In this document: piece by piece, positions 1 to 38,557 of the stretch | Layout of the letters: each line of letters opens with the position of its first letter | Position numbering within the stretch: position 1 is the stretch's first letter | Virus record (IMG/VR): IMGVR_UViG_2925891887_000008 | From: a virus | Lineage: Duplodnaviria; Heunggongvirae; Uroviricota; Caudoviricetes | Reading direction: 5' to 3' (one strand) | Length of the DNA stretch: 38,557 bases | The notes under the pieces: generated by a model | What the model was told of the DNA's origin: nothing | The model's input: the letters and a program-made list of their open reading frames with translations, nothing else | Databases searched by the model: none | Translations under genes and position numbers: made by a program

Positions 1-288
1 TCAATGGTTGGCGTCATTATCTTTTTCTCTTTCTGAACGTGAATATTGCGGTGGACGGTTCATCAGCTGTGGGGCAAGACGTTTTGCCACCTGAAGAATA
101 ACCACCACCGCAGCGGGAAGCATGAGCAAAACACCGAGAAAAATCATCAGAATCTGCACTTCTGGCCGAGAAAATGGCTCAGGCAGCGACAGGGAGTCGC
201 TTACCGACAGCAGCGCCACCGCCAGTAGCATCATTCCGATAAATTCCAGTATCAACACGCCTTTAGGCAATTTACCGATCGCGCGCAT
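1..288 (-). CDS. ybjC: Small inner-membrane protein YbjC (95 aa)
   Basis: Complete 95-aa hydrophobic ORF divergent from grxA; gene order ybjC-grxA-ybjM-ybjL matches the E. coli neighbourhood as I remember it. Confidence 0.7.
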   Translation of the reverse strand: MRAIGKLPKGVLILEFIGMMLLAVALLSVSDSLSLPEPFSRPEVQILMIFLGVLLMLPAAVVVILQVAKRLAPQLMNRPPQYSRSEREKDNDANH

Positions 289-447
289 ACGCTTCCCTCT
301 GCAAAGTGAGCCTTCAGTCTAAAACTTTTCACTGTATTGTGTTTAACAGTTATAGCTTTTAGCAATTAATGCAACAGGTTAAACCTACTTTCAGCGAATA
401 CATTTTAGCGTGATCATTACAGGCATAAATCTATGAGGAGAGAAATA

Positions 448-705
448 ATGCAAACCGTTATTTTTGGTCGTTCGGGTTGCCCTTACTGTGTGCGTGCAAA
501 AGATCTGGCTGAGAAATTGAGCAATGAACGCGATGATTTTCAGTATCAGTATGTAGATATTCGTGCGGAAGGGATCACTAAAGAAGATCTACAACAAAAG
601 GCAGGTAAACCCGTAGAAACCGTGCCGCAGATTTTTGTCGATCAGCAACATATCGGCGGCTATACCGATTTTGCTGCATGGGTGAAAGAAAATCTGGACG
701 CCTGA
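448..705 (+). CDS. grxA: Glutaredoxin 1
   Basis: ATG at 448 gives MQTVIFGRSGCPYCVRAK... with the CPYC active site, 85 aa; the track ORF 433..705 has an in-frame upstream extension. Confidence 0.9.
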   Translation: MQTVIFGRSGCPYCVRAKDLAEKLSNERDDFQYQYVDIRAEGITKEDLQQKAGKPVETVPQIFVDQQHIGGYTDFAAWVKENLDA

Positions 706-734
706 TCGTCTGACAAGCCCTCGCGTTGAGGGCT

Positions 735-1112
735 TTACTGATTTTTTCTGTGCTGTGGTTTAAACAAACTACTGATAAATAAGAAACACAGTGCCCCCAG
801 CGCACACCAGAACACCGCGCTTAGTAACCATGCCAGCTCTTGCCAGAATGAGCGCGTCGGTGAAAAAAACAGCCGCATAATGAGCATCGAACAGGGTGCC
901 GCCAGCATTGCGCCAAACAGAGGTTTCAGGACTTCTCTACGCTGTGAAAAGAAGCTGGCGACTGCTCCAGGAAGAATGAAAAATAGCAAGCCGATTTCAG
1001 GATGCCCGGCAGCCCGAAAAGCGCCTTTCATGTGCGTCGCCAGAAAAAGGCACACCACAATGAAGAGGACAAAACAGCAGATTGCCCCCGCCCAACGTTG
1101 TTTATGTTTCAC
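735..1112 (-). CDS. ybjM: Inner membrane protein YbjM (125 aa, multi-pass)
   Basis: 125-aa strongly hydrophobic ORF convergent with grxA; position matches ybjM. Confidence 0.7.
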   Translation of the reverse strand: MKHKQRWAGAICCFVLFIVVCLFLATHMKGAFRAAGHPEIGLLFFILPGAVASFFSQRREVLKPLFGAMLAAPCSMLIMRLFFSPTRSFWQELAWLLSAVFWCALGALCFLFISSLFKPQHRKNQ

Positions 1113-1381
1113 TCGTTCCTCCTGACACTGCGTCTATCGAACACATTTTTCGCCAGTGTGGCGTTCAGTAAGATAAAGCCGCTTCGCATTCCATGCTAAT
1201 ATAGGCCAACGCAATTCATATAGCCGTTGATACCTAATGTGATTACACTAGTAAAATATATTGTTACTTTACTATCGTTTAGGTGCGCTGAATGAATCTG
1301 CGCCCTGAATTCTGGTAAAAAACATTATCGTAAATTACCATTTCTTTCAACAGCTTACTAGTAAACAAGAAGTTAGCCTCC

Positions 1382-3067
1382 GTGAATATAAACGTCGCCG
1401 AATTGTTAAATGGGAATTACATTTTGTTATTATTTGTGGTCCTCGCGCTTGGGCTATGTCTCGGAAAGTTACGACTTGGTTCGATCCAACTGGGTAATTC
1501 CATTGGCGTTTTAGTCGTATCGCTGTTATTAGGCCAACAACATTTCAGCATTAACACCGATGCGCTTAATCTTGGCTTTATGCTGTTTATTTTCTGCGTC
1601 GGGGTCGAAGCCGGACCGAACTTTTTTTCCATTTTTTTTCGCGATGGGAAAAATTACCTAATGTTAGCACTGGTGATGGTTGGCAGTGCGCTGGTGATCG
1701 CCTTAGGGTTAGGTAAGCTGTTTGGCTGGGATATTGGCCTGACGGCCGGTATGTTAGCAGGCTCTATGACGTCGACACCGGTTCTGGTCGGTGCTGGCGA
1801 TACACTGCGTCATTCCGGCATGGAAAGCAGGCAGCTCTCACTGGCACTGGATAATCTGAGCCTCGGGTATGCCTTAACCTATTTAATCGGTCTGGTGAGT
1901 TTGATTGTTGGTGCGCGTTACTTGCCGAAATTGCAGCATCAGGACTTACAGACCAGCGCCCAGCAAATCGCCCGCGAACGTGGCCTGGACACTGATGCCA
2001 ACCGTAAGGTTTATTTACCGGTGATCCGCGCCTATCGCGTCGGCCCGGAGCTGGTGGCCTGGACCGACGGCAAAAATCTGCGTGAACTGGGTATTTATCG
2101 ACAAACCGGCTGCTACATTGAACGTATTCGACGTAACGGGATTCTGGCAAATCCAGACGGTGATGCCGTGCTACAAATGGGCGATGAAATAGCGTTGGTA
2201 GGCTATCCCGACGCCCATGCCCGACTCGATCCCAGCTTCCGTAACGGTAAAGAAGTTTTCGATCGTGACCTTCTCGACATGCGTATCGTCACTGAAGAAG
2301 TGGTCGTTAAAAACCATAACGCTGTAGGTAAACGTCTCGCACAACTGAAGTTGACCGATCACGGTTGCTTCCTTAACCGCGTCATTCGTAGCCAGATTGA
2401 GATGCCGATAGATGACAACGTCGTGCTTAACAAAGGTGACGTTTTACAAGTCAGCGGTGATGCCCGTCGCGTAAAAACCATCGCCGATCGCATCGGCTTT
2501 ATCTCGATTCACAGCCAGGTCACTGACCTGCTGGCATTTTGCGCCTTCTTTGTTATTGGGCTGATGATCGGGATGATCACCTTCCAGTTCAGCACATTCA
2601 GTTTCGGCATGGGGAACGCTGCCGGGTTGTTATTCGCCGGAATTATGCTGGGCTTTATGCGTGCTAACCACCCGACCTTCGGTTACATTCCGCAAGGTGC
2701 ATTAAGCATGGTGAAAGAGTTCGGCTTGATGGTGTTTATGGCAGGCGTTGGTCTGAGCGCCGGTAGCGGTATTAATAACGGCCTGGGCGCGATTGGCGGT
2801 CAGATGTTGATTGCCGGATTAATTGTCAGTCTTGTGCCCGTGGTTATCTGTTTCTTGTTCGGTGCTTATGTATTGCGAATGAACCGCGCACTGTTGTTCG
2901 GCGCAATGATGGGCGCACGCACCTGCGCGCCGGCAATGGAGATCATCAGTGATACAGCTCGCAGTAACATCCCTGCGCTGGGCTATGCGGGCACCTACGC
3001 AATCGCCAACGTCCTGCTGACGCTGGCAGGGACAATCATCGTCATGGTATGGCCAGGATTAGGATAA
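1382..3067 (+). CDS. ybjL: Putative AAE-family transporter YbjL (561 aa)
   Basis: 561-aa ORF with GTG start, hydrophobic N- and C-terminal transporter halves flanking a soluble central region; matches remembered YbjL. Confidence 0.85.
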
Positions 3068-3110
3068 AACTGAAGTTGCCCTGAAAATGAAATTTTTTTG
3101 CACAACCGCA

Positions 3111-3137
3111 GAACTTTTCCGCAGGGCATCAGTCTTA
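3111..3137 (+). promoter_or_regulatory. Sigma-E-type promoter of rybB (-35 GAACTT, 16-bp spacer, -10 TCTTA)
   Basis: GAACTT at 3111-3116 and TCTTA at 3133-3137 immediately upstream of the RybB 5' end at 3144. Confidence 0.45.
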
Positions 3138-3143
3138 ATTAAT

Positions 3144-3222
3144 GCCACTGCTTTTCTTTGATGTCCCCATTTTGTGGAGCCCATCAACCCCGCCATTTCG
3201 GTTCAAGGTTGATGGGTTTTTT
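3144..3222 (+). ncRNA. rybB: RybB small RNA (sigma-E-dependent, Hfq-binding)
   Basis: Sequence GCCACTGCTTTTCTTTGATGTCCCC...GGTTGATGGGTTTTTT matches remembered RybB; ends in a GC-rich hairpin plus U-run. Confidence 0.8.
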
Positions 3223-3280
3223 GTTGCCTAAAATTTATTCTATTTAAAATCATGAGGTTAGAAGCACTGTTTTTTAACGA

Positions 3281-3302
3281 TGGCGACAAAATGGCGGCAG
3301 CG
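3281..3302. repeat. Prophage attachment core, left copy (TGGCGACAAAATGGCGGCAGCG)
   Basis: 22-bp sequence repeated at 38518-38539 with one mismatch (A/G at position 11); directly abuts the ogr stop codon. Confidence 0.6.
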
Positions 3303-3518
3303 TCAAAGAGAGAGCGCCACCTGTCCTGATTTCATTGGATGCGGCTGAACCGGATTTGACTCTTTTGGCGTTGCAATCGAACGAACAAAAGTTTCATGGG
3401 TAACAAAAGTATGGCTGCAGTTAATATTCTGGCACTGGTTGTAACGCTCTTTGGTCAATGAAGATACCTGAAAACTGCTGCGAGTATGGGCGGCACTTCC
3501 ACACAGTGGGCAAATCAT
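3303..3518 (-). CDS. ogr: Late transcription activator Ogr (zinc-finger)
   Basis: MICPLCGSAAH...KERYNQCQNINCSHTF resembles P2 Ogr (CPLC...CQNxNC); start taken at the internal Met that gives a 71-aa product. Confidence 0.85.
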   Translation of the reverse strand: MICPLCGSAAHTRSSFQVSSLTKERYNQCQNINCSHTFVTHETFVRSIATPKESNPVQPHPMKSGQVALSL

Positions 3519-3611
3519 CATTTTTCGAGTTCTCCCCATTTTTGCTAAATTCACAATAATGATACCGCATTATTCCATTTTGCAAACTTAAAAGTTCTCC
3601 ATTGCGAAGAA

Positions 3612-4712
3612 TCATTCCATTTCGAAATCATCAATCCTCACTTCAAGCTCCAGACTGGTCGTAAAACCGTTATCCGGGCTGACGGTATGCGTCAGAGTCG
3701 TAATGGTCCATTCCGCATCATCTATCGGCTGTTTAAAGCCACTGACTTTCACTGGCATTTCCGTGTAGAGATCTGCCCGACCTTCCGCCAGTTGTAGCGA
3801 GAATGACGCAACGCCGCGTTGCAGGCGTTCCCACTGCATTTTCGCCGCTCGTTCGGCGTTGCTCCGGTTGGCATAAGTGCGATTAAGTACCAGCACGTTT
3901 TCATCCGTACCCACCAGGTAATCGCCCTGCTTCGCTTCCGGCTCTTTCTTCTGCTTCTTAGTCCTGCGCTTACGCTTCACCGTGGTGCTTTCTTTCTTCG
4001 AGGGTTCGCGAGTATGCAACCAGCTGGCAATTACGCCCGTGTAAGCTCCGCGATCTGCCAGGGTAAAGCGGTGACTGTCGCCGTCCTTACGTGTGATAGT
4101 GATCACCGGCAGTGGTTTACCGCTGGCACTTTTACCCTGTCCCTGTCGGATGAATAACAGATTGCCATTTTTCACTGACGCGATAGCACCGTACTGGCGC
4201 GCCAGCCGCATCAGAAAACTGCCGTCACTCTCATTAGTCTGGTCTATATGTTCCACGGGCTTATCCGACAGGTCATTACCCAGTGCCATCTTCAGCTTGT
4301 GACGCGCGGCTATTTCCTTGACCACTTCCCCGACAGTGGTCTTGTGCCACGACTTTTCACGGCGGGTATTCAGCGTTTCACGAAAATCAGCACTTCGCGC
4401 CCGGATAGTCAGGCGGTCCGGTGCGCCAGTGTGTTCAATCTCGTCCACCGTGAATGCCCCTTTCGGGAAAAGCGGCTGCCCCTTCCAGCCCAGCGCCAGC
4501 GTAATGACCGCACCACGGCGCGGCAGCGCTATTTTTCCATCGGCGTCGTCCAGCTCCAGATCAAGCTGGTCCGCTTCAAAGCCCCGGTTATCCGTCAGCG
4601 TCAGCCTCATCAGGCGGTTATCCAGCACAGTGGTGATATCCCTGCCCTCAATACTGATGCTGAATGCGGGAGTTTTGTTGCCTTTGTTAAGCAGTTCAGA
4701 GCTGAAATTCAC
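3612..4712 (-). CDS. D: Tail protein D (late control gene D)
   Basis: 366-aa ORF at the P2 gene D position, downstream of U and T. Confidence 0.85.
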   Translation of the reverse strand: MNFSSELLNKGNKTPAFSISIEGRDITTVLDNRLMRLTLTDNRGFEADQLDLELDDADGKIALPRRGAVITLALGWKGQPLFPKGAFTVDEIEHTGAPDRLTIRARSADFRETLNTRREKSWHKTTVGEVVKEIAARHKLKMALGNDLSDKPVEHIDQTNESDGSFLMRLARQYGAIASVKNGNLLFIRQGQGKSASGKPLPVITITRKDGDSHRFTLADRGAYTGVIASWLHTREPSKKESTTVKRKRRTKKQKKEPEAKQGDYLVGTDENVLVLNRTYANRSNAERAAKMQWERLQRGVASFSLQLAEGRADLYTEMPVKVSGFKQPIDDAEWTITTLTHTVSPDNGFTTSLELEVRIDDFEME

Positions 4713-5194
4713 GACAGCAGCCCTCCCACCGTTTTACTGATATCACTTAAGGCAGATGTTGCCGTGTCCTGCAGATTATTCAGTTGCGTACTGAGATCAC
4801 CGAACATATCGGACAGGGATTCATCCACCCGTTTGAGCGACAGGGTGAACTCAATCCGCCGCGGCATACCGTCGCGGAAAAACTCCGTTTTAGTCAGATT
4901 CAGTCCCTCAATCACATACATGCCGTAAATCGTGCCGCTGCCTTCAATCAGGGGCCATGCTTTTCCCTGTTCTGCCATCTGCTCCAGAGCCAGCAACGAC
5001 AGCCTGCCGCCCGTTATCTCCGGCATAAGAACACCAGAAAGCGTCAGCATGTCGTTGTCCGGTCCCAGAAACTGCGTGGACGGACGACGGTTTACCCGGC
5101 TGTTTGCCGCATGTCGCCAGCTGCGTTGATACTGCAGTTCCTGATACGGAACGGTGCGCAGCATAAACACGTACAATCCCAGCACCATCATCAT
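4709..5194 (-). CDS. U: Tail protein U
   Basis: 161-aa ORF overlapping the T stop and D start by 4 bp each, in the P2 T-U-D order. Confidence 0.8.
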   Translation of the reverse strand: MMMVLGLYVFMLRTVPYQELQYQRSWRHAANSRVNRRPSTQFLGPDNDMLTLSGVLMPEITGGRLSLLALEQMAEQGKAWPLIEGSGTIYGMYVIEGLNLTKTEFFRDGMPRRIEFTLSLKRVDESLSDMFGDLSTQLNNLQDTATSALSDISKTVGGLLS

Positions 5195-8100
5195 GCGTCG
5201 TATCCCCCCTGATCGCTGTAGTTACTCCTGGCTTTTGCCTTCAGCCTGCGTTCACGTTCATCAAGCTGGCGTGCCACCTCCCGCGCAATATCCTGCGCAC
5301 TTTGTCCTGGCTGCATCTGAATGATGATCTGCGTCGGTGCCTCAATCCTGTAAACGGGCGGCACAGTGGCTGCACGACTCACCATCGCTTCGCCGCCTTT
5401 CGCGGGAAGTGCCAAAGGATGCAACGGTGGAAGCTCTGCAGGCGCGGCAGCAACGCCCATCATTCCGGCAACAACGGCAGCCAGTGCAGCTGTATTTCTC
5501 CGGCTGGTCACATTTGCCGGGCCGTTAACAATTTCCGGCCCGTTTTCACCGACGATGCCAAACTGCCCGCGCGGGATATAGCCGCCGCTGTCATACATCC
5601 CCGCAAAGCCATATCCCCATGACGGAAAACCACCCGATGGCATCATCACTTTACCGTTTGTATTCACCGTCGCAGGTTGCTGACGCGTCACACTTTCCGG
5701 TAGTTTCGCCTTTGCGGCCTCTTTACTGACAACGCCGAGTTTCTCCAGCAACCAGGAAACGCCGGATTTCAGGGAGTCCAGCGGATGCATGACCATATTC
5801 AGCCCTTCCGCCAGTGCCTCCCCGAATCGCCGCCCCATTGCCGCTGCACTCTGCAGTTCGGCAGAGGTTGACTTAACGGGCGTCAGCAGATCAGTAAACC
5901 AGCCCCACAGCGCCTGTACTTTGTCGCCAATCCACTGGAACACGGGCTTAAGCGGTTCGAATGCTGCACTGACGGGACCTGCCGCCGCTTTGAATCCTTC
6001 CACCACGCCACCAAGAAATGCGGTGATGGGTTGCCAGTATTTCCAGACAACCAGCGCCACGCCCGCCAGTGCAGTAACCACAAGACCTATCGGACTGAGC
6101 AGAGCACCTAACAGACCAGATACGGCATACAGGGCAACGCGCAGCATCGCCAGTGGACCAGATGCCAGTACTCGCAGCACCGTGCCTGCGGCGGCCAGTC
6201 CACCACGCAGTACCGCCAGAGGATTCATAAACATCACAGCAACAGCACGTAAACCGGATAATCCAGACCGCAAAAGTGCAACCGGCGCACCTGCTACAGT
6301 TTTCAGGACATTTCCCGTCAGTGATGCCGTGCGGCGCAAAGACGACAACGGCGCAGTAAGTAAACCCGCAGCGTGGCCCGATGAAGCAAGCCCGCGTCGC
6401 AGCAGTGCCAGTGGTGCGCCAGCCAGCCAGGACAACGCGCTGCTGGTTCGAGTTACTGCTGCCGTAACGGAAGGTAACGTTTTGATACCCAGCACAGAGA
6501 ACCCCAGACGGATCACTGCCAGCGGCCCCAGCACTGCAGCTAACACCACCGCTAAGGTGCCGAGGCCCACGGTAACCGCAGCCACAACAGCCGCCGCTTT
6601 CATCAGTGTGCCCGTCAGTTCCGGGTTAGCTTCCACCCAGCGACGCAACGCCCCCGTGACGCTTTTCACCGTGAACAGAATATCCATCAGCGGCTGGCGC
6701 AGCGTTTCGCCCAGGCTGCTGAAGGTGTTCTGCGCTCCGGTTTTGACCAGCAACCACTGAGCAGAAAGTGAGTCTTTGTTGATGTCGGATTCTTTCTGCA
6801 TGGAGCCGAGCGCATCATTGCCCGCTGTCAGTTTTAGCTGGCGCTGCAGTTCCGGCAGGTTGTTTGCCAGTTTCGCCGCGTCATCGCCAAACTCTTTACC
6901 AAACAACATGGTCATGGCAGACAGGCGCTTATCCTGCGGCAGCGCGTTCACCTTCTCCAGCACGCGCTGGATGGTTCCCATCGCATCCTTCGTCATCTGC
7001 TTTTCAATCACTTCAGGATTGAGTTTCAGCAGATTCATCCCTTCAAAGAAACTCTTGCTCTGCATGGTGGCAATGGACAATTCACGCACCATCGCGTTTG
7101 CTGCACTGGCTGCAACCTCTGGCGCAGCGCCCAGTGTCAGGAAGGTGGAACCCAGCGCCGCCGCTTTACGATAATCCAGACGATCAGCCACACCGCCCAG
7201 GCGTTGCATGACATCAATGATGTCTGCCCCTTTCGACATGGCGTTATCATCCAGATAGTTCAGCGCATCACCGAGCTGTTCAATATTGCGGGTAGGGATT
7301 TTGTAGAGCTGGGCGATTTTCCCCAGACTTTCTGACAGTTCATCCGCTGGCAGCTCAAAGGCTGTTGCCGCCTTTGCTGCCGTACTGGCGAAGGCCAGCA
7401 GGTCACGTTTCTGGTCCTCCCAGCTGTCGTCAGGGTTTGCAACGTTCATACGCGCACCACCTTCAACCAGTGCAGCGAAGTCCACCGCACCGTTTTCCAT
7501 CGGCAACTGTTCGCTGGCAGCTTTGATGGCATCCTGCATTTCATAAAAACGTGCAGTGCGGTTGCCATTATCGTCACGCAGACCATTGACCTGCTTTGCC
7601 ACACCTTTCATGGCATCTTCCATGCTGGTATAGCTTTTTACTGCCGCCATCACTGGCGTCCCCATTGCCAGCCCTGCCGCCGTGGTGGTGGCTCCGGTTC
7701 CTGCGATGCGATCGCGCACCTCCAGCGAACGGGCATAACTGGCACGCGCTGCATTCATCCTGCGCTGAGCTTCCCCCAGTCGCTTCAGCCGCGCCTCCTG
7801 TTTCGACAGTTCCTGGTTATAACGTGATGTTTCACGGGCTAAACGGGCAGTTGCTCCCGCATCATCTTTCGCAGAAATTCCCGCCCGGTACAGTTCTGCA
7901 CGCACAAGCGCCGTTTGCTTCTGCAAATATTTTTGTTGTTCTTCCAGGCGTTGGACTGCCAGTGTTTGCCGACCTAAAGCCACAAGGTGCCGTTGTGATG
8001 GTTGTTCCATCGCTTCCAGCTCAGAACTAAGCAAATTTGCCTTCTGTCTGGCATAGTTCAGCCTGTCGCCTAACTTTTTGTTATCGGCCTGCAGCTTGCG

Positions 8101-8268
8101 AAATTTTTCCAGGCTGTTACCCGCCTGATTGAGTTGCTTTAATGCGTCACGGGAGTTTCTGATTGCGCCAGCCAGCTCTTTCGAACTGGCCTGTGCAGCA
8201 CGGAATGGGCGGGTGAGTTTGTCAACCGCATTAAGAATGACCTGCAGGCGCAGGTTATTATCACTCAT
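5191..8268 (-). CDS. T: Tail tape measure protein T
   Basis: 1025-aa ORF with coiled-coil N-terminal half, hydrophobic central repeats and Gly-rich C-terminus; follows E/E'. Confidence 0.9.
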   Translation of the reverse strand: MSDNNLRLQVILNAVDKLTRPFRAAQASSKELAGAIRNSRDALKQLNQAGNSLEKFRKLQADNKKLGDRLNYARQKANLLSSELEAMEQPSQRHLVALGRQTLAVQRLEEQQKYLQKQTALVRAELYRAGISAKDDAGATARLARETSRYNQELSKQEARLKRLGEAQRRMNAARASYARSLEVRDRIAGTGATTTAAGLAMGTPVMAAVKSYTSMEDAMKGVAKQVNGLRDDNGNRTARFYEMQDAIKAASEQLPMENGAVDFAALVEGGARMNVANPDDSWEDQKRDLLAFASTAAKAATAFELPADELSESLGKIAQLYKIPTRNIEQLGDALNYLDDNAMSKGADIIDVMQRLGGVADRLDYRKAAALGSTFLTLGAAPEVAASAANAMVRELSIATMQSKSFFEGMNLLKLNPEVIEKQMTKDAMGTIQRVLEKVNALPQDKRLSAMTMLFGKEFGDDAAKLANNLPELQRQLKLTAGNDALGSMQKESDINKDSLSAQWLLVKTGAQNTFSSLGETLRQPLMDILFTVKSVTGALRRWVEANPELTGTLMKAAAVVAAVTVGLGTLAVVLAAVLGPLAVIRLGFSVLGIKTLPSVTAAVTRTSSALSWLAGAPLALLRRGLASSGHAAGLLTAPLSSLRRTASLTGNVLKTVAGAPVALLRSGLSGLRAVAVMFMNPLAVLRGGLAAAGTVLRVLASGPLAMLRVALYAVSGLLGALLSPIGLVVTALAGVALVVWKYWQPITAFLGGVVEGFKAAAGPVSAAFEPLKPVFQWIGDKVQALWGWFTDLLTPVKSTSAELQSAAAMGRRFGEALAEGLNMVMHPLDSLKSGVSWLLEKLGVVSKEAAKAKLPESVTRQQPATVNTNGKVMMPSGGFPSWGYGFAGMYDSGGYIPRGQFGIVGENGPEIVNGPANVTSRRNTAALAAVVAGMMGVAAAPAELPPLHPLALPAKGGEAMVSRAATVPPVYRIEAPTQIIIQMQPGQSAQDIAREVARQLDERERRLKAKARSNYSDQGGYDA

Positions 8269-8697
8269 CGTTAGCCCCGCTTCTCTGAATCGCTTTATAC
8301 CGCCATTCCAGCACTTCGGTCAGCGGCATAACGTCAGTAACGGATGGCGGCCAGTGAAAGATGGTGGCGATATCAGCCACCAGATCGTCAACCGTCAGGC
8401 TGTCGGTAAACCGGCAAGCACCGACTTCTTCAACAAAAAAGTGACAACCTCAACCGACATAGCGGTGAGATCTGCCGGGTCCATCTCTGCAATTTCCTGT
8501 GCAGTCAGTGCCGGGCTGGAGATGCGGGGGATCACGGTCATCATCGCGTTCACATCCATATCCATAATGGCCTGCAGGCGTGTACCGCGCAGTGCACCAG
8601 ACTGCGGTTTACGCAGCACAATTTCGGTGATTTCCGTTTTACCGCGCTTGATAGGGGTATCCAGTTGAATAGTCTTTTCAGTCTGCTTATCGCTCAT
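8261..8697 (-). CDS. E': Tail assembly chaperone E+E' (-1 frameshift product)
   Basis: Slippery heptamer T_TTT_TTG in the E frame at 8434-8440; the -1 frame stays open and ends ...QRSGANDE at a TGA overlapping codons 2-3 of T. Confidence 0.55.
8395..8697 (-). CDS. E: Tail assembly chaperone E
   Basis: 100-aa ORF between FII and T, as in P2. Confidence 0.8.
   Translation of the reverse strand: MSDKQTEKTIQLDTPIKRGKTEITEIVLRKPQSGALRGTRLQAIMDMDVNAMMTVIPRISSPALTAQEIAEMDPADLTAMSVEVVTFLLKKSVLAGLPTA
8434..8440 (-). promoter_or_regulatory. Programmed -1 ribosomal frameshift slippery site (TTTTTTG)
   Basis: X_XXY_YYZ heptamer in the E zero frame, 13 codons before the E stop. Confidence 0.55.
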
Positions 8698-8751
8698 TTT
8701 GTTGTCCTGTAAATTGGGTTCTGGCGCGGAATCCCGCGCCGTTCAGATACA

Positions 8752-9267
8752 TCAGAGGCCGAGGGCGTTGCGGTGCGCTTCCATCAGGTCCACACCGTCC
8801 ACAATTTCCACCATGTTGATAAGGTCCACTTCATAGAGCACCTCACCATTGATAGTCAGCTTCGCGTAGCTGTTGGTACTGGTCACTTTGGTGGTGTTGC
8901 TTTCGCCCGTCTTCCACTCACCGGAATCCACTTCTTTGTGACGTCCGCGCACCACAAGCTCCACGGCCTGCACTTCCCCGGTATCGTCACGCTGGATAGA
9001 GCCGGTAAAGCGCAACTGGATACCATCCACCGTGGCTTTGCCCATCTGCTTAAACAGCAGCAGTTCAGTACCACCAATGGAAAATTCCGTATCCAGTGCG
9101 CCGTCATCCAGCCCCAGATCAACATCCACTGCACCCGGCATTCCGCCGCCGCGATACTTCTCATATTTGCGGGTGAATTTCGGCAGCGTCAGCGACTCAA
9201 CGATCCCCTGCCAGTTGTTCCCGTCATTAAACAGGTTCAGGTGTTTTAATTTGCGTGGTAAAGCCAT
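8752..9267 (-). CDS. FII: Tail tube protein FII
   Basis: 171-aa ORF directly downstream of the sheath gene. Confidence 0.85.
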   Translation of the reverse strand: MALPRKLKHLNLFNDGNNWQGIVESLTLPKFTRKYEKYRGGGMPGAVDVDLGLDDGALDTEFSIGGTELLLFKQMGKATVDGIQLRFTGSIQRDDTGEVQAVELVVRGRHKEVDSGEWKTGESNTTKVTSTNSYAKLTINGEVLYEVDLINMVEIVDGVDLMEAHRNALGL

Positions 9268-9276
9268 GTTGTCCCC

Positions 9277-10449
9277 TTACGCGCTGACCTGGCTGGAGAA
9301 ATTCACCAGGTACTGATCGGTGATGCGCTGACGCAGCATCAGGTTTTCAAGTGGCGGCACTGGTGTGTAGTCGTAGTCGATGGTGAGTTTTCCAGCTTTC
9401 AGAGTGTCTTTGTCGTTCACCGACTCATCCAGCCAGCAATCGCCACCAATGAGATAGCCCTGACTGATCAGGCTGCGCATTTTGGCGCGGATACCTTCGA
9501 TAATGTCGCGGGCCAGCGACGGATTCAGCGGTTTGTCGACAGCCCACATTGGCGCTTCTGCCATCGTGTCCATCAGCACCTGCGCCGTGCGGGTGTTGTT
9601 TTCGAAGGCAAAGAGTGGGTCATCACTCAGACAGCGGGAACCCCAGAAGCGAAAGCCGTCTTTGCGGATAAGTGTGGTAACATCGTTCTGGTTAAGCAGT
9701 CCCGCATCAGTTGCCGGGTCCTGCAGATCCCAGAACACATCAGCAGAAATTCCAGTGACACCGTTCACGCCCACGTTGGACAGGCTTTTGTGCCACCCTG
9801 TCTGCTCATCAATTTTGGCACGCAGACCAAGCGCACGGGCGGTGGCATATGCCGTTGCGTCGGCATTCAGCACCGTGTCCCAACCAGTAAAGTCAGGCCA
9901 AATCAGCATCCCTTCACGCTGACTGAAGTTTTCACGGTAAGTGATCGCCTCCTGCACCGTCTTGCAGCCATACGCTGACAGGTAAGCAAACCCACGCAGG
10001 CTTTGCGCCACGCCCAGCAACTCAGTAGCAACGGCTTTATTATCGTGCCCCGGCACGCCGAGGATGCGCGGTTTAACACCGAGCTGTGACTGGGCAGATA
10101 ACAGGGCTTTCATACCAGTTTTTTTACCTTCAGCAGTCACTGCGCCGATGATATTGGTCGTGGTTTCTTCTTCCGTTTCACCCTGCGGCACACGCACAAC
10201 AACGGTCACGGGTTTTGCCTGGTCAGCGATGGCATCCAGCGAGCGGGCCAGCGTACCGGATTCACCCGCCTTACCGCTGGCAGTAAGCACATCAGTGATT
10301 AGCACGGGTTTATTAAGAGGGAACATTTTTGCATCGGCATCATCGCCCGTGCAGACCATGCCCACGATGGCGGTGCTCACCGTGGTAATGGATCGAGTGC
10401 CTTCGTTGACTTCAACAACGCGCACTCCGTGGTGGTAATCCTGAGCCAT
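9277..10449 (-). CDS. FI: Contractile tail sheath protein FI
   Basis: 390-aa ORF with sheath-like sequence; position matches P2 FI. Confidence 0.9.
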
Positions 10450-10555
10450 AGTGGCGAACCTCCTGATTGGATTAGGCTTCGCCCTATGTTGAAGTGATTG
10501 TGTCTGACAAGCAGCTAAGCGCAGTTGTACCGTTATTCACACAAAATGACGGTAT

Positions 10556-10969
10556 TTATCTGCTTGCAGGGAAAACAGGCCAAATAATATCAGGTGCGGT
10601 GCTGGTATCTGTTGCCGTCACAGCCTCGATATAATCCAGCACAACGTTAAGTCGGGTAGTTTCCTCTTGCGTCAGTTTGCGCCCGGCCTGCAGCTTTAAC
10701 TGAATCACGCTGATATTGACCATTGCTGCGTCTATCAACGACTGTTTTTTCTGTTCAGCGTCAGCTACCAGTTCATCATGAGAACGTTCCGGAGTGGGTG
10801 GTGCAGTAAATACCCCGTCTGAATACGCCCAGCCGATTCCGGGCTGCTCACTGATATCAGAAATATTAATGAGCTGCAGATTATCCGGCACAGTGAATTC
10901 ATCCTCGCCATCCCAGACAATGACATTCACAACCATCCCATTTTCAATAACTGCATATGACGCATTCAT
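10556..10969 (-). CDS. Tail fibre assembly protein
   Basis: ATG MNASYAVIENG... overlaps the stop of the tail fibre gene by 1 nt (TAATG); the track ORF has an upstream TTG extension. Confidence 0.7.
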   Translation of the reverse strand: MNASYAVIENGMVVNVIVWDGEDEFTVPDNLQLINISDISEQPGIGWAYSDGVFTAPPTPERSHDELVADAEQKKQSLIDAAMVNISVIQLKLQAGRKLTQEETTRLNVVLDYIEAVTATDTSTAPDIIWPVFPASR

Positions 10970-12888
10970 TATGCAAACTCCTCGATAATACAAACCCCAT
11001 CAGCACCTTTCCCGCCCGTCATACTGGTTCCGCTATAACCTGCATCGTATGCACCACCTCCGCCTGAACCAAATGCCCTGCCTCTAACGCCACCGCCAGC
11101 GCCTGCGCGTCCACCGCCACCCCAGTACGATGTTCCGCCTTCACCGCTGACGCCGATATTTCCGGACTGACCGTCGCCTCCATCTCCACCAGTGATGCGG
11201 ATATCGCCAGTACTCGGCACACCTCCGTTACCGCCGTTTGTGTTTGTAACACCCACTTTCCCGCCACCTTCGCCACCAGGAGCAATTAACGATGCGAATA
11301 CGCTATTCCCGCCCCTGGTGCCGTTCGTTGCACTAACACCACCGGCCCCACCTGCGCCGATAGTGACTGGATAACTATTCTGTGTCGGGGTCATTATTGA
11401 AATTATTGTTCCACCGGCCCCACCGCCAGCACCGAAAAACGTTTCATTATTGGATGTAGCCTTGCAGCCGCCCCCTCCGCCACCGCCGCCCGTTATTGTG
11501 ACCCTGATCCGTTTTGTTTCTGGTGATGGGGTATACGTACCTGATGACGCGAAAGCCCGGGTACTCAGCCGGCGTCCCACGTATCCGCTTGTATCTCCCA
11601 AACCAAGATAACGAATAACCTCCTGTTTGCTTGTTTTAGCCAGAATATCCCGTCCAACATTAGTCAGGGTTGTCAGGCTGGCTGTATCATTCCCCGTAAA
11701 ATACGGTAGTTTGTCTGCCGCAGTGGCAAGGCCTGCCAGTGCGGTCAGTGTGGCGTCGGCAGGTTGTTTTCCATTGGCAAGGTCATATACAGCCTTCACA
11801 GCTTTTGGTGTGGCAGCCTGCGTTTCTGACGTGCTGTTAGTGGCGCTGCTGAGTTGCACGGTACCTTTTACCGTCAGTGAAGCTGCAGGCACATCCGTTA
11901 TCTGGCTCCACGGGTGCGTGTGACTGACAGGTGCCTTACCTGCTGCAAGGTCATATGCCGCCTTCACTGCCTTTGGTGTGGCAGCCTGCGTTTCTGACGT
12001 GCTGTTAGTGGCGCTGCTGAGTTGCACGGTGCCTTTTACCGTCAGTGAAGCTGCAGGCACATCCGTTATCTGATTCCACGGGTGTGTGTGACTGACAGGT
12101 GCCTTACCTGCTGCAAGGTCATATACAGCCTTCACTGCCTTTGGAGTGGCAGCCTGCGTTTCTGATGTGCTGTTAGTGGCGCTGCTGAGTTGCACGGTGC
12201 CTTTTACCGTCAGCGAGGCTGCAGGTACACCTGTTATCTGATTCCACGGGTGTGTGTGACTGGCGGATGCTTTACCTGCTGCAAGATCATATGCAGCCTT
12301 CACAGCCTTCGGTGTTGCGGCCAGTATTTCGGATTCACTGTTGGTCGCACTGCTTAACTGAGTAAAACCTTTTGCGGTCAGCGAGGCGTCCGGGTGACGT
12401 CGTGACTGTTCGTGCTCTGATATTTTGTCATCCACATACTTGCGGGTTGCCAGCACTACAGCAGGGTCGATTTTCAGGATGATATTGTCCGTACTGCTGG
12501 TAATCAGCACCATGCGCACGGTCTGGGTACGCCCACTGCCTTCAGCCAGTTGCGGCTTATAGCTTTCCGGGCAGTTACCCACGGCAATCAATGCCCCGGA
12601 CTCATCAAACAAGCCCACTTCACGTATCCACCAACCGCCCTCGTTTTCAGGGATCACCTGTTCAGCAATAATCTGGCTGCTGTTCTGCGGGTCGATATAA
12701 AGCATATTCAGCGCAGCCCGGCGTTTCTCATTTACCAGTGCCGTCTGCTTTGCGTCCGGCGTTGGCAATACTCCGCCGCCATCGCCCACCGCCATATGGG
12801 TAATTTTTAGCGGCACACCGAGCGCGGCGGCGCTGGCAAGTTTCGCCGCGCCAATATCCGTCAGCAGGGTATAAAATTTTGTGCTCAT
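10969..12888 (-). CDS. H: Tail fibre protein (P2 H-like N-terminus, internal 56-aa repeats, Gly-rich C-terminal domain)
   Basis: 639-aa ORF; N-terminus MSTKFYTLLTDIGAAKLA... is typical of P2-family H; the C-terminal roughly 170 aa are very Gly-rich. Confidence 0.85.
   Translation of the reverse strand: MSTKFYTLLTDIGAAKLASAAALGVPLKITHMAVGDGGGVLPTPDAKQTALVNEKRRAALNMLYIDPQNSSQIIAEQVIPENEGGWWIREVGLFDESGALIAVGNCPESYKPQLAEGSGRTQTVRMVLITSSTDNIILKIDPAVVLATRKYVDDKISEHEQSRRHPDASLTAKGFTQLSSATNSESEILAATPKAVKAAYDLAAGKASASHTHPWNQITGVPAASLTVKGTVQLSSATNSTSETQAATPKAVKAVYDLAAGKAPVSHTHPWNQITDVPAASLTVKGTVQLSSATNSTSETQAATPKAVKAAYDLAAGKAPVSHTHPWSQITDVPAASLTVKGTVQLSSATNSTSETQAATPKAVKAVYDLANGKQPADATLTALAGLATAADKLPYFTGNDTASLTTLTNVGRDILAKTSKQEVIRYLGLGDTSGYVGRRLSTRAFASSGTYTPSPETKRIRVTITGGGGGGGGCKATSNNETFFGAGGGAGGTIISIMTPTQNSYPVTIGAGGAGGVSATNGTRGGNSVFASLIAPGGEGGGKVGVTNTNGGNGGVPSTGDIRITGGDGGDGQSGNIGVSGEGGTSYWGGGGRAGAGGGVRGRAFGSGGGGAYDAGYSGTSMTGGKGADGVCIIEEFA
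11700..12390. repeat. Four tandem 168-bp (56-aa) in-frame repeats inside the tail fibre gene
   Basis: Repeat unit GGTCATAT(A/G)C(A/C)GCCTTCAC...GGCAGCCTGCGTTTCTGA recurs with period 168 bp at 11781, 11949, 12117 and, more degenerate, 12285. Confidence 0.8.
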
Positions 12889-13490
12889 GGATTCACTCTC
12901 ATTGTGTCAATAACATGGACCGCCCCGCCTTCATGCGCGGTGCCACCGGAAATAATCGTTTCGTTGATATACGGATAGATCGTGATTTCTTCGCCAAGAT
13001 AGCTGGCGGCTCCCACCCAATGCGGGCCGCTGGTCTGCAGATTGATGGACATGCCGATCATGTGGCGGCTACATGGTTTGGCATCGCTTATCAGTCGCTC
13101 AAGTTCCAGATAGGTATCTTCAGTGATACCCTGGTCCTGCACGCCGATATCCAGGCGAAACGTGCCCGGTGCCTCTCCGGTCTGCCACCACTCAATAATG
13201 CGGATCAGAAAGCCGAACGGCTCCACCACCCGCCGCACGGCACTGGTGGTCCCTTTATGCTGATGAATATAAAAAGCATCCTTCACCACCTGGCGCTTGA
13301 CGCTTTCTGTCCAGCCCTCGTCCCAGCGATCTACAGAGAACGCCCAGGCGAGATAAGGCAGGAAACTGACCGGACAGGTTGCCGGATTCCACAAGTCACG
13401 AAGCGGCACCTGCAGATCAGAAATCCCGCTGCAGGTTTGCGCCAGTCGGCGCTCCAGTGGTGTTGAACCCGGTGGCAGCAGACTATTCAT
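12885..13490 (-). CDS. I: Baseplate assembly protein I
   Basis: 201-aa ORF between J and H. Confidence 0.8.
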   Translation of the reverse strand: MNSLLPPGSTPLERRLAQTCSGISDLQVPLRDLWNPATCPVSFLPYLAWAFSVDRWDEGWTESVKRQVVKDAFYIHQHKGTTSAVRRVVEPFGFLIRIIEWWQTGEAPGTFRLDIGVQDQGITEDTYLELERLISDAKPCSRHMIGMSINLQTSGPHWVGAASYLGEEITIYPYINETIISGGTAHEGGAVHVIDTMRVNP

Positions 13491-14391
13491 CCGTTCCTCC
13501 GTTGGTTACGCTCCACTGCGTACATGATGCCGCCTGTGTTTTGTTCAGGACCACATCCTCCAGAGGAGAAGCCAGCTCCACACGCTGCACACCCTCAACA
13601 TGCAGGGCGGCAAAGATGGCGCTACGGCGAATATCCCGACCAAGACGCGTCTGACTGGCGATGTACTTCTGCAGGCTGGCTTTTGCCGCTGCCATTACCG
13701 GCTCTGCTTCCGGTCCAGGATAGAGAAAAATGGTGGCTTCCACGCGATACGGGATGATTTCTGCGCTGCGAACCGTAAGACGGTCAGCCACCGGGCGGAC
13801 GTTCTCACTGTTCAGAGCTTTTTCCACCACGTCCAGCAGGTCTTTTTCTGCAGTTCCGTCGCCTTCGCGGCTAAGGACAGTCAGCACCACCTCTGCAGGT
13901 GCCGGGCTGGTTGCACTGGCATCCGCCACCCGACCGTCGGCGCTTCGGGCATGAAATTCATAAGCTGCAGTTGGCCCCGCAACTGAAAGCCCTTCAAAGG
14001 CTGCAGGCACACGCAGGCGTAACGCTTCATCGCTTTCCATCACAGCTGCAACGGGCGGCACAGCGTCATTATCAGCAGGCGTCACCGTCAGGCGTTTCAC
14101 GTTGTAGTTGGCAGCGAGCTGGTCAAGATCGCTGCCCATCGCGTAAGCCACCATCACAGCCTGCGCGGCTTCGTTAATGCGCTGGCGCAGAAGCAACTCA
14201 CGGTAAGCGTTCTCCTGCAGCAATTTGGTGACGGGTTCAGATTCCAGTTCCAGCGTGCGGATCACTGCTTCCTGCTCATCTTTCGGATGAAGCGCAACAA
14301 ATCCGGCCTTGCGTTCGGCAAGCAGCGTCTCAAAGTCCGGCACATCCACAATCTGCGGCGCAGGCAACTGCGAAAGGTCAATCACTGCCAT
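13483..14391 (-). CDS. J: Baseplate assembly protein J
   Basis: Start taken at MAVIDLSQLPAPQI...; overlaps the 3' end of W. Confidence 0.8.
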   Translation of the reverse strand: MAVIDLSQLPAPQIVDVPDFETLLAERKAGFVALHPKDEQEAVIRTLELESEPVTKLLQENAYRELLLRQRINEAAQAVMVAYAMGSDLDQLAANYNVKRLTVTPADNDAVPPVAAVMESDEALRLRVPAAFEGLSVAGPTAAYEFHARSADGRVADASATSPAPAEVVLTVLSREGDGTAEKDLLDVVEKALNSENVRPVADRLTVRSAEIIPYRVEATIFLYPGPEAEPVMAAAKASLQKYIASQTRLGRDIRRSAIFAALHVEGVQRVELASPLEDVVLNKTQAASCTQWSVTNGGTDE

Positions 14392-14737
14392 TCTCTGCTC
14401 CTGTTGATACTGAAAGGGACACAGGCACACCGTTATTCCGCCGCCCGGTCAGCTCCACCACCATTGAACCGTCAAAATTGCTGTTAATAGTGATGGAATC
14501 CAGCGTCAGCCGTGGCTCCCAGCGACTCAGTGCCACATACACAGCCGACATAACCTGCAGGCGTAACGCCGGATTTTGTGGCTGATCTATCAGTGCCGAC
14601 AGCAGGGAACCATATTCCCGACGGGCAATGCGGCTACCCTGCGGCGTCAGCAGAATGTCCCGCACCGACTGGCGCAGATGGTCAATATCAGTAATGGCTT
14701 TACCGTTGGTATTGTTCATCCCGCTATAAAGCGTCAT
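14378..14737 (-). CDS. W: Baseplate protein W (gp25-like)
   Basis: 119-aa ORF between V and J. Confidence 0.8.
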   Translation of the reverse strand: MTLYSGMNNTNGKAITDIDHLRQSVRDILLTPQGSRIARREYGSLLSALIDQPQNPALRLQVMSAVYVALSRWEPRLTLDSITINSNFDGSMVVELTGRRNNGVPVSLSVSTGAENGSD

Positions 14738-15312
14738 ACCGGGCCTCCGGTTGTGTCGCCGCCTTTCAGGACGCCAGTATGCTGATGCGCATCAACCACG
14801 ATCCCGTTAGAACTCATTGCTCCGCCGCCCTGGGTAACGCCACCATTGATCACCACTTCGCTGTTAATGCGCGTGCGGTCAGCCTCCAGTACAAACTCAC
14901 TGGTTTTCATGGTGATGTTGTCAGCGGCCTCAATGACCATTGATTTGATGCCCCTGACATACCAGCGCCCGGTGGCGGGTTCATATTCAAACCAGCCACC
15001 GTCCGGGTATTCCGTCACGTTGCCGTCCTCAGAGCCTGAAGGTGGCGGAAACTGGTTTGAGTAGACCGCAGGCAGGGCAAACGCGGTTTCCAGATTGCCG
15101 CCAAGGCTGAACAGCACAACCTGCTCACCCACAGACGGTTTCCACCAGGTGCGCGATTTGCCCGCGCGCAGTGTCAGCCAGTTAATCCAGTTGGTTTCGA
15201 GGTCGCCAGTTTTCACCCGACACAGCCAGTTTGCCCTGTCCACTTCGGTGACTACACCTGTGCGGATCAGGTTGGTGATAAGGCGCATGATTTCGGTTAA
15301 TTGTGCGTTCAT
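14734..15312 (-). CDS. V: Baseplate spike protein V
   Basis: 192-aa ORF, first gene of the V-W-J-I-H operon. Confidence 0.85.
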   Translation of the reverse strand: MNAQLTEIMRLITNLIRTGVVTEVDRANWLCRVKTGDLETNWINWLTLRAGKSRTWWKPSVGEQVVLFSLGGNLETAFALPAVYSNQFPPPSGSEDGNVTEYPDGGWFEYEPATGRWYVRGIKSMVIEAADNITMKTSEFVLEADRTRINSEVVINGGVTQGGGAMSSNGIVVDAHQHTGVLKGGDTTGGPV

Positions 15313-16083
15313 AGGGAAAGGTTGCCATCAATAGCAAGCAGTAGACAGCCTTTGTAATTGTATTAGACATAGAACAAATGCCTTTCAATGGTCTGCGTTA
15401 GAGCATTAATACGTTGCAAAAGGTCGAATGACGTTGCGCAAGTTAAGAAGTTCAATGCTCTTAAAAAAGCACTTGAAAGCAACGCCTTTAATTATTAAAA
15501 GCCAATTAATTTAGGCGGTTACTATGTTATCTTTGACACAAAAGATGTTTATTGACAATATATAAGTTCAATCTAACAAGGAGAAAAATTATGCCAAATG
15601 AAAATCTTGATATTGACTCAAGGACTACCGAGCAATTATACGAATGGTATTTGCAAGGAAATTTGATAGTCAATAGACGTTATCAAAGGAAACTTGTATG
15701 GTCTCTAGAAGAAAAGACTTCTTTAATATCTTCTATGCTGCAACAATATCCTATTCCGTTATTATTATTTGTTACCATCAATGAACAAAGAGAAATATTG
15801 GATGGAATGCAAAGATTAGAAGCAATTATGAGCTTCATCGAACAGAGATTTTCATTAGATGGACAATATTTTGATTTGGACTCTATAGCTTTAACAAAAC
15901 AACTTAAAGATAATGGAACTTTAATTCAGAAAGAACCAATCCTTTCCCGTGATTCTTCAGCAATTATTGCACGTTATCGATTTGCAATATCAGAATATAG
16001 CTCCACAAATGAAAATATTGACGAAGTATTCAGACGAATAAACTCAAACGGGAAGATTTTATCCAAACAAGAATTACGTAGTG

Positions 16084-16092
16084 CAGGAACAG
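16084..16092. repeat. IS1 target-site duplication, left copy (CAGGAACAG)
   Basis: Identical 9-mer immediately flanks both IS1 ends. Confidence 0.85.
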
Positions 16093-16147
16093 GGTGATGC
16101 TGCCAACTTACTGATTTAGTGTATGATGGTGTTTTTGAGGTGCTCCA

Positions 16148-16423
16148 GTGGCTTCTGTTTCTATCAGCTGTCCCTCCTGTTCAGCTACTGACGGGGTGGT
16201 GCGTAACGGCAAAAGCACCGCCGGACATCAGCGCTATCTCTGCTCTCACTGCCGTAAAACATGGCAACTGCAGTTCACTTACACCGCTTCTCAACCCGGT
16301 ACGCACCAGAAAATCATTGATATGGCCATGAATGGCGTTGGATGCCGGGCAACCGCCCGCATTATGGGCGTTGGCCTCAACACGATTTTCCGCCATTTAA
16401 AAAACTCAGGCCGCAGTCGGTAA
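16148..16423 (+). CDS. insA: IS1 InsA
   Basis: 91-aa [26 protein letters not shown]... typical of InsA. Confidence 0.85.
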
Positions 16424-16845
16424 CCTCGCGCATACAGCCGGGCAGTGACGTCATCGTCTGCGCGGAAATGGACGAACAGTGGGGATACGTCGGGGCTAAA
16501 TCGCGCCAGCGCTGGCTGTTTTACGCGTATGACAGGCTCCGGAAGACGGTTGTTGCGCACGTATTCGGTGAACGCACTATGGCGACACTGGGGCGTCTTA
16601 TGAGCCTGCTGTCACCCTTTGACGTGGTGATATGGATGACGGATGGCTGGCCGCTGTATGAATCCCGCCTGAAGGGAAAGCTGCACGTAATCAGCAAGCG
16701 ATATACGCAGCGAATTGAGCGGCATAACCTGAATCTGAGGCAGCACCTGGCACGGCTGGGACGGAAGTCGCTGTCGTTCTCAAAATCGGTGGAGCTGCAT
16801 GACAAAGTCATCGGGCATTATCTGAACATAAAACACTATCAATAA
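16342..16845 (+). CDS. insB: IS1 InsB frame (expressed as InsAB' by -1 frameshift)
   Basis: -1-frame ORF overlapping the insA 3' end; slippery A6C at 16399-16405. Confidence 0.8.
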
Positions 16846-16860
16846 GTTGGAGTCATTACC

Positions 16861-16869
16861 CAGGAACAG
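16861..16869. repeat. IS1 target-site duplication, right copy (CAGGAACAG)
   Basis: Identical to 16084..16092. Confidence 0.85.
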
Positions 16870-18187
16870 TTAGTAACTTCTCTGAACTGGTCAGATCGAT
16901 ATCAACATCGATCAGAGGTGATACTAGCCATTCTGACATTATGAATCTCCAGCAAATGCACAAAATTTCAATCAGTAACGATAGATTGGAGTACGGGGTA
17001 AATATCGATAACCACTTTTATATAAAACATCATATTTTAACAAGACGAAGTATTCGTGATTCTGATGACGAGGAATTGATAGCCAATATCCTTGCATATA
17101 TCAGTCTAGAAGAAAAACCCACATCTGGGTCAACTTCTCTCGACACATTCTATGGTCAAGGAAACTCCTCTCATGCTCATGGTGTCAGACAGCAATTAGA
17201 GTCTTTCATTCAAACCAATAACGCTGCCACTATTAAGCAGAATTTCATAGCTGTATATGAATTAATTACAAGCCTATATGACGGAAAAAATGATACTTTT
17301 AGAAGCCATATTTTAGGGGAGGATAATTCATCTCAAGAATGCCCTCGTTATTATCAAGCTGTGTTTTTGTCTATTTATGAACTTCTTTTCAACCAAAATA
17401 TGCAATTAATTGATAAAGAAGGTTTATTCTCGCAATTAAAAAACACTGGCAATACCATAATTATGGTTACCGATGGTGGCCGCTGGGCTGCAAGCACTCG
17501 TGAAAAAAGTGTTAATGATCTTGTTGCATTAATAAGTCGTTACTTCCAACCTGCTCCTCAAAAGTATGTGAATCATGCTTGGGTAACTGAAATTCGCAAT
17601 CTATTAACAAATTCTAGAACTGAACAACCAAGTTATGATTTCAAACAAGGGTTCTTTAATTTATCAGGTAAAAATGAATTTGATGATGAATGTTTAAAAG
17701 GAATATTACAAACTTGCGTAGCAATAAATAATATTGGAAAAAGCGCAAAAGGCTATATTTTAGTTGGTATTGCCGAAAATAAATTAACCGCAGATAGAAT
17801 TCAACATTTATATGGAGTAAATTCAATTGAGTTCAATGGGTTCTATATAAACGGAATTGATCATGAAGCAATGTTAGTCTCTGGTAGCATTGATGATTAC
17901 TTTATGTTAATAAAACAAAAAATACAAGGATACAATTTCACTGAAACTCTAAAACAGCAGATACTTAAGAATATTGAGTTTTGCTCTTACAATGGCTTAC
18001 ACATACTCAAGATAACTATTCAGAGCACAGGTCAAATTTGCGACTTTGAGAATATGTTTTATATCAGACAAGGCTCATCGACTGATCCAGTTACGGATAC
18101 ACAAAAAATCTCAGCTCTATTTAACTCTTACATGAACAGCTAATCAATCGCCATCTCCACTGGAGCTGGCTTATGGATAAAAACAAA

Positions 18188-18226
18188 AGACGAGAGGGCT
18201 ATTTAAACCTCCTCGTCTTTATTTTG
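18188..18226. terminator. Hairpin plus T-tract between the convergent cargo gene and gene S
   Basis: AGACGAGAGGG / CCTCCTCGTCT inverted repeat followed by TTTATTTTG. Confidence 0.4.
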
Positions 18227-18665
18227 ATAGCTCCTCCTTTATGCTCATAATAATATTTTCTTCTGTTTTATAAGATAAGCCCAATAAAGTACGTTGCGGA
18301 TATTTCGCGATTAAACCTTTTTTATTTACCCGATCACGCAGGCCGTAATGGTGAACACGGGCAATACGCTGTACCATACCTTCAAACTGCACGCTGGCAG
18401 AATCGGCGCTGGCGGCAGTTTTCAGGTATTTTGTGGTGCGAAGCTTTGTAAACATCTGACGTTTGATGCGCCCCTTTTTACTACGTGCTGTTACCCTTCG
18501 CGGTTCATAGCTGCTGCCATCAGGATTACGCTGCATCCTGATGTTCTGCTGCTGTGTCCGGCGCAGTTCCTGCGCCAGCTGGCGCATCATGCGGCTTCTT
18601 GCGGCTGGCTCCAGATTCGCCAGCAAGGCACTCAGCCAGTCGTCCACCTTCTGCAATTCAGCCAC
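18219..18665 (-). CDS. S: Tail completion protein S
   Basis: 148-aa ORF following R in P2 order. Confidence 0.8.
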   Translation of the reverse strand: MAELQKVDDWLSALLANLEPAARSRMMRQLAQELRRTQQQNIRMQRNPDGSSYEPRRVTARSKKGRIKRQMFTKLRTTKYLKTAASADSASVQFEGMVQRIARVHHYGLRDRVNKKGLIAKYPQRTLLGLSYKTEENIIMSIKEELSK

Positions 18666-19110
18666 GTTTCACCGTCCACATTTCTTCAGGTTCATCGGGT
18701 TCCGCTACAGCTTCAACACTCGACACACTGCCGTCAGTGCTGACCAGCACACGCTCCGTCAGTTGCAGGTTAAGGCTGATATCACAGACATCGTTGCGCA
18801 AAATATCCACCTCAAAGGTGAATAACTTTTCCCGTAACGCCGGGTTATTGATGGCATCAGGCTGGTTATCCCGCAGCCACAATAAAACCGGGGCCATCAG
18901 CAGATTCTGGTCGCCGCTGAAATCCTCAATCACCGCGTTCAGGGTGTAACGGTACTCCCACGACATGGAGCTGGCCCCCGTGGCAACCAGCGAACCGTTA
19001 TCCACAAACAGATGCAGTTTGTCCGGGTTATTGCGGACATAAGGCACTGCTTTATTGAGGGCGTGGCGCAGGGACTGTGGTTTGTTCACTGTTTCGCTCC
19101 TGACACGCAA
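18658..19110 (-). CDS. R: Tail completion protein R
   Basis: 150-aa ORF downstream of the lysis cassette. Confidence 0.8.
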   Translation of the reverse strand: MRVRSETVNKPQSLRHALNKAVPYVRNNPDKLHLFVDNGSLVATGASSMSWEYRYTLNAVIEDFSGDQNLLMAPVLLWLRDNQPDAINNPALREKLFTFEVDILRNDVCDISLNLQLTERVLVSTDGSVSSVEAVAEPDEPEEMWTVKRG

Positions 19111-19342
19111 TAATCATGTCCACTTTGTCTGCACAGACCGCCCAGGCGGCCTCCGTTTCATCCAGCAATGCGTTCAGATCACCGTTAGTGCGCGGCGCTG
19201 CCTGCTCCAGCCGACACGGCGTCACTCGCGGACAACCACTGACGGTAAGCTGCACCTCCGGTGAGTGCCGGACGTTCCCGCAGCCGGATAATGTCAGCAG
19301 GCAAAGGAGTATCAGCCCAGCGGCGTAAATCCTCGTTCTCAC
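19052..19342 (-). CDS. lysC: LysC-like outer-membrane spanin lipoprotein (Rz1-like)
   Basis: Signal peptide plus lipobox LTLSGC; embedded out of frame in the 3' part of lysB, then extends past it. Confidence 0.5.
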   Translation of the reverse strand: MRTRIYAAGLILLCLLTLSGCGNVRHSPEVQLTVSGCPRVTPCRLEQAAPRTNGDLNALLDETEAAWAVCADKVDMIIACQERNSEQTTVPAPRPQ

Positions 19343-19613
19343 GTTTCAGTTCCTCGATCCGGCGTTGTCGTTGTCTCAGCAGTGCGCTGGTCTGTTCTGC
19401 TTCGGCGTAGAGCCGCGCCTGCTCCCGGTTGTTGGTTTCAGCCAGAATGGACAGACCGATCAGCTGGCTGTTTTTCTTCGTCAGTTCTTGCGCTTTACTT
19501 TTCAGCGCCGCGCGCTGCGTTTCGATGGTGTGGCTGGCGCTGTTAAGCCGCCACGACTGCCAGCCCAGCGCAACGAGTGCCAGCGCCACCACTACTGCCA
19601 GCGCACGCGTCAT
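19185..19613 (-). CDS. lysB: LysB-like inner-membrane spanin (Rz-like)
   Basis: N-terminal TM helix followed by a charged coiled-coil region. Confidence 0.6.
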   Translation of the reverse strand: MTRALAVVVALALVALGWQSWRLNSASHTIETQRAALKSKAQELTKKNSQLIGLSILAETNNREQARLYAEAEQTSALLRQRQRRIEELKRENEDLRRWADTPLPADIIRLRERPALTGGAAYRQWLSASDAVSAGAGSAAH

Positions 19614-20125
19614 AGTCCAGCTCCTTTAAGGCACCAGGCCATCTCCCGCGCACGGCGGTTATCCAGCCCCTGATTAAACACACCTTTCACATAAACCCAG
19701 CGCGGCAACTGTCGGCACGCATCCGCCCAGCGCCGCTGATTGAGTAACTTCACCAGCGTGGAACTGCAGGCATTGCCCGTCCCCACGTTGAAGGCAAACG
19801 ACACCACCGCGTCATACACCTTTTGTGGCGGCTGTTGCTTCACACATCTTTCCAGCGCCCGCTCCACACGTAGCACGTTTGAGATCAGCCCTTCTGCTGC
19901 CTGTCGTTCCGTAATGGTTTTGCCGGGAATGACGCCCGATGTATTACCAATGCCGTCGGTCCAGACACCCGCGCTGCACTGATACGGCTGCAGACGACAG
20001 CCTTCGTAATCGGCAATCAGTTTCAGCCCCTCCACGGAGGTGTGAAGCTGCTGAAAACCCGGCAGCGTGGCAGCAATAGCCAGCACGGCTCCGACAAGGC
20101 AGCGTTTAACGATTGATGGATTCAT
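19610..20125 (-). CDS. K: Endolysin (T4-lysozyme-like, P2 gene K equivalent)
   Basis: Start MNPSIVKRCLVGAVLAIAA... with RBS GGGAGG; lysozyme-like motifs; the track ORF carries an upstream extension. Confidence 0.8.
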   Translation of the reverse strand: MNPSIVKRCLVGAVLAIAATLPGFQQLHTSVEGLKLIADYEGCRLQPYQCSAGVWTDGIGNTSGVIPGKTITERQAAEGLISNVLRVERALERCVKQQPPQKVYDAVVSFAFNVGTGNACSSTLVKLLNQRRWADACRQLPRWVYVKGVFNQGLDNRRAREMAWCLKGAGL

Positions 20126-20321
20126 AGTCCTCCCGCGAGATCTGCCCGTCACGCAGAAGCTGGTAGGCTTTGTGTTTGTAGTACCAGTTGATAGCCAGCA
20201 TCAGCACACCAATCATCAGGCCGCCCAGCGTTGAGGCATCCTTGATGGACAAATCGCCCAGCCAGGCCAGCACGACGGCGATGCAATACGTGATAAAGGC
20301 GCTGATTCGCTCAAGCGTCAT
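20106..20321 (-). CDS. Holin
   Basis: 71-aa protein with two TM helices and a charged C-terminus, directly upstream of the endolysin. Confidence 0.55.
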   Translation of the reverse strand: MTLERISAFITYCIAVVLAWLGDLSIKDASTLGGLMIGVLMLAINWYYKHKAYQLLRDGQISREDYESINR

Positions 20322-20324
20322 AAT

Positions 20325-20528
20325 TCAGTCCCATAGCTGGACGGTCTGCACGGTGGTGGTTGTCGGTATGTCCGGCAGCTCCACCTGCAACCCGTGAGGT
20401 AAAAAGGGGCCGTATTCGGCAAGCCCCGGATTTGCCTTCAGTACCTGCTCCGTGACACCCTGCGTGCGCCCGTAATGACGCCAGCAAAGCGCGTCCACCG
20501 TGTCATACTGATGCGCACGCACTTTCAT
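20325..20528 (-). CDS. X: Tail protein X
   Basis: 67-aa ORF between L and the holin, as P2 X. Confidence 0.7.
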   Translation of the reverse strand: MKVRAHQYDTVDALCWRHYGRTQGVTEQVLKANPGLAEYGPFLPHGLQVELPDIPTTTTVQTVQLWD

Positions 20529-20992
20529 CAGATAAGCTCCACTGTGCAGTGCGGCGCATCCTGCACCCGGCTGATGGCCCAGCGGGCGTCACGCCACAAA
20601 TCACCGCTTGCTTCCGCCAGTTCCTCGCCCCGCTTCACACCGGACGCCGTGGCGTCATAGTCCTGATAACGCTCGTTGAGCATGGCGCGTGCCCAGCAGT
20701 AAACCGCGTTGAAATAGTGCTGAATGCGCTCACTTTTGCCGTCCAGCAGTTCCGCCGGAACCTCAGCCAGCGACGCATACCCCAGCATCTGCTGACGTCT
20801 GCGAAACTCATACAACTCTGCGTTGACCTCCGAAATTGCCGACAGGGCAACCTGCTTTAAACGCGGCTGCGTCACCGTGCCGTCAGTGCGCATGACACTG
20901 CGAAACTCCGACAGGTCCACATCAGGCCAGAACGGCGTATTTCTGATGATTTCCGCCTGTTCCGGTGCCTGTTCTGGCGCAACAAACTTCAT
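20528..20992 (-). CDS. L: Head completion protein L
   Basis: Start MKFVAPEQ... with RBS CAGGAG; the track ORF extends upstream from a GTG. Confidence 0.75.
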   Translation of the reverse strand: MKFVAPEQAPEQAEIIRNTPFWPDVDLSEFRSVMRTDGTVTQPRLKQVALSAISEVNAELYEFRRRQQMLGYASLAEVPAELLDGKSERIQHYFNAVYCWARAMLNERYQDYDATASGVKRGEELAEASGDLWRDARWAISRVQDAPHCTVELI

Positions 20993-21087
20993 GCTGCTTT
21001 CTCCTGAAATAGAGGGCGGTGGACGGGGTTTTGATGTGGCAGTGCCTTTCGCCACCCCGTGCCGCCCGTGCGCGGGGGCACGTTCTG

Positions 21088-21738
21088 TCAGCGGCTGTCA
21101 TTGCGCAGTCTGCGCTCCAGCTGCTGTTTGTCTTTTTTCACGCCACAGCGGGGATCGAGCTGTAGCGCATGGTTGAGATGATTAAGGGCGGAAGCCGGAT
21201 TGCTTTCACTCAGTACAGCGCCAATCGCTTTATGCAGACGCGCCCGTGACTGGTCCGGCATATCCAGACCGTCTGTCAGTTCCAGTGTCTGCAGTAACAG
21301 ATCGGCATCAAAGCCGGTGGCGGCAAGCATTGCGCTCTGGGCTGCATCTGCCATTTCCTCTGCCAGCACGGTCTGCACGTTGCGGTTACCCAGCGGCATC
21401 ACCCAGCCATGACGCAGGGCATGACGCCCGATCTCCAGCGCCCCGGCATAATCTCCGGCATCAATGCGCCACAGCATCACGTACATCAGCACGTCATCCT
21501 GTTGAGTGCCTCCGGCAGCCAGGACGCCCTCTGCCCAGGCGGCGTACTTCGGCAGCAGCTCCACCTTTATTTCCGCTTTTTTCACCGTGGACTGAACGCC
21601 CTTGAGACGGCGGCGGTCTTCCGCCAGTTGCAGCAGCATCAGGTCATAGCCCGACGCGTGGCGAACACTGCCGCCCTCACGGGCGGCCTGTTCAGCCTGA
21701 ACGCGCAGGCGATGCTGCCGTGCGGGACTCAGGCTCAT
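21088..21738 (-). CDS. M: Terminase endonuclease subunit M
   Basis: 216-aa ORF after N. Confidence 0.8.
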   Translation of the reverse strand: MSLSPARQHRLRVQAEQAAREGGSVRHASGYDLMLLQLAEDRRRLKGVQSTVKKAEIKVELLPKYAAWAEGVLAAGGTQQDDVLMYVMLWRIDAGDYAGALEIGRHALRHGWVMPLGNRNVQTVLAEEMADAAQSAMLAATGFDADLLLQTLELTDGLDMPDQSRARLHKAIGAVLSESNPASALNHLNHALQLDPRCGVKKDKQQLERRLRNDSR

Positions 21739-21741
21739 GGA

Positions 21742-22800
21742 TTACGCTCCGGTTTCTGCTGCGGCGGCGCTGAAGTCGCCAATCTGGATGTTTTCCACCA
21801 GTGCGGCGCAGCGGTAGTCCTCAACCACATAGGCTTCGTTAACGGATTCAAAATTTTCAATCCGGTCACGTTTCGGGTTGTCGATAACTGAACGGCGGCG
21901 GGTGTCTTCCTGCCAGTAGATGGACAGGTTATCCAGACGGGTGATTAGCAGCGCATTCGGCGGGAAGAACGGCGCACGCACGGCCTGCAGGCCACCCATG
22001 CGTTTCTGACTGATGATCATATCGGCAGCCAGTTTTTCACTGTTTTCCTGCTCTTTGTTGACCAGCGGGAAATACTTGTCAGACAGCAGTTCACGCCCGC
22101 AAATAACCACCAGATCGTCATCGTCCTGGTAAACCATGTCGATAAGCTCATTGACGGCATCCATCACTACGGCGTCCAGGTTGGCATATTCGCCACCTTT
22201 CCCGACTTTCACCGCACCCGGTGTGGTTTCACCGCCCGTGGTGGTGCTGCCCATGACGTGATCCGGTGCATCCTCACGGATTTTCTGCAGCCAGCCTTTA
22301 TTCACATCCTGCAGCAGCGGGTTTTCGCTACGGTTGGAGGTTTTCGCACGCTTCACGCCGTTAAAGCCGATCATGATGCGGTCCAGTGCCTGACGTTTCA
22401 CGATGGCGTCACGGATACGCACCTGGAAATCCTGAAACTTCGCCCACAGGTCCAGCTTCGCGTAGGTCAGCACCGTGTCAAAGTTGGTCTGCTCGCATTT
22501 ATATTCCACATTGACCATCAGCGTCGGATCGACAGGTTCACGCTCTTTCGCGGTGGTATCAGTGGTTCCGGCAATGGTGCTGCCAACACCCAGCCCCAGC
22601 AACTGACCGGACTGCTCAGTCACTGGCGTGACGTTAATCAGTGTCAGGAAAGCGGCGGACTGCTGGATCTGGTCTTCCAGCGTCTGCTGCACGGACGGTT
22701 CGACGGTGAACTTGCTGGACAGTTCTTCAACTGCAACACCGTTCAGACGCGCCAGCTGCTGCAGGTAAGCGTTAAAAGCAAAGCGGGTATTCTTCTTCAT
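21742..22800 (-). CDS. N: Major capsid protein N
   Basis: 352-aa ORF after O. Confidence 0.9.
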   Translation of the reverse strand: MKKNTRFAFNAYLQQLARLNGVAVEELSSKFTVEPSVQQTLEDQIQQSAAFLTLINVTPVTEQSGQLLGLGVGSTIAGTTDTTAKEREPVDPTLMVNVEYKCEQTNFDTVLTYAKLDLWAKFQDFQVRIRDAIVKRQALDRIMIGFNGVKRAKTSNRSENPLLQDVNKGWLQKIREDAPDHVMGSTTTGGETTPGAVKVGKGGEYANLDAVVMDAVNELIDMVYQDDDDLVVICGRELLSDKYFPLVNKEQENSEKLAADMIISQKRMGGLQAVRAPFFPPNALLITRLDNLSIYWQEDTRRRSVIDNPKRDRIENFESVNEAYVVEDYRCAALVENIQIGDFSAAAAETGA

Positions 22801-22816
22801 CGGGTTTTGTGCTCCA

Positions 22817-23650
22817 TCAGCAATTGGTCAGAGTGTCAGCGGGGGCGTTACCGCCTGTTGCACGCTGGCGGTAGTCCTGGCGGCTGTCTTCATGACTCAG
22901 CTTATCCACCAGTTCGTTAAAGGCGGCTTGTTGTGCCTGCAGGGCAGTCTCCAGCTCAGACAGACGTTCTTCCTGCTCAGACAGGGATTTTTCGGTGCGT
23001 GCGCTCAGGTTTTGCTGCTCAGTGGCGACCAGCTCCACGGCCTTATGCACATCAGAGAACCGGGCATCGTCGGACTGCTCTTTTTTGGTAAACAGCGCCG
23101 TGACACGGGCAAACAGGGAGGGTTTGTCATCCTGGATTTCTTCCAGTTCGATCACCGTTTCCTCTGCAGCGGTAAAGAGATTGGCAGGATTCTGCTTGCG
23201 GTTTGCCAGCGGGTTATGGGCTGCACTGGCGCTGAATGTCAGCATTTCAGAGCCCAGACTGGCAGGGTCATCAGTGGCAGCCAGGCCGACCAGGTAGGCT
23301 TTGCCCGTATCAGCAAACTTCGGGCTGACTTCCATAGAGGTGAATAATTTCTGGCCTTTTTTCACCAGCTCCACCAGTGATTCCGTTGGCTCAACGTCGG
23401 CATACAGCGCCATCTTGCCTGCCAGCGGACCTTCCGTGATTTCTTCAGCAAACAGCGCCGTCACCTTGCCGTAGCGGTTAAAGGTGCTGTCCGGCAGATA
23501 AGACTTGATGTGCTCAAGGTTAATCAGCGCGGTATACACCGCCGGGTTATAGCTGGCTGCCATCTGTTCCAGCCATTCACGCTGGATTTCGCGTCCGTCG
23601 GTGGTGGCACCTTCCACCCCGATGCGAAAACGCTTTGCTTTCACTGTCAT
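22817..23650 (-). CDS. O: Capsid scaffolding protein O
   Basis: 277-aa ORF with coiled-coil C-terminus, divergent from P. Confidence 0.85.
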   Translation of the reverse strand: MTVKAKRFRIGVEGATTDGREIQREWLEQMAASYNPAVYTALINLEHIKSYLPDSTFNRYGKVTALFAEEITEGPLAGKMALYADVEPTESLVELVKKGQKLFTSMEVSPKFADTGKAYLVGLAATDDPASLGSEMLTFSASAAHNPLANRKQNPANLFTAAEETVIELEEIQDDKPSLFARVTALFTKKEQSDDARFSDVHKAVELVATEQQNLSARTEKSLSEQEERLSELETALQAQQAAFNELVDKLSHEDSRQDYRQRATGGNAPADTLTNC

Positions 23651-23792
23651 GAGCCGTGCTCCGTTAGAAAAAACTTACTGGAGCCTTATGGTTGCGGTGA
23701 TGGGGGCAGTGAAACAATGCGCGGTATTTGTACCGACAACCACACAAACCGCAGGCGGGGAAAGCCTTCATTCAAGGCTGTAGGTTTGTGCC

Positions 23793-25559
23793 ATGAACAC
23801 CACACTGACACTCGCAGATCTCGATCCCCGTCGGCAGGCCATGCTGCTGTACTTTCAGGGATACCGCGTAGCCCGCATTGCTGAAATGCTGGGCGAGAAA
23901 GTTTCAACCGTTCACAGCTGGAAAAAACGCGACAAGTGGGGTGACTATGGGCCGCTGGATCAGATGCAGCTCACCACCGCCGCACGCTACTGCCAGCTCA
24001 TTATGAAGGAGCACAAAGAAGGGAAAGATTTCAAAGAGATTGACCTGCTGGCGCGCCAGTCGGAACGCCACGCGCGGATCGGCAAGTTTAACAATGGCGG
24101 CAACGAAGCCGACTTAAACCCTAACGTCGCCAACCGCAACAAAGGCCCACGCCGTCAGCCGGAAAAGAACGTTTTCACCGATGAACAGATTGAGAAGCTG
24201 GAAGAAATCTTCCATTCCTCCATGTTCAACTACCAGCGCCACTGGTGGGAAGCTGGAAAAACCAACCGCATCCGCAACCTGCTGAAGTCACGCCAGATCG
24301 GCGCGACCTTTTACTTTGCCCGTGAAGCCCTGATTGACGCCCTGCTTACCGGACGTAACCAGATTTTCCTTTCCGCCAGTAAGGCACAGGCTCACGTCTT
24401 TAAGCAGTACATCATCGACTTCGCTAAAGAAGTGGAGGTGGAGCTGAAAGGCGATCCGATGGTGCTTCCTAACGGGGCCACGCTTTACTTCCTCGGCACC
24501 AATGCCCGCACGGCCCAGAGTTATCACGGCAACCTGTATCTGGATGAATATTTCTGGATACCGAAATTCCAGGAGCTGCGCAAAGTGGCTTCCGGTATGG
24601 CTATTCACAAAAAATGGCGACAAACCTATTTTTCCACGCCATCCAGCCTGACACACAGTGCTTATCCGTTCTGGTCCGGTGCGCTGTTCAACCGTGGGCG
24701 CAACAAAGCCGATAAGGTGGACATCGACCTGTCCCACAGCAATCTGGCCCCCGGCCTGCTGTGCGCAGACGGGCAATACCGCCAGATAGTCACCGTAGAA
24801 GATGCGGTGCGCGGCGGCTGTAACCTGTTCGACCTTGACCAGTTGCGCATGGAATACAGCCCGGACGAATACCAGAACCTGCTGATGTGTGAGTTCGTGG
24901 ACGATCTCGCGTCCGTGTTCCCGCTCAGCGAGCTGCAGGCGTGCATGGTGGACAGTTGGGAAGTCTGGACCGACTTTCATGCACTGGCCCTGCGCCCGTT
25001 TGGCTGGCGCGAAGTGTGGATCGGTTATGACCCGGCAAAAGGTACGCAGAACGGCGACAGCGCCGGATGCGTGGTGGTGGCACCGCCAGCCGTGCCGGGC
25101 GGTAAGTTCCGCATTCTTGAGCGTCACCAGTGGCGCGGAATGGACTTCCGCGCCCAGGCTGACGCCATCAAAAAACTGACCGAACAGTATAACGTGACCT
25201 ATATCGGCATCGACTCGACCGGCGTCGGTCACGGGGTTTACGAGAACGTGAAAGCGTTTTTTCCTGCCGTCAGGGAGTTTGTCTACAACCCCAACGTTAA
25301 AAACGCCCTGGTACTCAAGGCCTACGACATTATCAGCCACCGCCGTCTGGAGTTTGACGCCGGGCACACCGACATTGCGCAGTCATTTATGGCAATCCGT
25401 CGCGCCACCACCGCCAGCGGCAACCGCCCGACCTATGAAGCCAGCCGCAGCGAAGAAGCCAGCCACGCCGATCTGGCCTGGGCAACGATGCACGCATTGT
25501 TTAACGAACCGCTGCAGGGCGAATCCGCCAATACCAGCAATATTGTGGAGATTTTTTGA
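23793..25559 (+). CDS. P: Terminase ATPase (large) subunit P
   Basis: 588-aa ORF; N-terminus MNTTLTLADLDPRRQAMLLYFQGYR... typical of P2-family P. Confidence 0.9.
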   Translation: MNTTLTLADLDPRRQAMLLYFQGYRVARIAEMLGEKVSTVHSWKKRDKWGDYGPLDQMQLTTAARYCQLIMKEHKEGKDFKEIDLLARQSERHARIGKFNNGGNEADLNPNVANRNKGPRRQPEKNVFTDEQIEKLEEIFHSSMFNYQRHWWEAGKTNRIRNLLKSRQIGATFYFAREALIDALLTGRNQIFLSASKAQAHVFKQYIIDFAKEVEVELKGDPMVLPNGATLYFLGTNARTAQSYHGNLYLDEYFWIPKFQELRKVASGMAIHKKWRQTYFSTPSSLTHSAYPFWSGALFNRGRNKADKVDIDLSHSNLAPGLLCADGQYRQIVTVEDAVRGGCNLFDLDQLRMEYSPDEYQNLLMCEFVDDLASVFPLSELQACMVDSWEVWTDFHALALRPFGWREVWIGYDPAKGTQNGDSAGCVVVAPPAVPGGKFRILERHQWRGMDFRAQADAIKKLTEQYNVTYIGIDSTGVGHGVYENVKAFFPAVREFVYNPNVKNALVLKAYDIISHRRLEFDAGHTDIAQSFMAIRRATTASGNRPTYEASRSEEASHADLAWATMHALFNEPLQGESANTSNIVEIF

Positions 25560-26626
25560 TGGGAAAGAGTAAGAAGAACCGCGCTGCGGCGACGAAACAG
25601 ATCCAGCTTAAAAGCCAGACTACAGCCGAAGCATTCAGCTTCGGCGATCCCGTTCCTGTTCTGGACCGCCGAGAACTGCTGGACTATGTGGAATGCGTAC
25701 AGATGGACCGTTGGTATGAGCCGCCCGTCAGCTTTGACGGACTGGCGCGCACCTTCCGCGCTGCCGTGCATCACAGTTCCCCGATTGCAGTAAAGTGCAA
25801 CATTCTGACCAGTACCTATATCTCTCATCCACTGCTCAGCCAACAGGCTTTTTCGCGTTTTGTGCAGGACTATCTGGTATTTGGTAACGCCTACCTGGAG
25901 AAACGCACGAATCGATTCGGTGAAGTTATCGCCCTTGAGCCTGCGCTGGCAAAATACACCCGACGCGGGTTAGACCTGGATACCTACTGGTTTGTGCAAT
26001 ACGGTATGGCCACGCAGCCGTATCAGTTCACGAAAGGCAGCATTTTTCATCTGATGGAACCGGACATCAACCAGGAGATCTACGGCCTGCCCGGTTATCT
26101 TTCAGCCATTCCGTCCGCCCTGCTCAATGAGTCCGCCACGCTGTTCCGTCGAAAGTATTACATTAACGGCAGTCATGCTGGCTTCATCATGTACATGACC
26201 GACGCTGCGCAGAACCAGGAGGATGTGAACAACCTCCGCAACGCGATGAAAAGCGCCAAAGGTCCAGGCAACTTCCGCAATCTGTTTATGTACTCGCCTA
26301 ACGGCAAAAAGGACGGACTTCAGATTATCCCGTTGTCAGAAGTCGCAGCGAAGGATGAGTTTCTGAATATCAAGAACGTGAGCCGCGATGACATGATGGC
26401 TGCGCATCGTGTGCCGCCACAAATGATGGGGATAATTCCCCAGAACATCGGCGGCTTTGGGGATGTAAGCAAAGCAAGTAAGGTATTTGTTCGTAACGAA
26501 CTGACGCCTTTACAAAGGCGAATACAAGAACTTAATGAGTGGCTATGTGACGAGGTTATCAAGTTTGACCCCTACAAACTTGATATTGAAGATAACAATC
26601 ACTCTGCTATCATACCTATCATCTAA
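25556..26626 (+). CDS. Q: Portal protein Q
   Basis: 356-aa ORF overlapping the P stop (ATGA). Confidence 0.9.
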   Translation: MMGKSKKNRAAATKQIQLKSQTTAEAFSFGDPVPVLDRRELLDYVECVQMDRWYEPPVSFDGLARTFRAAVHHSSPIAVKCNILTSTYISHPLLSQQAFSRFVQDYLVFGNAYLEKRTNRFGEVIALEPALAKYTRRGLDLDTYWFVQYGMATQPYQFTKGSIFHLMEPDINQEIYGLPGYLSAIPSALLNESATLFRRKYYINGSHAGFIMYMTDAAQNQEDVNNLRNAMKSAKGPGNFRNLFMYSPNGKKDGLQIIPLSEVAAKDEFLNIKNVSRDDMMAAHRVPPQMMGIIPQNIGGFGDVSKASKVFVRNELTPLQRRIQELNEWLCDEVIKFDPYKLDIEDNNHSAIIPII

Positions 26627-26631
26627 ATTTC

Positions 26632-26655
26632 AACCGCCATCAGGCGGTTTTTTGT
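26632..26655 (+). terminator. Intrinsic terminator after Q
   Basis: AACCGCC-ATCA-GGCGGTT hairpin followed by TTTTTTG. Confidence 0.6.
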
Positions 26656-26710
26656 TTCCAAACCAAACCTACTATGATACACACAGTAGGAAAAAAATTG
26701 GAGCATTTAT

Positions 26711-27337
26711 ATGGATATCGAAAAGCTAAAAGAATTTTACGAAAAACTTTACTTTCAGGAAACGGAAAATAAAGACAAGATTTACAACAGAATTCAAATG
26801 ATATTTGGATTAATAGTAATCGACGCAACTATCGTAACATATCTGCTTAAAAACACATCCTTTGAAAATCATGCATTCTTTGCCTGCATTGTTATAGGAC
26901 TTTCATTATTATCAGTGTTTTTTATTTATAAAGCCTGCATGCTCCTAAAAAAAGCATTTTGGGGTAATGAATTCAAATACATTCCCAAACCTAAGGAAAT
27001 AGACGAATACTACAATGGCCTCATTAAATATGAAGCAGACTATAAAAAATATTGTGATAATAATGGGCTTACCTATAATGGTGAGCACTCATCAAGTAAA
27101 AAGTTCAATGAATACTTAGTAAAACAACTAGTAGAGTGTACTAGTTGGAATACTAAGAAAAATGAAATGAGAACAAGTCAAATATATCGAGCCACTAAAT
27201 TCTTTTTTTTCTCACTAATTCCATTAGTGATAGCGGTTGGCTTTTTTTTAGCGATGGATCTCGATTCAGCCTCGCCAAGGAAGACTAATGAGCCACATTT
27301 CATTATTATACCTGTAGATAATATCAGGAGATTATGA
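26711..27337 (+). CDS. AT-rich cargo membrane protein (208 aa, about three TM helices), unknown function
   Basis: RBS GGAG, ATG at 26711; hydrophobic segments at about residues 30-46, 55-73 and 164-182. Confidence 0.5.
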   Translation: MDIEKLKEFYEKLYFQETENKDKIYNRIQMIFGLIVIDATIVTYLLKNTSFENHAFFACIVIGLSLLSVFFIYKACMLLKKAFWGNEFKYIPKPKEIDEYYNGLIKYEADYKKYCDNNGLTYNGEHSSSKKFNEYLVKQLVECTSWNTKKNEMRTSQIYRATKFFFFSLIPLVIAVGFFLAMDLDSASPRKTNEPHFIIIPVDNIRRL

Positions 27338-27462
27338 TGGGAAAAGCCCCTACACCTAACAAGCCACCAGCGAAGACTCCAACTCCGCCGACACCGCCGA
27401 CACCGCCTAAATCTAGGCTAGTGAGAGACGATGATTCGAAAGCCAAAAGCAAAAGAGGTTAA
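27334..27462 (+). CDS. Proline-rich micro-protein a (42 aa; KTPTPPTPPTPPK core, SRLVRD motif)
   Basis: ATG overlaps the upstream stop (ATGA), RBS AGGAG; 9-bp in-frame repeats. Confidence 0.4.
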   Translation: MMGKAPTPNKPPAKTPTPPTPPTPPKSRLVRDDDSKAKSKRG

Positions 27463-27468
27463 AGTATC

Positions 27469-27642
27469 ATGATAAAGCCCAGCAACGAAGGAACTGGAAA
27501 ACCAAATTCTACAAGTAAATCACCTGTACCGCCTCAGCCGCCTCAGCCGCCTCAGCCGCCTCAGCCGCCTCAAACAAGGTTAGTACGAGAAAGCTTTGGA
27601 GAATACATTTCAAAGAGAGATACGAAAAATGACAAAAAATAA
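27469..27642 (+). CDS. Proline-rich micro-protein b (57 aa; (PPQ)5 core, TRLVRE motif)
   Basis: RBS AGAGG, ATG at 27469; (CAGCCGCCT)x4 tandem repeat. Confidence 0.4.
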   Translation: MIKPSNEGTGKPNSTSKSPVPPQPPQPPQPPQPPQTRLVRESFGEYISKRDTKNDKK

Positions 27643-27736
27643 CGAGCAAAAACCACCACCACCACCACCACCACCACCACTACCACCATCGTCCCGCATG
27701 CTATTTGATCACGCGGCCCCCCCTAAGAAGAAATAA
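27629..27736 (+). CDS. Proline-rich micro-protein c (35 aa; P9-L-PP core, SRMLFD motif)
   Basis: ATG at 27629 overlapping the end of b; (CCA)n tract. Confidence 0.35.
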   Translation: MTKNNEQKPPPPPPPPPLPPSSRMLFDHAAPPKKK

Positions 27737-27778
27737 CCTTAAGCCTGCGACTTAGCAGGCTTTCTTCATTAGCGCGCG

Positions 27779-27797
27779 CTCGTATCCCCGCCACGCC
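27779..27797. other. Candidate cos site (19-nt cohesive end)
   Basis: CTCGTATCCCCGCCACGCC closely resembles my recollection of the P2/186 cos core (complement GGCGTGGCGGGGA...); lies between Q and A as expected. Confidence 0.35.
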
Positions 27798-28139
27798 TGC
27801 CCGCTTTATGTAGTGGTTTTCATGCAGGTGCATGATCTACGCAAAAGCCCGCCAGTTCTGGCGGGCCTTAGCAAAAACGATCCTCAAACGATCATGCAAT
27901 CTCATGCAGCATAGACATGCACAGACGAGTAAAGCGAATCGGACTTTACGCAAGGTGAACTCCTCAGCGGGCATAATCAGTATGTCGGAAGATCTCTAAA
28001 AATGAATAATTCGGTTAACAGGTATGCTTACAAAAGCATATATTTGATTAAAAATCATGTAAGGGGGAGGATCTCAAACTGAATCGCCACGGGTTTTACA
28101 AATTTCGATAGTCTCTCTAACGTTTCGGCTGAGGTCAAA

Positions 28140-28565
28140 ATGAAAAGCTTTTACGTATTAATTTTAATTCTGGTTGCAAGCTTTGTTAGCGTCCCAGTTC
28201 AGGCGGTAACAGCTAAAAACTATGAGAAAGGAACTAAAGCTCAACAGAAATCAATATCTTACCTTTCATGTGCATTCTATGGCAGTAGCACACAATTAGA
28301 TCCTAGCTACACGGAGCAAGTACCTACAGCCGATATCAAGATATTACAGAAAGCAGCTTACCACGCTTACAACGATGCGCTCTCATACTTTGGCTATGAG
28401 GAACCAGATCACGAACAACGCATAATTGATTATGCTGAATTTGTGGCGTCGCAAGAAGCTGTGTTATGGGATAAGCCGGGAATGAATGGAAAGCAGGTAA
28501 CACTAATTGCTCGTTCTCTCTACAATGAGAGTAACTGTAACTTGTTACTGGACTCAATTAAGTAG
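28140..28565 (+). CDS. AT-rich cargo secreted protein (141 aa, Sec signal peptide), unknown function
   Basis: RBS GAGGT, ATG at 28140; N-terminal hydrophobic signal with ...VQA/V cleavage-like site. Confidence 0.5.
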   Translation: MKSFYVLILILVASFVSVPVQAVTAKNYEKGTKAQQKSISYLSCAFYGSSTQLDPSYTEQVPTADIKILQKAAYHAYNDALSYFGYEEPDHEQRIIDYAEFVASQEAVLWDKPGMNGKQVTLIARSLYNESNCNLLLDSIK

Positions 28566-28724
28566 GAAAAAGATGGTATTTTGCCCGTAGTTTCAACCTT
28601 AATCTCCGAACCTGTCGCAGAACGGGCGTTCACTCATCAAATAAACGCCACACCTAACGCCTCACTGTACTCGTTGTTCAACCTTGCTGACGCCAGAACC
28701 AAGTTCAGACGCCAGCAACTTTTC

Positions 28725-28958
28725 TTAATGCAGCCAGCTGTCGTCTTCCCACACCTTCTGCATAATCTTCATCACTTGTTTTCTTTCTTCGTCCAGTTGC
28801 AGTCCGGTCAGTTCCACACCGTTAGAGCTACCTTTGCGGATGCGAATTACCGTTTTGGGATACAGGGGGCGCAGATTGCGGTAAAGCTCGGATTCAAGGG
28901 CGTCCAGGGTAGACTGGCTAATCTTCTGCTCTTTATCGATCATTATTTCAATGCGCAT
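28725..28958 (-). CDS. dinI: DinI-family protein (DNA-damage-inducible protein I-like)
   Basis: MRIEIMIDKEQKIS...LDALESEL...KVWEDDSW parallels E. coli DinI; start taken at the internal Met. Confidence 0.75.
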   Translation of the reverse strand: MRIEIMIDKEQKISQSTLDALESELYRNLRPLYPKTVIRIRKGSSNGVELTGLQLDEERKQVMKIMQKVWEDDSWLH

Positions 28959-28968
28959 AAAGGTCACC

Positions 28969-29157
28969 TCAGCTGATGACATCCATTGAGCGGTTGTATT
29001 CGTGGGTTCTGATTTTTGCCATGAGTTCATCTGTCAGTTCAGAAACCCACTGCAAAGCCAGCCCCTTCTCTTCATCACTACACTCACTAGCCGCTACAAG
29101 CTTAAGAAAAAAATCAATGCGCTGGAGCTTCAAAGACTCCAAAAAATAGTCCTGCAT
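28969..29157 (-). CDS. Small SOS-controlled ORF (62 aa) upstream of dinI-like gene; possible Tum-like antirepressor N-module
   Basis: RBS GGAGG, ATG at 29157, LexA box about 45 bp upstream. Confidence 0.4.
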   Translation of the reverse strand: MQDYFLESLKLQRIDFFLKLVAASECSDEEKGLALQWVSELTDELMAKIRTHEYNRSMDVIS

Positions 29158-29200
29158 CTTTCCTCCTATGACACCACAAGCAATACTGTATACATAACCA

Positions 29201-29216
29201 CTGTTTATATTTACAG
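29201..29216. promoter_or_regulatory. LexA box (CTGTTTATATTTACAG)
   Basis: Perfect CTGT-N8-ACAG with AT-rich spacer, upstream of the minus-strand small ORF and dinI-like gene. Confidence 0.6.
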
Positions 29217-29310
29217 CACATAATAATCTTACTGATGTAAAACGTTTTTTTACGTTCATTAGCCTGATATGCCTGGTATTATTAAGAGCACGAATTGTTA
29301 ACCCGCGTAA

Positions 29311-31725
29311 TTAATACAGGTTTCGCCACTTATCATCTTCCTGCAAACGCTGGTTCCGATAGAAGATACGCAGGCCTGCTCCTGACGGAATACTGCCGCC
29401 GCGAAGGAGTAAATCGACCTCTTTCTCGCTGCCATTAAATCCTCTGGACTTCAGTTCATAGACGAGCTGCTGTCGCTGATGGTCTGTAATTCGCTGTTTG
29501 TAGTCTTTACGCCGTTTCGGTTTCACCAGGCGTAACCTTGCAGCCAGTTCCCGGCGCTCTTTTTTGCTCATACTGTGCAGGTAATCGTGCAACTCCTTGT
29601 CATCCATGCGGGTAATGTCCGTCCTAGTATCCCCATCAGCTGATTTGTCTTTCCCTTGTTGGTTCAAATTTTCAGCAAGGGGACAGTTATTGCCACGAGT
29701 CCAAGGGGCGCAAGCGCCCTGGTCGGCTGCCGCCTCCTGAACGTCAACGGCCTTACGAACCATTTTCCACTTCACCGCATGAGTGCAGATCTTGCCCTCT
29801 GCAATGGGTGACCAGATGCCATAAATACGAATACCGTGATCGCCATATGCGGTCGGTTCTTCGTTGATTTCATAAGCAGTTCTGATGAGGTGATATTTGC
29901 GGGGAACCAGTACGCCTCCCTGCTTCATGATGTAGGTGGCAAAACAACCAGCATCGGCAGCAGCCAGGATTGCATCAAGGCGCGGGTTATCCAGTACCGG
30001 CGCACCTGCTTTTTTGTCCCCCTGTTGCCTTGCCGCCTGACCAGCCAGCAATCGCAGTTCACGGTAAGCCTGACGCCCCGGAATGCCAAAGAAGCGGAAT
30101 TGCTGAACACGATGCAGAGACGCCCAGGCATTAACGTATTCAGCGTTATCACGCAGGGATTTACCCGTTTCCTTGCTGATCTCGCCAGCCAGACCACGCC
30201 CGTCAATGTTCTTACTGATGTATTTCGCGATGTAGCTTGTTGGCGTACCTTTGCGCGGGTTTATCAGCTCAGACTTAAAGCGTGGTCCCGTGTTATTACC
30301 CAGCTCCTCGCGGTCTTCACGAATGGCAAACTTACGCAACAAAGCAGTAATGGTGCGGCGATCTTTTTTGCGCATAAAACACAACAGGTGCCAGTGAACT
30401 GTACCGTCATGATGCGGCTCAGCCACCCGCACGCCATACCAGCGCAATCCGGCTTTGTGCATCGCCTTACGAAATGCAGCAAACATGCCGACCAGATAAT
30501 CACTGCTTTGTCTTACCGTCGTATTTGTCCAGGTCGGGTTGGGCCTGCCGTTATTTAGCGTGGAATGGAAACGTGACGGACAGGTGATGGTGTAGAAAAC
30601 GGCGCAGTCACCGCGCATTTCCGCGATAAGCTCCAGACCTTTAACACAGGCCATCATCTCATTGCGGCGATGCGCAGGGTTGCTGCTGCTGGCGTTTACC
30701 ACATCCTCCATGTCCAGCGTGTCGCCGTCTTCGTTCACCAGTTCATGAGAACGGAAAAACTCCAGCGACTTACGGCGCTGCTCACGTTTATGCATCATGG
30801 CTTCATAGCTGACATAGGGAGATGCTTTTTTGCTGACCAGGCAAACAGCACGCAACTGCTCTTCCCGCCATTCGCAACGCATCTTCCATAATTTCCGGTA
30901 CCACCAATCGGCGCACAACATACGCGCCAGCGAACCCGGAATGAGTTCATAGGGCACGGGTTTACGGCGGTTTCTTTTCCGGCGGAGTTGCTCAAACGCA
31001 GGCGGTATGACATCCAGTCGCAGGGTTTCTGCTGCCACCTTTTCCCATGTCTTGCGGATTTCTTCTGGCTTAACGTCATCGGTGGCATACAAATCGCCAC
31101 AAGCTGCATCAAGGCACATGCTCATATGCGCAGCAACAAGGGTGGACAGGCGTTTCACCTGATCCTGACTCATTTCAGGCAGAATCAGCAGGCCGTCCAG
31201 CCCTTCATGGCTTGCCATAAAGCGAAAAGAAGTGGATAGCTGACTGTCGCGTACATGCTCCAGCCGTTCCAGACATGGCTTAATCGTCTCACGTAAATAG
31301 CGGGAATAAGCCTTTGGCCTGCCAAGGCTGCTGAAGTATTCAATACGTTGCATCAGCGGCCTGCTGATATGGGAAGGCTGGGCGTTAACGTCTGCCAGAA
31401 TGACCATGTCCGGGTTAAAACGCTGCTGCTCATGCGCCAACTTTGCCCGGCTAATGAACTTATCCTGCTCCATTTCGCGCTGGACAGGATCACGGGATTC
31501 ATTAAAGAAATAACGCTCCCAAACCTGATCACTCAGTGCCTCGCGGCGCAGTTGTTCCTGCTCGTTATCGGCAGCGTACAGAGTGATCAGGTTTGAAAGC
31601 GCAGAAACCGGCGCAACTTCCGCCGGGTCCAGATAAGGGTTAATAGCCTTTTTCGGGCTGTTCCATGAGAATGCTGCGGCGGCCTCGTTAAAGCCGCTGC
31701 AGTTGTTCATATCAGCATGGCTCAT
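29311..31725 (-). CDS. A: Replication initiation endonuclease A (rolling-circle)
   Basis: 804-aa ORF at the P2 gene A position, upstream of cos. Confidence 0.85.
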
Positions 31726-32579
31726 GCACGCACTCCGTACACGGCAGAACTATCCACGCCACGCGAAGGATCAAATCCCACCCAGCAGCGCGCCCCAGAA
31801 ACAGCGATGATTTCTGTTGCAGATTTACTCTCGCCAGCCGACACACCGATGCTGCGTTGTGCCTTGATGTAGTGGTGAGTGAAATTTCGATACAGCGAAC
31901 GGATCAGGGATGTGTCACTGTTAGAAACAATGACTGGATGACCTTCTGATGATCGATATTCAAGAACAGATGCCAGGTGATACTGGTCATCTTCAGTGAA
32001 GCCGTTAGTGTGATAGCCGGAAAACGTACCGTCATAAGGCGGATCGCAATACACCACATCCCCCACCTGCAGCATCGCCAGCGTTTCATCAAAGCTGGCG
32101 CAGATAAACGTTGCTTGCTGGGCTTTCTCTGCAAATGCGCGAATTTCTTTTTCAGGGAAATACGGATTTTTATAATTACCGTATGGAATGTTGAAATGCC
32201 CGCTCTTGTTATAACGACATAACCCACGGTAACCATGACGATTGAGATACAGGAAATATACCGCTTTCATGAAATCAGTAATTTCAGTGGAGTAATTAAA
32301 CTCCTGCCTTATGTTGTAATAAGCCAACTCCCTGTTTGCTTCCTCAAATAAAGCTCTGGCACGAGATATAAACGCCTCGCAATCAGCAGCAACCTTTTTA
32401 TAGAGGTTGATTAAATCAGGATTAATATCCGCAACAAGATAGCTGGGGTAATCCGTCTCCATCATCACAGCACAGGAACCCGCGAAAGGTTCAACCAGTC
32501 GCGGGCCAGCAGGAAGGTGTTTTTTCAGTTCGGACATAATGGCGGTTTTATTTCCCGCCCATTTCAGGATGGTGCTCAT
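31722..32579 (-). CDS. dam: DNA adenine methyltransferase (Dam-like, N6-adenine MTase)
   Basis: LKWAGNK N-terminus and DPPY catalytic motif ([12 protein letters not shown]); start at MSTILKW overlaps the upstream stop. Confidence 0.85.
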
Positions 32580-32803
32580 ACAGCACCTCCGTTGTAATGT
32601 TTGCCTTTCAGCTCTGCAATTTCCTGGCAGGTAATGCAAAGCTGCACACCCGGAATGGCACGGCGGCGTGCTGGCGGAATTGGCGCTTCACACTCAATGC
32701 AAAGCACGCGAGACACGCCCGGTGTTTTGGCACGGGCAGCACGGATATGGCGCTGGCGTTCTTCTTCAACGCGCTGCTGTACGAGATCCATTGCATCAGC
32801 CAT
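32576..32803 (-). CDS. TraR/DksA-family C4 zinc-finger protein
   Basis: 75-aa ORF with CIEC...CITC Cys pairs. Confidence 0.7.
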   Translation of the reverse strand: MADAMDLVQQRVEEERQRHIRAARAKTPGVSRVLCIECEAPIPPARRRAIPGVQLCITCQEIAELKGKHYNGGAV

Positions 32804-33042
32804 TAGTGGATCTCCTGCGCTTCGTTCTGGATTGCTTCAGCAGTCACACGCAGCAGTTCTGCCGCTTCCACGTGGTTTAGCTGACGGGATGAGATATGAC
32901 ACGCCAGGCTATCAAGGCGAGCTGCCATTGCTTCAGCCCTTGCCCGGCGTTCTTCCAGACGAGCCACTGTCAGTAAAATATTAAGCCCTGCATCATCCGA
33001 TCCGGTTTTAGTCGTGAGGATCTCAATATTACGCATAATCAA
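32803..33042 (-). CDS. Hypothetical early phage protein (79 aa)
   Basis: ORF in the early operon; no recognisable motif. Confidence 0.4.
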   Translation of the reverse strand: MIMRNIEILTTKTGSDDAGLNILLTVARLEERRARAEAMAARLDSLACHISSRQLNHVEAAELLRVTAEAIQNEAQEIH

Positions 33043-33103
33043 TTCTCCTGAATTTAGATAAAGGGATGCTCGGCGGGTTTACGCCATTAATTTCATTAGT
33101 TGG

Positions 33104-33445
33104 TTAATTCGGCATGGTTAGCCGTCTGGGAAATAAGCTCACCACTGCACGAAAATGATTCATTGCTTTAATCAACTCCCGCTTTTCGTCAGTGGTCAGC
33201 TCATTGATGCTGATGCTATGACGTTCAGCCGGAATTTTTGCCATAAAGAATATGGCTGCCAGTGCTCGTTTATTTTGTTCGTTATTGATATCCCGTGGAT
33301 CACGCATATCTTTAATAAACCGCTCAAGCTCTGACTCAATATTCAGGCCAAAAACTTTTGCCCTTAATTCCGCTATGTGATTAAGTCCATTCAGGCGTTC
33401 ACCGGGGCTTAATGGAACAGTCGCCGCAGCGCCTTCAATAGCCAT
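33104..33445 (-). CDS. Hypothetical early phage protein (113 aa)
   Basis: ORF in the early operon between cII and the TraR-like gene; start uncertain. Confidence 0.4.
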   Translation of the reverse strand: MAIEGAAATVPLSPGERLNGLNHIAELRAKVFGLNIESELERFIKDMRDPRDINNEQNKRALAAIFFMAKIPAERHSISINELTTDEKRELIKAMNHFRAVVSLFPRRLTMPN

Positions 33446-33609
33446 TTGTTCCCCCGTTTTTTCGTAGATAGTTCTGCCAGCAATTCATCTTGTGAACGGC
33501 ACGGATGCCAGCGTTTACCATCCTCACCCATGATCCAGCCGTGACCGTAGTGCATTGCCGGGCTTTGTTTTACCAGCAGCGATGCAAATGATGGTTCTTT
33601 CGTCAGCAT
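33409..33609 (-). CDS. Hypothetical small early protein (fil/dhr position in 186)
   Basis: ORF immediately downstream of cII; start taken at an internal Met to avoid overlap with cII. Confidence 0.3.
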   Translation of the reverse strand: MLTKEPSFASLLVKQSPAMHYGHGWIMGEDGKRWHPCRSQDELLAELSTKKRGNKWLLKALRRLFH

Positions 33610-33616
33610 AAGCACC

Positions 33617-34126
33617 TCACAGCAAACCGAATGAAGCACCGAGGCCAGTCACGGTATCAACTGCACTCGCCATTGCAGGATTAGCCTGTAAACGGGCCTG
33701 CAATGAAACAGCAGCCAGCGCCATCAGTCGTGTTACAGAGTTAATGCTGCTGATAGCATCACGACGACCGGCACTAGTTTTTACATCACCAGATACCGCA
33801 CCTGCTGCAACACGTCCGATCTCTGCAGTTGCGCTCATGACGTAATGCGGCAGTTTCTCTTTTGCAACCTCATTAATCGGTACACATGGCAGGCAGTGAA
33901 TCTGTGCCAGAAAACCATCTACCAGCGTTGAATCTTCAGTCAGATCGGTAAGCAGCCAGATTTCTGGTGCGGTTAATAAATGAGGCTGAGCTGGGTTCAG
34001 CTTGTTCCGCAGAATCTGCACATTCATGCCTGCACGTTCTGCCAGTTGCACCAGATTGTGGCGCAGTGCAAATGCACGACAGGCTTCATCAAAATGTGGA
34101 TGTTTGGAAACTTGGTAATCAAACAT
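33617..34126 (-). CDS. cII: CII regulatory protein (186-like)
   Basis: [24 protein letters not shown]... closely matches remembered 186 CII. Confidence 0.75.
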
Positions 34127-34158
34127 GGTCAATGCCTCTGATGTATTTCAGAATCGAA

Positions 34159-34380
34159 CTAATTAAGGTTTAGATTGCATTCTGAAAGCGCATCAACGGT
34201 CATGGCTGCTATGTTGATCATCACTTTTTCGCGTTTTTTATCTTTGCGCAAACGGTGACGGATAAGGCGTCCATCAGCCAACATGTCATTGATGGTATCG
34301 ATGGACAGTCCTGTCAGCTCGCTATAGCGTTCAATAGTCACATGAGGCGTGGTAAGAGTGATTGAAATGTTAGGTCTCAT
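34159..34380 (-). CDS. apl: Apl/Cox-like excisionase and transcriptional regulator
   Basis: 73-aa basic protein, first gene of the early operon, divergent from cI. Confidence 0.6.
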
Positions 34381-34505
34381 GATGCAACATTCCTCGTTTA
34401 ATGATGATTAATCAGGACGAATACGGATCGTTTGTATTTTGTGAACACCATAAACATACGATCGCACTATGAAATCGTCAAGATAAAAGTTCACTTGGAG
34501 TGACC
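34381..34505. promoter_or_regulatory. Immunity switch region (face-to-face lytic/lysogenic promoters and operators)
   Basis: 125-bp gap between divergent apl and cI; GTGAAC...GTTCAC inverted repeat at 34442-34447 / 34489-34494. Confidence 0.35.
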
Positions 34506-35075
34506 ATGAATTTGGAGAAAGGCGGACGAGGCGCTATAGAGCGCATGGTAGAAGCTTATGGATTCAAAACTCGACAGGCGTTGTGCGATCATTTAGGAAT
34601 CTCTAAAAGTACACTCGCTACACGCTACATGCGTGACTCATTCCCAGCAGAATGGGTAATCCAGTGCGCCCTTGAAACGGGCACCTCGCTTAATTGGCTC
34701 ACAACTGGACATGGTTCAAAGCAAACTTCAGGTAATACAAATACGATGGAAGTTGCTAAATATGTATTATCTGATGGTGCCTTGCGTGAAGACGGTTTTT
34801 ATATTTTTGATAAGGGATTTCTACCCTCTACGTTTAAAAAACCTTTTGTCATCACAGATAACAATTCTGAATTTATTTGTGATAAAGAATTTGATGATAT
34901 ACGTGATGGTAAATGGGTAATAAGTATTGATGGCGAAATAACAATCCGCGACATTACTCGTTTACCCGGTGGAAGAATCTTCGTTGAAGGTGGAAACAGA
35001 ACCTTCGAGTGCAAGATAGAAGATGTTGAAATAATTGGAAAAATTATAAGTTTGACAATTAAGTACGTTAGGTAA
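34506..35075 (+). CDS. cI: CI immunity repressor (186-like)
   Basis: 189-aa protein with N-terminal HTH-like region (EAYGFKTRQALCDHLGISKSTLATRY), RBS GGAG; the track ORF starts 6 nt upstream at a GTG. Confidence 0.8.
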   Translation: MNLEKGGRGAIERMVEAYGFKTRQALCDHLGISKSTLATRYMRDSFPAEWVIQCALETGTSLNWLTTGHGSKQTSGNTNTMEVAKYVLSDGALREDGFYIFDKGFLPSTFKKPFVITDNNSEFICDKEFDDIRDGKWVISIDGEITIRDITRLPGGRIFVEGGNRTFECKIEDVEIIGKIISLTIKYVR

Positions 35076-35090
35076 TACCGGGAGGAAACT

Positions 35091-35282
35091 ATGCTTGGTA
35101 AGGTATTTTTTGTGGTTTTATCATGCTCTTTGTTATTAAACCCACTAACTACCTATGCTAAAAATTATCCTTGTTCTGGGAAAAAGGGAGGTGTCTCTCA
35201 CTGTACCTCCGATGGAAAGTTCGTTTGCAATGATGGAACTATTAGTAAATCAAAAAAAATCTGTACTAAAAACTCGCGATAA
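35091..35282 (+). CDS. Small secreted Cys-containing peptide (63 aa), unknown function
   Basis: Strong RBS GGGAGG, signal peptide (...TYA/KN), five Cys in the mature part; AT-rich. Confidence 0.4.
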
Positions 35283-35425
35283 TTTTTGCTTTTATATCTG
35301 CGCCTAATATAACAATGAGCCGCAGGCTAACCGCAAAAGTCACATACTCACATAGCAAAAAATAGCCAACTTCATTATGGCTTCAGTGAGATGTATGGTC
35401 GCAAGATTTCATACATTGACACTGG

Positions 35426-35433
35426 TTATACAT
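35426..35433. repeat. ISL3-family element target-site duplication, left copy (TTATACAT)
   Basis: Identical 8-mer flanks both ends of the element. Confidence 0.75.
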
Positions 35434-36748
35434 GGGTCTTCCCTTGTTGTGGTGGCTGAAGGCATGATAATGGTGTATTTAATCGCCAGAGGTCACCGCC
35501 ATGGACGAAAAGTCCCTCTACGCTCATATTCTCAACCTGTCCGATCCGTGGCAGGTAAAGTCCCTTTCTCTCGATGAAAATGCCGGTTCTGTTACTGTCA
35601 CTATTGAGATCGCTGAAAACACCCGGCTAGCCTGTCCGACCTGCGGTAAATCCTGTTCTGTTCACGATCACCGTCATCGTAAATGGCGCCATCTTGATAC
35701 CTGCCAGTTCACCACTATTGTTGAAGCCGATGTTCCACGAATTATGTGTCCGGAGCATGGCTGCCTGACGTTGCCTGTTCCGTGGGCTGGCCCCGGAAGC
35801 CGGTATACGTTGCTATTCGAATCGTTCGTTCTCTCATGGCTGAAAATCAGCACCGTTGATGCTGTCAGGAAGCAACTTAAGCTCAGTTGGAATGCGGTTG
35901 ACGGCATTATGACCCGGGCAGTTAAGCGAGGTCTTGCCCGGATAAAAAAGCCATTATCCGCCCGTCATATGAATGTGGATGAGGTCGCCTTTAAAAAAGG
36001 ACATCGTTACATAACGGTGATCTCCGATCGCGATGGTCGGGCGCTGGCCTTAACGGATGATCGCGGCACAGAGAGTCTTGCCGGCTATCTTCGCACGCTC
36101 ACTGATGGGCAGTTGCTGGCTATCAAAACGCTCTCAATGGACATGAACGCGGGCTATATAAGAGCAGCGCGTATCCACTTACCCAGTGCGGTTGAGAAAA
36201 TCGCCTTTGACCGCTTCCATGTGGCGAAGCAACTGGGCGAGGTAGTTGATAAAACCCGTCAGAATGAACATCCGCACCTCCCTGTTGAAAGCCGACACCA
36301 GGCAAAAGGAACCCGCTTCCTGTGGCAGTACAGCGATAAGTGGATGACCGAATCCCGGCAGGAAAAGCTGATGTGGCTGCGTGCACAGATGAAGCTGACG
36401 AGCCAGTGCTGGGCGCTGAAAGAGCTGGCAAAGGATATCTGGAACAGGCCATGGAGCGAGGAAAGACGGAGTGACTGGCAGAGATGGTTGGCGCTGGCGG
36501 CTAACAGTGACGTTCCCATGATGAAAAATGCCGCGAAAACGATAGGAAAAAGGCTGTACGGGATCCTGAATGCGATGCGACACAGTGTCTCAAACGGAAA
36601 TGCGGAGGCACTTAACAGCAAGATCAGGCTGCTGAGGATAAAAGCCAGGGGATACCGAAACCGGGAGCGCTTTAAACTGGGGGTGATGTTCCACTACGGA
36701 AAGCTGAATATGGCGTTCTGAGCCTTCCCACCATGATCGGGGAAGACC
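35434..36748 (+). mobile_element. ISL3-family insertion sequence (1315 bp)
   Basis: Imperfect terminal inverted repeats GGGTCTTCCC..TGGTGG at both ends, single transposase ORF, 8-bp duplication. Confidence 0.8.
35501..36721 (+). CDS. ISL3-family transposase
   Basis: 406-aa ORF with N-terminal zinc-ribbon-like CPTCG...CPEHGC and a DDE-like core. Confidence 0.8.
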   Translation: MDEKSLYAHILNLSDPWQVKSLSLDENAGSVTVTIEIAENTRLACPTCGKSCSVHDHRHRKWRHLDTCQFTTIVEADVPRIMCPEHGCLTLPVPWAGPGSRYTLLFESFVLSWLKISTVDAVRKQLKLSWNAVDGIMTRAVKRGLARIKKPLSARHMNVDEVAFKKGHRYITVISDRDGRALALTDDRGTESLAGYLRTLTDGQLLAIKTLSMDMNAGYIRAARIHLPSAVEKIAFDRFHVAKQLGEVVDKTRQNEHPHLPVESRHQAKGTRFLWQYSDKWMTESRQEKLMWLRAQMKLTSQCWALKELAKDIWNRPWSEERRSDWQRWLALAANSDVPMMKNAAKTIGKRLYGILNAMRHSVSNGNAEALNSKIRLLRIKARGYRNRERFKLGVMFHYGKLNMAF

Positions 36749-36756
36749 CTTATACA
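36749..36756. repeat. ISL3-family element target-site duplication, right copy (TTATACAT)
   Basis: Identical to 35426..35433. Confidence 0.75.
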
Positions 36757-36792
36757 TACAGTAAAAATGCTCTCTATTGGAGGGCATTTTTT

Positions 36793-37824
36793 ATGGCAGT
36801 ACGAAAACTCACCACAGGAAAATGGCTTTGCGAATGTTACCCCGCCGGACGTAGTGGGCGTCGTGTGCGTAAACAATTCGCCACCAAAGGCGAAGCACTG
36901 GCTTTTGAGCGTCACACGATGGAAGAAACCGAAGCAAAGCCCTGGCTGGGCGAATCAGTAGATCGTCGAACCCTGAAAGACGTGGTTGAGCTATGGTTCA
37001 AACTACATGGTAAATCTCTGACTGCTGGGCAGCATGTCTATGACAAATTGCTGCTGATGGTTGACGCTCTGGGCAATCCCCTTGCAACCGATCTCACATC
37101 TAAAATGTTTGCCCATTATCGAGATAAACGACTGACAGGTGAGATCTACTTCAGCGAGAAATGGAAGAAAGGGGCCAGCCCGGTCACCATTAACCTGGAG
37201 CAAAGCTATCTAAGTAGTGTTTTTAGCGAACTATCCCGCCTGGGCGAATGGTCGTATCCAAACCCACTGGAGAACATGCGAAAATTCACCATCGCAGAAA
37301 AAGAGATGGCATGGCTTACCCATGAGCAGATTGTTGAACTGCTGGATGATTGCAAACGTCAGGACCCAATTCTGGCACTGGTAGTCAAGATATGCTTAAG
37401 CACAGGCGCACGCTGGCGAGAAGCAATAAACCTAACCCGATCACAGGTGACCAAATACCGAATTACCTTTGTAAGAACGAAGGGGAAGAAAAACAGAAGC
37501 ATCCCTATCAGTAAAGAGCTTTATGAAGAGATCATGGCGCTTGATGGGTTCAATTTCTTCACAGACTGCTATTTTCAATTTTTATCCGTGATGGAAAAAA
37601 CGTCTATCGTGCTCCCTCGCGGTCAACTTACACACGTTCTGCGTCATACGTTTGCGGCGCATTTCATGATGTCGGGTGGAAACATCCTTGCTTTGCAAAA
37701 AATCCTCGGACATCACGACATAAAAATGACTATGCGTTATGCTCATCTATCACCTGATCACTTAGAGACAGCTCTTCGTTTCAATCCACTAGCAACTTTG
37801 GATGTTACTAAATCAGATTCTTAA
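36793..37824 (+). CDS. int: Tyrosine integrase (P2/186 family)
   Basis: MAVRKLTTGKW...LSTGARWREA...HVLRHTFA...YAHL has the tyrosine-recombinase catalytic residues; RBS GGAGG. The track ORF has a spurious upstream extension. Confidence 0.9.
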   Translation: MAVRKLTTGKWLCECYPAGRSGRRVRKQFATKGEALAFERHTMEETEAKPWLGESVDRRTLKDVVELWFKLHGKSLTAGQHVYDKLLLMVDALGNPLATDLTSKMFAHYRDKRLTGEIYFSEKWKKGASPVTINLEQSYLSSVFSELSRLGEWSYPNPLENMRKFTIAEKEMAWLTHEQIVELLDDCKRQDPILALVVKICLSTGARWREAINLTRSQVTKYRITFVRTKGKKNRSIPISKELYEEIMALDGFNFFTDCYFQFLSVMEKTSIVLPRGQLTHVLRHTFAAHFMMSGGNILALQKILGHHDIKMTMRYAHLSPDHLETALRFNPLATLDVTKSDS

Positions 37825-37834
37825 AGGTTCAAGC

Positions 37835-38557
37835 ATGGTTAAGTTTTTGTTTCAATTCCCAATATTCGACTTCTCCTTAACATTTGATATTATCGAGACG
37901 TTAATCACTCATAGCGAATCATCAATCGCTAAGGGTATAGCAGAATATAAAGACAAAGGACCTGAAGAATATATAATTGAAATATCTCCGGAAGATGGTG
38001 TATATCAGTCAATTGATCATTACATGGGACTCACCAGCTCATCGCTAGATCTCGATGAAATGTTTTTAGAATACTACCCAAGTATTATCCGCAGGTCAGT
38101 ATTCTTAACTATATTCGGAATTTTTGAGCACGAAATAGAAAAATTCTGTAACAACTTTGCTAATAGACATCATTCTCCTATAAATGTTTCAGATCTCAAA
38201 GGAAGTGGATTTGAGAGGAGCCATCTATTTATCAAAAAAATGATAGGGATGAAGTCAACATCCCACTATTCGAATATCAAAAAAATAACAAAATTAAGAA
38301 ACAGTTGTGCGCATAATGATGCAAAATACTTAGAAAACGATGGGCAAAATATTAAAAGCATTATTGAACTTATAGAAAAATATCCTGATTTTTTTAAAAA
38401 AGATGGAAAACAGGTCCTATTTATGGAGGGCTCGTTAAGCATGATCTTGAACTCATTCAAAGAGTATCTTTCTGATGTTGAAAGAGCCTTAGATGAATTC
38501 GAAAAACAAAGCACTAGTGGCGACAAAGTGGCGGCAGCGGTTGGCATTACCCCGTAA
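37835..38557 (+). CDS. AT-rich cargo protein (240 aa) with Rx4H (HEPN-like) motif; candidate abortive-infection/toxin RNase
   Basis: ATG at 37835; motif KLRNSCAHND fits the RNxxxH HEPN signature; the ORF crosses the att core and ends in host-side DNA. Confidence 0.45.
   Translation: MVKFLFQFPIFDFSLTFDIIETLITHSESSIAKGIAEYKDKGPEEYIIEISPEDGVYQSIDHYMGLTSSSLDLDEMFLEYYPSIIRRSVFLTIFGIFEHEIEKFCNNFANRHHSPINVSDLKGSGFERSHLFIKKMIGMKSTSHYSNIKKITKLRNSCAHNDAKYLENDGQNIKSIIELIEKYPDFFKKDGKQVLFMEGSLSMILNSFKEYLSDVERALDEFEKQSTSGDKVAAAVGITP
38518..38539. repeat. Prophage attachment core, right copy (TGGCGACAAAGTGGCGGCAGCG)
   Basis: 21 of 22 identity with 3281..3302. Confidence 0.6.

Follow-up and report, generated by a model that had tools for sequence, protein, structure and literature searches.

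Gene organization of the prophage

The DNA analysed here, a single stretch of 38,557 nucleotides (hereafter the window), carries near its left end ybjL (1382-3067) and the gene for the small RNA RybB (3147-3225, plus strand), which gives a full-length match to Rfam RF00110 at 105.3 bits and whose terminator hairpin folds as expected. Both genes lie outside the prophage that follows them, as the first-pass annotation of this DNA had recognized, and its statement that the E. coli K-12 order is ybjL-rybB-rcdA was correct. The sequence places the prophage at the 3′ end of rybB, between that gene and the rcdA stop codon. A prophage almost the same as that of the window is present in the lysogen AR_0019, from which ours differs by two insertion sequences, one 9-nt indel and four mismatches, being otherwise identical.

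Next to the junction with rybB is a gene for an ogr/B-type late-gene activator (3303-3521, minus strand; Pfam Ogr_Delta, 5e-22, and AR_0019 annotation). It is followed by a P2-type late region (3612-26626), assigned from PHROGs and the PGAP annotation of AR_0019, which contains D, U, the tape measure, E/E′, tube and sheath genes, a tail fibre gene with its assembly protein, and the baseplate, lysis, head, terminase and portal genes. The set and order (portal, terminase, scaffold, capsid and so on to sheath, tube, tape measure, U, D and ogr) are those of P2, with PHROGs E values from 1e-30 down to 1e-290, and the order agrees with that of the AR_0019 prophage (99.9% identical) as annotated by PGAP. 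The region is broken at 15591-18143 (plus strand), between the baseplate gene V and the tail-completion gene S, by a GmrSD-like (DUF262-type) restriction cargo gene (Pfam GmrSD_N, 4e-19; PADLOC NsnA, 1e-21). This gene is itself split by an IS1 of 768 bp with a 9-bp target duplication (16093-16860, plus strand; Pfam DDE_Tnp_IS1, 2e-78), the breakpoints of which were set by comparison with AR_0019, where the counterpart gene is intact and encodes 591 amino acids. A further cargo block (26711-29259; AR_0019 annotation) occupies the hotspot between the portal and replication genes; it holds several small genes with weak or unknown-function matches and a DinI-like gene, and the same slot is occupied in BL21 by a retron.

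The early lytic operon (29311-34380, minus strand) comprises genes for an Apl/Cox-like excisionase-repressor (34159-34380), CII (33617-34126) and the replication endonuclease A (29311-31725), together with Fil, small ORFs and a Dam methylase. These assignments come from PHROG 575 (‘Cox-like excisionase and repressor’, 6e-31), Pfam Phage_CP76, PHROG 91 and the AR_0019 annotation. Divergent from the Apl/Cox-like gene is that for a 186-type CI repressor with a CI_C domain (34506-35075, plus strand; Pfam Phage_CI_repr and Phage_CI_C; AR_0019 annotation), which, with a 63-aa ORF (35091-35282, plus strand), forms the first part of the lysogenic operon (34506-35282). On this gene content we class the element as a P2-like (Peduoviridae) prophage whose regulatory module, with CI, CII and an Apl/Cox-like protein, is of the 186/Fels-2 type.

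Between this part of the operon and int is an ISKox3-like element of the ISL3 family (35434-36749, plus strand; 1316 bp, 8-bp target duplication; Pfam DDE_Tnp_ISL3, 1e-55), which lies 36 bp upstream of the start codon of int and is absent from AR_0019. Its junction was not found in any complete E. coli genome, nor was an exact IS-bearing copy of the prophage found among the complete E. coli genomes of the collection. Beyond it lie the gene for a 343-aa tyrosine integrase of the 186 type (36793-37824, plus strand; Pfam Int_N and Phage_integrase) and a cargo gene for a HEPN-like protein of 240 amino acids (37835-38557, plus strand).

Since the ISKox3-like element stands between the cI-operon promoters and int, one cargo gene is broken by IS1, and the relative at the same site in E. 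coli B is heavily deleted, the element might be a defective remnant, locked in place and unable to excise, with an attachment architecture that is no more than historical. We think this unlikely, although it keeps some weight: in the near-identical AR_0019 prophage the late, lysis, replication and switch genes are all annotated as intact, the transposase gene of the ISKox3-like element is co-directional with int, so that read-through expression is possible, and near-identical integrase/attP modules are found in the isolated phages KP12 and 4LV2017. In any case the question concerns the present activity of the element and not its identity, and a remnant would be compatible with the explanation favoured below.

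The attachment core and the prophage junctions

Empty sites, the lysogen AR_0019 and a pair of phage records in which attP is contiguous together define an attachment core of 27 bp, ATGGGTTTTTTGTT-[RY]-CT-[R]-AAATTTAT. An anchored comparison of attB, attL, attR and attP puts the attL copy, ATGGGTTTTTTGTTGCCTAAAATTTAT, at 3212-3238 (plus strand), where it overlaps the final 14 nt of the Rfam RybB match (3147-3225), that is, the end of the terminator stem and the T-tract. In the empty-site strain E. coli LY180, rybB and the core are followed directly by the rcdA stop codon, and the homology of the window to empty-site genomes ends at about 3238-3242. The insertion is not 59 bp downstream of RybB, as had been supposed; its core overlaps the last nucleotides of the gene itself.

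The right junction falls about 75-100 bp outside the window, which ends 74 nt short of the attR core. The last 1808 nt of the window (36750-38557) are 100% identical to AR_0019, in which this stretch is followed by two IHF-like repeats, a hairpin terminator, ATGGGTTTTTTGTTATCTAAAATTTAT and then rcdA; the encoded RcdA protein has the same accession in AR_0019 and in the empty-site strain. The attR core read in AR_0019 corresponds to window-equivalent positions 38631-38657, and the right flank of the window itself probably continues in the same way. With attR taken from this position, the prophage measures 35,419 bp core to core, including its two insertion sequences, in agreement with the earlier estimate of roughly 35 kb for a P2/186-family prophage.

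The core is seen as attL in the window and as attR in the other genomes AR_0019, BL21 and Escherichia sp. E1V33, the last of which has an identical 27-bp core at attL and attR alike; the right end of the window prophage would carry it too. In the Klebsiella phage KP12 (L004, 3500-3740) and in the IMG/VR contig L066 the right-end arm, core and left-end arm are contiguous, in the order int, 22-bp repeat, core, 22-bp repeat and ogr; the P′ arm of this attP is identical to that of the window at 69 of 75 positions.

Both in the prophage type of the window and in BL21, the phage variant GCC stands in attL and the host variant ATC in attR, which would place the crossover within the 14-bp block ATGGGTTTTTTGTT (window 3212-3225). 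The attL of the window reads GCCTA, compared with GCCTG or GTCTG in the known attP sequences, and the four nucleotides that follow the core are TCTA in the window and GCCG in known attP. Recombination at the core would be catalysed by the tyrosine integrase of the prophage. The phage has the same left 14 bp on the T-tract side of its own int-operon terminator, so that rybB is rebuilt intact on integration; in the lysogen the gene is indeed intact, with its last 14 nt (3212-3225) forming part of the core.

The 22-bp repeats as predicted arm-type sites

The first-pass annotation had drawn attention to a 22-bp imperfect direct repeat, and this is present exactly as it described: TGGCGACAAAATGGCGGCAGCG at 3281-3302 and TGGCGACAAAGTGGCGGCAGCG at 38518-38539 differ by one mismatch and are the only matches in the window at up to three mismatches, where shuffled sequences give an expectation of none. 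The DNA between the copies is phage-like, with P2-like genes by PHROGs, Pfam and the AR_0019 annotation; ogr abuts the left copy, and int and one cargo gene do follow one another on the plus strand towards the right copy, which, however, is part of the cargo ORF (37835-38557), within its 3′ end, rather than beside it.

A direct repeat so far above chance, near both ends of the phage genes, could be taken as the att core duplicated by integration, giving a prophage of 3281-38539 inserted 59 bp downstream of rybB. We regard this as scarcely credible. The alignment to an empty site that had been proposed as a check puts the junctions at the different 27-bp core, and the empty locus contains no copy of the 22-mer at up to three mismatches. 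Homology to the empty site stops about 40 bp before the left copy is reached, at neither 3281 nor 3302, and between the right copy and rcdA lie 91 bp of phage sequence and the shared 27-bp core. Moreover, both 22-mers coexist in the contiguous attP, flanking the core, as the two copies of a single core could not. The comparisons with empty sites and with attP thus refute the 22-mer as att core. The one mismatch (A/G), which had been expected to locate strand exchange to one side of position 11, is uninformative about it: the mismatch lies between two TGGCG units, at a position where phages vary among A, T and G.

By the same comparisons both 22-mers lie within phage DNA, one on each side of the core, and in the circular phage the order is the int 3′ end with its 22-mer, 91-92 bp, the core, 42 bp, the second 22-mer and the ogr stop codon. 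Each arm has two units 11 bp apart. On the left (plus strand), TGGCGRCA units at 3281-3288 and 3292-3299 lie 42 bp from the core on the ogr side, where the ogr stop codon abuts them, and a 22-mer of this type occupies the ogr side of the attP of KP12 and L066. On the right (plus strand), TGGCGACA at 38518-38525 and TGGCGGCA at 38529-38536 lie 91 bp to the phage side of the attR core. The tandem pattern TGGCGRYRNNNTGGCGRYR occurs in the window only at these two places, against an expectation of 0.02.

Nilsson et al. (2011; PMC3448106) give the arm-site consensus of 186-type integrases as tgccGCCActt, and the reverse complement of the sequence in that passage, AAGTGGCGGCA, is contained without a mismatch in the right 22-mer. 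Counted by eye, the matches to aagTGGCggca are 11/11 at 38526-38536, 10/11 at 3289-3299, 9/11 at 38515-38525 and 7/11 at 3278-3288, and each of the four units has the invariant TGGC. The GenBank record of phage 186 likewise lists predicted Int arm-type sites (YAYCGCCAYTY), reading AATGGCGATAAAGTGGCGGTAG and AGTGGCGATAGAATGGCGGTGG. The 22-mers are therefore most likely the P (right) and P′ (left) arm-type integrase-binding sites, not a phage boundary, a role that rests on position, on the match to the consensus and on homology to 186, whose own sites are recorded as ‘predicted’. Taking the evidence together, we put at about 90% the probability that this is a P2/186 prophage at the 3′ end of rybB, with a 27-bp core and with the 22-mers as predicted arm-type sites.

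The P-arm 22-mer is coding sequence, and in the small number of relatives seen the P′ arm hardly varies; conservation alone therefore discriminates poorly. The int-side copy encodes GDKVAAA, and its conservation, like that of the closely related P′ arms, could be hitch-hiking, so that the 22-mers might be relics without a function, such as a piece of the int 3′ end that was duplicated onto the ogr side, with the integrase using the core alone or other sites. This seems improbable to us, because phage 186, with a different core and only 55% integrase identity, still has TGGCGAYARARTGGCGGYRG tandem units on either side of its core, the published consensus is matched exactly, the units follow each other with an 11-bp phasing, the first unit has an edge at which three independent cargo insertions end to the nucleotide, and the P′ copy varies at positions 11 and 20, outside the octamers.

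With the 22-mers read as arm sites, the N-terminal domain of the 186-type integrase would bind the tandem TGGCGRCA units, one helical turn apart, and so let the intasome assemble on attP. Probable IHF sites sit between the arms and the core: a candidate in the P′ arm, AATCATGAGGTTA at 3248-3260 (plus strand), has one mismatch to WATCAANNNNTTR, and the equivalent site in the KP12 attP is among three one-mismatch IHF-like matches clustered in 200 bp. The Apl/Cox-like protein would supply directionality. The binding of Int and IHF at these positions, and the exact points of cleavage, are proposed on this basis.

Comparison with coliphages 186 and P2

The integrase is 55% identical to that of 186, and its first 45 residues, covering the 186-type N-terminal (arm-binding) domain, align closely with 186 Int (GKWLCECYP compared with GGWICELYP). 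The W, E and Y positions named by Nilsson et al. (PMC3448106) as discriminating the 186 type are present, as assigned from the pairwise alignment only. The window prophage further resembles 186 in possessing CI, CII, Fil and an Apl-like protein, in the order B/ogr, arm repeats, core (with IHF and Apl), arm repeats, small ORF, int and cI, and in having arm repeats of the same TGGCG motif as tandem, 11-bp-phased units; in 186, IHF footprints lie on both sides of the core. The two differ in that 186 has as its core 36 bp from the 3′ end of a tRNA-Ile gene (ileY), whereas that of the window is 27 bp overlapping the rybB terminator, and in the distances from arm to core, about 77 and 81 bp in 186 compared with 42 and 91 bp. 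In addition, there is hardly any similarity between the two Apl proteins, and the window prophage has no repeats that could be assigned to the Apl type.

The attP of P2 is described as having a heterobivalent integrase, a core of 27 bp with two or more direct arm repeats to either side, IHF and a Cox-type directionality factor (PMC3448106). It is like that of the window in core length and in having arm repeats on both sides, and probably in the heterobivalent integrase, IHF and the directionality factor, but the P2-type repeats are tgTGGaCa rather than the GCCA/TGGC motif of the 186 type, P2 inserts into intergenic DNA instead of an RNA gene, and its switch, of the C/Cox kind, lacks CII.

Relatives at rybB and cargo at the int end

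A P2/186-family prophage at rybB is an ordinary, already documented type, and rybB is a documented hotspot for such prophages. P2-like prophages that integrate there include PhiECO1/2/3 and PhiSEN1 (Nilsson et al. 2011; PMC3448106) and Rybb*W, Rybb*B and Rybb*Cr (Archer et al. 2011; PMC3032704), hotspot #29 consists of Felsduovirus prophages within rybB (Hochhauser et al. 2023; PMC10121019), and Kpn38RybB lies ‘precisely within the gene for RybB’ (PMC4048246). We found ogr joined to rybB in like manner in 1114 of 5426 complete E. coli genomes, so that about 20% of these have a rybB-site prophage of this kind. The rybB-type prophages and phages, among them Klebsiella 4LV2017 and KP12, share with the window the 3′-end site beside rcdA, the 27-bp core, the arm 22-mers, the P2-type late genes and the 186-type switch. 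The window prophage is distinguished from them by IS1 in its GmrSD-like cargo, by the ISKox3-like element upstream of int and by the HEPN-like gene between int and attR; the B-strain relative differs in being deleted and in having a retron instead.

Among the roughly 1100 E. coli genomes that have a rybB-site prophage, only 24 share the variant with the HEPN-like gene in this slot. The integrase is 99% identical to that of KP12 over residues 1-336 and divergent thereafter, its native last 14 residues having been replaced. The HEPN-like gene sits in the int 3′ end, and its own last 13 codons (SGDKVAAAVGITP), taken over from int, are the former int C-terminus, which carries the P-arm sites. The 5′ edge of the first TGGCGACA is the exact joining point of four different upstream contexts: an intact int, the HEPN cargo of the window, the 110-aa ORF of BL21 (E. 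coli B) and another cargo gene in Escherichia sp. E1V33.

We tentatively propose, with the odds somewhat against the proposal as a whole, that the int/P-arm slot is a third cargo hotspot of rybB-type phages, into which different genes have been swapped; each swap would end at the first arm site, so that the new gene takes over the last 13 codons of int, while the integrase loses its native C-terminal 14 residues and stays functional. If the proposal is true, the uncharacterised HEPN-like protein would act as a nuclease in defence or abortive infection, encoded by the prophage and belonging to a family so far absent from defence catalogues.

The prophage junctions lie outside the 22-bp direct repeat

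Two 22-bp sequences were found where the first-pass annotation had reported them, at 3281-3302 on the ogr side and 38518-38539 on the int side, with a single A/G mismatch at position 11. The window holds no further match at three or fewer mismatches, against a chance expectation of none. This repeat had been proposed as the boundary of the prophage, and the empty-site comparison, named beforehand as the refuting check, went against it: the empty rybB–rcdA locus carries no 22-mer. Using window 2700-3700 as the query against 5426 complete Escherichia coli genomes, we found that the match continues through ogr at the occupied sites (1114 of the 5426 genomes) and that in the remaining genomes it stops at query position 543, corresponding to window 3242; in the empty site of E. 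coli LY180, it ends exactly at the rcdA stop codon. The right flank was taken from the E. coli lysogen AR_0019, which is 100% identical to window 36750-38557 and continues for about 100 nt more beyond the window end before reaching rcdA. The two comparisons place the repeat away from the junctions and the right junction beyond the window end, and support the expectation that position 38557 would be followed by the hairpin CCCGTTTACATAAATGGG, then TTTTTTGTTATCTAAAATTTAT and then the rcdA stop codon. The 22-mer repeat is therefore real but misassigned.

Anchoring the attB, attL, attR and attP forms on shared sequence gave a 27-bp core, which is ATGGGTTTTTTGTTATCTAAAATTTAT in E. coli attB, ATGGGTTTTTTGTTGCCTAAAATTTAT in attL (window 3212-3238) and again ATGGGTTTTTTGTTATCTAAAATTTAT in attR (window-equivalent 38631-38657). 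The attP forms, ...GTTGTCTGAAATTTAT in the Klebsiella phage KP12 and ...GTTGCCTGAAATTTAT in the IMG/VR contig L066, come from records that are each continuous across int, attP and ogr. In Escherichia sp. E1V33 an identical 27-mer stands at both prophage ends, and the GCCTG form occurs in the empty sites of other Escherichia species, so that the phage core equals attB there. Of the 80 IMG/VR contigs found with the Int protein, about 70 terminate precisely at the int stop codon, and their predicted prophage boundaries thus leave out the P arm and the core. Most of the 80 are uninformative for att, only nine extending past that codon.

The empty rybB–rcdA site is itself polymorphic inside the core when loci L090, L101 and L089 are compared with L093, L095, L098 and L099: ATCTA is found in most E. 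coli and Shigella, and E. ruysiae, E. whittamii and some contigs resembling E. coli have the phage-type GCCTG or GTCTG. This polymorphism could be ancestral variation or the footprint of past integration and excision. One of these records, L095 (NZ_JBHLZP010001226.1, 724 bp), is labelled Actinoallomurus acaciae and carries an Escherichia rybB–rcdA empty site, very likely through assembly contamination. In Brenneria izbisi (L097, 5369-5393), 25 bp match the phage-type core exactly (GGGTTTTTTGTTGCCTGAAATTTAT); they lie not at rybB but after the terminator of a gene whose 3' end, taken alone, looks like that of a cold-shock-protein gene, and could be either a secondary or alternative attB or a chance match among terminators. 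Two IMG/VR contigs with the same Int, L032 and L076, diverge directly after the hairpin, L032 continuing with AAATGGTTATTTTTTTAGCC... and then unrelated sequence; in L076 the int stop codon is mutated and a different ORF is present. The two may reflect insertion at secondary sites, or additional cargo inserted at the core.

Integration rebuilds the 3' end of rybB

RybB (3147-3225) was matched by Rfam at full length, ybjL is the 561-aa ORF at 1382-3067, and no tRNA gene was present in the window. In its left 14 bp (3212-3225) the core overlaps the sRNA gene, taking in the final bases of the RybB terminator stem and the T-tract at which the Rfam match ends, and so the insertion does not lie 59 bp downstream of that gene, as had been claimed. 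The phage hairpin terminator downstream of int, CCCGUUUACAUAAAUGGG-UUUUUU, provides the same 14 bases as its tail, and RybB is therefore unchanged in the lysogen. On the other side, the rcdA stop codon is 4 nt from the end of the core, and rcdA is untouched, the RcdA protein accession being the same in empty and occupied strains.

The position of strand exchange had been sought in the 22-mer mismatch, a position that is A, T or G among relatives and does not serve this purpose. In E. coli, GCC in the phage core corresponds to ATC in the host core, a difference of two adjacent positions; attL carries GCC and attR carries ATC in this prophage type and, independently, in BL21. From this distribution, the crossover probably lies to the left of the difference, within ATGGGTTTTTTGTT.

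The 22-mers as putative arm-type sites

The int-side 22-mer lies 92 bp from the core in the attP records and 91 bp in AR_0019, and the ogr-side 22-mer lies 42 bp from it. Each consists of two TGGCGRCA units 11 bp apart, a tandem pattern found nowhere else in the window (0.02 expected). In the attP regions of P2 and 186 the core is flanked on either side by two or more direct arm repeats, with tgccGCCActt as the 186-type arm consensus (Nilsson et al. 2011, PMC3448106), and the right 22-mer includes AAGTGGCGGCA, exactly the reverse complement of that consensus. In addition, the GenBank record of phage 186 gives predicted Int arm-type sites of consensus YAYCGCCAYTY, which in the same orientation read AATGGCGATAAAGTGGCGGTAG... 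towards int and AGTGGCGATAGAATGGCGGTGG towards B/ogr; judged by sequence, the 186 arm repeats and the 22-mers plainly appear to be the same elements. The 186 Int is 55% identical to that of the window, and their N-terminal domains are closely alike. Taking together the consensus match, the arm repeats of 186 and the 186-type Int, we read the 22-mers as putative P and P' arm-type Int binding sites, in an att architecture that is that of phage 186 with a different core. In locus L080, one TGGCGACA lies downstream of the core; considered as a third arm context, it was dropped as probable flanking host DNA of another genus.

Three one-mismatch matches to the IHF consensus cluster between the arms and the core in attP, with AAACAATAAGTTA and AATCATGAGGTTA as candidate IHF sites. 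Over the whole locus such matches are not above chance, and it is the attP clustering alone that is suggestive; in phage 186, IHF footprints likewise flank the core on both sides. An 18-bp tandem repeat, CTAACTTATTGTTTT(A/C)AT in two copies, lies between the P arm and the core. Sites for 186 Apl recur in the cI–apl switch, and we considered the repeat as an Apl site; no match to it was found in the switch region and the IHF consensus fits it better, so this assignment was rejected.

The int 3' end and the cargo slot

In KP12, 813R9 and 4LV2017, int ends in ...ATLPSGDKVAAAVGITP and a stop codon, which means that the P-arm sites are coded in the last int codons. The window Int (36793-37824) is like that of KP12 through residue 336 (99-100% identity) and then ends in DVTKSDS. 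It is followed by an AT-rich ORF of 240 aa (37835-38557), encoding a HEPN-like protein with an invariant Rx4H motif and a tail, ...SGDKVAAAVGITP, that is disordered in the AlphaFold model and is lacking in homologues outside rybB-type prophages. A profile search of this protein against sequences of solved structures found nothing. Other genes occupy the int–attR slot in BL21 and E1V33, as does orf69 in 186. The intact int and the three cargo insertions (the HEPN-like gene and those of BL21 and E1V33) all join the conserved block at one point, the 5' edge of its first TGGCGACA, a pattern that fits selection for intact arm sites. Retron Ec86 was considered for this slot in E. coli B and rejected; the BL21 retron, annotated as St85 family, occupies the portal/replication hotspot.

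Prophage content and insertion sequences

The assignment to the P2/186 family was borne out by PHROGs and Pfam, and by the complete P2-type gene order in the PGAP annotation of the AR_0019 prophage, which is 99.9% identical to that of the window. The functions identified were late (ogr, D, tape measure, sheath, tail fibre, major capsid, terminase and portal), replicative (a P2 A-type replication endonuclease), regulatory (a 186-type CI repressor, CII and a Cox/Apl-like excisionase-repressor) and integrative (the tyrosine integrase). The Apl-like protein is so assigned because of its match to PHROG 575; a 20-residue stretch is its sole similarity to 186 Apl, and a Pfam search gave no match. The tail-fibre gene (10969-12888, minus strand) contains a tandem array at 11777-12322 (3.2 copies of a 168-bp unit, 92% matches), an in-frame 56-aa repeat. 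A cargo block at 26711-29259, in the portal/replication-gene hotspot, holds several ORFs of unknown function, one with a weak 2TM 'Effector' match and another with a weak PD-(D/E)xK match in PADLOC.

The window differs from AR_0019 by two insertion sequences, one 9-nt indel and four mismatches. An IS1 (16093-16860, 9-bp target duplication) splits the GmrSD-like cargo gene (15591-18143), a GmrSD/DUF262-type restriction gene that is flanked by baseplate gene V and tail-completion gene S and is intact in AR_0019 (591 aa). With the HEPN-like gene, it constitutes putative defence-type cargo of modest practical interest. The second, an ISKox3-like element of the ISL3 family (35434-36749, 8-bp duplication), lies between the cI–orf63 operon and int, 36 bp upstream of the int start; its junction with the prophage was covered by none of the complete E. 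coli genomes in the collection. From its position, this element might impair int expression, may uncouple int from its promoters and may have immobilized the window copy.

Relation to known rybB prophages

Three P2-like prophages, Rybb*W, Rybb*B and Rybb*Cr, have been listed under the site 'rybB ncRNA', and of these Rybb*B carries retron Ec86 (Archer et al. 2011, PMC3032704). PhiECO1/2/3 and PhiSEN1 were grouped by rybB integration site (Nilsson et al. 2011, PMC3448106), Kpn38RybB was placed precisely within rybB (Hudson et al. 2014, PMC4048246) and hotspot #29 comprises Felsduovirus prophages within rybB (Hochhauser et al. 2023, PMC10121019). The hotspot is occupied in about one in five complete E. 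coli genomes, making this a common, documented element, and the present prophage adds one more to a well-described group, with nothing new in kind.

The main value of the analysis lies in the correction. Using the 22-mer as the att core would misplace both boundaries, misread the position of strand exchange and overlook that the phage targets an sRNA gene at its 3' end and rebuilds that end. The nearest long direct repeat at the ends of a prophage need not be the att core; in phages with heterobivalent integrases, the repeat made by the arm-type sites is longer and cleaner than the core, and these sites lie inside the element.

What the first reader, a model, noticed from the sequence alone, without database searches (positions are those of the whole stretch)
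10969..12888. Mosaic tail fibre: conserved P2-type N-terminus, four tandem 56-aa repeats and a glycine-rich C-terminal domain
The tail fibre gene contains four 168-bp repeats, three nearly identical at the DNA level, which could expand or contract by recombination, followed by an unusually Gly-rich C-terminal region of about 170 aa (G8 run and many GG/GGG). This differs from what I expect of a P2 H receptor-binding tip and suggests an exchanged host-range module. The downstream assembly protein is coupled by a TAATG overlap.
Basis: seen in the sequence. Interest (0 to 1): 0.45.

Follow-up and report, generated by a model that had tools for sequence, protein, structure and literature searches.

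The report
P2-type tail fibre with swappable tip
This is the tail fibre gene of a P2-like prophage of E. coli, built from a conserved baseplate anchor, a repeat shaft of variable length and an exchangeable glycine-rich receptor-binding tip with its own chaperone; it is real but ordinary and already annotated.

Summary
Window 10969..12888 (-) is a 639-aa ORF with three parts:
- a P2-type N-terminal domain (Pfam Phage_tail_fib, aa 1-150);
- four 56-aa Phage_fiber_2 repeats (aa 169-392);
- a 212-aa C-terminal glycine-rich domain (Pfam Gly_rich_2, 32% Gly, G8 run).
A TAATG overlap joins it to a 137-aa Caudo_TAP assembly protein.

One correction: only repeat units 2 and 3 are nearly identical (95% DNA). 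Unit 4 is 88-89% identical to them over its core. Unit 1 is 69-78% identical to the others.

- Close E. coli relatives carry 2, 3 or 4 repeats. Some also have an extra domain inserted at the same junction.
- The tip plus chaperone moves as a 1.03-kb cassette. It is 93.7% identical in a Mu-like prophage and also occurs in lambdoid and P1-like fibres and in jumbo phage Goslar.
- A 3-repeat ortholog belongs to the active E. coli HS prophage DuoHS, which needs O9 O-antigen to infect.

None of this is new. The protein is identical to RefSeq WP_000104780.1, annotated as a tail fibre protein, every module is a curated family, and tail-fibre mosaicism in P2 is textbook knowledge. Interest is low.

The parts
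10969..12888 (-). Tail fibre gene (P2 gpH homolog), 639 aa; identical to RefSeq WP_000104780.1 'tail fiber protein'
   Evidence: ORF; 100% DNA identity to annotated genes in 8 complete E. coli genomes; phrog_6202 E 6.7e-261
12439..12888 (-). N-terminal baseplate-attachment domain, aa 1-150 (Pfam Phage_tail_fib PF12571)
   Evidence: 214.5 bits, profile 1-150/150; 96-97% DNA identity to many P2-like phages over window ~12425-12888 only; aligns to P2 H
11713..12384 (-). Four tandem 56-aa/168-bp Phage_fiber_2 repeats (aa 169-392): unit 1 12217-12384, unit 2 12049-12216, unit 3 11881-12048, unit 4 11713-11880 (last third of unit 4 diverges)
   Evidence: TRF period 168, score 917; Pfam PF03406 4 stretches E 7.5e-72; pairwise identities; copy number 2-4 in relatives
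11608..11763 (-). Conserved linker aa 376-427 (QPADATLTALAGLATAADKLPYFTGNDTASLTTLTNVGRDILAK...YLGL), shared with P2 H and with other fibre classes; ends at the module junction
   Evidence: 83% DNA identity to P2 H over aa 378-419; protein alignment; same motif in the 352- to 361-aa fibres (e.g. P0001, P0022, P0040); 132-aa knob insertion in L004 lies exactly at 11601-11607
10972..11607 (-). C-terminal 212-aa TNF-like + glycine-rich tip domain (aa 428-639; Pfam Gly_rich_2 PF21722), inferred receptor-binding domain
10556..10969 (-). Tail fibre assembly protein (chaperone), 137 aa, Caudo_TAP; start overlaps fibre stop (TAATG); travels with the tip as one cassette
   Evidence: Pfam PF02413 74.4 bits; 90% aa identity to the Tfa next to a Mu-like prophage fibre, 94% to DuoHS Tfa; no similarity to P2 G; DNA cassette 11607..10578 at 93.7%
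12885..13490 (-). gpI-type baseplate protein immediately upstream (context: P2 late operon J-I-H-G order)
   Evidence: Pfam Tail_P2_I 185 bits; RefSeq annotation of the identical locus

Best explanation
The gene encodes the tail fibre of a P2-like (Peduoviridae) prophage integrated next to ybjL in E. coli. It is a chain of four modules.

1. **Anchor, aa 1-150.** The conserved P2 gpH-type domain that docks the fibre to the gpI/gpJ baseplate wedge.
2. **Shaft, aa 169-392.** Four 56-aa Phage_fiber_2 repeats. Because the units are 88-95% identical in DNA, unequal homologous recombination adds or removes whole units, so the shaft length varies between lineages.
3. **Linker, aa 376-427.** It ends in ...YLGL and is shared by many otherwise unrelated fibres. 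It acts as the recombination joint.
4. **Tip, aa 428-639.** It folds as a TNF-like beta-sandwich from which glycine-rich extended strands form a hydrogen-bonded lattice, as in cyanophage Pam3 gp24. The non-glycine segments between the glycine motifs are the variable, receptor-contacting part.

The downstream Caudo_TAP protein is the tip-specific chaperone. Its translation is probably coupled to the fibre's through the TAATG overlap, and it is inherited together with the tip as a 1.03-kb host-range cassette.

The most likely ligand is a lipopolysaccharide or O-antigen structure.

**Shown here:** the module boundaries, the copy-number variation, the cassette exchange, and the family and predicted-fold membership.

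**Inferred:** trimer formation, receptor binding by the tip, the nature of the ligand, and any effect of repeat number on infection.
For: **Gene context and identity**
- The gene sits in the P2 late-operon order: gpV, W, J, I, fibre, Tfa, sheath, tube.
- Pfam: Phage_tail_fib 214.5 bits, Phage_fiber_2 x4, Gly_rich_2 54.3 bits; Caudo_TAP 74.4 bits for the next gene.
- P2 H aligns to aa 1-~435, then stops. P2 G is unrelated to this Tfa.
- DNA identity to sequenced P2-like phages (96-97%) is confined to the N-terminal ~154 codons.

**Repeat variation**
- Repeat counts of 2, 3 and 4 occur in otherwise 94-98% identical genes. Strain HS shows 3 repeats in four independent assemblies.

**Cassette exchange**
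- Tip plus Tfa is 93.7% identical from window 11607 to 10578 in a Mu-like prophage whose fibre N-terminus is unrelated.
- The tip also sits behind lambda Stf-like repeats, in a 1060-aa fibre on a ~90-kb plasmid, in 0-repeat P2-type fibres, and (67% DNA identity) in jumbo phage Goslar.
- The tip is present in 261 of 5426 complete E. coli genomes.

**Fold of the tip**
- The AF2 model has pLDDT 95.4 and pTM 0.90.
- The aligned Pam3 gp24 segment (residues 85-275) also passes the Gly_rich_2 cut-off (25.7 bits vs 24.3).
- PMC9608196 describes that domain as the distal, receptor-recognising part of the fibre, embraced by a TFA-like chaperone.

**Variable positions**
- Among 106 E. coli tip variants, variation clusters in the non-glycine segments (tip positions 49-53, 68-77, 92-106, 113-118 and 131-142), while the glycines are invariant.

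**Functional anchors**
- The 3-repeat ortholog (tip 83.5% aa identical, Tfa 94%) is the fibre of DuoHS in E. coli HS. DuoHS forms virions and needs O9 O-antigen to infect (bioRxiv 10.64898/2026.09.09.750276; 10.64898/2026.05.19.726188).
- A Pam3-gp24-like fibre of Klebsiella phage SCNJ1-Y recognises LPS, and its host-adaptation mutations lie in the glycine-rich domain (PMC12671077).
Against: - No experiment ties this tip to any receptor. The DuoHS study identifies O9 O-antigen as required but does not map that requirement to the fibre tip.
- The structure is a monomer prediction. Trimerisation and chaperone binding were not modelled.
- Direct sequence similarity to Pam3 gp24 is weak (phmmer E 0.1-0.2 with strong composition bias). 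A profile of the close E. coli variants did not hit it at all. Homology therefore rests on shared Pfam membership and the predicted fold.
- Whether this prophage is active is unknown. It carries an IS1 insertion inside a GmrSD-like cargo gene and an ISL3 transposase gene next to its integrase gene.
Confidence: 0.8

Rival explanations
1. The glycine-rich domain is not the receptor binder. It would be a structural cap or a folding module (an intramolecular chaperone that is removed). Specificity would then reside elsewhere: in the assembly protein retained on the fibre, as reported for Mu and Ur-lambda in the introduction of PMC9608196, or in another baseplate protein.
For: - Some Tfa proteins stay on mature fibres (PMC9608196 introduction).
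- Some relatives carry an additional knob or another ~190-aa domain just upstream of the tip, which could itself bind receptors.
Against: - The domain has no Pfam match other than Gly_rich_2, so there is no sign of a protease or self-cleaving chaperone domain.
- The domain's closest structural relative, Pam3 gp24, keeps it in the virion as the distal end, while the chaperone gp25 is absent from virions.
- Variation among alleles concentrates in the tip's non-glycine segments, as expected for a binding surface.
- The tip is the most distal domain in every architecture seen.
Confidence: 0.1
2. The repeat-number differences are neutral by-products of recombination between similar 168-bp units (or assembly artefacts). 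They have no consequence for host range. Only the tip exchange matters.
For: - Nothing links copy number to phenotype.
- Fibres with 0, 2, 3 and 4 repeats all occur with similar tips.
- Many database entries for this family are partial proteins that begin inside the repeat array. This would be expected if short-read assemblies break at the repeats.
Against: - Artefact is unlikely. The same count recurs in independent complete assemblies: strain HS in four records, and 35 records with 4 repeats. All changes are exact multiples of 168 bp with the reading frame kept.
- Neutrality itself cannot be excluded with these tools.
Confidence: 0.4
3. The prophage is defective, and the fibre gene is a relic that no longer makes a functional fibre.
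For: - An IS1 transposase ORF splits a GmrSD-like gene inside the prophage.
- An ISL3 transposase gene lies beside the integrase gene.
Against: - All late genes around the fibre are intact ORFs with the expected overlaps.
- The fibre is 100% identical in 8 complete genomes.
- The IS1 hits a cargo gene, not a structural gene.
- The orthologous prophage DuoHS is active.
Confidence: 0.15

Closest known systems
Bacteriophage P2 gpH / gpG (tail fibre and assembly protein)
   Same: - Same position in the late operon (J-I-H-G, then sheath).
- Homologous N-terminal domain, Phage_fiber_2 repeats and linker. The alignment covers aa 1-~435 at 54% identity including gaps.
- Mosaic tail fibre genes shared between unrelated phages were first described for P2 H/G (Haggard-Ljungquist et al. 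1992, from my own knowledge).
   Different: - P2 H has two shorter repeats (48-aa spacing), not four 56-aa units.
- Its C-terminal ~285 aa are unrelated to the glycine-rich tip.
- P2 G shows no similarity to this Tfa.
- There is no Z/fun-type cargo gene between Tfa and sheath here.
DuoHS, the P2-like prophage of E. coli HS (fibre MJ392_RS14350, WP_000104758.1)
   Same: - Same architecture and the same tip family. The N-terminus is almost identical, the tip is 83.5% aa identical, and the Tfa is 94% identical.
- DuoHS is an active phage that requires O9 O-antigen.
   Different: - It has three repeats instead of four.
- 35 of 212 tip residues differ. About half cluster in the variable segments (tip positions 68-77, 97-107 and 135-142) and the rest are scattered. 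The ligand may therefore differ.
Cyanophage Pam3 tail fibre gp24 with chaperone gp25 (PDB 7YPX, 7YFW; PMC9608196)
   Same: - Also followed by a TFA-like chaperone gene.
   Different: - Pam3 gp24 is a minimal 280-aa fibre with an alpha-helical N-terminal anchor.
- It has no P2-type anchor and no repeat shaft.
- Sequence similarity is only marginal by direct comparison (E 0.1-0.2).
Klebsiella phage SCNJ1-Y TFP_Y (PMC12671077)
   Same: A Pam3-gp24-like fibre with a TNF-like plus glycine-rich domain. It recognises LPS, and its host-adaptation mutations lie in the glycine-rich domain.
   Different: It has a different N-terminal anchor. I did not compare the sequences directly.
Salmonella phage S16 / T2-type gp38 adhesin and ALK/LTK glycine-rich domains
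   Different: - gp38 is a separate adhesin protein that caps gp37; it is not a fused C-terminal domain.
- ALK and LTK are eukaryotic receptor ectodomains.

Membership tests
P2 gpH-type tail fibre (Peduoviridae) | N-terminal Phage_tail_fib (tail-collar fibre) domain | tested here: met
   PF12571 214.5 bits over the full profile 1-150/150
P2 gpH-type tail fibre (Peduoviridae) | Position after gpJ/gpI and before the Tfa and tail sheath genes in a P2-type late operon | tested here: met
   ORFs and Pfam; RefSeq annotation of the identical locus
P2 gpH-type tail fibre (Peduoviridae) | P2 H-like C-terminal receptor-binding region and a gpG-like assembly protein | tested here: not met
   BLASTP similarity to P2 H ends at aa ~435. 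P2 G versus this Tfa gives E 1.5. This is a member by anchor and shaft, not by tip.
Phage_fiber_2 repeat proteins (PF03406) | Tandem copies of the ~42-aa ...QLSSATNS.SE..AATPKAVK..YD.. motif | tested here: met
   4 stretches, E 7.5e-72; units listed; the same motif aligns to Mu fibre S in the PDB
Gly_rich_2 / Pam3 gp24-like TNF-like + glycine-rich fibre tips | Pfam PF21722 match above the curated cut-off, covering the whole domain | tested here: met
   54.3 bits vs cut-off 24.3, profile 4-224/226. The aligned Pam3 gp24 segment (residues 85-275) scores 25.7 bits.
Gly_rich_2 / Pam3 gp24-like TNF-like + glycine-rich fibre tips | Fold: beta-sandwich plus lattice of glycine-rich extended strands | tested here: met
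   [not shown]
Gly_rich_2 / Pam3 gp24-like TNF-like + glycine-rich fibre tips | Forms the distal end of a trimeric fibre and binds the host receptor | not testable with these tools
   The domain is C-terminal in nearly all of the 150 best representatives. Binding is inferred from PMC9608196, PMC12671077 and the DuoHS work.
Caudo_TAP tail fibre assembly proteins (lambda gpK/Tfa type) | PF02413 match, gene immediately downstream of the fibre, N-terminal part specific to the tip | tested here: met
   74.4 bits; 1-nt overlap with the fibre gene; co-transferred with the tip. Only the C-terminal ~56 codons match the Tfa genes of other phages.
T2/S16 gp38-type polyglycine adhesins | Separate adhesin protein that attaches to the gp37 tip | tested here: not met
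   The glycine-rich domain is fused within the fibre ORF. No gp38 structure appears among the matches listed by either search.
Fibres and spikes with a self-cleaving C-terminal intramolecular chaperone (Peptidase_S74) | C-terminal Peptidase_S74 domain | tested here: not met
   No such Pfam hit at E <= 0.01

The most novel reading that the evidence does not exclude
The 1.03-kb cassette (glycine-rich tip plus Tfa) may be a portable specificity module for O-antigen or LPS that circulates among at least five unrelated coliphage lineages: P2-like, Mu-like, lambdoid, a fibre on ~90-kb (probably P1-like) plasmids, and the jumbo phage Goslar. In this reading, its few non-glycine variable segments encode serotype specificity, and the number of 56-aa shaft repeats is selected to match the depth of the host's capsule or O-antigen layer. 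If so, tip alleles could be read as a serotype code and re-engineered by grafting short loops.
Probability: 0.25. Interest if true: 0.4.

Novelty: already known. Interest (0 to 1): 0.15.

Why it matters
It matters little as a discovery. The protein is already in RefSeq as a tail fibre protein, all modules belong to curated families, and modular exchange of tail fibre tips is a classic finding.

Its practical value is as a clean worked example.
- The junction motif (...YLGL | GD.SGYVGR...) and the tip-plus-chaperone cassette boundaries are defined to the base.
- An active, experimentally tractable ortholog exists: DuoHS in E. coli HS, with O9 O-antigen as receptor.

This glycine-rich tip family is therefore a reasonable target for host-range engineering of P2-type phages or tailocins. 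It could also be used to ask whether tip alleles predict O-serotype.

Tried and rejected
- **AlphaFold2 with a shallow alignment failed.** Using 107 close E. coli variants (78-96% identical) gave pLDDT 35. I discarded that model and replaced it with a run on 130 diverse representatives.
- **Profile search of the PDB found only noise.** The profile built from the close-variant alignment gave a single chance-level hit to a spike glycoprotein, E 0.51. Single-sequence phmmer gave a marginal but end-to-end collinear hit to Pam3 gp24. That hit was a lead, and Pfam membership and fold search later confirmed it.
- **tblastn of the tip against 50,697 phage genomes was uninformative.** It found only Goslar, and only the first 100 residues of the 204-aa query, probably because BLAST's low-complexity filter masks the glycine-rich part. 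A DNA search replaced it.
- **Literature search for 'Gly_rich_2' or 'PF21722' found no papers**.
- **Rejected readings:**
  - A low-complexity or disordered tail: rejected by the confident fold.
  - A self-cleaving chaperone domain: no Pfam hit.
  - An invertible alternative-tip system as in Mu or P1: only one tip and one Tfa lie here, directly followed by the sheath gene.
  - Assembly artefact as the cause of the repeat differences: the counts are reproduced in independent complete genomes.
Full report
**1. What is in the sequence**

Window 10969..12888 on the minus strand is a single 639-aa ORF with an ATG start. It lies in a P2-type late operon. Upstream are the homologs of gpV, gpW, gpJ and gpI; the gpI homolog (12885..13490, Pfam Tail_P2_I) overlaps the fibre start by 4 nt. 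Downstream are a 137-aa Caudo_TAP protein (10556..10969), then the tail sheath and tube genes.

The fibre and Tfa genes are 100% identical to those of a prophage next to ybjL in E. coli AR_0019 and seven other complete genomes. There the gene product is WP_000104780.1, annotated 'tail fiber protein'.

**2. The repeats**

Tandem Repeats Finder reports a 168-bp period, 3.2 copies, 92% matches and score 917. At protein level four in-register 56-aa units start at aa 169, 225, 281 and 337, and each contains a Pfam Phage_fiber_2 motif (E 7.5e-72 for the four).

| Unit compared | DNA identity |
|---|---|
| 2 vs 3 | 95% over 168 nt |
| 4 vs 2 and 3 | 88-89% over its 117-nt core; its last third diverges into the linker |
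| 1 vs the others | 69-78% |

**3. The glycine-rich end is a folded domain**

The last 170 aa are 35% glycine, with a G8 run at aa 467-474. Pfam places aa 450-636 in Gly_rich_2 (PF21722) at 54.3 bits against a cut-off of 24.3.

A full-library HMMER search with the 212-aa region (aa 428-639) found 5726 representative clusters at E <= 0.001 and 648 at E <= 1e-10. The match is nearly always at the very C-terminus, in proteins of 215 to 1405 aa.

AlphaFold2 failed with an alignment of close variants (pLDDT 35). With 130 diverse sequences it gave pLDDT 95.4 and pTM 0.90. The structural matches were:

| Match | Score |
|---|---|

The aligned Pam3 gp24 segment (residues 85-275) also passes the Gly_rich_2 cut-off.

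The Pam3 structure paper describes this unit as a TNF-like beta-sandwich whose strands extend into a lattice of glycine-rich motifs. It forms the distal end of the fibre and is proposed to recognise the receptor. During assembly it is embraced by a TFA-like chaperone that is absent from virions (PMC9608196).

**4. Comparison with relatives: repeat number**

Among the 60 best complete-genome matches in E. coli the gene spans are:

| Span (bp) | Architecture | Records |
|---|---|---|
| 1920 | 4 repeats | 35 (one is a 1922-bp frameshifted copy) |
| 1752 | 3 repeats | 7 (four are assemblies of strain HS) |
| 1584 | 2 repeats | 2 |
| 2316 | 4 repeats plus a 132-aa insert | 4 |
| 1980 | 2 repeats plus the insert | 8 |
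| other | other architectures | 4 |

Translations confirm clean, in-frame loss of whole units. Some units are hybrids, as expected from unequal homologous recombination. P2-type fibres with no repeats but the same tip also exist (414 aa; P0101, P0115). So the repeat array does expand and contract.

**5. Comparison with relatives: the tip is a cassette**

- P2 H aligns to aa 1-~435. It shares the anchor, two shorter repeats and the linker ...DATLTALAGLATAAD.PYFTGND.ASL.TLT.VGRDILAK...YLGL, and then similarity stops. P2 G is unrelated to this Tfa.
- Sequenced P2-like phages match at 96-97% only over the first ~154 codons.
- A Mu-like prophage has a 308-aa fibre, mis-named 'carbohydrate kinase' in many records, with an unrelated N-terminus. 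Its DNA is 93.7% identical from window 11607 (aa 428, LGLGD...) to 10578, that is, tip plus almost the whole Tfa gene. The Tfa proteins are 90% identical.
- The 132-aa insert is inserted at exactly the same junction, window 11601-11607. RefSeq names a plasmid fibre that contains it a 'pyocin knob domain-containing protein', so it is possibly a knob domain.
- The same tip follows at least six different N-terminal modules:
  - fibres of 352-361 aa and of 374 aa;
  - fibres with lambda Stf-like repeats;
  - a 1060-aa fibre on a ~90-kb plasmid. The size and an adjacent recombinase pseudogene suggest a P1-like phage-plasmid, but I did not verify this;
  - a P2-type fibre with a different ~190-aa penultimate domain.
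- At megablast level the tip is in 261 of 5426 complete E. coli genomes, and 77 of the 373 places are on plasmids.
- Among 50,697 deposited phage genomes, only the jumbo phage Goslar has the tip-plus-Tfa cassette (67% DNA identity over 99% of it). All others match only the last ~56 codons of the Tfa gene.

**6. Where the tip varies**

Across 106 distinct E. coli tip variants the glycines are invariant or nearly so. Variation is concentrated in the short non-glycine segments at tip positions 49-53, 68-77, 92-106, 113-118 and 131-142, which correspond to H aa 476-480, 495-504, 519-533, 540-545 and 558-569.

This is the conserved-scaffold, variable-segment pattern described for Pam3 gp24.

**7. 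A functional anchor**

The 3-repeat ortholog in E. coli HS is MJ392_RS14350, beside the sheath gene MJ392_RS14340. It is the fibre of the P2-like prophage DuoHS. Its tip is 83.5% identical to the window's, and about half of its 35 differences fall in the variable segments.

DuoHS forms myovirus particles (10.64898/2026.05.19.726188) and requires the O9 O-antigen for binding, killing and lysogeny (10.64898/2026.09.09.750276). That work does not map the requirement to the fibre tip.

A Pam3-gp24-like fibre of a Klebsiella phage recognises LPS, with adaptive mutations in its glycine-rich domain (PMC12671077).

Together these make an LPS or O-antigen ligand the most likely one for this tip family. 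That is an inference.

**8. Verdict**

The finding is ordinary, however. The exact protein is annotated in RefSeq. A PHROG family (phrog_6202, profile length 636) matches it strongly (E 6.7e-261). All modules are curated Pfam families, and a homologous tip has a solved structure. Tail-fibre mosaicism was established for P2 itself decades ago (my own knowledge: Haggard-Ljungquist et al. 1992). I score it as already known, with low interest.

**9. What did not work**

See 'tried and rejected': the shallow-alignment model, the profile-versus-PDB search, the tblastn search that missed the glycine-rich part, and the empty literature search for the Pfam name.

Noticed in passing
window 15552-18143 (+): At the cargo locus between the baseplate gene gpV and the tail completion genes (the place of orf30 in P2, from my own knowledge) lies a GmrSD-type restriction endonuclease gene that appears to be split. 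The pieces are a GmrSD_N fragment (15552-16097), an IS1 transposase ORF (16342-16845), and a 400-aa C-terminal piece (16941-18143). In E. coli AR_0019 the same locus holds one intact 591-aa GmrSD gene.
   Followed up: partly
window 35501-37824 (+): An ISL3-family transposase gene (35501-36721) lies directly next to the phage integrase gene (36733-37824) at the far end of the prophage. I did not examine whether this affects excision.
   Followed up: no
L004 2552-2942; L010, L012, L013 (relatives, not the window): Some relatives carry a 132-aa cysteine-containing domain (GCPASPTGWLKTGNNGES...) inserted exactly at the linker/tip junction. The same domain precedes the tip in a 1060-aa fibre on a ~90-kb plasmid that RefSeq names 'pyocin knob domain-containing protein'. 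Pfam finds no family for it.
   Followed up: partly
L006 8001-8927 and many database entries (P0035, P0047, P0053 etc.): The 308-aa Mu-like prophage tail fibre that carries this tip is widely mis-annotated as 'carbohydrate kinase' in NCBI records.
   Followed up: partly
database hits P0003-P0041: A large share of public entries for this fibre are 'partial' proteins that begin inside the repeat array. This suggests that short-read assemblies often break at the near-identical 168-bp units, so repeat counts should be taken only from complete or long-read genomes.
   Followed up: no
window 26711-27337 and 28140-28565 (+): Two ORFs (208 and 141 aa) lie in the variable region after the portal gene. 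From my own knowledge, P2-like phages often carry cargo and defence genes at this locus. Neither ORF has a Pfam match, and RefSeq calls the equivalents hypothetical.
   Followed up: partly

Follow-up and report, generated by a model that had tools for sequence, protein, structure and literature searches.

The Ex4(E/D)xK motif and the cleavage of tRNAs in the anticodon arm have been described for the Schlafen proteins, and tRNA cleavage has been demonstrated for RorSlfn5 and human SLFNs, none of which are DUF262 fusions (PMC13056530). Fusions of a DUF262 and a Schlafen domain constitute the pSlfn7 class, which comprises 109 sequences with a defence score of 0.76 (PMC13056530). EcoSlfn7 of E. 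coli UC4224 (WP_028985442.1; Perez Taboada et al., Nat Microbiol 2026; PMC13056530) is active when cloned as a single gene, with a 538-fold reduction in the plating of T7 and a broad phage range. Of the seven constructs tested in that study, only EcoSlfn7 and RorSlfn5 are reported as protective, and pAN247, the E. ludwigii construct, which was tested in E. coli MG1655 under its native promoter, is not one of them (PMC13056530). The published supplement provides just the first ~400 nt per plasmid; the EcoSlfn7 (pAN251) and E. ludwigii constructs were identified by their 3' ends and their sequences recovered from genome records. DUF262 domains are defined by the motifs QRxxxW, DGxQR and FxxxN (PMC12065111).

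The orf30 site, between the late genes S and V, is one of three regions of phage P2 in which horizontally acquired genes gather (PMC3091744), and is occupied by a 741-bp ORF in R18C (PMC6823313). The site is treated generically ('within the late genes') in Rousset et al. 2022 and in the 2026 P2/P4 hotspot preprint, with DUF262, GmrSD and Schlafen unmentioned in both. Here, this site is described in a 38,557-nt stretch of caudoviral DNA (IMG/VR record IMGVR_UViG_2925891887_000008; hereafter the window). The locus is best explained, with good confidence, as a single-gene DUF262–Schlafen (pSlfn7) anti-phage system, which a P2/186-like prophage carries as a moron in its S–V site and which has been inactivated by IS1 (Table 1).

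Table 1. Features of the S–V region of the window
Feature	Position	Strand	Basis or remarks
Baseplate gene V	14734..15312	-	
AT-rich foreign module occupying the P2 'orf30' site	15331..18327		Homology break against empty-site phage; GC profile
TGT-N12-ACA dyad, P2 Ogr-type late-promoter element	15359..15376	-	Upstream of V, within the module
Shine-Dalgarno sequence AAGGAG	15579..15584	+	7 nt upstream of ATG, read from the sequence
5' gene fragment (codons 1-167 and one base)	15591..16092	+	ParB-like DUF262 domain
9-bp IS1 target-site duplication, left copy	16084..16092		CAGGAACAG
IS1 (IS1B-type), insA/insB	16093..16860	+	768 bp; terminal inverted repeats and RefSeq annotation
9-bp IS1 target-site duplication, right copy	16861..16869		CAGGAACAG
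3' gene fragment (rest of codon 168 to stop)	16870..18143	+	Middle and Schlafen domains
Hairpin with T-runs on both strands	18186..18220	.	Direct folding
Tail-completion gene S	18219..18665	-	Pfam Phage_tail_S, 2.9e-39
Alternative AT-rich 3' end of S	18219..18327	-	28 % GC, brought in by the module

Extent of the foreign module

The GC content of the flanks within the window is ~0.57, and dips to 0.30-0.37 over positions 15300-16050 and 16800-18300, while the block of 0.50-0.57 at 16050-16850 corresponds to IS1. Without the latter element the cargo has a GC content of 33.9 %, as against 50.7 % for the whole window. This profile bears out the AT-rich insert reported in the initial annotation, while the limits then assigned to it (15313..18226) were corrected to 15331..18327, as homology with phage 500465-1 (L004), in which the site is empty, stops at 15330 and restarts at 18328. 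With these limits, the final ~36 codons of S fall within the module, which stands in place of 159 bp of the empty site, namely the S–V spacer and those codons. In the empty sites of Fels-2, 4LV2017 and 500465-1, V and S lie just 68 bp apart. The S protein is near-identical to that of 500465-1 up to ~residue 112, from where it diverges to the C-terminus, with both proteins being of equal length and the GC content of the 3' end being 0.28 here and 0.57 in the empty-site version. Despite this replaced C-terminus, the Phage_tail_S match spans residues 3-146.

Counted on the minus strand from the A of the V start codon, the late-promoter dyad begins 64 nt upstream, and the empty-site phage carries a dyad of different sequence at the identical distance from V. 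By analogy with established P2 biology, the module dyad would act as the activator site of P_V. The hairpin folds at -15.9 kcal/mol on the + strand (z -3.8) and -18.7 kcal/mol on the - strand (z -4.8), with 0/200 shuffles folding as well, and was overlooked by the consensus scan because its loop exceeds the limit of that scan. It is probably a bidirectional terminator, which would serve both the cargo gene and the late operon ending in S. That both a late-promoter dyad and a 3' end of S belong to the module suggests that it is exchanged as a cassette among P2-like phages through the flanking homology. The V–S interval holds no genes besides the DUF262–Schlafen gene and IS1, and this foreign gene is missing from close relatives, as is the case for morons at the orf30 site. 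Where P2 itself carries the 261-bp orf30, a 1.8-kb defence-type gene is found here, and the swapped segment reaches into S and the V promoter region.

Domain architecture of the rejoined gene product

When the two gene fragments are joined (15591..16092 and 16870..18143), as had been proposed, an in-frame sequence of 1776 nt results, encoding 591 aa and a stop codon. The rejoined protein matches WP_001132405.1, an intact RefSeq protein of strain CRE10, at 100 % identity, and the V-to-S stretch, minus IS1 and one repeat copy, is 100 % identical to that of CRE10 over 3155 nt. The gene does have the ribosome binding site ascribed to it, while the plausible promoter that accompanied this claim is unsupported, albeit conceivable, with no + strand site detected in a sigma-70 consensus scan of the 278 bp at 15313-15590. 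The intact protein is named 'GmrSD restriction endonuclease domain-containing protein' in RefSeq, where the 5' part in the window is annotated as a partial 'DUF262 domain-containing protein' and marked as a pseudogene. No NCBIfam family is assigned to the 591-aa protein.

The DUF262/ParB-like N-terminus recognised in the initial annotation is matched by the Pfam family GmrSD_N/DUF262 (PF03235; aa 26-165; E 1.7e-17) at 64.7 bits, well above the threshold of 33.2, and incorporates all three motifs, QRxxxW (Q32-W37), DGMQR (71-75) and FxxxN (F147-N151). The loose resemblance to AlbA_2/Schlafen domains noted for the stretch SYDFKQGFF...KGYILVGIAEN likewise held, with SLFN_AlbA_2 (PF04326; aa 419-575) covering this stretch at 27.5 bits, just 2 bits clear of its threshold of 25.3. 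The Schlafen catalytic motif E-x4-(E/D)-x-K is present as E419-QPSY-D424-F-K426. The residues Q32/R33/W37, D71/G72/Q74/R75, F147/N151 and E419/D424/K426 are invariant among 55 homologues, which range from Enterobacterales to cyanobacteria and down to 37 % identity. The predicted structure agrees with both domain assignments: in a confident AlphaFold model the N-terminal part matches BrxU, SspE and ParB, and the C-terminal part SAMD9 and SLFN5/11/12. The protein is modelled as a ParB/sulfiredoxin-fold DUF262 NTPase, followed by a helical, ParBDB-like middle domain (~aa 170-410) and a Schlafen-type RNase (~aa 415-591). A match to the blue-light receptor YtvA in the PDB sequence-profile search was spurious.

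The RefSeq product name points to GmrSD, and a type IV restriction enzyme of the GmrSD/BrxU/SspE kind, which senses and cuts modified phage DNA, would likewise carry a complete DUF262 domain with its three motifs. BrxU (7p9k) and SspE rank high among the structural matches, and the PDB sequence-profile search returned a weak match to the former (E 2.9e-5). The similarity to both is, however, limited to 145-174 aligned residues in the DUF262 and helical parts, while the C-terminal 175 aa are predicted to adopt an AlbA_2/Schlafen fold. The DUF1524/HNH DNase domain (PF07510) which defines this group, and which the initial annotation could not recognise, had no Pfam match in the 591-aa protein even at E<=1. 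Furthermore, EcoSlfn7 acts most strongly on T7, the DNA of which is unmodified. Membership of this group is largely refuted by the lack of the C-terminal domain, although the N-terminal one is present, and restriction of modified DNA is a highly unlikely function.

In the PADLOC comparison, the best match was to NsnA (3.2e-23; aa 9-348 onto profile positions 49-334 of 385), and so extended across the DUF262 and middle domains, while PD-T4-2_A (1.4e-17) matched the DUF262 part alone (aa 10-181). The core of NsnA comprises a DUF262 and a ParBDB domain (PMC12065111), as in the window protein, which on this basis could be taken for the NsnA sensor of Menshen, or the A subunit of PD-T4-2, with its partners elsewhere. 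Menshen, however, comprises three genes, with a separate ABC ATPase (NsnB) and effector (NsnC) (PMC12065111), while the window protein, unlike NsnA, has an effector domain of its own. Genes for NsnB, NsnC or PD-T4-2_B do not adjoin the gene here or at the orthologous loci examined, and EcoSlfn7 functions as a single cloned gene. An NsnA-like protein is therefore present, but the gene context contradicts Menshen, and the two-gene PD-T4-2 system lacks its second gene; a role as a subunit of either is extremely improbable.

The closest structural neighbour of the Schlafen part is the SAMD9 'DBD', deposited as a DNA-binding domain. The AlbA_2 domain might merely bind nucleic acid, in which case the gene would be a non-immune moron encoding a ParB-like DNA-binding or regulatory factor, with a function in, for example, prophage maintenance or gene silencing. 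The catalytic triad is, however, invariant across the 55 homologues, which would be unexpected in a purely binding domain. In addition, the full-length homologue EcoSlfn7 is an active defence protein, and the family, with its defence score of 0.76, is located in recognised defence hotspots. A non-immune role is thus considered improbable, and a DUF262–Schlafen defence nuclease remains the preferred reading.

Inactivation by IS1 and distribution of the gene

The inserted element displays the features of IS1 in full, with a length of 768 bp, terminal inverted repeats of ~23 bp (GGTGATGCTGCCAACTTACTGAT / ATCAATAAGTTGGAGTCATTACC), insA/insB and a 9-bp target duplication, and is annotated in RefSeq as 'IS1-like element IS1B family transposase, programmed frameshift'. 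The open reading frame of the DUF262–Schlafen gene is not intact in the window, as IS1 lies after codon 167. Codons 1-167 are parted from the remainder, which precludes a full-length protein and leaves the system switched off; it is dead in this genome and therefore makes no contribution to the phage resistance of the strain. The nucleotide identity to intact alleles indicates that the insertion is recent, and says nothing on the upkeep of the remnant. Three independent IS insertions into this allele were observed, and IS-truncated paralogues are found on hundreds of resistance plasmids.

Downstream of the insertion, an intact ORF of 400 aa begins at 16941 and is annotated as a hypothetical protein in RefSeq. 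With IS1 and the gene sharing a reading direction, this ORF could be expressed out of IS1 as a lone, sensor-less Schlafen nuclease or a decoy. Its ATG, however, has no recognisable ribosome binding site, promoter evidence was not found in the sigma-70 consensus scan, and comparable plasmid remnants are plain IS-bounded debris. Expression of a functional remnant is consequently very unlikely.

The initial annotation had anticipated intact homologues at the V–S position of other P2-like prophages, and these were found in E. coli, E. ludwigii and P2-like contigs in IMG/VR. Of the 28 E. coli genomes carrying WP_001132405.1, 26 encode it intact at this V–S position, and the gene stands without partners between V and S, both here and at every orthologous locus examined. 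Relatives in P2-like prophages are also found at A–Q, the classical defence hotspot, and the family thus occupies two different hotspots, this one and S–V. Among GenBank phages, tblastn returned no full-length relatives, and the matches obtained were confined to DUF262 and spanned <=39 % of the protein. Deposited phage genomes are therefore essentially devoid of the family, which does occur in prophages and IMG/VR contigs.

Comparison with EcoSlfn7 and other defence systems

The claim that this is a candidate anti-phage defence gene gains support from homology to the active EcoSlfn7 (34 % identity over 581 aa; E 1e-86; BLASTP), with the proviso that the window copy is a pseudogene. By analogy with the characterised systems, DNA may be the trigger and tRNA the target of the DUF262–Schlafen protein. 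Most likely, the DUF262 and middle domains would form a nucleotide-dependent sensor of infection, probably of phage DNA; the helical middle domain is of a type that mediates DNA binding in SspE, GmrSD and NsnA. Once triggered, these domains would turn on the Schlafen nuclease, which would cleave tRNAs in the anticodon arm, such that translation would be halted and phage yield reduced.

The closest tested relative is that of E. ludwigii CEB04 (WP_172425358.1; P0015, pAN247), which shares 88.3 % identity over 591 aa, has intact motifs and occupies the same V–S site in a P2-like prophage but, unlike the window allele, is intact. Given its absence from the protective systems, defence by the V–S clade is unproven. 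Rather unlikely, and put forward tentatively, is that the V–S clade, including the window allele and the E. ludwigii orthologue, represents a specificity variant, the trigger of which is missing from the standard lytic coliphage panel and the activity of which is costly and repeatedly lost. Candidate triggers may include competing temperate or P2-like phages, P4-type satellites or a particular DNA state. Costly activity with repeated loss, if true, would account for the three IS insertions and the IS-truncated plasmid paralogues, and such a variant would provide a natural handle on DUF262 sensing when coupled to an RNase, not a DNase.

Several known systems share parts of this architecture. 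The GmrSD/BrxU/SspE type IV restriction and PT-sensing nucleases have a DUF1524 HNH DNase as effector, where the window protein has a Schlafen/AlbA_2 RNase-type domain, while the Schlafen/AlbA_2 tRNases RorSlfn5, human SLFN11/12/13/14 and SAMD9 have other sensor modules, including an Ig-like domain and a helicase. The initial annotation considered the domain combination non-standard if confirmed; the DUF262–Schlafen fusion is real, but had already been published as pSlfn7. The fusion was correctly recognised from raw sequence without tools, with the architecture having been validated as anti-phage only in 2025-26. EcoSlfn7 and the window protein share the three-part architecture (589 and 591 aa), the DUF262 motifs and the E-x4-(D/E)-x-K motif, and both are encoded as single genes on P2/186-like prophages. 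They differ in the second acidic position of the latter motif (E in EcoSlfn7; D424 here), in clade, in hotspot, with EcoSlfn7 located between the replication gene A and the portal gene Q and the window gene between S and V, and in state, with EcoSlfn7 being experimentally active and the window allele disrupted by IS1. The locus is a new, inactivated member of the published pSlfn7 kind, which adds context and not a new principle. WP_001132405.1 and the inactive-looking E. ludwigii orthologue lend themselves, as a pair, to comparison with the active EcoSlfn7 in studies of how DUF262 sensors are coupled to non-DNase effectors.

Reconstruction and intact copies of the interrupted gene

The stretch between the baseplate gene V and the tail-completion gene S is AT-rich (GC content 0.30-0.37, versus ~0.57 in the flanking late genes), with a GC-normal block at ~16050-16850 representing a copy of IS1. 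A perfect 9-bp target duplication, CAGGAACAG (16084-16092 and 16861-16869), borders this element, which interrupts a gene at codon 167/168. The initial annotation had rebuilt this gene by joining 15591..16092 to 16870..18143, and these coordinates proved exact, with fusion of the two parts (minus IS1 and one repeat copy) yielding an unbroken 1776-nt ORF coding for 591 amino acids. The ribosome binding site proposed for it is present as AAGGAG 7 nt upstream, and the GC profile and gene positions bear out the description of an AT-rich gene interrupting the V–S gene order. As IS1 cuts the DUF262 domain off from the remaining protein, the window copy is non-functional. Nothing supports the 3' remnant acting on its own.

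Coordinates of features in the window and of related loci
Feature	Sequence	Position	Strand	Remarks
Baseplate gene V	window	14734..15312	-	
TGT-N12-ACA dyad	window	15359-15376	-	left edge of foreign segment
IS1	window	16093..16860	+ (insA/insB)	exactly 768 bp; canonical terminal inverted repeats
Hairpin	window	18186-18220	both	T-runs on both strands
Tail-completion gene S	window	18219..18665	-	
Divergent S 3' end	window	18219-18327	-	28% GC
208-aa ORF	window	26711-27337		weak PADLOC '2TM effector' match (2e-4)
141-aa ORF	window	28140-28565		without matches
ISL3-family element	window	35501-36721		ISKox3-like; 406-aa transposase
EcoSlfn7 locus (L003)	NZ_CP104472.1	8001-9770		E. coli UC4224
Homologue P0064, residues 96-588 (L012)	plasmid CP061532.1	4001-5503		IS5-family element upstream; near pemIK
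Homologue P0075, residues 106-428 (L013)	F-type plasmid CP134919.1	4001-5011		adjoining beta-lactamase gene
Disrupted allele (L019)	IMGVR_UViG_2718217860_000005	5251-5359		IS5 at window-equivalent 17617
Disrupted allele (L020)	IMGVR_UViG_2623620496_000006	1-747		IS1 variant at window-equivalent ~16941

The rebuilt ORF product is 100% identical to WP_001132405.1 (591 aa), as annotated in strain CRE10, and the V-to-S segment minus IS1 is identical to that of CRE10 over 3155 nt, which makes the insertion of IS1 very recent. The 3' part of the gene and its junction with S are present in 28/5426 complete E. coli genomes, adjoining S each time. Using a probe spanning the insertion point, the IS1 site was found to be uninterrupted in twenty-six of these, while CFSAN064035 and 22AR0322 share the split form. 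Intact homologues at the V–S position, which the initial annotation had suggested seeking, thus occur in 26 E. coli genomes as well as in Enterobacter ludwigii CEB04. The layout of the window agrees with the CFSAN064035 prophage, a 186/Fels-2-like P2-family element adjoining ybjL.

In IMG/VR, the same allele is found on two further contigs, each with an independent IS insertion of its own. One (L020) contains an IS1 variant (93% identical) in the opposite orientation, the other (L019) an IS5 whose CTAG target directly precedes the catalytic residue E419. In E. coli, F-type and resistance plasmids carry a paralogue (66-69% identical) as IS-bounded fragments only; the database clusters of P0064 and P0075 hold 1,685 and 1,100 sequences, respectively, and P0075 ends in a translated IS1 inverted repeat ('GDAANLLI'). 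IS1 and IS5 favour AT-rich DNA, and the repeated disruption may reflect this target preference or selection against a costly gene, with the data fitting both. A second insertion sequence of the window separates the CI repressor region from the integrase; the prophage is gathering IS elements and may have lost inducibility or excisability.

Domain architecture and predicted function

Pfam comparison places a GmrSD_N/DUF262 domain at aa 26-165 (E 1.7e-17; 64.7 bits, threshold 33.2) and a SLFN_AlbA_2 domain at aa 419-575 (E 5e-6; 27.5 bits, threshold 25.3). Both the DUF262/ParB-like N-terminus and the AlbA_2/Schlafen resemblance read from the sequence are thereby substantiated, as is the lack of an HNH/DUF1524 domain, with no Pfam match to one in the window protein even at E<=1. 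In an alignment of 55 full-length homologues (identity down to 37%), the DUF262 motifs QRxxxW (Q32, R33, W37), DGxQR (D71, G72, Q74, R75) and FxxxN (F147, N151) are invariant, as are E419, D424 and K426 of the Schlafen catalytic motif E-x4-(E/D)-x-K. The N-terminal and middle parts match structurally to BrxU (9.7), PadC and sulfiredoxin (about 7) and SspE (6.6), and Foldseek returns the same families as the fold comparison. Together, the Pfam pair, invariant motifs and structural matches point to a predicted order of a ParB-like DUF262 domain, a helical 'ParBDB'-type middle domain and a Schlafen nuclease. The protein shares its scaffold with GmrSD and SspE, but has a Schlafen RNase-type effector in place of the HNH DNase.

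No NCBIfam model matches the protein. In PADLOC it scores best against the profiles of the Menshen sensor NsnA (3.2e-23; aa 9-348) and PD-T4-2_A (1.4e-17; aa 10-181); membership of either system was ruled out on gene context. The GmrSD-type DNase implied by the RefSeq name is likewise excluded, as the DUF1524 domain is missing.

The protein may have a non-immune role in DNA binding, but such a role is a poor match for the invariant catalytic triad. The best account of the intact protein is that of an immune protein uniting sensor and effector in a single chain, with activity presumed for its clade by analogy. On the model of GmrSD, SspE and NsnA, nucleotide and DNA binding and the detection of infection would fall to the DUF262 and middle domains, and the Schlafen domain would then cut tRNA and arrest translation, both trigger and substrate being putative. 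The architecture, motif conservation, homology to an active member (EcoSlfn7) and hotspot context are directly established for the protein, and support its earlier designation as a candidate anti-phage defence gene.

Cassette boundaries and hotspots

In cargo-free relatives (500465-1, Fels-2 and Klebsiella phage 4LV2017), S and V are spaced by just 68 bp. Similarity to 500465-1 breaks off at 15330 and returns at 18328, and the foreign segment therefore comprises 15331..18327 (2997 bp with IS1; 2220 bp minus IS1 and one repeat copy), standing in place of 159 bp of the empty site. At the right edge of the segment, S has exchanged its last ~36 codons for a divergent version of equal length, and the chimeric product is still recognised as Phage_tail_S (residues 3-146). 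This altered end arrived with the cargo module, and the chimeric make-up of the structural gene implies that the cassette was exchanged through recombination within S. A TGT-N12-ACA dyad, the element at which Ogr activates late promoters in P2, starts 64 nt upstream of the V start codon; 500465-1 has a dyad at the same distance within unrelated surrounding sequence. The module thus seems to bring its own copy of a putative Ogr-dependent P_V late-promoter element, by analogy with P2. Furthermore, a hairpin is present whose folding is much more stable than that of shuffled sequence (z -3.8 and -4.8); it is a probable terminator for the cargo gene as well as for the operon ending in S. Taken together, these boundary features suggest that P2-like phages exchange the cassette through recombination within S and the V promoter region, and that it stems from a P2-like lineage richer in AT. 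P2 has three regions with a long record of horizontally acquired genes, and the S–V slot is one of them, the classical 'orf30' variable site (PMC3091744, PMC6823313).

Full-length relatives (~590-600 aa, both Pfam domains) occur in Enterobacter, Cronobacter, Serratia, Pantoea, Vibrio, Aeromonas, Pseudomonas, Comamonas and cyanobacteria, and 46 viral loci in IMG/VR encode one. Seven of the latter carry it between V and S (≥89% identity to the window protein in every case), and about a dozen between the replication gene A and portal gene Q (28-44% identical; EcoSlfn7 clade), while no P2 core genes are detectable on the contigs of the remaining loci. A Serratia homologue (68% identity) also occupies the A–Q hotspot, and a Vibrio homologue adjoins an integrase and a resolvase. 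The family thus shuttles among mobile-element hotspots, two of them in P2-like phages.

The window's own Q–A region (26627-29310), the classical P2 defence hotspot, contains uncharacterised genes, namely the 208-aa and 141-aa ORFs, as well as a small pseudogene with a DinI-like gene after it; these may be unrecognised defence cargo. In the GenBank phage collection, many T4-like Krischvirus/RB49-type coliphages match a short DUF262-like stretch at the N-terminus (aa 16-91) at 37-38% identity, which suggests that small proteins with DUF262 motifs are carried by lytic phages, possibly as decoys or anti-defence factors.

Relation to the published pSlfn7 class

The domain combination, which the initial annotation considered non-standard, is confirmed as a DUF262–Schlafen fusion, but had already been published as pSlfn7 in a catalogue of 5,930 prokaryotic Schlafen proteins (Perez Taboada et al., Nat Microbiol 2026, PMC13056530; preprint July 2025), where it makes up 1.8% (109 sequences; defence score 0.76). 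Seven Enterobacterales Schlafen systems were tried there in E. coli MG1655 under native promoters, with EcoSlfn7 and RorSlfn5 protective; once triggered, RorSlfn5 cuts the tRNA anticodon arm (PMC13056530). EcoSlfn7, traced to its genome record via the 3' end of the plasmid insert in the preprint supplement, is WP_028985442.1 (589 aa), which has the identical Pfam pair and shares 34% identity with the window protein over 581 residues (E 1e-86). EcoSlfn7, too, is carried by a 186/P2-like prophage, where it occupies the A–Q hotspot beside a DinI-like gene and the portal gene, a context of which no mention was found in the searched main text (PMC13056530).

The second pSlfn7 construct, pAN247 (E. 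ludwigii CEB04 WP_172425358.1), corresponds to homologue P0015, as the C-terminal 103 aa match exactly and the contig (CP039741.1) is the same. This protein belongs to the window gene's clade (88.3% identical; same V–S site of a P2-like prophage), but is absent from the two systems reported protective. The pSlfn7 family is therefore validated, while the window clade has one negative result, with a single host and phage panel. This active/inactive homologue pair is serviceable for specificity studies, and the two-hotspot distribution, the cassette boundaries including P_V and the S 3' end, and the recurrent IS insertions are further by-products of use. With this locus, the published DUF262–Schlafen (pSlfn7) defence class gains a member that an insertion has inactivated and that lies at a known P2 variable site; the kind of system is not new, but this individual member is.

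Follow-up and report, generated by a model that had tools for sequence, protein, structure and literature searches.

Prokaryotic Schlafen (Slfn) nucleases are defined by an Ex4(E/D)xK active-site motif, and DUF262 fusions account for 1.8% of them, according to a 2026 report (Nat Microbiol) in which the gene family was described as anti-phage (PMC13056530). In MG1655, the DUF262-Slfn fusion EcoSlfn7 from E. coli UC4224, expressed from its native promoter, lowered T7 plating approximately 540-fold and acted on a broad range of phages (PMC13056530). In the same host the gene, with that promoter, could be cloned and maintained on a medium-copy plasmid, and the available part of the report contains no toxicity assay for it (PMC13056530). 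Protection was conferred by 2 of the 7 Slfn constructs tested. RorSlfn5, an Ig-like fusion, cleaves the anticodon arm of tRNA when triggered by a phage protein; mechanism and trigger were worked out for RorSlfn5 and not for the DUF262 class (PMC13056530).

DUF262 is also the N-terminal domain of the type IV enzymes GmrSD, BrxU and SspE, where it carries DGxQR-type motifs and is combined with a C-terminal DUF1524 His-Me/HNH nuclease, and it occurs in NsnA of the Menshen system, which has the partner genes NsnB and NsnC. The genomic position considered here has a precedent in phage P2, whose reference annotation places the non-essential orf30 (261 aa, 786 nt, function unknown) between S and V in antisense orientation. 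A survey listed a defence hotspot among the tail genes in P2-like phages and reported that in P2-like prophages both defence pseudogenes and transposable elements are rare (PMC13586616). IS1 favors AT-rich targets of 8-9 bp and mostly generates 9-bp duplications, and IS insertion into cas genes is a documented escape from harmful defence activity (PMC10359306).

IS1 insertion in the cargo slot of a P2/186-like prophage

The window, a stretch of 38,557 nucleotides of viral DNA (IMGVR_UViG_2925891887_000008), contains a P2/186-like E. coli prophage located between ybjL and rcdA. The two ends of the prophage are marked by ogr and int, and the annotation shows an intact set of core genes. The slot is bordered on the left by gpV (baseplate assembly protein V; 14734-15312, minus strand), which opens the late V operon, and on the right by gpS (virion morphogenesis/tail completion; 18219-18665, minus strand), the last gene of the preceding late operon. 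The split gene is the only plus-strand gene between them, antisense to both late operons, and its G+C content is 33% versus 51% for the window. It was first described as prophage cargo, and it does sit in the P2 orf30 slot: the position between S and V, the antisense orientation and the low G+C are all shared, while the cargo itself differs from orf30. An AT-rich intergenic leader (15313-15590, plus strand) lies upstream, with a GGAG ribosome-binding site at 15580-15583, and presumably holds the gene's own promoter. A promoter/terminator scan returned 9 sites against 9.2 expected, with no convincing promoter in the leader. Deposited phage genomes contained no close relative, only remote DUF262 matches with coverage of at most 39%, and thus the gene is known only from prophages and plasmids in the collections searched.

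The 5' part of the gene (15591-16092, plus strand) comprises codons 1-167 and the first base of codon 168, and ends with the left copy of a 9-bp target-site duplication, CAGGAACAG (16084-16092), corresponding to nt 494-502 of the intact gene. A complete 768-bp IS1 of the IS1B type follows at 16093-16860 on the plus strand, in the same orientation as the split gene, and is the only IS1 copy in the window. The right copy of CAGGAACAG occupies 16861-16869, and the 3' part of the gene (16870-18143, plus strand) runs from the rest of codon 168 to codon 591 and the stop. Sequence reading and a script placed GGTGATGCTGCCAACTTACTGAT at the 5' end of the element and ATCAATAAGTTGGAGTCATTACC at its 3' end; the termini are imperfect inverted repeats of about 23 bp that match at 18 of 23 positions, and the IS1 terminal inverted repeat form GGTGATGCTGCC.../GGTAATGACTCC... 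fits the element. The insA gene (16148-16423) matched Pfam Zn_ribbon_InsA (3e-21) and HTH_Tnp_IS1 (1.7e-30), the insB' frame (16342-16845) matched DDE_Tnp_IS1 (2.3e-78), and the two are joined by the A6C -1 frameshift site TTAAAAAAC at 16397. The IS1 profile matches were Pfam PF03811, PF12759 and PF03400, together with NCBIfam NF033558 (transpos_IS1). Identity to plasmid-borne IS1 copies was 99.7-99.8%.

IS1 insertion with a 9-bp target-site duplication was reportedly described by Grindley in 1978. The direct duplication found here, 9 bp, is within the 8- or 9-bp norm for IS1, and the chance of a given 9-mer repeating at the exact opposite boundary is 4^-9 = 4e-6. The element thus resembles known IS1 inactivations in its 768-bp length, InsA/InsAB' products, A6C frameshift, 9-bp duplication and AT-rich target region. 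Since CAGGAACAG itself is 56% G+C, the argument from AT preference covers the region and not the duplicated nonamer.

We then repaired the gene in silico by joining 15591-16092 to 16870-18143. The result was 1776 nt long, with 591 codons and one terminal stop, in place of the split products of 168 codons (stub) and 400 codons (ORF), and the repaired junction read ...KQELRSAGT-VSNFSELVRS...MNLQQMHKISI.... However, the frames join whether 0, 1 or 2 copies of the duplication are removed. Since 9 bp is a multiple of 3, frame joining alone is a weak test; it was therefore rejected as proof, and identity with an intact allele was used instead. The repaired gene showed 0/1776 nt mismatches to the intact gene of CRE10 (WP_001132405.1). 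Several statements of the initial annotation were confirmed in this way: its coordinates for IS1 and the flanking copies of CAGGAACAG were exact, excision of the duplication gave the continuous ORF and the junction it had predicted, both ORFs belong to a single gene that was cut in two, and its ancestral frame can be restored exactly.

Architecture of the repaired protein

Pfam placed two domains in the repaired protein, GmrSD_N/DUF262 (PF03235) at aa 26-165 (1.7e-17) and SLFN_AlbA_2 (PF04326) at aa 419-575 (5e-06; 27.5 bits against a gathering cut-off of 25.3 bits). Pfam gave no DUF1524 match at E <= 0.1, and no NCBIfam family matched the protein. The DUF262-Slfn fusion is readable in the window only after in-silico removal of IS1, and is intact in 25-26 other genomes. 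A database search returned 1,756 homologues, mostly full length (~590-600 aa), from Proteobacteria and Cyanobacteria, including Enterobacterales, Vibrio, Pseudomonas and others; PF04326 was precomputed for about half of the homologues listed. Among 30 homologues with 37-88% identity, the DUF262 motifs NRRYQRK (28-34), DGMQR (71-75) and FRRIN (147-151) were invariant, and so was a catalytic-type motif, E419-x4-D424-x-K426 (E419-QPSY-D424-F-K426; nt 17622-17645).

The AlphaFold model of the repaired protein had a pLDDT of 88.5 and a pTM of 0.86. Residues 141-170, the stretch where IS1 entered, formed a block with pLDDT values of 60-73. In Foldseek the N-terminal domain matched BrxU, SspE and ParB/Noc CTPases, and the C-terminal domain matched the tRNase/DNA-binding domain of SAMD9, DIP2311 (3lmm) and SLFN5/11/13/14. 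The SAMD9 matches (7ksp and 9o0d) had a probability of 1.00 with a TM on target of 0.41-0.48, and E-values for the C-terminal matches with the full-length query were modest (7e-3 to 0.3). A sequence search of the PDB returned the DUF262 stretch of BrxU as its sole match (2.4e-05), and among PDB structures the Slfn domain was seen only by fold. BrxU was the best PDB match by both sequence profile and fold.

Judged from these profiles and the predicted structure, the protein is a DUF262-Schlafen fusion and not a GmrSD enzyme. The N-terminal DUF262 with its DGxQR-type motifs is shared with GmrSD, BrxU and SspE, but a Schlafen/AlbA_2 domain stands where those enzymes carry their nuclease. The RefSeq name of the intact protein is 'GmrSD domain-containing'; a restriction enzyme for modified DNA of the GmrSD type was rejected for lack of the DUF1524 domain, and with a Schlafen/AlbA_2 effector at the C-terminus the substrate is likely RNA instead of modified DNA. 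The best PADLOC matches, NsnA of Menshen (3.2e-23) and PD-T4-2_A, covered the N-terminal part only. Residues 9-348 aligned to positions 49-334 of the NsnA profile, which amounts to DUF262 and part of the helical middle region, whereas the C-terminal third was unrelated and NsnA has no Slfn domain. The partner genes NsnB and NsnC are absent here, the neighbors being gpV and gpS on the opposite strand, and a Menshen system was rejected because the cargo gene has no partner genes.

The protein resembles EcoSlfn7, which has the same architecture, an N-terminal DUF262 and a C-terminal Slfn/AlbA_2 domain with Ex4(E/D)xK, and is likewise encoded by a single gene with its own promoter on a mobile element in Enterobacterales (PMC13056530). 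The label 'defence gene' given in the initial annotation is supported by analogy, in that the architecture matches a family with anti-phage activity demonstrated in that report (PMC13056530), and for this protein defence is a prediction. The cargo gene would then be a single-gene anti-phage defence module encoding a 591-aa fusion. Its N-terminal DUF262, with a ParB-like, NTP-binding fold, is presumed to act as sensor or regulator, and the helical middle region would lead to a C-terminal Schlafen/AlbA_2 nuclease as the presumed effector. By analogy with characterised bacterial and human Schlafens, the sensing of an infection would lead this effector to cut tRNA.

Distribution of the intact gene and the cause of the insertion

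The two halves of the gene served as separate queries against 5,426 complete E. coli genomes, and both matched the same 27 chromosomes. The initial annotation had proposed a comparison with strains lacking IS1 at this site, and the site was found empty in 26 of the 27 carriers, with a single copy of CAGGAACAG and half-matches overlapping by exactly 9 bp. The remaining carrier, NZ_CP195467.1 (strain 22AR0322; New Zealand, human screening swab), has IS1 at the site with half-matches 768 bp apart, and a junction-spanning query was fully covered in this genome only. The gene was free of any indel in 25/27 carriers and 100% identical to the repaired gene in 12/27. In P276M several small indels lying close together shorten the product to 461 aa, which is possibly an assembly error, the prophage there being degraded. 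The near-identical prophage copies come from unrelated hosts in many countries.

In RefSeq, PGAP labels this locus of 22AR0322 'DUF262 domain-containing protein, pseudogene, missing C-terminus', followed by IS1B ('IS1-like element IS1B family transposase, programmed frameshift'; WP_095033700.1) and a 'hypothetical protein'. Compared with NZ_CP195467.1, the window shows a SNP at 23251, lacks 9 bp after 27528 and has gained an ISKox3 of 1316 bp (35434-36749), and therefore represents a separate assembly of a sister isolate. Since the insertion is common to two related isolates, it is real and inherited. The gene has accumulated 0 substitutions since IS1 inserted, as judged against the intact CRE10 allele. 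The event is a recent one and is limited to a single lineage.

In complete E. coli genomes the gene occurred in two variants only, the prophage allele (27 genomes) and an IncF-plasmid paralogue. The paralogue (WP_001262767.1; 590 aa, 33% G+C) adjoins repA-pemIK and shares ~69% nucleotide identity with the prophage allele (protein 66% identical). At least 80% of the gene was present in 105 of the 802 genomes carrying any part of it. One IS1 lies at nt 1036-1043 with an 8-bp duplication, and a second IS1 site is at nt 1276-1284, where the 9-bp AAACAGGGA borders the N-fragment plus IS1 and the IS1 plus C-fragment on different plasmids. ISKpn26 and ISVsa5 also interrupt the paralogue, which adjoins the IS-rich resistance region of IncF plasmids. 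Because the same AAACAGGGA stands at both types of fragment, one old IS1 event is likely behind most of them, and a single old event in an IS-rich region would make the high frequency of fragments largely hitch-hiking. The repeated IS interruption of this paralogue could, on the other hand, hint at selection for loss. UC4224, the source of EcoSlfn7, was found neither among the 27 carriers of the prophage allele nor among the top 60 for the paralogue; the plasmid paralogue (66% identical), and not the prophage protein, may be EcoSlfn7.

We consider chance combined with target bias the best explanation of the insertion, and a probable one: a recent, ordinary IS1 transposition into AT-rich defence cargo that left a null allele. 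A resident IS1 would recently have moved into an AT-rich accessory gene of the P2/186-like prophage, duplicated 9 bp of its target and made a null allele, and an IS-rich lineage together with a target of 33% G+C would be cause enough, selection against the gene being unnecessary and the event plausibly neutral. The chromosome of 22AR0322 contains 14 places matching IS1, the copy in the cargo gene included. The window isolate has the extra ISKox3, an ISL3-family element with the 8-bp duplication TTATACAT, 43 bp upstream of the int start in the same prophage. Together these indicate an IS-active lineage. The rarity of transposable elements and defence pseudogenes in P2-like prophages makes a chance event somewhat less expected (PMC13586616).

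Adaptive loss is the principal alternative, in which cost, autoimmunity or a clash of the nuclease with something else in the strain (a plasmid, another prophage or a modified-DNA element) would have led to selection of IS1 knock-outs. We regard it as unlikely. The precedent of the cas genes (PMC10359306) speaks for it, in that the victim there too is a defence gene and the mechanism is the same, but the victim here is a Schlafen-type gene in a P2-like prophage, and a selective pressure of the self-targeting type is not evident. Triggered Schlafen effectors are toxic, yet a DUF262-Slfn gene driven by its native promoter could be kept on a medium-copy plasmid, where it conferred defence (PMC13056530). 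The independent interruptions of the IncF paralogue, by IS1 at two sites and by ISKpn26 and ISVsa5, would also fit adaptive loss, as would its low rate of completeness, the truncated P276M allele and the general scarcity of defence pseudogenes in P2 (PMC13586616). Against this, the plasmid fragments mostly go back to the one old, largely hitch-hiking event proposed above, and the prophage gene and the paralogue share the low G+C that IS1 prefers (PMC10359306). Moreover, 25-26 of the 27 prophage copies are intact and scarcely differ from one another in unrelated hosts from many countries, the insertion was a single event in one lineage, and the invariant catalytic and NTP-binding-type motifs of distant homologues show purifying selection on the family. 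The suggestion in the initial annotation of selection against a toxic or costly gene was thus left unsupported, given 26/27 carriers without the IS, an IS-active lineage and a target of 33% G+C.

Products of the split gene and meaning of its loss

The stub now reads ...SAGTG* (M1-T167 plus Gly, 168 aa), with its stop at 16095-16097 inside the IS1 end. The 5' part holds almost the whole DUF262/GmrSD_N domain (aa 26-165), and the central helical region lies with the Schlafen/AlbA_2 domain in the 3' part. The 400-aa ORF starts at an internal ATG at 16941 (M192), and the 'hypothetical protein' of PGAP, 395 aa long, begins at M197 (16956). IS1 insertions classically have a strong polar effect. The insertion, placed after codon 167, would interrupt a linker that is modelled with low confidence and directly follows the DUF262 core; the native promoter would yield only the 168-aa DUF262 stub, and the nuclease-bearing 3' part would be left behind a 768-bp IS1 with no ribosome-binding site of its own. 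The proposal that IS1 has inactivated the cargo gene thus agrees with a frame broken after codon 167; as read from the sequence, the defence function is most probably lost and the allele null. Either fragment may retain some residual activity.

A different outcome would be a new function for the pieces, with the DUF262 stub serving as a decoy or dominant-negative regulator, or with an unregulated Schlafen fragment made by read-through from IS1. The break lies in a predicted flexible linker (the block with pLDDT 60-73) so that both parts are whole domains, and the 400-aa ORF remains open. But inspection by eye found no Shine-Dalgarno sequence before the ATG at 16941 or 16956, and a promoter scan found no promoter-like site between the IS1 end and the 3' ORF. 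The polarity of IS1, the restriction of the arrangement to a single lineage and the harm expected from an unregulated nuclease further weigh against such a gain, which we consider highly improbable. Finally, the chance that a repeat-collapsing assembler mis-placed IS1 in the gene, or that the annotation erred, is negligible, for although IS1 matches 14 places in the sister chromosome and multicopy elements are a classic cause of mis-joins, the full-length element is flanked by a perfect 9-bp target duplication, and the independently assembled and non-identical NZ_CP195467.1, a closed chromosome, carries the same insertion with identical junctions.

The event is therefore an ordinary IS1 pseudogenisation of a kind already known and already annotated in RefSeq. 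It is quite doubtful that DUF262-Schlafen genes are recurrently and selectively knocked out by ISs in Enterobacteriaceae owing to a standing cost or a conflict with other mobile elements; were this so, the family would be a natural model for the shedding of tRNase-type immunity, and the locus would depart from the reported rule, by which defence cargo in P2 is replaced and does not become a pseudogene. The database name is corrected from 'GmrSD domain-containing' to a Schlafen fusion without the GmrSD nuclease. The locus provides a natural, exactly revertible pair of null and wild-type forms of a DUF262-Schlafen gene within the prophage that natively carries it, and a further 25 sequenced strains can supply the intact allele. 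Together with the fragmented IncF paralogue, it offers a test case for whether P2-like phages and plasmids lose their defence genes through decay or through swapping alone.

A second non-intact prophage allele and the fragmented paralogue of IncF plasmids

Besides the IS1-split allele, the only prophage allele that was not intact was that of E. coli P276M (NZ_CP044293.1; L008:1008-2800, in the prophage locus of that strain). It carried 9 small indels and several mismatches within approximately 190 nt (gene nt ~1330-1520), and the protein was cut to 461 aa, breaking off within the Schlafen domain. Degradation extended to the prophage around it, where a partial tape-measure gene abutted gpV. The damage to the P276M allele could be real decay or a long-read assembly error.

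The paralogue on IncF plasmids, WP_001262767.1 (590 aa, 33% G+C, 66% identical to the prophage protein), adjoins repA-pemIK. Of the 5,426 E. coli genomes, 802 carried it, as did 1,463 plasmid records. Most of its copies were fragmented. Among the plasmid loci, an intact copy was present at L006:4001-5773, and broken copies at L003:3001-5549, L004:3001-4311, and L005:3001-3495. IS1 had entered the paralogue independently at two sites, nt 1036-1043 and nt 1276-1284; ISKpn26 and ISVsa5 interrupted it as well. Fragments of this paralogue also appear in the databases: a 500-aa cluster of 1,685 members named "AlbA family DNA-binding domain-containing protein", and a 336-aa "DUF262" protein whose C-terminal GDAANLLI is encoded by IS1.

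Other cargo, the tail-fibre gene, and the flanking host gene

The classical P2 old/tin hotspot, between the portal gene gpQ and the replication gene, held low-G+C ORFs of unknown function (window 26711-27337 and 28140-28565) with a small pseudogene between them. Their products are 208 and 141 aa, respectively; the former gave a weak PADLOC match to "2TM effector" (2e-4), and the latter has a hydrophobic N-terminus that by eye resembles a signal peptide and had no family match. A further low-G+C ORF of 240 aa (window 37835-38557) lies directly past the integrase at the prophage edge, adjoining rcdA, with faint HEPN-like matches (Pfam HEPN_RiboL-PSP, 5.5e-3; PADLOC HEC-01A and RTasHEPN, ~5e-3). 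The int-att interval in which it is placed is a minor defence hotspot of P2 (PMC13586616).

Off-diagonal BLAST hits between the window and related loci revealed internal direct repeats in the tail-fibre gene (window 11777-12354), which are ~90% identical at an offset of 168 bp. The sister genome has nfsA, a nitroreductase gene, beside the prophage (L001:1983-2705, immediately to the left of where the window begins); its annotation records an internal stop and classes it as a pseudogene. Nitrofuran resistance usually arises through inactivation of nfsA.

Differences from the sister genome and an ISKox3 insertion beside the integrase

The window differed from the sister genome NZ_CP195467.1 by a single SNP (position 23251, A versus T) and by the absence of 9 bp (CCGCCTCAG) after 27528, within the cargo region from gpQ to the replication genes. 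The window therefore represents a sister isolate outside the complete-genome collection.

A second insertion sequence of the same prophage, an ISL3-family element of 1316 bp (window 35434-36749), was named ISKox3 after the RefSeq annotation of near-identical copies. It has terminal sequences GGGTCTTCCC/GGGAAGACCC, is flanked by an 8-bp duplication, TTATACAT (35426-35433 and 36750-36757), and encodes a 406-aa transposase (window 35501-36721). The corresponding site in NZ_CP195467.1 was empty. Since ISKox3 adjoined a phage integrase at apparently the same place in 7 other E. coli genomes, this may be a site-specific hotspot or a module spread through recombination. The ATG of the prophage integrase (36793) is 43 bp downstream of ISKox3, and the insertion probably impairs int expression.

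What the first reader, a model, noticed from the sequence alone, without database searches (positions are those of the whole stretch)
26629..27740. Q-to-cos cargo module: three-helix membrane protein followed by three tandem paralogous proline-rich micro-ORFs
Immediately after the Q terminator sits an AT-rich 208-aa membrane protein. Its stop overlaps the start of the first of three consecutive small ORFs (42, 57 and 35 aa), each with its own Shine-Dalgarno sequence. All three share one architecture: a Lys-rich N-terminus, a proline-rich repeat core of a different flavour in each (TPTPPTPPTPP; PPQPPQPPQPPQPPQ; PPPPPPPPPLPP), a conserved post-repeat motif [ST]-R-[LM]-[VL]-[RF]-[DE], and a basic C-terminal tail. 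I know of no described P2 gene or defence system with this organisation. Hypotheses: ribosomally made proline-rich effector peptides (bacterial analogues of proline-rich antimicrobial peptides) with the membrane protein as exporter or immunity partner; EF-P-dependent translational sensors; or disordered adaptor proteins. ORFs a and b share a frame and are separated by a single TAA, so a stop-interrupted longer gene is an alternative.
Basis: partly seen in the sequence, partly recalled or inferred. Interest (0 to 1): 0.8.

Follow-up and report, generated by a model that had tools for sequence, protein, structure and literature searches.

The report
Membrane protein with proline-rich micro-protein partners
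Next to the packaging site of a P2-like E. coli prophage sits a real, conserved and never-annotated four-gene operon: a three-helix membrane protein plus three tiny proline-rich proteins. The same pairing recurs across distant bacteria, mostly among anti-phage genes, so it is a good candidate for an undescribed kind of phage-defence or toxin-control module.

Summary
Window 26711-27736 holds a 208-aa three-helix membrane protein followed by three translationally coupled proline-rich micro-ORFs (41/42, 57 and 35 aa). The unit lies between the gpQ terminator and its own terminator, about 50 nt from the P2-type cos core.

The micro-ORFs are real genes:
- Pooled pN/pS is 0.28 with no stops in the annotated frame.
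- Each has a Shine-Dalgarno-like tract.
- The a/b/c types stay recognisable across lineages.
- The frames differ between lineages, which refutes the "stop-interrupted single gene" alternative.

The membrane protein belongs to a large family with no Pfam, NCBIfam or literature entry (1079 clusters at 50% identity). In 13 of 14 lineages examined it is followed by one to three proline-rich micro-ORFs, or carries the same module on its C-terminus. AlphaFold2 confidently models the module (pLDDT 78-90); a strand of it pairs, by inference, with the conserved WGNxY loop after TM2.

Neighbours elsewhere are mostly defence genes, and there is faint similarity to PycTM and CBASS 2TM effectors. My best reading is a membrane effector controlled by proline-rich partner micro-proteins, probably an abortive-infection or exclusion module. 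The function itself is inferred, not shown.

The parts
26632..26656 (+). Intrinsic terminator after gpQ (portal). It separates the late P-Q operon from the cassette.
   Evidence: 7-bp stem with 5 GC pairs, followed by a T run. gpQ ends at 26626.
26668..26690 (.). Inverted repeat in the 60-nt leader of the cassette, overlapping a TATGAT -10-like hexamer (26673-26678). It may be a promoter/operator. Not established.
   Evidence: The stem was reported as a terminator-like site on the minus strand. The consensus scan found no strong sigma-70 match.
26711..27337 (+). 208-aa membrane protein (WP_048237166). It has an N-terminal amphipathic helix (LYEKLYF), TM1, TM2, a conserved AFWGNxFKY loop, a helical bundle with an invariant N-x3-N-x2-R motif, TM3, and a DLDSASPRK motif.
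   Evidence: Family of 1079 clusters at 50% identity. No Pfam, NCBIfam or solved-structure match. phrog_36961 at 2e-17, function unknown. Weak PADLOC 2TM/PycTM hits.
27334..27462 (+). Micro-ORF a (42 aa, or 41 aa from the ATG at 27337): (M)MGKAPTPNKPPAKTPTPPTPPTPPKSRLVRDDDSKAKSKRG. This is the a-type, with the motif R-[LIV]-V-x-[DE]-D-D-S-K.
   Evidence: TGATG/ATGA overlap with the upstream stop; AGGAG SD. dN/dS 0.09-0.27 in the pairs where dS was not saturated.
27469..27642 (+). Micro-ORF b (57 aa): ...PPQPPQPPQPPQPPQTRLVRESFGEYISKRDTKNDKK. This is the b-type, with the motif R-[LM]-V-[RQ]-[EG]-S-[YF].
   Evidence: GAGG SD 9 nt upstream. dN/dS 0.12-0.36. Repeat copy number 3-6 among E. coli copies, always in frame.
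27629..27736 (+). Micro-ORF c (35 aa): MTKNNEQKPPPPPPPPPLPPSSRMLFDHAAPPKKK. This is the c-type and the most conserved, with the motif R-x-x-F-D-H.
   Evidence: Own ATG, overlapping b by 14 nt. dN/dS 0.00-0.20 where computable. Independent gene callers call it in L042 and L043.
27385..27688 (+). Three perfect tandem-repeat tracts that encode the proline cores: 27385-27407 (CCGCCGACA), 27529-27572 (CCGCCTCAG), 27652-27688 (ACC/CCA).
   Evidence: Copy number varies in whole 9-nt units between otherwise 99%-identical E. coli prophages.
27741..27762 (.). Bidirectional intrinsic terminator that closes the cassette.
   Evidence: 8-bp stem, 5 GC pairs.
27786..27797 (-). P2/186-type cos core (GGCGTGGCGGGG). 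It is not part of the operon but is its constant neighbour in all enterobacterial copies.
   Evidence: Identifying this 12-mer as the cos end rests on my memory of the P2/186 cohesive-end sequence, plus conservation of 27771-27922 in P2-like phages.

Best explanation
This is a self-contained, horizontally acquired operon encoding a two-part module. One part is a three-helix inner-membrane protein from a large uncharacterised family. The other is its dedicated proline-rich partner, here split off and triplicated into three non-redundant micro-proteins (a, b, c) that are made by translational coupling.

Shown:
- All four genes are under purifying selection.
- The partnership holds from E. coli P2-like prophages to Vibrio, Marinomonas, Alteromonas-type bacteria and a Campylobacterota MAG.
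- In roughly half of the family the module (a poly-proline run, then a strand-like motif R-x-hydrophobic-hydrophobic-E-[DSN]) is fused in frame to the C-terminus of the membrane protein.

Predicted: the module binds the membrane protein, with its short strand pairing against the conserved WGNxY loop just after TM2. That the flanking proline run packs as a polyproline-II segment onto nearby aromatic residues is my inference; only its high model confidence was seen.

Inferred:
- The free micro-proteins sit in the cytoplasm and dock on the cytoplasmic juxtamembrane face.
- The membrane protein is a membrane-permeabilising or exclusion effector of a prophage-carried conflict system. The grounds are the cos-proximal defence hotspot, defence-gene neighbours elsewhere, and faint PycTM/2TM-effector similarity.
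- The micro-proteins set its activity.

My preferred version is that the micro-proteins are labile inhibitory partners. Their synthesis through long proline runs depends on EF-P and on unimpaired elongation, so phage takeover of translation would deplete them first and release the effector, as in abortive infection. The direction of control (inhibitor or activator/sensor) is not established.
For: Real genes:
- Pooled pN/pS is 0.28 with 0 stops in the annotated frame. The five other frames give 0.36-1.68 and 19-94 stops.
- Per-gene dN/dS is 0.00-0.36 where it could be computed, at pS 0.16-0.92.
- SD-like tracts and overlaps of 4, 8, 14, 17 or 23 nt.
- Repeat-length variation is in frame.
- Independent gene calls of all three micro-ORFs in L042 and L043.

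Partnership:
- Micro-ORFs lie downstream of homologues at 24-75% identity.
- 84 of 125 long family members carry a C-terminal proline cluster.

Binding prediction:
- In the AlphaFold2 model of fused P0068, the linker has pLDDT below 50 but the module has 90 and 78.
- The only multi-residue strands are 263-266 (RPLV) and 92-95 (TYET of the WGNTYET loop).
- Loop and module co-vary by clade: FWGN with R-x-phi-phi-E; LTG[YH] with [LV]Q[VY]STEDF; F[YF]GH with KR-x-I-x-EDV.

Free module even where 'fused':
- 67 of 84 fused tails have a Met within 22 residues upstream of the proline cluster, against 23% expected.
- In L036 that Met has a perfect AAGGAG 8 nt upstream.

Conflict-system context:
- The locus lies in the published P2 gpA-gpQ hotspot.
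- Neighbours elsewhere include AAA_21+HNH, ThsB_TIR+caspase, NERD, type ISP R-M+AAA_16, and PycTM+AGS_C+GmrSD.
- Weak PADLOC hits to PycTM (5 of 64 members, best 2.8e-6), 2TM effectors and RT-associated SLATT.
- One UniRef entry names a near-identical protein a SLATT-domain protein.
Against: - There is no experimental or expression evidence at all. The defence role rests on context and sub-threshold similarity.
- Pfam and NCBIfam SLATT/PycTM models do not match, and fold searches return only generic helical bundles.
- Topology problem: with three membrane helices, the C-terminal tail and the WGNxY loop lie on opposite sides of the membrane. The docking predicted in the fused protein cannot occur in cis unless TM3 is not inserted at rest. 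Vibrio and Photobacterium fusions lack the internal Met.
- AlphaFold2 ignores the membrane, and the tool gave no contact map. The strand pairing is deduced from these being the only two multi-residue strands.
- The clade co-variation is confounded by phylogeny.
- L041 sits among metabolic genes, so not every context is defence-related. L040, the most distant member (160 aa), has no micro-ORF.
- The EF-P idea is pure inference. 30 of 84 fused tails have no PPP run.
Confidence: 0.5

Rival explanations
1. Superinfection exclusion or another phage-benefit membrane function, such as blocking DNA entry of competing phages or modulating lysis timing. The proline-rich proteins would be structural adaptors. 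Cell suicide would not be involved.
For: Prophage-borne inner-membrane proteins at moron sites are classically exclusion factors (established knowledge). The cassette occurs at two different P2 moron sites: Q-cos here, and between gpV and gpS in Mixta. It also occurs in a lambdoid prophage near the lysis genes. If the fused tails are periplasmic, as three helices with an N-in topology imply, a rigid proline rod would face incoming phage.
Against: The free micro-proteins have no export signal. Many family members sit in chromosomal defence islands rather than prophages. Weak similarity is to suicide-type effectors.
Confidence: 0.2
2. The micro-ORFs act mainly in cis as EF-P-dependent stalling elements that tune mRNA stability or expression. 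The peptides themselves would have no function.
For: Runs of 5-11 consecutive prolines in most modules. Proline runs stall ribosomes without EF-P (established knowledge).
Against: They lie downstream of the only large gene, with nothing after them to regulate. Non-proline residues are conserved and paralogue-specific: DDSKAK, RESYG, FDH. dN/dS is well below 1. The module also exists as a fused protein domain. AlphaFold2 models the fused module confidently.
Confidence: 0.08
3. The micro-proteins are ribosomally made proline-rich antimicrobial or effector peptides that are exported, and the membrane protein is their exporter or immunity protein.
For: The peptides are proline-rich and basic and sit next to a membrane protein. 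Some distant versions contain PRP-like stretches, such as PQPRPAPKP.
Against: There is no signal peptide, leader, protease or ABC transporter. The module is covalently fused to the membrane protein in much of the family. The core is poly-Pro plus a strand motif, not the alternating Pro-Arg pattern of known antimicrobial peptides. AlphaFold2 models the fused module confidently against the membrane protein.
Confidence: 0.06
4. The region is a decayed remnant of one longer gene, or non-coding or antisense repeat DNA.
For: a and b share a frame here, separated by one TAA. One E. coli copy (L005) has an A6-to-A5 change that fuses b to c. PGAP does not call the ORFs, and in one genome it calls an antisense ORF.
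Against: a, b and c are in three different frames in the L012, L026 and L033 lineages, each with its own ATG and SD. Purifying selection acts in the annotated frames only. a/b/c orthology is kept at about 50% identity of the partner protein. No Rfam match.
Confidence: 0.02

Closest known systems
SLATT-type / PycTM / CBASS 2TM membrane effectors (Burroughs et al. 2015 nomenclature; Pycsar and CBASS effectors)
   Same: A small helical membrane protein with an N-terminal pair of membrane helices followed by a helical cytoplasmic region. Found in defence islands and mobile elements. Weak sequence similarity: PADLOC PycTM best 2.8e-6, 2TM effector 2e-4, RT-associated SLATT 8e-3. A UniRef entry for a near-identical protein uses the SLATT name.
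   Different: No Pfam or NCBIfam SLATT/PycTM match. There is a third membrane helix and family-specific motifs (WGNxY, N-x3-N-x2-R, DLDxSSPRK). No nucleotide cyclase, SLOG domain or reverse transcriptase is in the operon. The constant partner is a proline-rich micro-protein, which no described SLATT system has.
Cargo of the P2 gpA-gpQ cos-proximal defence hotspot (old, tin and others; Rousset et al. 2022, PMC9122126)
   Same: Same hotspot. This very locus (NZ_CP031134, WP_048237166) appears in their Table S5A. It is AT-rich and rare: 14 plus 6 of 5426 complete E. coli genomes.
   Different: It lies on the gpQ side of cos, whereas old and tin in P2 lie between cos and gpA (from memory of the P2 map; the paper only defines the hotspot as gpA-gpQ). 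It co-exists with variable cargo on the other side of cos. It is listed only as 'hypothetical', it was not tested, and the three micro-ORFs are absent from their gene lists.
Toxin-antitoxin or abortive-infection pairs with a small labile protein neutralising a toxic partner
   Same: A two-part operon with tight translational coupling, a small unstructured basic partner, and a prophage or defence-island location.
   Different: Toxicity and neutralisation are untested. The partner is 33-57 aa, proline-rich, present in up to three paralogues, and often fused to the putative toxin. The gene order is large gene first.
Proline-rich periplasm-spanning membrane proteins (TonB/TolA) and the proline-rich phage o-spanin Rz1
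   Same: Proline-rich segments attached to, or encoded next to, a membrane-anchored protein. Rz1 is a small proline-rich phage protein.
   Different: There is no TonB/TolA C-terminal domain or ExbBD/TolQR partner. a, b and c contain no Cys or lipobox and no signal sequence. The membrane protein has three helices, not one.

Membership tests
SLATT / PycTM / CBASS 2TM effector superfamily | Significant match to the curated family models (Pfam SLATT_1-6, PF18967 PycTM; NCBIfam SLATT models) | tested here: not met
   No such hit at E<=1 for the window protein. None among 64 family members at E<=0.01. No precomputed Pfam domain on 62 homologues. Only sub-threshold PADLOC hits in a minority of members.
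SLATT / PycTM / CBASS 2TM effector superfamily | Operon partner that makes or senses a nucleotide signal (SMODS/CD-NTase, Pycsar cyclase, SLOG, or RT) | tested here: not met
   The operon holds only the membrane gene and a/b/c, between two terminators. The same is true in all related loci. In L038 a PycTM and an AGS_C gene lie 3-5 kb upstream with two genes between, so they are not part of this operon.
SLATT / PycTM / CBASS 2TM effector superfamily | Two N-terminal membrane helices plus a helical cytoplasmic region | tested here: inconclusive
   TM1, TM2 and a helical bundle are present, but there is also a third C-terminal membrane helix. Fold searches give only generic helical hits. The afdb50 library was unavailable.
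P2 cos-proximal hotspot cargo (Rousset et al. 2022) | Located between gpQ (portal) and gpA (replication) next to cos in a P2-like prophage | tested here: met
   gpP 23793-25559, gpQ 25556-26626, cos core 27786-27797, gpA 29311-31725 on the minus strand. The locus is listed in their Table S5A.
Validated anti-phage defence system | Match to a known or candidate defence-system model | tested here: not met
   PADLOC-DB 2.0.0 gives only a weak 2TM effector hit at 2e-4 for the window protein, and nothing for a, b or c.
Validated anti-phage defence system | Protection against phage when expressed | not testable with these tools
   Needs cloning and plaque assays. Not among the systems tested in PMC9122126 as far as its text and tables show.
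Toxin-antitoxin / abortive-infection pair | One component is toxic and is neutralised by the other | not testable with these tools
   Only indirect support: translational coupling and predicted docking.
Proline-rich antimicrobial peptides | Exported peptide with PRP-type motifs acting on the ribosome or DnaK of target cells | tested here: not met
   No signal or leader, and the maximum 19-residue hydropathy is below 0. The core is a poly-Pro, TPP or PPQ repeat plus an R-x-phi-phi-[ED] motif, and the module is often fused to the membrane protein.
Rz1-type o-spanin | Signal peptide with a lipobox Cys; gene embedded in or next to Rz within the lysis cassette | tested here: not met
   a, b and c have no Cys and no hydrophobic N-terminus. 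The locus is not in the lysis cassette.
PHROG 36961 | Significant profile match | tested here: met
   E=1.9e-17 over residues 8-191. The family has no known function, so membership adds no functional information.

The most novel reading that the evidence does not exclude
This would be a translation-surveillance immune module of a new kind. A pore-forming membrane effector is held in check by short-lived micro-proteins whose long proline runs make their supply uniquely dependent on EF-P and unperturbed elongation. Any phage that hijacks or slows host translation then disarms the brake and triggers membrane collapse. Three sub-functionalised brakes (a, b, c) and slippage-prone repeat tracts would tune the threshold.
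Probability: 0.15. Interest if true: 0.9.

Novelty: categorically new. Interest (0 to 1): 0.8.

Why it matters
It would add a widespread, completely unannotated protein family, and a new class of micro-protein partners invisible to standard gene callers, to the catalogue of mobile-element conflict systems. It would also show that part of the 'hypothetical' content of the well-studied P2 hotspot is a four-gene operon rather than a single gene.

The predicted docking of the proline-rich module on a conserved juxtamembrane loop is a concrete, mutable interface. The possible link between proline-run translation (EF-P) and control of a membrane effector would make 'sensing of translation status' directly testable in E. 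coli with a 1.1-kb clone.

If the faint SLATT/PycTM link is confirmed, the finding should be downgraded to a new variant of that effector class, one with a peptide regulator in place of a nucleotide regulator.

Tried and rejected
- Pfam, NCBIfam and PDB-sequence searches gave no family for the 208-aa protein or for 64 relatives. The Frag1, 8xMP and holin hits are scattered, single, sub-threshold matches, treated as noise.
- tblastn against GenBank phages found no match.
- Rfam gave nothing above noise.
- The sigma-70 scan found no convincing promoter for the cassette, so expression in the lysogen remains open.
- A profile of c-type micro-proteins against 5.8 billion proteins returned only five hits, all small and unannotated. 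The two whose loci I looked up sit behind the membrane gene in P2 context. No fusions to other domains turned up, so no extra functional clue. The first attempt failed because the query was under 40 aa.
- Programmed frameshifting from b into c was considered because of the A-rich overlap and the L005 variant. It was rejected because c keeps its own ATG, SD-like tract and conserved MTKNEK N-terminus in all lineages, and the overlap length varies.
- An antisense poly-Gly ORF reading was rejected by the frame-specific substitution analysis.
- Literature searches on polyproline, SLATT, EF-P, prophage and the accession numbers found nothing relevant.
Full report
**1. What is in the window.**

The window is an E. 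coli P2-like prophage, 100% identical to strain CFSAN064035. On the + strand, terminase gpP (23793-25559) and portal gpQ (25556-26626) are followed by an intrinsic terminator at 26632-26649.

Then comes an AT-rich stretch, GC 0.30-0.32 against 0.51-0.59 in the flanks. It carries a 208-aa ORF (26711-27337) with three hydrophobic helices.

Three small ORFs follow:
- a: 27334/27337-27462.
- b: 27469-27642.
- c: 27629-27736.

A bidirectional terminator sits at 27741-27762. The P2/186-type cos core GGCGTGGCGGGG is at 27786-27797, unique in the window. It lies inside a block conserved in P2-like phages.

The proline cores are encoded by perfect tandem repeats.

**2. The micro-ORFs are genes, not debris.**

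Homologues of the 208-aa protein at 47-75% identity come from a metagenome, Serratia, Edwardsiella, other E. coli P2-like prophages and IMG/VR contigs. All are followed by the same kind of small ORFs.

The three types stay recognisable across lineages:
- a: R-[LIV]-V-x-[ED]-DDSKA.
- b: R-[LM]-V-R-E-S-Y-G.
- c: R-x-x-F-D-H-[DA]-D...KKK.

These are shown.

Each micro-ORF has its own ATG and a purine-rich tract. Neighbouring ORFs overlap by 4-23 nt or are 3-6 nt apart. In the L012, L026 and L033 lineages a, b and c lie in three different frames. The shared frame of a and b in this window is therefore incidental.

Pairwise dN/dS is 0.00-0.36 for 18 of the 23 gene-by-pair comparisons across nine locus pairs. 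In the other five, synonymous sites were too saturated for an estimate (pS up to 0.92).

Pooled over seven of those pairs, the annotated frame has pN/pS 0.28 and no stops. The other five frames give 0.36-1.68 with 19-94 stops.

Among 99%-identical E. coli copies, the repeat tracts differ by whole 9-nt units in a and b and by one 3-nt unit in c. Frame is preserved in every case.

Gene callers on two short-read assemblies independently called all three micro-ORFs. RefSeq's PGAP annotates none of them.

**3. The partnership is ancient and sometimes covalent.**

A profile of eight homologues was searched against 1.84 billion representative proteins. It found 1079 clusters at E<=1e-3 and 318 at E<=1e-10.

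None of the 62 homologues returned has a Pfam domain or an informative name, and none of the 64 members scanned matched a Pfam family. The exception is one UniRef 'SLATT' label on a near-identical protein.

Distant members at 24-36% identity were examined in:
- Vibrio
- Photobacterium
- Marinomonas
- Endozoicomonas
- Alteromonas
- Aliiglaciecola
- a Campylobacterota MAG
- Mixta
- several metagenome contigs

All are followed by one or two 33-51-aa proline-rich ORFs, for example MPQKPPPPPPPPARNVRGDKPPPQPRPAPKPTKK. Only the most distant member, a 160-aa Paraburkholderia protein, has none.

Of 125 family members of 225 aa or more, 84 carry the same module at their own C-terminus after a low-complexity linker.

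In 67 of those 84, a Met lies within 22 residues upstream of the proline cluster. The expected rate is 23% (binomial p=2e-28). The representatives share at most 50% identity but are not fully independent.

L036 is the only such Met-bearing fusion for which I had DNA. There the Met is preceded by AAGGAG at ideal spacing. The module is probably also made as a free micro-protein in many 'fused' genes. The Vibrio and Photobacterium fusions lack that Met but have a separate micro-ORF as well.

**4. How the two parts may fit.**

AlphaFold2 on the window protein alone gives four long helices with no strand.

On the fused P0068 with a 32-sequence alignment, the 50-residue linker is unmodelled (pLDDT below 50). 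The module, by contrast, is confident: 90 for residues 251-260 and 78 for 261-270.

The only multi-residue strands in the model are 263-266 (RPLV of the module) and 92-95 (TYET of the conserved AFWGNTYET loop right after TM2). I infer that they pair. This is an inference, because the tool gives no coordinates.

Loop and module also change together by clade:
- FWGN goes with R-x-phi-phi-E.
- LTG[YH] goes with [LV]Q[VY]STEDF.
- F[YF]GH goes with KR-x-I-x-EDV.

This fits a Trp-Arg contact but is confounded by phylogeny.

With three membrane helices, the loop and the C-terminal tail are on opposite sides of the membrane. The charge distribution favours N-in and loop-in. Free cytoplasmic micro-proteins, as in this window, would therefore be the topologically sensible ligands of the loop. 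The role of truly fused tails is unexplained.

**5. What it is probably for.**

The locus lies in the gpA-gpQ cos-proximal hotspot that Rousset et al. showed to be a reservoir of anti-phage systems. Their Table S5A lists this very locus as 'hypothetical + hypothetical + hypothetical + DinI'.

The cassette sits on the gpQ side of cos and combines with different cargo on the gpA side.

Elsewhere the family sits next to:
- AAA_21+HNH
- ThsB-TIR+caspase
- NERD
- type ISP R-M+AAA_16
- PycTM+AGS_C+GmrSD

It also occurs at another P2 moron site and in a lambdoid prophage. One locus has a metabolic neighbourhood.

PADLOC gives repeated but weak hits to PycTM, CBASS 2TM and RT-associated SLATT effectors.

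I therefore read the membrane protein as an effector of a mobile-element conflict system, and the proline-rich micro-proteins as its regulators. The specific idea that they are labile, EF-P-dependent brakes is inference only.

**6. Comparison with what is known, and novelty.**

No defining feature of SLATT/PycTM systems, proline-rich antimicrobial peptides, spanins or TonB-like proteins is met (see the membership table). No paper in the searchable library describes a membrane protein paired with proline-rich micro-proteins.

The cassette is rare in E. coli. This type is in 14 of 5426 complete genomes and the 51%-identical sister type in 6. The family as a whole is widespread.

I rate it as a real feature of an undescribed kind. 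That it is a conserved interacting module is well supported; that it acts in defence is moderately supported; the exact mechanism is weakly supported.

Noticed in passing
L005 (E. coli PC-NDM34) 1410-1583, equivalent to window 27620-27660: One near-identical copy has A6 changed to A5 in the b/c overlap plus one extra CCA. This fuses b and c into one ORF. PGAP then calls a spurious antisense ORF there. It could be a homopolymer sequencing error or a natural slippage variant.
   Followed up: partly
L004 (E. coli CRE10), equivalent to window 27718-27724: A C7-to-C6 change near the end of c replaces the APPKKK C-terminus with a longer unrelated tail. This is another homopolymer indel in an otherwise identical cassette.
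   Followed up: no
window 27723-27905, minus strand: PGAP annotates a 'hypothetical protein, internal stop' pseudogene across the terminator and the cos region in most E. coli copies. The stretch is the conserved cos block of P2-like phages, so the annotation looks spurious.
   Followed up: partly
L009-L011 (Serratia marcescens) 4001-5050: The cassette has only b- and c-type micro-ORFs, with no a in the 128-nt gap. It still has the cos core about 50 nt downstream, but no portal gene upstream (chromosomal copCD-yebY or other genes instead). It is followed by an IS3 transposase, a BRCT-like gene and a reverse transcriptase. The cassette seems to travel with cos, perhaps in a satellite or a prophage remnant. 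The metagenome locus L007 shows the same cos linkage without visible P2 genes.
   Followed up: partly
L016 (Edwardsiella tarda) 4001-4982: A copy sits in a lambdoid prophage between an antirepressor-like gene and a ParDE/holin/lysozyme block. The membrane gene is frameshifted (171 aa plus a 36-aa fragment) and b is destroyed, while a and c are intact. This is a decaying copy.
   Followed up: no
window 28140-28565 (+): A 141-aa protein with a signal peptide (WP_000834899) lies on the other side of cos. The accession occurs 32 times in the stored part of Rousset et al.'s hotspot tables, in combination with many different cargos. Function unknown; not part of the cassette.
   Followed up: no
L020 (Alteromonas) 3001-3678, and representatives P0108, P0139, P0145, P0167: Some 'long' family members end in poly-Thr/Ala or His-rich tails. 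In L020 the membrane ORF runs on through the poly-proline-coding region in another frame and overlaps the real micro-ORF; I infer the same for the representatives, for which I had no DNA. Such tails would then be overlap or gene-calling artefacts, not a different domain.
   Followed up: partly
L021 (Campylobacterota MAG) 2900-4274: Directly after the micro-ORF come a ThsB-type TIR gene and a caspase-family peptidase on the same strand, with gaps of only about 10 nt. This may be a larger composite system in that lineage.
   Followed up: no
window 27187-27337 (membrane protein residues 183-208): In the split enterobacterial forms, the tail after TM3 ends in a conserved strand-like motif [YF]-[IL]-I-[IV]-P-x-[ED]-N-[IV]-R-R. 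Long or fused family members do not have it, and AlphaFold2 does not model it (pLDDT about 50). Its role is unknown.
   Followed up: no

What the first reader, a model, noticed from the sequence alone, without database searches (positions are those of the whole stretch)
26629..27740. Q-to-cos cargo module: three-helix membrane protein followed by three tandem paralogous proline-rich micro-ORFs
Immediately after the Q terminator sits an AT-rich 208-aa membrane protein. Its stop overlaps the start of the first of three consecutive small ORFs (42, 57 and 35 aa), each with its own Shine-Dalgarno sequence. All three share one architecture: a Lys-rich N-terminus, a proline-rich repeat core of a different flavour in each (TPTPPTPPTPP; PPQPPQPPQPPQPPQ; PPPPPPPPPLPP), a conserved post-repeat motif [ST]-R-[LM]-[VL]-[RF]-[DE], and a basic C-terminal tail. 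I know of no described P2 gene or defence system with this organisation. Hypotheses: ribosomally made proline-rich effector peptides (bacterial analogues of proline-rich antimicrobial peptides) with the membrane protein as exporter or immunity partner; EF-P-dependent translational sensors; or disordered adaptor proteins. ORFs a and b share a frame and are separated by a single TAA, so a stop-interrupted longer gene is an alternative.
Basis: partly seen in the sequence, partly recalled or inferred. Interest (0 to 1): 0.8.

Follow-up and report, generated by a model that had tools for sequence, protein, structure and literature searches.

The report
Membrane protein with three polyproline micro-proteins
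A P2-like prophage carries, between its portal gene and cos, a self-contained cassette of one three-pass membrane protein and three tiny unannotated proline-rich proteins; this pairing recurs across a large uncharacterised family on mobile elements and probably forms a new membrane-acting phage-exclusion module.

Summary
Window 26711-27736 holds a 208-aa three-pass membrane protein and three tightly packed micro-ORFs of 42, 57 and 35 aa.

- **The micro-ORFs are genes.** All three recur as recognisable orthologues in cassettes whose membrane protein is only 47-75% identical. dN/dS is 0.14-0.38 and third codon positions change most.
- **Annotation.** RefSeq's pipeline does not annotate them in this cassette type. 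One paper lists the membrane protein only as "hypothetical".
- **Family.** The membrane protein has about 1,080 cluster representatives and no Pfam family. Nearly every relative examined carries one to three copies of the same module: Met, charged N-terminus, polyproline, R-hydrophobic-hydrophobic-x-acidic, charged tail. The module is either a separate ORF or fused in frame to the membrane protein's C-terminus.
- **Closest known kind.** The membrane protein is remotely and colinearly similar to PycTM-type membrane effectors (hhalign probability 77%; controls at most 1.6%). It sits in known defence hotspots. In two genomes it heads a type I restriction operon.
- **Docking.** AlphaFold pairs the post-proline motif with a conserved cytoplasmic strand.

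The most likely reading is a membrane effector gated by docking micro-proteins. That function is inferred, not shown.

The parts
26632..26656 (+). Terminator-like hairpin and T-run ending the portal (Q) transcript
   Evidence: Consensus scan. A hairpin plus T-run sits at the same place in related loci.
26668..26690 (+). Inverted repeat CCTACT..AGTAGG enclosing a candidate -10 box (TATGAT, 26673-26678); putative own promoter or operator of the cassette
   Evidence: A T(A/G)TGATAT-like element lies 30-45 nt upstream of the start codon in several lineages whose other upstream sequence has diverged. This is inferred. The consensus scan did not call a full sigma-70 promoter here.
26711..27337 (+). 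Gene for a 208-aa three-pass inner-membrane protein with a cytoplasmic helical bundle (membrane helices at about 30-46, 56-72 and 164-180)
   Evidence: ORF. PHROG 36961, E 1.9e-17, function unknown. No Pfam family. AF2 pLDDT 79.7, all helical. 1,080 cluster representatives at E<=1e-3. Weak PADLOC '2TM effector' match, E 2e-4. Family profile against PycTM-profile ORFs: hhalign probability 77%.
27334..27462 (+). Micro-protein a (42 aa): (TPP)n core, SRLVRDDDSKA motif, basic tail; its start overlaps the membrane gene's stop
   Evidence: Orthologues carry the ..R[RS][IVL]V[IR][ED]DDSKA motif. Third-position excess in substitutions.
27469..27642 (+). Micro-protein b (57 aa): (PPQ)n core, TRLVRESFG motif, basic tail
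   Evidence: It is the only one of the three sometimes called as a gene in other cassettes (WP_061090207; P0040-P0045).
27629..27736 (+). Micro-protein c (35 aa): P9LPP core, SRMLFDH motif, KKK tail; its start lies 14 nt inside ORF b
   Evidence: R23, F26, D27 and H28 are invariant in 8 lineages.
27385..27407 (+). 9-bp tandem repeat (CCGCCGACA) encoding the proline core of a; copy number varies between strains
27529..27572 (+). 9-bp tandem repeat (CCGCCTCAG x4.9) encoding PPQ units of b; 3 to 6 copies among near-identical E. coli prophages
27652..27688 (+). 3-bp repeat (ACC/CCA x12.3) encoding the proline run of c
27741..27762 (+). Hairpin closing the cassette (bidirectional terminator-like)
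   Evidence: An equivalent hairpin follows ORF c in related loci.
27781..27797 (-). cos-like sequence (reverse complement GGCGTGGCGGGGATACG)
   Evidence: Read directly. Conserved in L009 and L013. Identified as cos from my memory of the 186/P2 cos sequence.

Best explanation
**What it is (shown).** A self-contained accessory cassette sits in the portal-to-cos part of the known P2 gpA-gpQ variation hotspot. It encodes one three-pass inner-membrane protein and three translationally coupled polyproline micro-proteins. Each micro-protein is one copy of a module that defines the whole family:
- Met plus a short charged N-terminus;
- a proline run;
- R-hydrophobic-hydrophobic-x-acidic;
- a charged tail.

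Elsewhere the module occurs one to three times. It is either a separate ORF or fused in frame to the membrane protein's C-terminus, usually with its own Shine-Dalgarno sequence and Met kept.

**How it most likely works (inferred).**
- The membrane protein is a distant, colinear relative of PycTM/2TM/SLATT-type membrane effectors. In known defence systems these damage the membrane and abort infection.
- It has no nucleotide-sensing domain. I propose instead that it is controlled by the micro-proteins.
- Their post-proline strand docks by beta-augmentation on the conserved cytoplasmic strand WGNxFKY just after the second membrane helix. The rigid proline helix lies along the aromatic-rich cytoplasmic bundle.
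- My favoured direction is that the micro-proteins hold the effector closed. Their supply depends on coupled, EF-P-dependent translation. A shut-off of host translation during infection, or displacement by a phage factor, would then release the effector and exclude the incoming phage.

The direction of control, the trigger and the defence phenotype are not shown. The confidence of 0.4 is for this functional reading. I put the anatomy (real genes, family-wide pairing) at about 0.9.
For: **Real genes**
- Orthologous classes a, b and c occur in cassettes with 47-75% membrane-protein identity.
- dN/dS is 0.14-0.38, and third-position changes are in excess in each ORF.
- Start/stop overlaps are conserved and Shine-Dalgarno-like motifs are present.

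**Family-wide pairing**
- There are 1,080 cluster representatives, 322 of them at E<=1e-10.
- 40 of 52 long-tailed relatives carry a proline cluster in the C-terminal tail.
- 29 of 39 fused tails keep a Met just before the proline cluster, against 30% expected.
- L041 (fused) and L043 (split) share the same AGGAG-N6-ATG.
- Downstream or fused modules were found in every locus inspected except L033 and L074. In L033 the partner lacks prolines.

**Effector-like membrane protein**
- PADLOC gave weak, near-full-length matches to PycTM (best E 2.8e-6), CBASS 2TM and RT-SLATT profiles.
- hhalign of the family against 11 PycTM-profile ORFs gave probability 77%, P 2e-5 and 138 colinear columns. Reversed and shuffled controls gave at most 1.6%.

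**Docking**
- An AF2 model of a fused member with a 34-sequence alignment reached pLDDT 84.9 and pTM 0.72.
- It shows a new strand at 87-90 and a strand at 239-242, which is the RRVI of the motif. The block around the motif has pLDDT 89.
- The 87-90 region is nearly invariant across cassettes.

**Defence context**
- The cassette lies in the gpA-gpQ hotspot described in PMC9122126. That paper's Table S5 lists the membrane protein only as 'hypothetical'.
- Relatives sit in the P2 gpV-gpS slot and next to an AAA_21 ATPase plus HNH pair and an integrase.
- Relatives are the first gene of type I restriction operons in two genomes.
Against: - There is no experimental or phenotypic evidence that the cassette defends against anything. 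The hotspot also holds non-defence cargo.
- The window protein's own match to an effector profile is marginal (E 2e-4). The hhalign probability is only 77%, and membrane proteins inflate such scores.
- No cyclase or nucleotide-binding domain is present.
- Topology is a problem. Charge counts over 120 members put the C-terminus outside the cell. A module fused in frame would then be periplasmic, whereas AF2 docks it on a cytoplasmic strand. This works only if the free peptide is the active form.
- The AF2 pairing comes from one single-chain model. I had no error map for it.
- Three distinct, individually conserved micro-proteins for one predicted docking site is unexplained.
- The proline-tag resemblance on the restriction subunit is visual only. 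A peptide profile scored it 4.1 bits, rank 13 of 1,672.
- Transcription is hinted at only by RNA-seq contigs from one study that hold 86-87% of the words.
Confidence: 0.4

Rival explanations
1. An envelope-acting exclusion or envelope-modifying module. The C-terminus of the membrane protein is periplasmic. The coiled-coil plus polyproline extension of the fused forms reaches across the periplasm, as TonB or a spanin does. The free micro-proteins are exported by the membrane protein or act with it at the envelope, for example to block DNA injection.
For: - Charge counts favour N-in, C-out.
- Many relatives have a 60-110 aa helical linker plus a proline run after the third membrane helix.
- The most conserved motif of the family, DLDxSSPRK, lies just outside that helix.
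- One locus has a proline ORF embedded out of frame in the linker, reminiscent of Rz/Rz1.
Against: - The micro-proteins have no signal peptide, lipobox or hydrophobic segment.
- AF2 pairs the motif with a cytoplasmic strand.
- Fused forms keep a Shine-Dalgarno sequence and Met, as if the free peptide matters.
- The possible tag on a cytoplasmic restriction subunit points to the cytoplasm, though only weakly.
Confidence: 0.15
2. Membrane tethering platform. The membrane protein is not a killer but an anchor. The polyproline module is a tag that recruits partners to the inner membrane: the micro-proteins here and a restriction subunit elsewhere. That could place them at the site of phage DNA entry.
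For: - The membrane protein is translationally coupled to hsdR or an EcoEI_R_C-domain protein in two genomes.
- The module is portable, occurring free or fused.
- A docking strand is predicted.
Against: - In the P2 cassette the tagged 'cargo' is only a 10-20 aa charged tail, so there is little to recruit.
- The tag on HsdR is not statistically supported.
- The profile similarity is to effector families.
Confidence: 0.15
3. Proline-rich antimicrobial-peptide-like toxins that act on the ribosome or a chaperone, with the membrane protein as exporter or immunity factor.
For: The peptides are small, proline-rich and basic (pI 10.0-10.7). They are encoded next to a membrane protein.
Against: - There are no Pro-Arg-Pro repeats, no leader and no export motif.
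- The conserved part is a short strand-like motif followed by acidic residues.
- The same module is fused to the membrane protein in many relatives.
- No transporter domain is present.
Confidence: 0.05
4. The micro-ORFs are EF-P-dependent translational sensors or leader-like ORFs. What matters is the act of translating them, not their products.
For: Proline runs of 5-12 residues occur in all lineages. From established knowledge, such runs stall ribosomes without EF-P. The ORFs overlap tightly.
Against: - A terminator follows ORF c, so there is no downstream gene to control.
- Residues after the proline run and the tails are conserved as amino acids (dN/dS 0.14-0.38).
- Different proline codons are used in different lineages.
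Confidence: 0.07
5. A decaying remnant of one larger gene, or non-functional repeat DNA that happens to be open.
For: - Related proteins carry the module fused in frame.
- ORFs a and b are in one frame, separated by one TAA.
- RefSeq does not annotate the micro-ORFs.
- Two single-base homopolymer deletions occur among close relatives.
Against: - The split, three-ORF layout is kept across cassettes with 47-75% membrane-protein identity, under purifying selection.
- In the 51%-identity type, ORF b overlaps ORF a in another frame.
- Each ORF keeps a start codon and a ribosome-binding-like motif.
Confidence: 0.03

Closest known systems
PycTM, CBASS '2TM' and SLATT-type membrane effectors of Pycsar, CBASS and reverse-transcriptase defence systems (PADLOC PDLC02364, PDLC00669/00691/00711, PDLC03819)
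   Same: - Size is about 160-210 aa.
- The order of parts is colinear: N-terminal helix, membrane hairpin, short conserved stretch, helical region, C-terminal membrane helix.
- Profile matches are weak but near full-length.
- hhalign gives probability 77% against at most 1.6% for controls.
- Both live in defence hotspots.
   Different: - There is no cyclase, reverse transcriptase or nucleotide-binding domain in or next to the cassette.
- The partners are polyproline micro-proteins, which none of those systems has.
- None of the 12 PycTM-profile loci I looked at has a downstream proline ORF.
- Membrane damage by this protein is not shown.
Cargo of the P2 gpA-gpQ (cos-proximal) hotspot, such as old and tin (PMC9122126)
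   Same: The cassette occupies the same hotspot, on the portal side of cos. It is AT-rich and autonomously bounded. The membrane protein appears in that paper's Table S5 lists of hotspot loci.
   Different: It is listed there only as 'hypothetical', and I found no test of it. The three micro-ORFs are absent from those lists for this cassette type.
The prr locus, where the PrrC anticodon nuclease is kept latent by a type I restriction enzyme (from my own knowledge)
   Same: Both couple a suicide-type effector physically to a restriction system. Here the membrane protein is the first, overlapping gene of type I restriction operons in two genomes.
   Different: There is no sequence relationship. 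The P2 cassette has no restriction genes. The coupling here is inferred from gene order alone.
Phage spanins Rz/Rz1 (from my own knowledge)
   Same: Both pair a membrane-anchored protein carrying a helical extension with a small proline-rich partner. The partner's gene may be separate, overlapping or embedded.
   Different: Rz1 is a lipoprotein with a signal peptide and lipobox cysteine. Micro-proteins a, b and c have neither. The prophage also has its own lysis genes elsewhere.
Proline-rich antimicrobial peptides of insects and mammals (from my own knowledge)
   Same: Both are short, proline-rich and basic.
   Different: These peptides lack Pro-Arg-Pro repeats and have a conserved strand-plus-acidic motif. 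They are made inside the cell without a leader and occur fused to a membrane protein.

Membership tests
PycTM / 2TM / SLATT-like membrane effectors | Sequence-profile match over the whole effector module | tested here: inconclusive
   - The window protein matches only PDLC00669 at E 2e-4.
- Of 40 relatives, 4 match PycTM (best E 2.8e-6), 6 match 2TM effector profiles and 2 match RT-SLATT.
- hhalign gives probability 77%, P 2e-5, with controls at most 1.6%.
- No Pfam PycTM or SLATT match appeared.
PycTM / 2TM / SLATT-like membrane effectors | Encoded next to a signal-making enzyme (cyclase, CD-NTase, reverse transcriptase) or fused to a nucleotide-binding domain | tested here: not met
   The cassette is bounded by the portal terminator and cos. 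It holds only the membrane gene and three micro-ORFs. No such domain was found.
PycTM / 2TM / SLATT-like membrane effectors | Membrane disruption and growth arrest when activated | not testable with these tools
   This needs expression and membrane-integrity assays.
P2 gpA-gpQ hotspot anti-phage cargo | Lies between portal gene Q and replication gene A, next to cos, in a P2-like prophage | tested here: met
   - Terminase is at 23793-25559 and portal at 25556-26626.
- cos-like sequence is at 27781-27797, DinI at 28725-29030 and the GPA replication gene at 29311-31725.
- Accessions WP_048237166 and WP_021518687 appear in Table S5 of PMC9122126.
P2 gpA-gpQ hotspot anti-phage cargo | Measured protection against phages | not tested
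   I found no record of a test in the papers searched.
Spanin pair (Rz/Rz1-like) | The small proline-rich partner has a lipoprotein signal with a lipobox cysteine | tested here: not met
   Micro-proteins a, b and c contain no cysteine and no hydrophobic leader.
Proline-rich antimicrobial peptides | Pro-Arg-Pro type repeats and a secretion leader or pro-region | tested here: not met
   The cores are TPP, PPQ and poly-P. There is no leader.
Regulatory leader or arrest peptides | A downstream gene whose expression the stalled ribosome controls | tested here: not met
   A hairpin terminator directly follows ORF c, here and in related loci.
Toxin-antitoxin-like pair (membrane toxin, small protein inhibitor) | Toxin is toxic alone and neutralised by the adjacent small protein | not testable with these tools
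   Only gene order and translational coupling are seen.

The most novel reading that the evidence does not exclude
Polyproline micro-proteins are a widespread, essentially unannotated class of docking and regulatory subunits for PycTM-like membrane effectors. Together they form a new two-component immunity logic. A killer membrane protein is gated by tiny peptides whose synthesis depends on EF-P, so the cell senses loss of translation capacity or a phage factor. The same tag can be grafted onto other defence proteins such as a restriction subunit.
Probability: 0.22. Interest if true: 0.85.

Novelty: new variant of a known kind. Interest (0 to 1): 0.72.

Why it matters
- **Missing genes.** Three conserved protein-coding genes in a row are missing from standard annotation of a well-studied phage type. 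That concretely illustrates how micro-proteins are overlooked.
- **A new pairing.** The membrane protein plus polyproline module defines a large family of about a thousand sequence clusters. It occurs on prophages and other mobile elements in Enterobacterales and Vibrionaceae-type genomes and has no assigned function.
- **If it proves to be a defence module.** It would add a control principle not seen in known systems: a portable proline-helix-plus-strand tag that docks on a membrane effector. It would also link EF-P-dependent translation to immunity.
- **Testability.** The cassette is only 1.1 kb with its own boundaries, so it can be cloned and dissected in ordinary laboratory strains.

Tried and rejected
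- **Complex prediction:** the membrane protein with a, b and c gave no verdict (score 0.00). It counts neither for nor against binding.
- **Read laying:** No transcript map was obtained. Only the weak hint remains that RNA-seq contigs of one study hold 86-87% of the sampled words.
- **Fold searches:**
  - Foldseek against PDB gave nothing below E 0.2, only BAR-like helical noise.
  - VIA-align wide gave a best Z of 10.8, within the range expected for generic helical bundles.
- **Protein atlas:** it returned only unnamed clusters and a PycTM lead at 0.88.
- **Rfam:** no credible RNA family was found.
- **Collection and genome searches:**
  - The phage collection had no DNA or protein match.
  - The first genome-contig scan found nothing.
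  - 400 Gammaproteobacteria sampled at class level had no match.
  - A5 was too diverse for locus scans.
- **Peptide searches:**
  - Peptide c was too short for the homology search.
  - A profile of 48 free peptides did not significantly detect the N-terminus of the G292 restriction subunit (4.1 bits, rank 13 of 1,672). That resemblance stays a visual lead.
- **Rejected explanations:** stop-interrupted single gene, spanin pair, leader peptides. See rivals and membership tests.
- It was rerun from files.
Full report
**1.

The window is a P2-like prophage.
- The terminase gene (23793-25559) and portal gene (25556-26626) read towards a cos-like site at 27781-27797.
- Beyond it lie a 141-aa secreted protein, DinI and the GPA replication gene.
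- After the portal stop comes a hairpin with a T-run (26632-26649). Then follows an AT-rich gene of about 31% GC, against about 54% in the phage. It encodes a 208-aa protein (26711-27337).
- Three small ORFs follow: a 27334-27462 (42 aa), b 27469-27642 (57 aa) and c 27629-27736 (35 aa).
- The membrane gene's TGA overlaps a's ATG. ORFs a and b share a frame across one TAA. ORF c starts 14 nt before b's stop.
- The proline cores are perfect tandem DNA repeats. A hairpin at 27741-27762 closes the unit.
- No Rfam family matches.

**2. The micro-ORFs are genes**

Thirteen of 5,426 complete E. coli genomes carry a near-identical cassette. RefSeq annotates only the membrane protein there. These close copies differ mainly in repeat copy number. 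They also carry two single-base homopolymer deletions that may be sequencing errors.

More distant cassettes decide the matter. Membrane-protein homologues at 75% (a metagenome contig), 58% (Serratia) and 47-52% identity (E. coli, Salmonella and viral contigs) were examined. Many sit in the same portal-to-cos slot. All are followed by recognisable orthologues of b and c, and all but the Serratia cassette by a.

Each class keeps its own signature after the proline run:
- a: R-R-I/V-V-I-E-D-D-S-K-A
- b: T-R-L-V-R-E-S-Y-G
- c: S/T-R-Q/M-V/A-F-D-H

Further evidence:
- Pairwise dN/dS over the three ORFs is 0.14-0.38, with an excess of third-position changes in each ORF.
- Different lineages use different proline codons.
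- In the 51%-identity type, b overlaps a in another frame. The 'one gene broken by a stop' reading therefore fails.

**3. The family**

A profile of the membrane protein finds 1,080 cluster representatives at E<=1e-3 and 322 at E<=1e-10. It matches no Pfam family and only a PHROG of unknown function.

Many relatives are 250-310 aa. After the conserved DLDxSSPRK that follows the third membrane helix, they continue with a helical linker. They end in the same module as the micro-ORFs.
- 40 of 52 long-tailed members have a proline cluster in the tail.
- 29 of 39 keep a Met, typically MS[DN], within 25 residues before it, against 30% expected.
- Where DNA was available, that Met is preceded by a ribosome-binding motif. 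A fused Vibrio gene and a split Salinivibrio pair share the same AGGAG-N6-ATG.

Downstream or fused modules were found in all inspected loci but two. The micro-protein is therefore a portable module of this family. The P2 cassette is the split, triplicated form.

**4. What the membrane protein resembles**

AlphaFold gives an all-helical protein.
- pLDDT is 79.7 with 7 sequences. For a fused member with 34 sequences it is 84.9, with pTM 0.72.
- The model has three membrane helices and a bundle formed by the N-terminal helix and the long loop.
- Charge counts over 120 members favour N-in, loop-in, C-out.
- Structure searches give only generic helical matches.

PADLOC profiles of membrane effectors give weak but nearly full-length matches to several members. 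These are PycTM, CBASS 2TM and RT-SLATT.

I collected 11 ORFs that match the PycTM profile in other genomes and compared alignments. hhalign gave probability 77%, P 2e-5 and 138 colinear columns. Reversed and block-shuffled controls stayed at or below 1.6%. I read this as a probable distant relationship, not as membership.

**5. Docking**

In the deeper AlphaFold model, a short strand appears at residues 87-90. This is the nearly invariant WGNxYK stretch after the second membrane helix. A second strand appears at 239-242, which is the R-R-V-I of the post-proline motif. Confidence around the motif is high (pLDDT 89), while the linker is poorly predicted.

For a fused chain this contact would have to cross the membrane. 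It is physically sensible only for a free cytoplasmic peptide. That fits the retained start signals, but it remains a paradox that I could not resolve.

**6. Context**

- The cassette lies in the gpA-gpQ hotspot described for P2-like phages. The membrane protein appears in that paper's locus lists only as 'hypothetical' (PMC9122126).
- Relatives occupy another variable P2 slot between gpV and gpS.
- A Vibrio relative sits beside an AAA_21 ATPase with an HNH nuclease, an integrase and a CI-type repressor.
- In two genomes of one family, the membrane gene is the first, overlapping gene of a type I restriction operon.
- In one of these, the restriction subunit has an approximately 80-aa N-terminal extension that looks by eye like the proline module. 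A peptide profile does not support this statistically.
- The family is sparse:
  - 5 of 401 Enterobacterales genomes sampled carry it.
  - 13 of 301 genomes in the Vibrio-type family carry it.
  - None of 400 Gammaproteobacteria sampled at class level carry it.

**7. Verdict**

Shown:
- a conserved four-gene cassette with three unannotated micro-protein genes;
- a family-wide pairing of a three-pass membrane protein with a polyproline module.

Inferred, with a confidence of about 0.4 (the rivals sum to 0.45):
- a PycTM-like membrane effector whose activity is set by docking micro-proteins, serving phage exclusion.

Literature searches found no description of such a pairing.

Noticed in passing
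window 15552-18143 (+): In the P2 gpS-gpV slot, a GmrSD_N (DUF262)-type gene (15552-16097) appears cut by an IS1 (16148-16845). The ORF after the IS (16941-18143) carries a Schlafen AlbA_2 domain. This looks like an insertion-disrupted defence-type gene. Relatives of the finding's membrane protein occupy this same slot in other P2-like prophages (L045-L048).
   Followed up: partly
window 35501-36721 (+): An ISL3-family transposase lies between the CI-type repressor gene (34500-35075) and the integrase (36733-37824) of the prophage.
   Followed up: no
window 28140-28565 (+): A 141-aa protein with an N-terminal signal-like sequence and no Pfam family sits just across cos from the cassette. It recurs in hotspot lists as WP_000834899, 'hypothetical'.
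   Followed up: no
L061 83-6030 (G292) and L062 728-6343 (G026): - Homologues of the membrane protein are the first gene of type I restriction-modification operons.
- In L061 the gene overlaps hsdR by 8 nt. That hsdR has an extra proline-rich N-terminal extension.
- In L062 the next gene is a 213-aa protein with only the EcoEI_R_C domain, followed by hsdM, hsdS and an AAA_15/21 ATPase.
   Followed up: partly
L038 944-1051: A proline micro-ORF is embedded out of frame inside the 'linker' of a fused membrane-protein gene. A second module follows in frame. The arrangement recalls embedded gene pairs such as Rz/Rz1.
   Followed up: no
L002 and L005 (E. coli prophages near-identical to window 27300-27770): Single-base deletions in an A7 run (L002) and a C7 run (L005) would frameshift the end of b and the start of c, or the tail of c. 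I could not tell whether these are real inactivations or assembly errors.
   Followed up: no
L011-L013 (Serratia marcescens): The cassette (membrane gene, b and c, but no clear a) sits with a cos-like remnant, without neighbouring P2 structural genes. It lies next to an IS3 transposase and a reverse-transcriptase gene. This may be a satellite or a decayed element.
   Followed up: no

What the first reader, a model, noticed from the sequence alone, without database searches (positions are those of the whole stretch)
26629..27740. Q-to-cos cargo module: three-helix membrane protein followed by three tandem paralogous proline-rich micro-ORFs
Immediately after the Q terminator sits an AT-rich 208-aa membrane protein. 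Its stop overlaps the start of the first of three consecutive small ORFs (42, 57 and 35 aa), each with its own Shine-Dalgarno sequence. All three share one architecture: a Lys-rich N-terminus, a proline-rich repeat core of a different flavour in each (TPTPPTPPTPP; PPQPPQPPQPPQPPQ; PPPPPPPPPLPP), a conserved post-repeat motif [ST]-R-[LM]-[VL]-[RF]-[DE], and a basic C-terminal tail. I know of no described P2 gene or defence system with this organisation. Hypotheses: ribosomally made proline-rich effector peptides (bacterial analogues of proline-rich antimicrobial peptides) with the membrane protein as exporter or immunity partner; EF-P-dependent translational sensors; or disordered adaptor proteins. 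ORFs a and b share a frame and are separated by a single TAA, so a stop-interrupted longer gene is an alternative.
Basis: partly seen in the sequence, partly recalled or inferred. Interest (0 to 1): 0.8.

Follow-up and report, generated by a model that had tools for sequence, protein, structure and literature searches.

The report
Membrane protein with three polyproline microproteins
A P2-like prophage carries a small, self-contained operon for an inner-membrane protein plus three unannotated proline-rich microproteins; all four are conserved, selected genes of a large uncharacterised family found in anti-phage hotspots, and their function is still untested.

Summary
Between the portal gene Q and cos lies an AT-rich unit with its own promoter-like element and terminator. 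It holds a 208-aa membrane protein gene and three tightly coupled micro-ORFs of 42, 57 and 35 aa.

Relatives whose membrane protein is only 47-75% identical keep the micro-ORFs, each with its own Shine-Dalgarno site (two loci, one with a truncated membrane gene, lack one of the three). In some relatives the ORFs overlap in different frames. Their dN/dS is mostly 0.04-0.4, against 0.06-0.16 for the membrane gene. So they are genes, not debris and not one interrupted gene.

A profile search shows the membrane protein belongs to a large unnamed family (1160 clusters). In many members a proline-rich module with the same post-proline motif sits in frame at the C-terminus, usually behind a conserved internal Met. 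That Met has a Shine-Dalgarno site in 5 of 6 loci checked. The window's cassette is therefore a split, triplicated form of that module.

The core is weakly similar to PycTM/SLATT/CBASS two-TM defence effectors (inconclusive). Relatives sit in the P2 gpA-gpQ defence hotspot or beside restriction and SIR2 genes. My best guess is a membrane effector regulated by its microproteins, working in phage exclusion. This is unproven.

The parts
26632..26649 (+). Intrinsic terminator of the P-Q late operon. It marks the upstream boundary of the cassette.
   Evidence: A 7-bp stem with 5 GC pairs plus a T-run. A hairpin plus T-run is kept at the same place in most diverged loci.
26668..26690 (+). Promoter-like region overlapping a 9-bp inverted repeat. 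It contains a TATGAT / extended -10-like element at about 26673-26683. This reading is inferred, not shown.
   Evidence: In an alignment of 10 upstream regions, TGnTATGTT-like sequence is the best conserved block between the terminator and the start codon. The simple promoter scan did not call a full -35/-10 pair here.
26711..27337 (+). Gene for a 208-aa all-helical membrane protein with three hydrophobic helices. Conserved features are the YEKxYF N-terminal helix, the WGNEFKYxP juxtamembrane segment, the NxxxNxxR helix and the DLDxxSPRK motif after the last hydrophobic helix.
   Evidence: ORF and GGAG Shine-Dalgarno site. Homologues and conservation. dN/dS 0.06-0.16. AF2 model with pLDDT 78.7, four long helices. 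Hydropathy. Family of 1160 clusters at 50% identity.
27334..27462 (+). Micro-ORF a, 42 aa. It has a TPPTPP-type repeat core followed by the motif SRLVRDDDSKA and a basic tail. Its start overlaps the membrane gene's stop (ATGA).
   Evidence: AGGAGA Shine-Dalgarno site. Orthologues in 10 other loci, with invariant R, V and D in the motif. dN/dS 0.06-0.42. Profile match to the family's C-terminal module, Prob 91.6%.
27469..27642 (+). Micro-ORF b, 57 aa. It has a PPQ repeat core followed by the motif TRLVRESFG and a basic tail.
   Evidence: AAGAGG Shine-Dalgarno site lying inside the 3' end of a. Orthologues in 11 loci. dN/dS 0.12-0.42, with one pair at 0.79. PPQ unit number varies from 2 to 5 between near-identical strains. 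Profile match to the family module, Prob 96.7%.
27629..27736 (+). Micro-ORF c, 35 aa. It has a run of nine prolines followed by the motif SRMLFDH and a KKK tail. It overlaps b by 14 nt in another frame.
   Evidence: Orthologues in 11 loci, with F, D and H nearly invariant. dN/dS 0.04-0.20. Profile match to the family module, Prob 95.9%.
27741..27762 (.). GC-rich hairpin that closes the cassette. It can act as a terminator on either strand.
27770..27830 (.). Probable cos region (context, not part of the cassette).
   Evidence: Resemblance to the P2 cohesive-end sequence is recalled from memory and was not tested. The stretch is conserved next to the cassette in diverged loci, where it shows up as the same short minus-strand ORF.

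Best explanation
The region is a self-contained accessory operon ('moron') in the cos-proximal variable region of a P2-like prophage.

It encodes an inner-membrane helical protein of a large, unnamed family whose architecture resembles PycTM/SLATT/CBASS two-TM effectors. It also encodes three separately translated, intrinsically disordered proline-rich microproteins. The microproteins are detached, triplicated copies of a module that many family members carry in frame at the C-terminus. There the module sits behind an internal start site, so it is probably also made as a free peptide.

Proposed mechanism: each microprotein uses its short post-proline strand motif (R-hydrophobic-hydrophobic-x-D/E) to dock on the membrane protein. 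The likely docking site is the conserved juxtamembrane segment after the second hydrophobic helix. Docking would act as a latch or adaptor that controls the membrane protein. The unit as a whole would serve phage exclusion or abortive infection for the lysogen.

Shown here: the genes are real and under selection; a, b and c are paralogous; they are homologous to the family's C-terminal module; and the location is as described.

Inferred: physical docking, regulation, and the anti-phage role.
For: Coding and selection:
- Diverged loci keep the micro-ORFs, each with its own Shine-Dalgarno site and ATG.
- dN/dS is mostly 0.04-0.4.

Link to the membrane protein:
- The ORFs are translationally coupled (ATGA overlap).
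- In the enterobacterial 264-271-aa subfamily and in many of the 147 inspected representatives, a module (polar N-terminus, proline cluster, R/Q-x-I/V-x-E motif) is in frame after the DLDxSSPRK core end.
- Profile comparison of a, b and c with these tails gives Prob 92-97%.
- One distant member has both an in-frame module and a free downstream 40-aa copy.

Internal start:
- A Met precedes the proline cluster in 34 of the 40 representatives that have a strict proline cluster in the tail. Met frequency in the tails is 1.8%.
- That Met is at least 90% conserved in the enterobacterial subfamily.
- A GGAG-type site lies 6-9 nt upstream of it in 5 of 6 loci with DNA, although the encoded residues differ.

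Docking lead:
- The AF2 model of an in-frame relative has only two beta strands. One is the juxtamembrane segment 86-89 and the other is the tail motif 249-252. The tail block has pLDDT 71 between flanks below 50.

Defence context:
- The cassette lies inside the gpA-gpQ region that PMC9122126 and PMC13586616 define as the main P2 defence hotspot.
- In-frame relatives sit in the same hotspot in other P2-like prophages, one next to an MrcB_N gene.
- A distant member sits beside a type III restriction system and a SIR2 gene.

Effector resemblance:
- The weak PADLOC hits concentrate on PycTM (7, 7 and 3 members for the three models), RTasSLATT (3 and 1) and CBASS 2TM effectors, out of 135 members scanned. 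Other hits are singletons.
- The ESM Atlas gives a PycTM lead at 0.88.
- hhalign gives a collinear 127-column alignment with P = 4.5e-4.

Transcription:
- Two RNA-Seq runs of one study hold 0.86-0.91 of the sampled words.
Against: - No phenotype is known for any member.
- The PycTM/SLATT relation is weak: hhalign Prob 33%, no Pfam hit at threshold, and no cyclase or other sensor gene in the cassette.
- The positive-inside count (7.4 against 3.4 K+R over 97 members) puts the C-terminus on the side of the membrane opposite the juxtamembrane segment. In a truly fused protein the AF2 strand pairing would then be topologically impossible. It works only for a free cytoplasmic peptide.
- One in-frame relative (L034) lacks a convincing internal start.
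- The hotspot also carries non-defence genes.
- The family is rare: about 12 carriers among 36,145 genera, and 19 of 5426 complete E. coli genomes. Context statistics are therefore thin.
Confidence: 0.4

Rival explanations
1. Translation gauge. The micro-ORFs matter chiefly because long proline runs are hard to translate. Their EF-P-dependent synthesis, or ribosome stalling on them, would report the state of the host translation machinery and set the level or activity of the membrane protein. This would be a fuse that blows when a phage disturbs translation.
For: Proline runs of 6-11 residues occur in a, b or c of nearly all split loci and in many in-frame tails. There are three such ORFs in a row, each with its own start. 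Repeat number varies between near-identical strains, as expected for a tunable threshold. That polyproline needs EF-P is established knowledge (reviewed in PMC13602936, listed; not read in detail).
Against: The enterobacterial in-frame subfamily keeps the post-proline motif with only one PP pair. Purifying selection acts on non-proline residues of the motif and on the termini, so the peptide product itself is selected. Stalling downstream cannot directly regulate translation of the upstream membrane gene.
Confidence: 0.15
2. Same two-part architecture, but not an anti-phage system. The membrane protein and its microproteins would serve another lysogen or prophage function, for example envelope homeostasis, stress tolerance, or control of the prophage's own lysis or DNA entry.
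For: No member has a phenotype. The hotspot tables list many hypothetical genes of unknown role. The cassette sits on the Q side of cos, apart from the variable genes on the other side, which differ between otherwise similar loci.
Against: It is repeatedly placed in the P2 defence hotspot and beside restriction and SIR2 genes. Its distribution is patchy and rare, like that of accessory conflict genes. It weakly resembles abortive-infection effectors.
Confidence: 0.2
3. Envelope-spanning tail. The proline-rich module is an extended periplasmic spacer, like those of TonB or the Rz1 spanin. Attached to the membrane anchor, it would reach the outer layers and block phage DNA entry (superinfection exclusion).
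For: The positive-inside rule places the C-terminus, and hence an in-frame tail, in the periplasm. Proline-rich rods spanning the periplasm are known (own knowledge).
Against: The free microproteins of this window have no signal peptide, lipobox or hydrophobic segment, so they should stay in the cytoplasm. The conserved internal start sites in in-frame relatives point to a free cytoplasmic product.
Confidence: 0.1
4. Proline-rich antimicrobial-type peptides that target the ribosome or DnaK, with the membrane protein as exporter or immunity factor.
For: The peptides are short, cationic and proline-rich.
Against: There is no PRP/Arg-rich pattern and no leader or export signal. The conserved element is a motif ending in an acidic residue. 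The module is in frame with the membrane protein in many relatives, which does not fit a secreted toxin.
Confidence: 0.03
5. Non-coding repeats or the decayed remnant of one larger gene.
For: a and b share a frame across a single TAA in this window. The cores are 9-bp and 3-bp DNA repeats. PGAP annotates none of the three ORFs in the E. coli records that carry this cassette.
Against: dN/dS is well below 1 in all three ORFs. Start signals are conserved. In relatives the ORFs overlap in different frames. Other gene callers do call them.
Confidence: 0.02

Closest known systems
PycTM (Pycsar), SLATT-domain and CBASS '2TM' membrane effectors
   Same: They are small helical membrane proteins with the same order of elements: an N-terminal helix, a hydrophobic hairpin, a helical soluble insert and a last hydrophobic helix. 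They have a patchy distribution on mobile elements and in defence islands. Weak but recurrent HMM hits and a collinear profile alignment link them to this family.
   Different: No member reaches a curated threshold, and hhalign gives Prob 33%. There is no cyclase, reverse transcriptase or nucleotide-binding partner. None of the nine PycTM sequences I extracted has a proline-rich tail or partner microprotein.
P2 cos-proximal accessory genes (old, tin and the systems of Rousset et al. 2022, PMC9122126)
   Same: The cassette occupies the same gpA-gpQ variable region. It is AT-rich and has its own promoter-like element and terminator.
   Different: It lies on the Q side of cos as a separate module. 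It matches no tested system. Its membrane protein appears only as 'hypothetical' in their tables, and the micro-ORFs are not listed.
Two products from one reading frame in small phage membrane-protein genes (lambda S105/S107 holin-antiholin; own knowledge)
   Same: In in-frame relatives, an internal Shine-Dalgarno site plus ATG inside the membrane-protein frame would give a second product.
   Different: The internal start is near the 3' end and would give a soluble 40-60-aa peptide, not an N-terminal variant. The gene is not in the lysis cassette.
Proline-rich antimicrobial peptides (oncocin, apidaecin, Bac7; own knowledge)
   Same: Similar length, proline content and net positive charge.
   Different: No Arg-Pro repeats and no secretion or processing signals. 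The motif ends in an acidic residue. The peptides are genetically fused or coupled to a membrane protein.
Short inhibitory peptides of membrane-active proteins (C-terminal autoinhibitory peptide of bacterial gasdermins; small antitoxins; own knowledge)
   Same: Only the proposed logic is shared: a short C-terminal or trans-acting peptide holds a membrane-active protein in check.
   Different: No sequence or fold relation, and no protease partner. Inhibition is not shown here.

Membership tests
PycTM (Pfam PF18967; PADLOC PycTM models) | Sequence match to the family model above the curated threshold | tested here: not met
   The window protein has no Pfam hit to PF18967 at E<=1. No consistent Pfam family appears among 135 members. 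PADLOC PycTM hits occur in only 7, 7 and 3 of 135 members, with best E = 2.8e-6.
PycTM (Pfam PF18967; PADLOC PycTM models) | Profile-profile homology to bona fide PycTM sequences | tested here: inconclusive
   hhalign of the 135-member alignment against 9 PycTM ORFs taken from PF18967 loci gave Prob 33%, P = 4.5e-4 and 127 collinear columns. The ESM Atlas lead is at 0.88.
PycTM (Pfam PF18967; PADLOC PycTM models) | Adjacent pyrimidine cyclase (PycC) that makes the activating nucleotide | tested here: not met
   The unit holds only the membrane gene and three micro-ORFs between two terminators. No cyclase gene is called next to relatives.
SLATT / CBASS 2TM effectors | Match to SLATT or 2TM effector models, and association with SMODS/CD-NTase, SLOG or reverse transcriptase genes | tested here: inconclusive
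   Weak hits: PDLC00669 at E = 2e-4 for the window protein; RTasSLATT in 3 and 1 members and several '2TM' models in 1-2 members each. No partner enzyme is present in any locus inspected.
P2 cos-proximal hotspot cargo | Located between portal gpQ and replication gpA of a P2-like prophage, variable between relatives, atypical composition | tested here: met
   Terminase and portal lie upstream, and the GPA-type replication gene lies at 29311-31725 on the minus strand. GC is 0.31. The hotspot is defined in PMC9122126 and PMC13586616. The protein is listed in their locus table.
Validated anti-phage defence system | Experimental protection against phage | not testable with these tools
   No experimental record was found in the papers searched.
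Proline-rich antimicrobial peptides | Arg/Pro-rich PRP-type core, and a leader or other route out of the producer | tested here: not met
   The cores are TPP, PPQ or poly-P with few Arg. There is no hydrophobic leader (maximum 9-aa hydropathy <= 0.33) and no Cys.
o-spanin (Rz1-like) proline-rich lipoproteins | Lipoprotein signal peptide with a lipobox Cys | tested here: not met
   a, b and c have no Cys and no signal-like segment.
EF-P-dependent polyproline ORFs | Three or more consecutive prolines; synthesis dependent on EF-P | tested here: inconclusive
   By direct reading, PPP+ runs are present in c (nine P), while a and b have PP pairs only. Relatives have long runs in all three. Dependence on EF-P cannot be tested here. 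The enterobacterial in-frame subfamily lacks long runs.

The most novel reading that the evidence does not exclude
A widespread but unrecognised two-part membrane system: a PycTM-like pore or effector whose regulator is a polyproline microprotein. The microprotein is made either from an internal start within the effector's own frame or from one to three separate downstream genes. Because it is short-lived and hard to translate, its supply would act as a fuse that reports phage interference with host translation. This would be a new sensing logic for abortive infection, and a conserved case of nested-gene coding missed by annotation.
Probability: 0.12. Interest if true: 0.85.

Novelty: new variant of a known kind. 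Interest (0 to 1): 0.68.

Why it matters
- Three conserved, selected genes are missing from the RefSeq annotation of every E. coli record inspected. The same hidden module, apparently with its own internal start site, recurs across a family of more than a thousand protein clusters that has no consistent Pfam or NCBIfam match.
- The cassette sits in one of the best-studied defence hotspots, yet it matches no tested system. It is a concrete, small (1.1 kb) candidate for cloning.
- If the microproteins gate a membrane effector, this would add a new kind of regulator to phage-defence biology: disordered, polyproline, possibly sensitive to translation.
- It would also be a clean model for nested and split microprotein genes.
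- If no phenotype is found, it is still a well-supported correction of annotation and a new protein family definition.

Tried and rejected
- Complex prediction of a, b and c with the membrane protein gave ipSAE 0.13 and 0.09, below the mark. That is no verdict either way.
- Fold searches with the AF2 model found nothing specific. Foldseek against PDB had nothing at E<=0.001 (BAR-like long helices only). Foldseek against BFVD had nothing at E<=0.001. VIA-align wide gave a best Z of 13.4 to trypanosome three-helix-bundle receptors, which is within the noise range stated for helical bundles.
- Family libraries gave little for the window proteins: no Pfam hit near any threshold, no NCBIfam hit, and only PHROG 36961, of unknown function.
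- Collection scans:
  - The pattern scan of species-representative genomes found no relative.
  - Only 1 of 401 Enterobacteriaceae species genomes matched.
  - blastn and tblastn against 50,697 phage records gave no match.
No strand, boundary or level of transcription could be read. The RNA evidence is only the word share in two runs of one study.
- The integrase-neighbour census was uninformative: fewer than 3 of 12 carriers.
- The window's own assembly is not held, so no genome-wide search for further copies was possible.
- A disulfide in the soluble insert was considered and dropped. Only one Cys is conserved across subfamilies.
- Clamp-binding, DnaK-binding and degron readings of the motif were considered from memory only. 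None could be tested, and none is claimed.
Full report
**1. What is there**

The window is a P2-like prophage. Terminase P (23793-25559) and portal Q (25556-26626) read rightwards. The replication gene of the GPA family lies at 29311-31725 on the other strand.

Q ends in a hairpin plus T-run terminator at 26632-26649. After it, GC falls from 0.5-0.6 to about 0.31. Then come:

| Feature | Coordinates | Notes |
|---|---|---|
| Membrane ORF | 26711-27337 | 208 aa; GGAG 7 nt upstream |
| Micro-ORF a | 27334-27462 | 42 aa; start overlaps the membrane stop as ATGA |
| Micro-ORF b | 27469-27642 | 57 aa |
| Micro-ORF c | 27629-27736 | 35 aa; overlaps b by 14 nt in another frame |
| Hairpin | 27741-27762 | closes the unit |

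Each micro-ORF has its own purine-rich site 6-10 nt before the ATG.

**2. The micro-ORFs are genes**

Near-identical copies occur in 13 of 5426 complete E. coli genomes. PGAP annotates only the 208-aa gene there. Four of the five copies I aligned differ only by whole 9-bp repeat units. One assembly also has a 1-nt deletion in an A-run inside c.

The decisive evidence comes from diverged relatives. Homologues of the membrane protein at 47-75% identity come from E. coli, Serratia, an Edwardsiella remnant, metagenomes and IMG/VR contigs. All are followed by the proline-rich micro-ORFs in the same order. Each ORF has its own Shine-Dalgarno site and ATG and its own flavour of motif:

- a: proline core, then R-(L/I)-V-x-(D/E)-D-D-S-K
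- b: proline core, then R-L-V-R-E-S-(Y/F)-G
- c: proline core, then R-x-(A/V/L)-F-D-H

In several loci a, b and c overlap one another in different frames. This excludes a single interrupted gene.

Pairwise Nei-Gojobori estimates give dN/dS of 0.06-0.42 for a, 0.12-0.42 (one pair 0.79) for b, and 0.04-0.20 for c. The membrane gene gives 0.06-0.16. Other gene callers have called some of these ORFs. The b orthologue exists in protein databases as 'hypothetical protein' with length variants of 58-64 aa.

Upstream, the terminator and a TGnTATGTT-like block about 35-40 nt before the start codon are the conserved non-coding elements. This fits an own promoter, but that is inferred.

**3. The key finding: the microproteins are a detached family module**

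One of 401 Enterobacteriaceae species genomes held a distant homologue of 265 aa. Its frame continues past the conserved DLDxxSPRK core end, through a linker, into a proline-containing segment that ends in a Q-V-V-T-E-S-Y motif like that of b.

This 264-271-aa form is a subfamily in Salmonella, Sodalis and metagenomes.

A profile search of 1.84 billion representatives then found 1160 clusters at E<=1e-3 and 341 at E<=1e-10. Many are 250-310 aa long. Inspection of the tails of the 147 listed representatives shows a recurrent design:

- a core of about 190 aa
- a helical linker
- a Met followed by a small or polar residue and acidic or Lys residues
- a proline cluster
- an R-x-(I/V)-x-E-type motif
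- a short tail

Profile comparison of the a, b and c alignments with 34 such tails, cut at that Met, gives Prob 91.6, 96.7 and 95.9% over collinear alignments. Proline bias inflates these numbers somewhat.

So the window's three ORFs are a split and triplicated version of a module that belongs to the membrane protein family. A very distant member has one in-frame module plus one free 40-aa copy downstream. Multiplication of the module is therefore not unique to this locus.

**4. A probable nested gene**

The Met before the proline cluster is present in 34 of the 40 representatives with a strict proline cluster, although Met makes up 1.8% of tail residues. It is at least 90% conserved in the enterobacterial subfamily.

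In 5 of the 6 in-frame loci for which I hold DNA, a GGAG/AGGAG/GAGG site lies 6-9 nt upstream of that ATG. The residues encoded there differ between loci.

I infer that the 'fused' genes also release the module as a free peptide from an internal start. One locus (L034) has no convincing site, so this is not universal.

**5. Structure and topology**

AF2 models the 208-aa protein as four long helices (pLDDT 78.7). Hydropathy gives three hydrophobic segments. Over 97 representatives with three such segments, K+R counts are 7.4 on the side of the N-terminus and central insert, against 3.4 on the other side. This predicts N-in, C-out.

In the AF2 model of an in-frame relative (pLDDT 68.9), the only two beta strands are the conserved segment just after helix 2 and the tail motif. 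The tail block has pLDDT 71 between flanks below 50. They must therefore pair with each other in the model.

The juxtamembrane segment corresponds to WGNEFKYxP in the window protein. There W, G, N, F, Y and P are invariant among close relatives.

This pairing is a lead, not a result. With three membrane helices, a covalently attached tail would be on the wrong side. A free cytoplasmic microprotein would not have that problem.

**6. What the membrane protein resembles**

No consistent Pfam or NCBIfam family matches. PHROG 36961, of unknown function, matches at 2e-17.

In PADLOC the window protein hits a CBASS '2TM effector' model at 2e-4. Among 135 family members, the only recurrent hits are PycTM (7, 7 and 3 members for the three models; best 2.8e-6), RTasSLATT (3 and 1) and 2TM effector models. 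The ESM Atlas gives a PycTM lead at 0.88.

I extracted nine PycTM ORFs from loci found with PF18967. None came from the unpublished genome G441. They share the same order of elements. hhalign against the family alignment gives a collinear 127-column match with P = 4.5e-4 but Prob 33%.

I treat homology as unproven and the architecture as similar. Fold searches returned only generic helical bundles.

**7. Context**

PMC9122126 and PMC13586616 define the gpA-gpQ cos-proximal region as the main defence hotspot of P2-like phages. The membrane protein appears in the first paper's locus tables as 'hypothetical' and was not among the systems tested.

In otherwise similar prophages, the genes on the far side of cos differ while this cassette stays next to Q. 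It is therefore a separate module.

In-frame relatives sit in the same hotspot in a Sodalis prophage and in a metagenomic P2-like contig beside an MrcB_N gene. Another sits in a Salmonella integrative element. A distant one sits beside a type III restriction system and a SIR2 gene.

The family is rare and patchy: about 12 carriers among 36,145 genera, and 13 + 6 of 5426 complete E. coli genomes for the two enterobacterial split types.

Two RNA-Seq runs of one study hold most of the sampled words of the region. I could not lay reads.

**8. Interpretation**

Firm:
- There are four real genes in one coupled unit.
- a, b and c are paralogues, homologous to the family's C-terminal module.
- The unit is P2 hotspot cargo.

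Probable (about 0.8): the microproteins act with or on the membrane protein. This rests on gene fusion or nesting, translational coupling and strict co-occurrence.

Plausible (about 0.4-0.5): the unit is a phage-exclusion or abortive-infection device with the membrane protein as effector.

Speculative (about 0.25): the motif docks as a beta strand on the juxtamembrane segment and latches the effector.

The translation-gauge idea remains open. It could coexist with the latch model: proline runs would make the supply of latch peptide sensitive to translation stress. But the motif, not the proline run, is what all subfamilies keep.

**9. Novelty and score**

I found no description of this family, of the microproteins, or of such an effector-microprotein pairing in the libraries and papers searched.

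In kind it is a small membrane-protein cassette in a prophage hotspot, which is a known kind of thing. Its partner module and its nested, split and multiplied encoding are new.

Interest is 0.68. The comparative evidence is strong, the experiment is clear, and a wider family is implicated, but function is unproven.

Noticed in passing
window 15552-18143 (+): Inside the tail-gene block, at what looks like the second (Z/fun) P2 hotspot, lie a 181-aa ORF matching GmrSD_N (E = 4e-19; probably a fragment of a DUF262-type nuclease) and a 400-aa ORF with a Schlafen AlbA_2 domain. This is likely another defence cargo.
   Followed up: partly
window 28140-28565 (+): On the other side of cos lies a 141-aa ORF with a signal-peptide-like N-terminus and no Pfam family. 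As WP_000834899 it recurs in 32 entries of the P2-hotspot table of PMC9122126. It is followed by a DinI-like gene (28725-28958, minus strand) and a 62-aa gene.
   Followed up: partly
window 27378-27410, 27522-27566 and 27655-27690: The proline cores are DNA tandem repeats (9-bp CCGCCGACA and CCGCCTCAG units, and CCA units). Their copy number differs between otherwise 99% identical E. coli strains: 2-5 PPQ units and 3-4 TPP units. Database variants of the b orthologue span 58-64 aa. This is possible contingency-like length tuning.
   Followed up: partly
L003 (E. coli PC-NDM34), at the position matching window 27629-27660: This assembly has a 1-nt deletion in the A-run just after the ATG of c, plus one extra CCA unit. 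This would shift c out of frame. It is either a homopolymer sequencing error or a natural phase-off variant. PGAP calls a minus-strand ORF there instead.
   Followed up: no
window 26668-26690 and 27125-27147: Two 9-bp-stem inverted repeats. One lies between the Q terminator and the membrane gene start, overlapping the promoter-like block, and could be an operator. The other lies inside the membrane gene.
   Followed up: no
L007/L008 (Serratia marcescens) and L029 (Edwardsiella tarda): Variant cassettes. The Serratia locus lacks a recognisable ORF a and lies away from intact phage genes, next to a transposase. The Edwardsiella copy has a truncated 171-aa membrane gene, keeps a and c, and lacks b. 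They look like decaying or transposed copies.
   Followed up: partly
L027 3001-4018: In one P2-like contig the same four-gene cassette sits after the ogr/delta gene, at the other end of the prophage rather than next to Q. The cassette therefore moves between phage accessory sites as a unit.
   Followed up: no
L056 1802-1924: A distant family member has an in-frame proline module and also a free 40-aa proline-rich ORF with an R-L-V-K motif directly downstream. Next to it are a type III restriction-modification pair and a SIR2 gene.
   Followed up: partly
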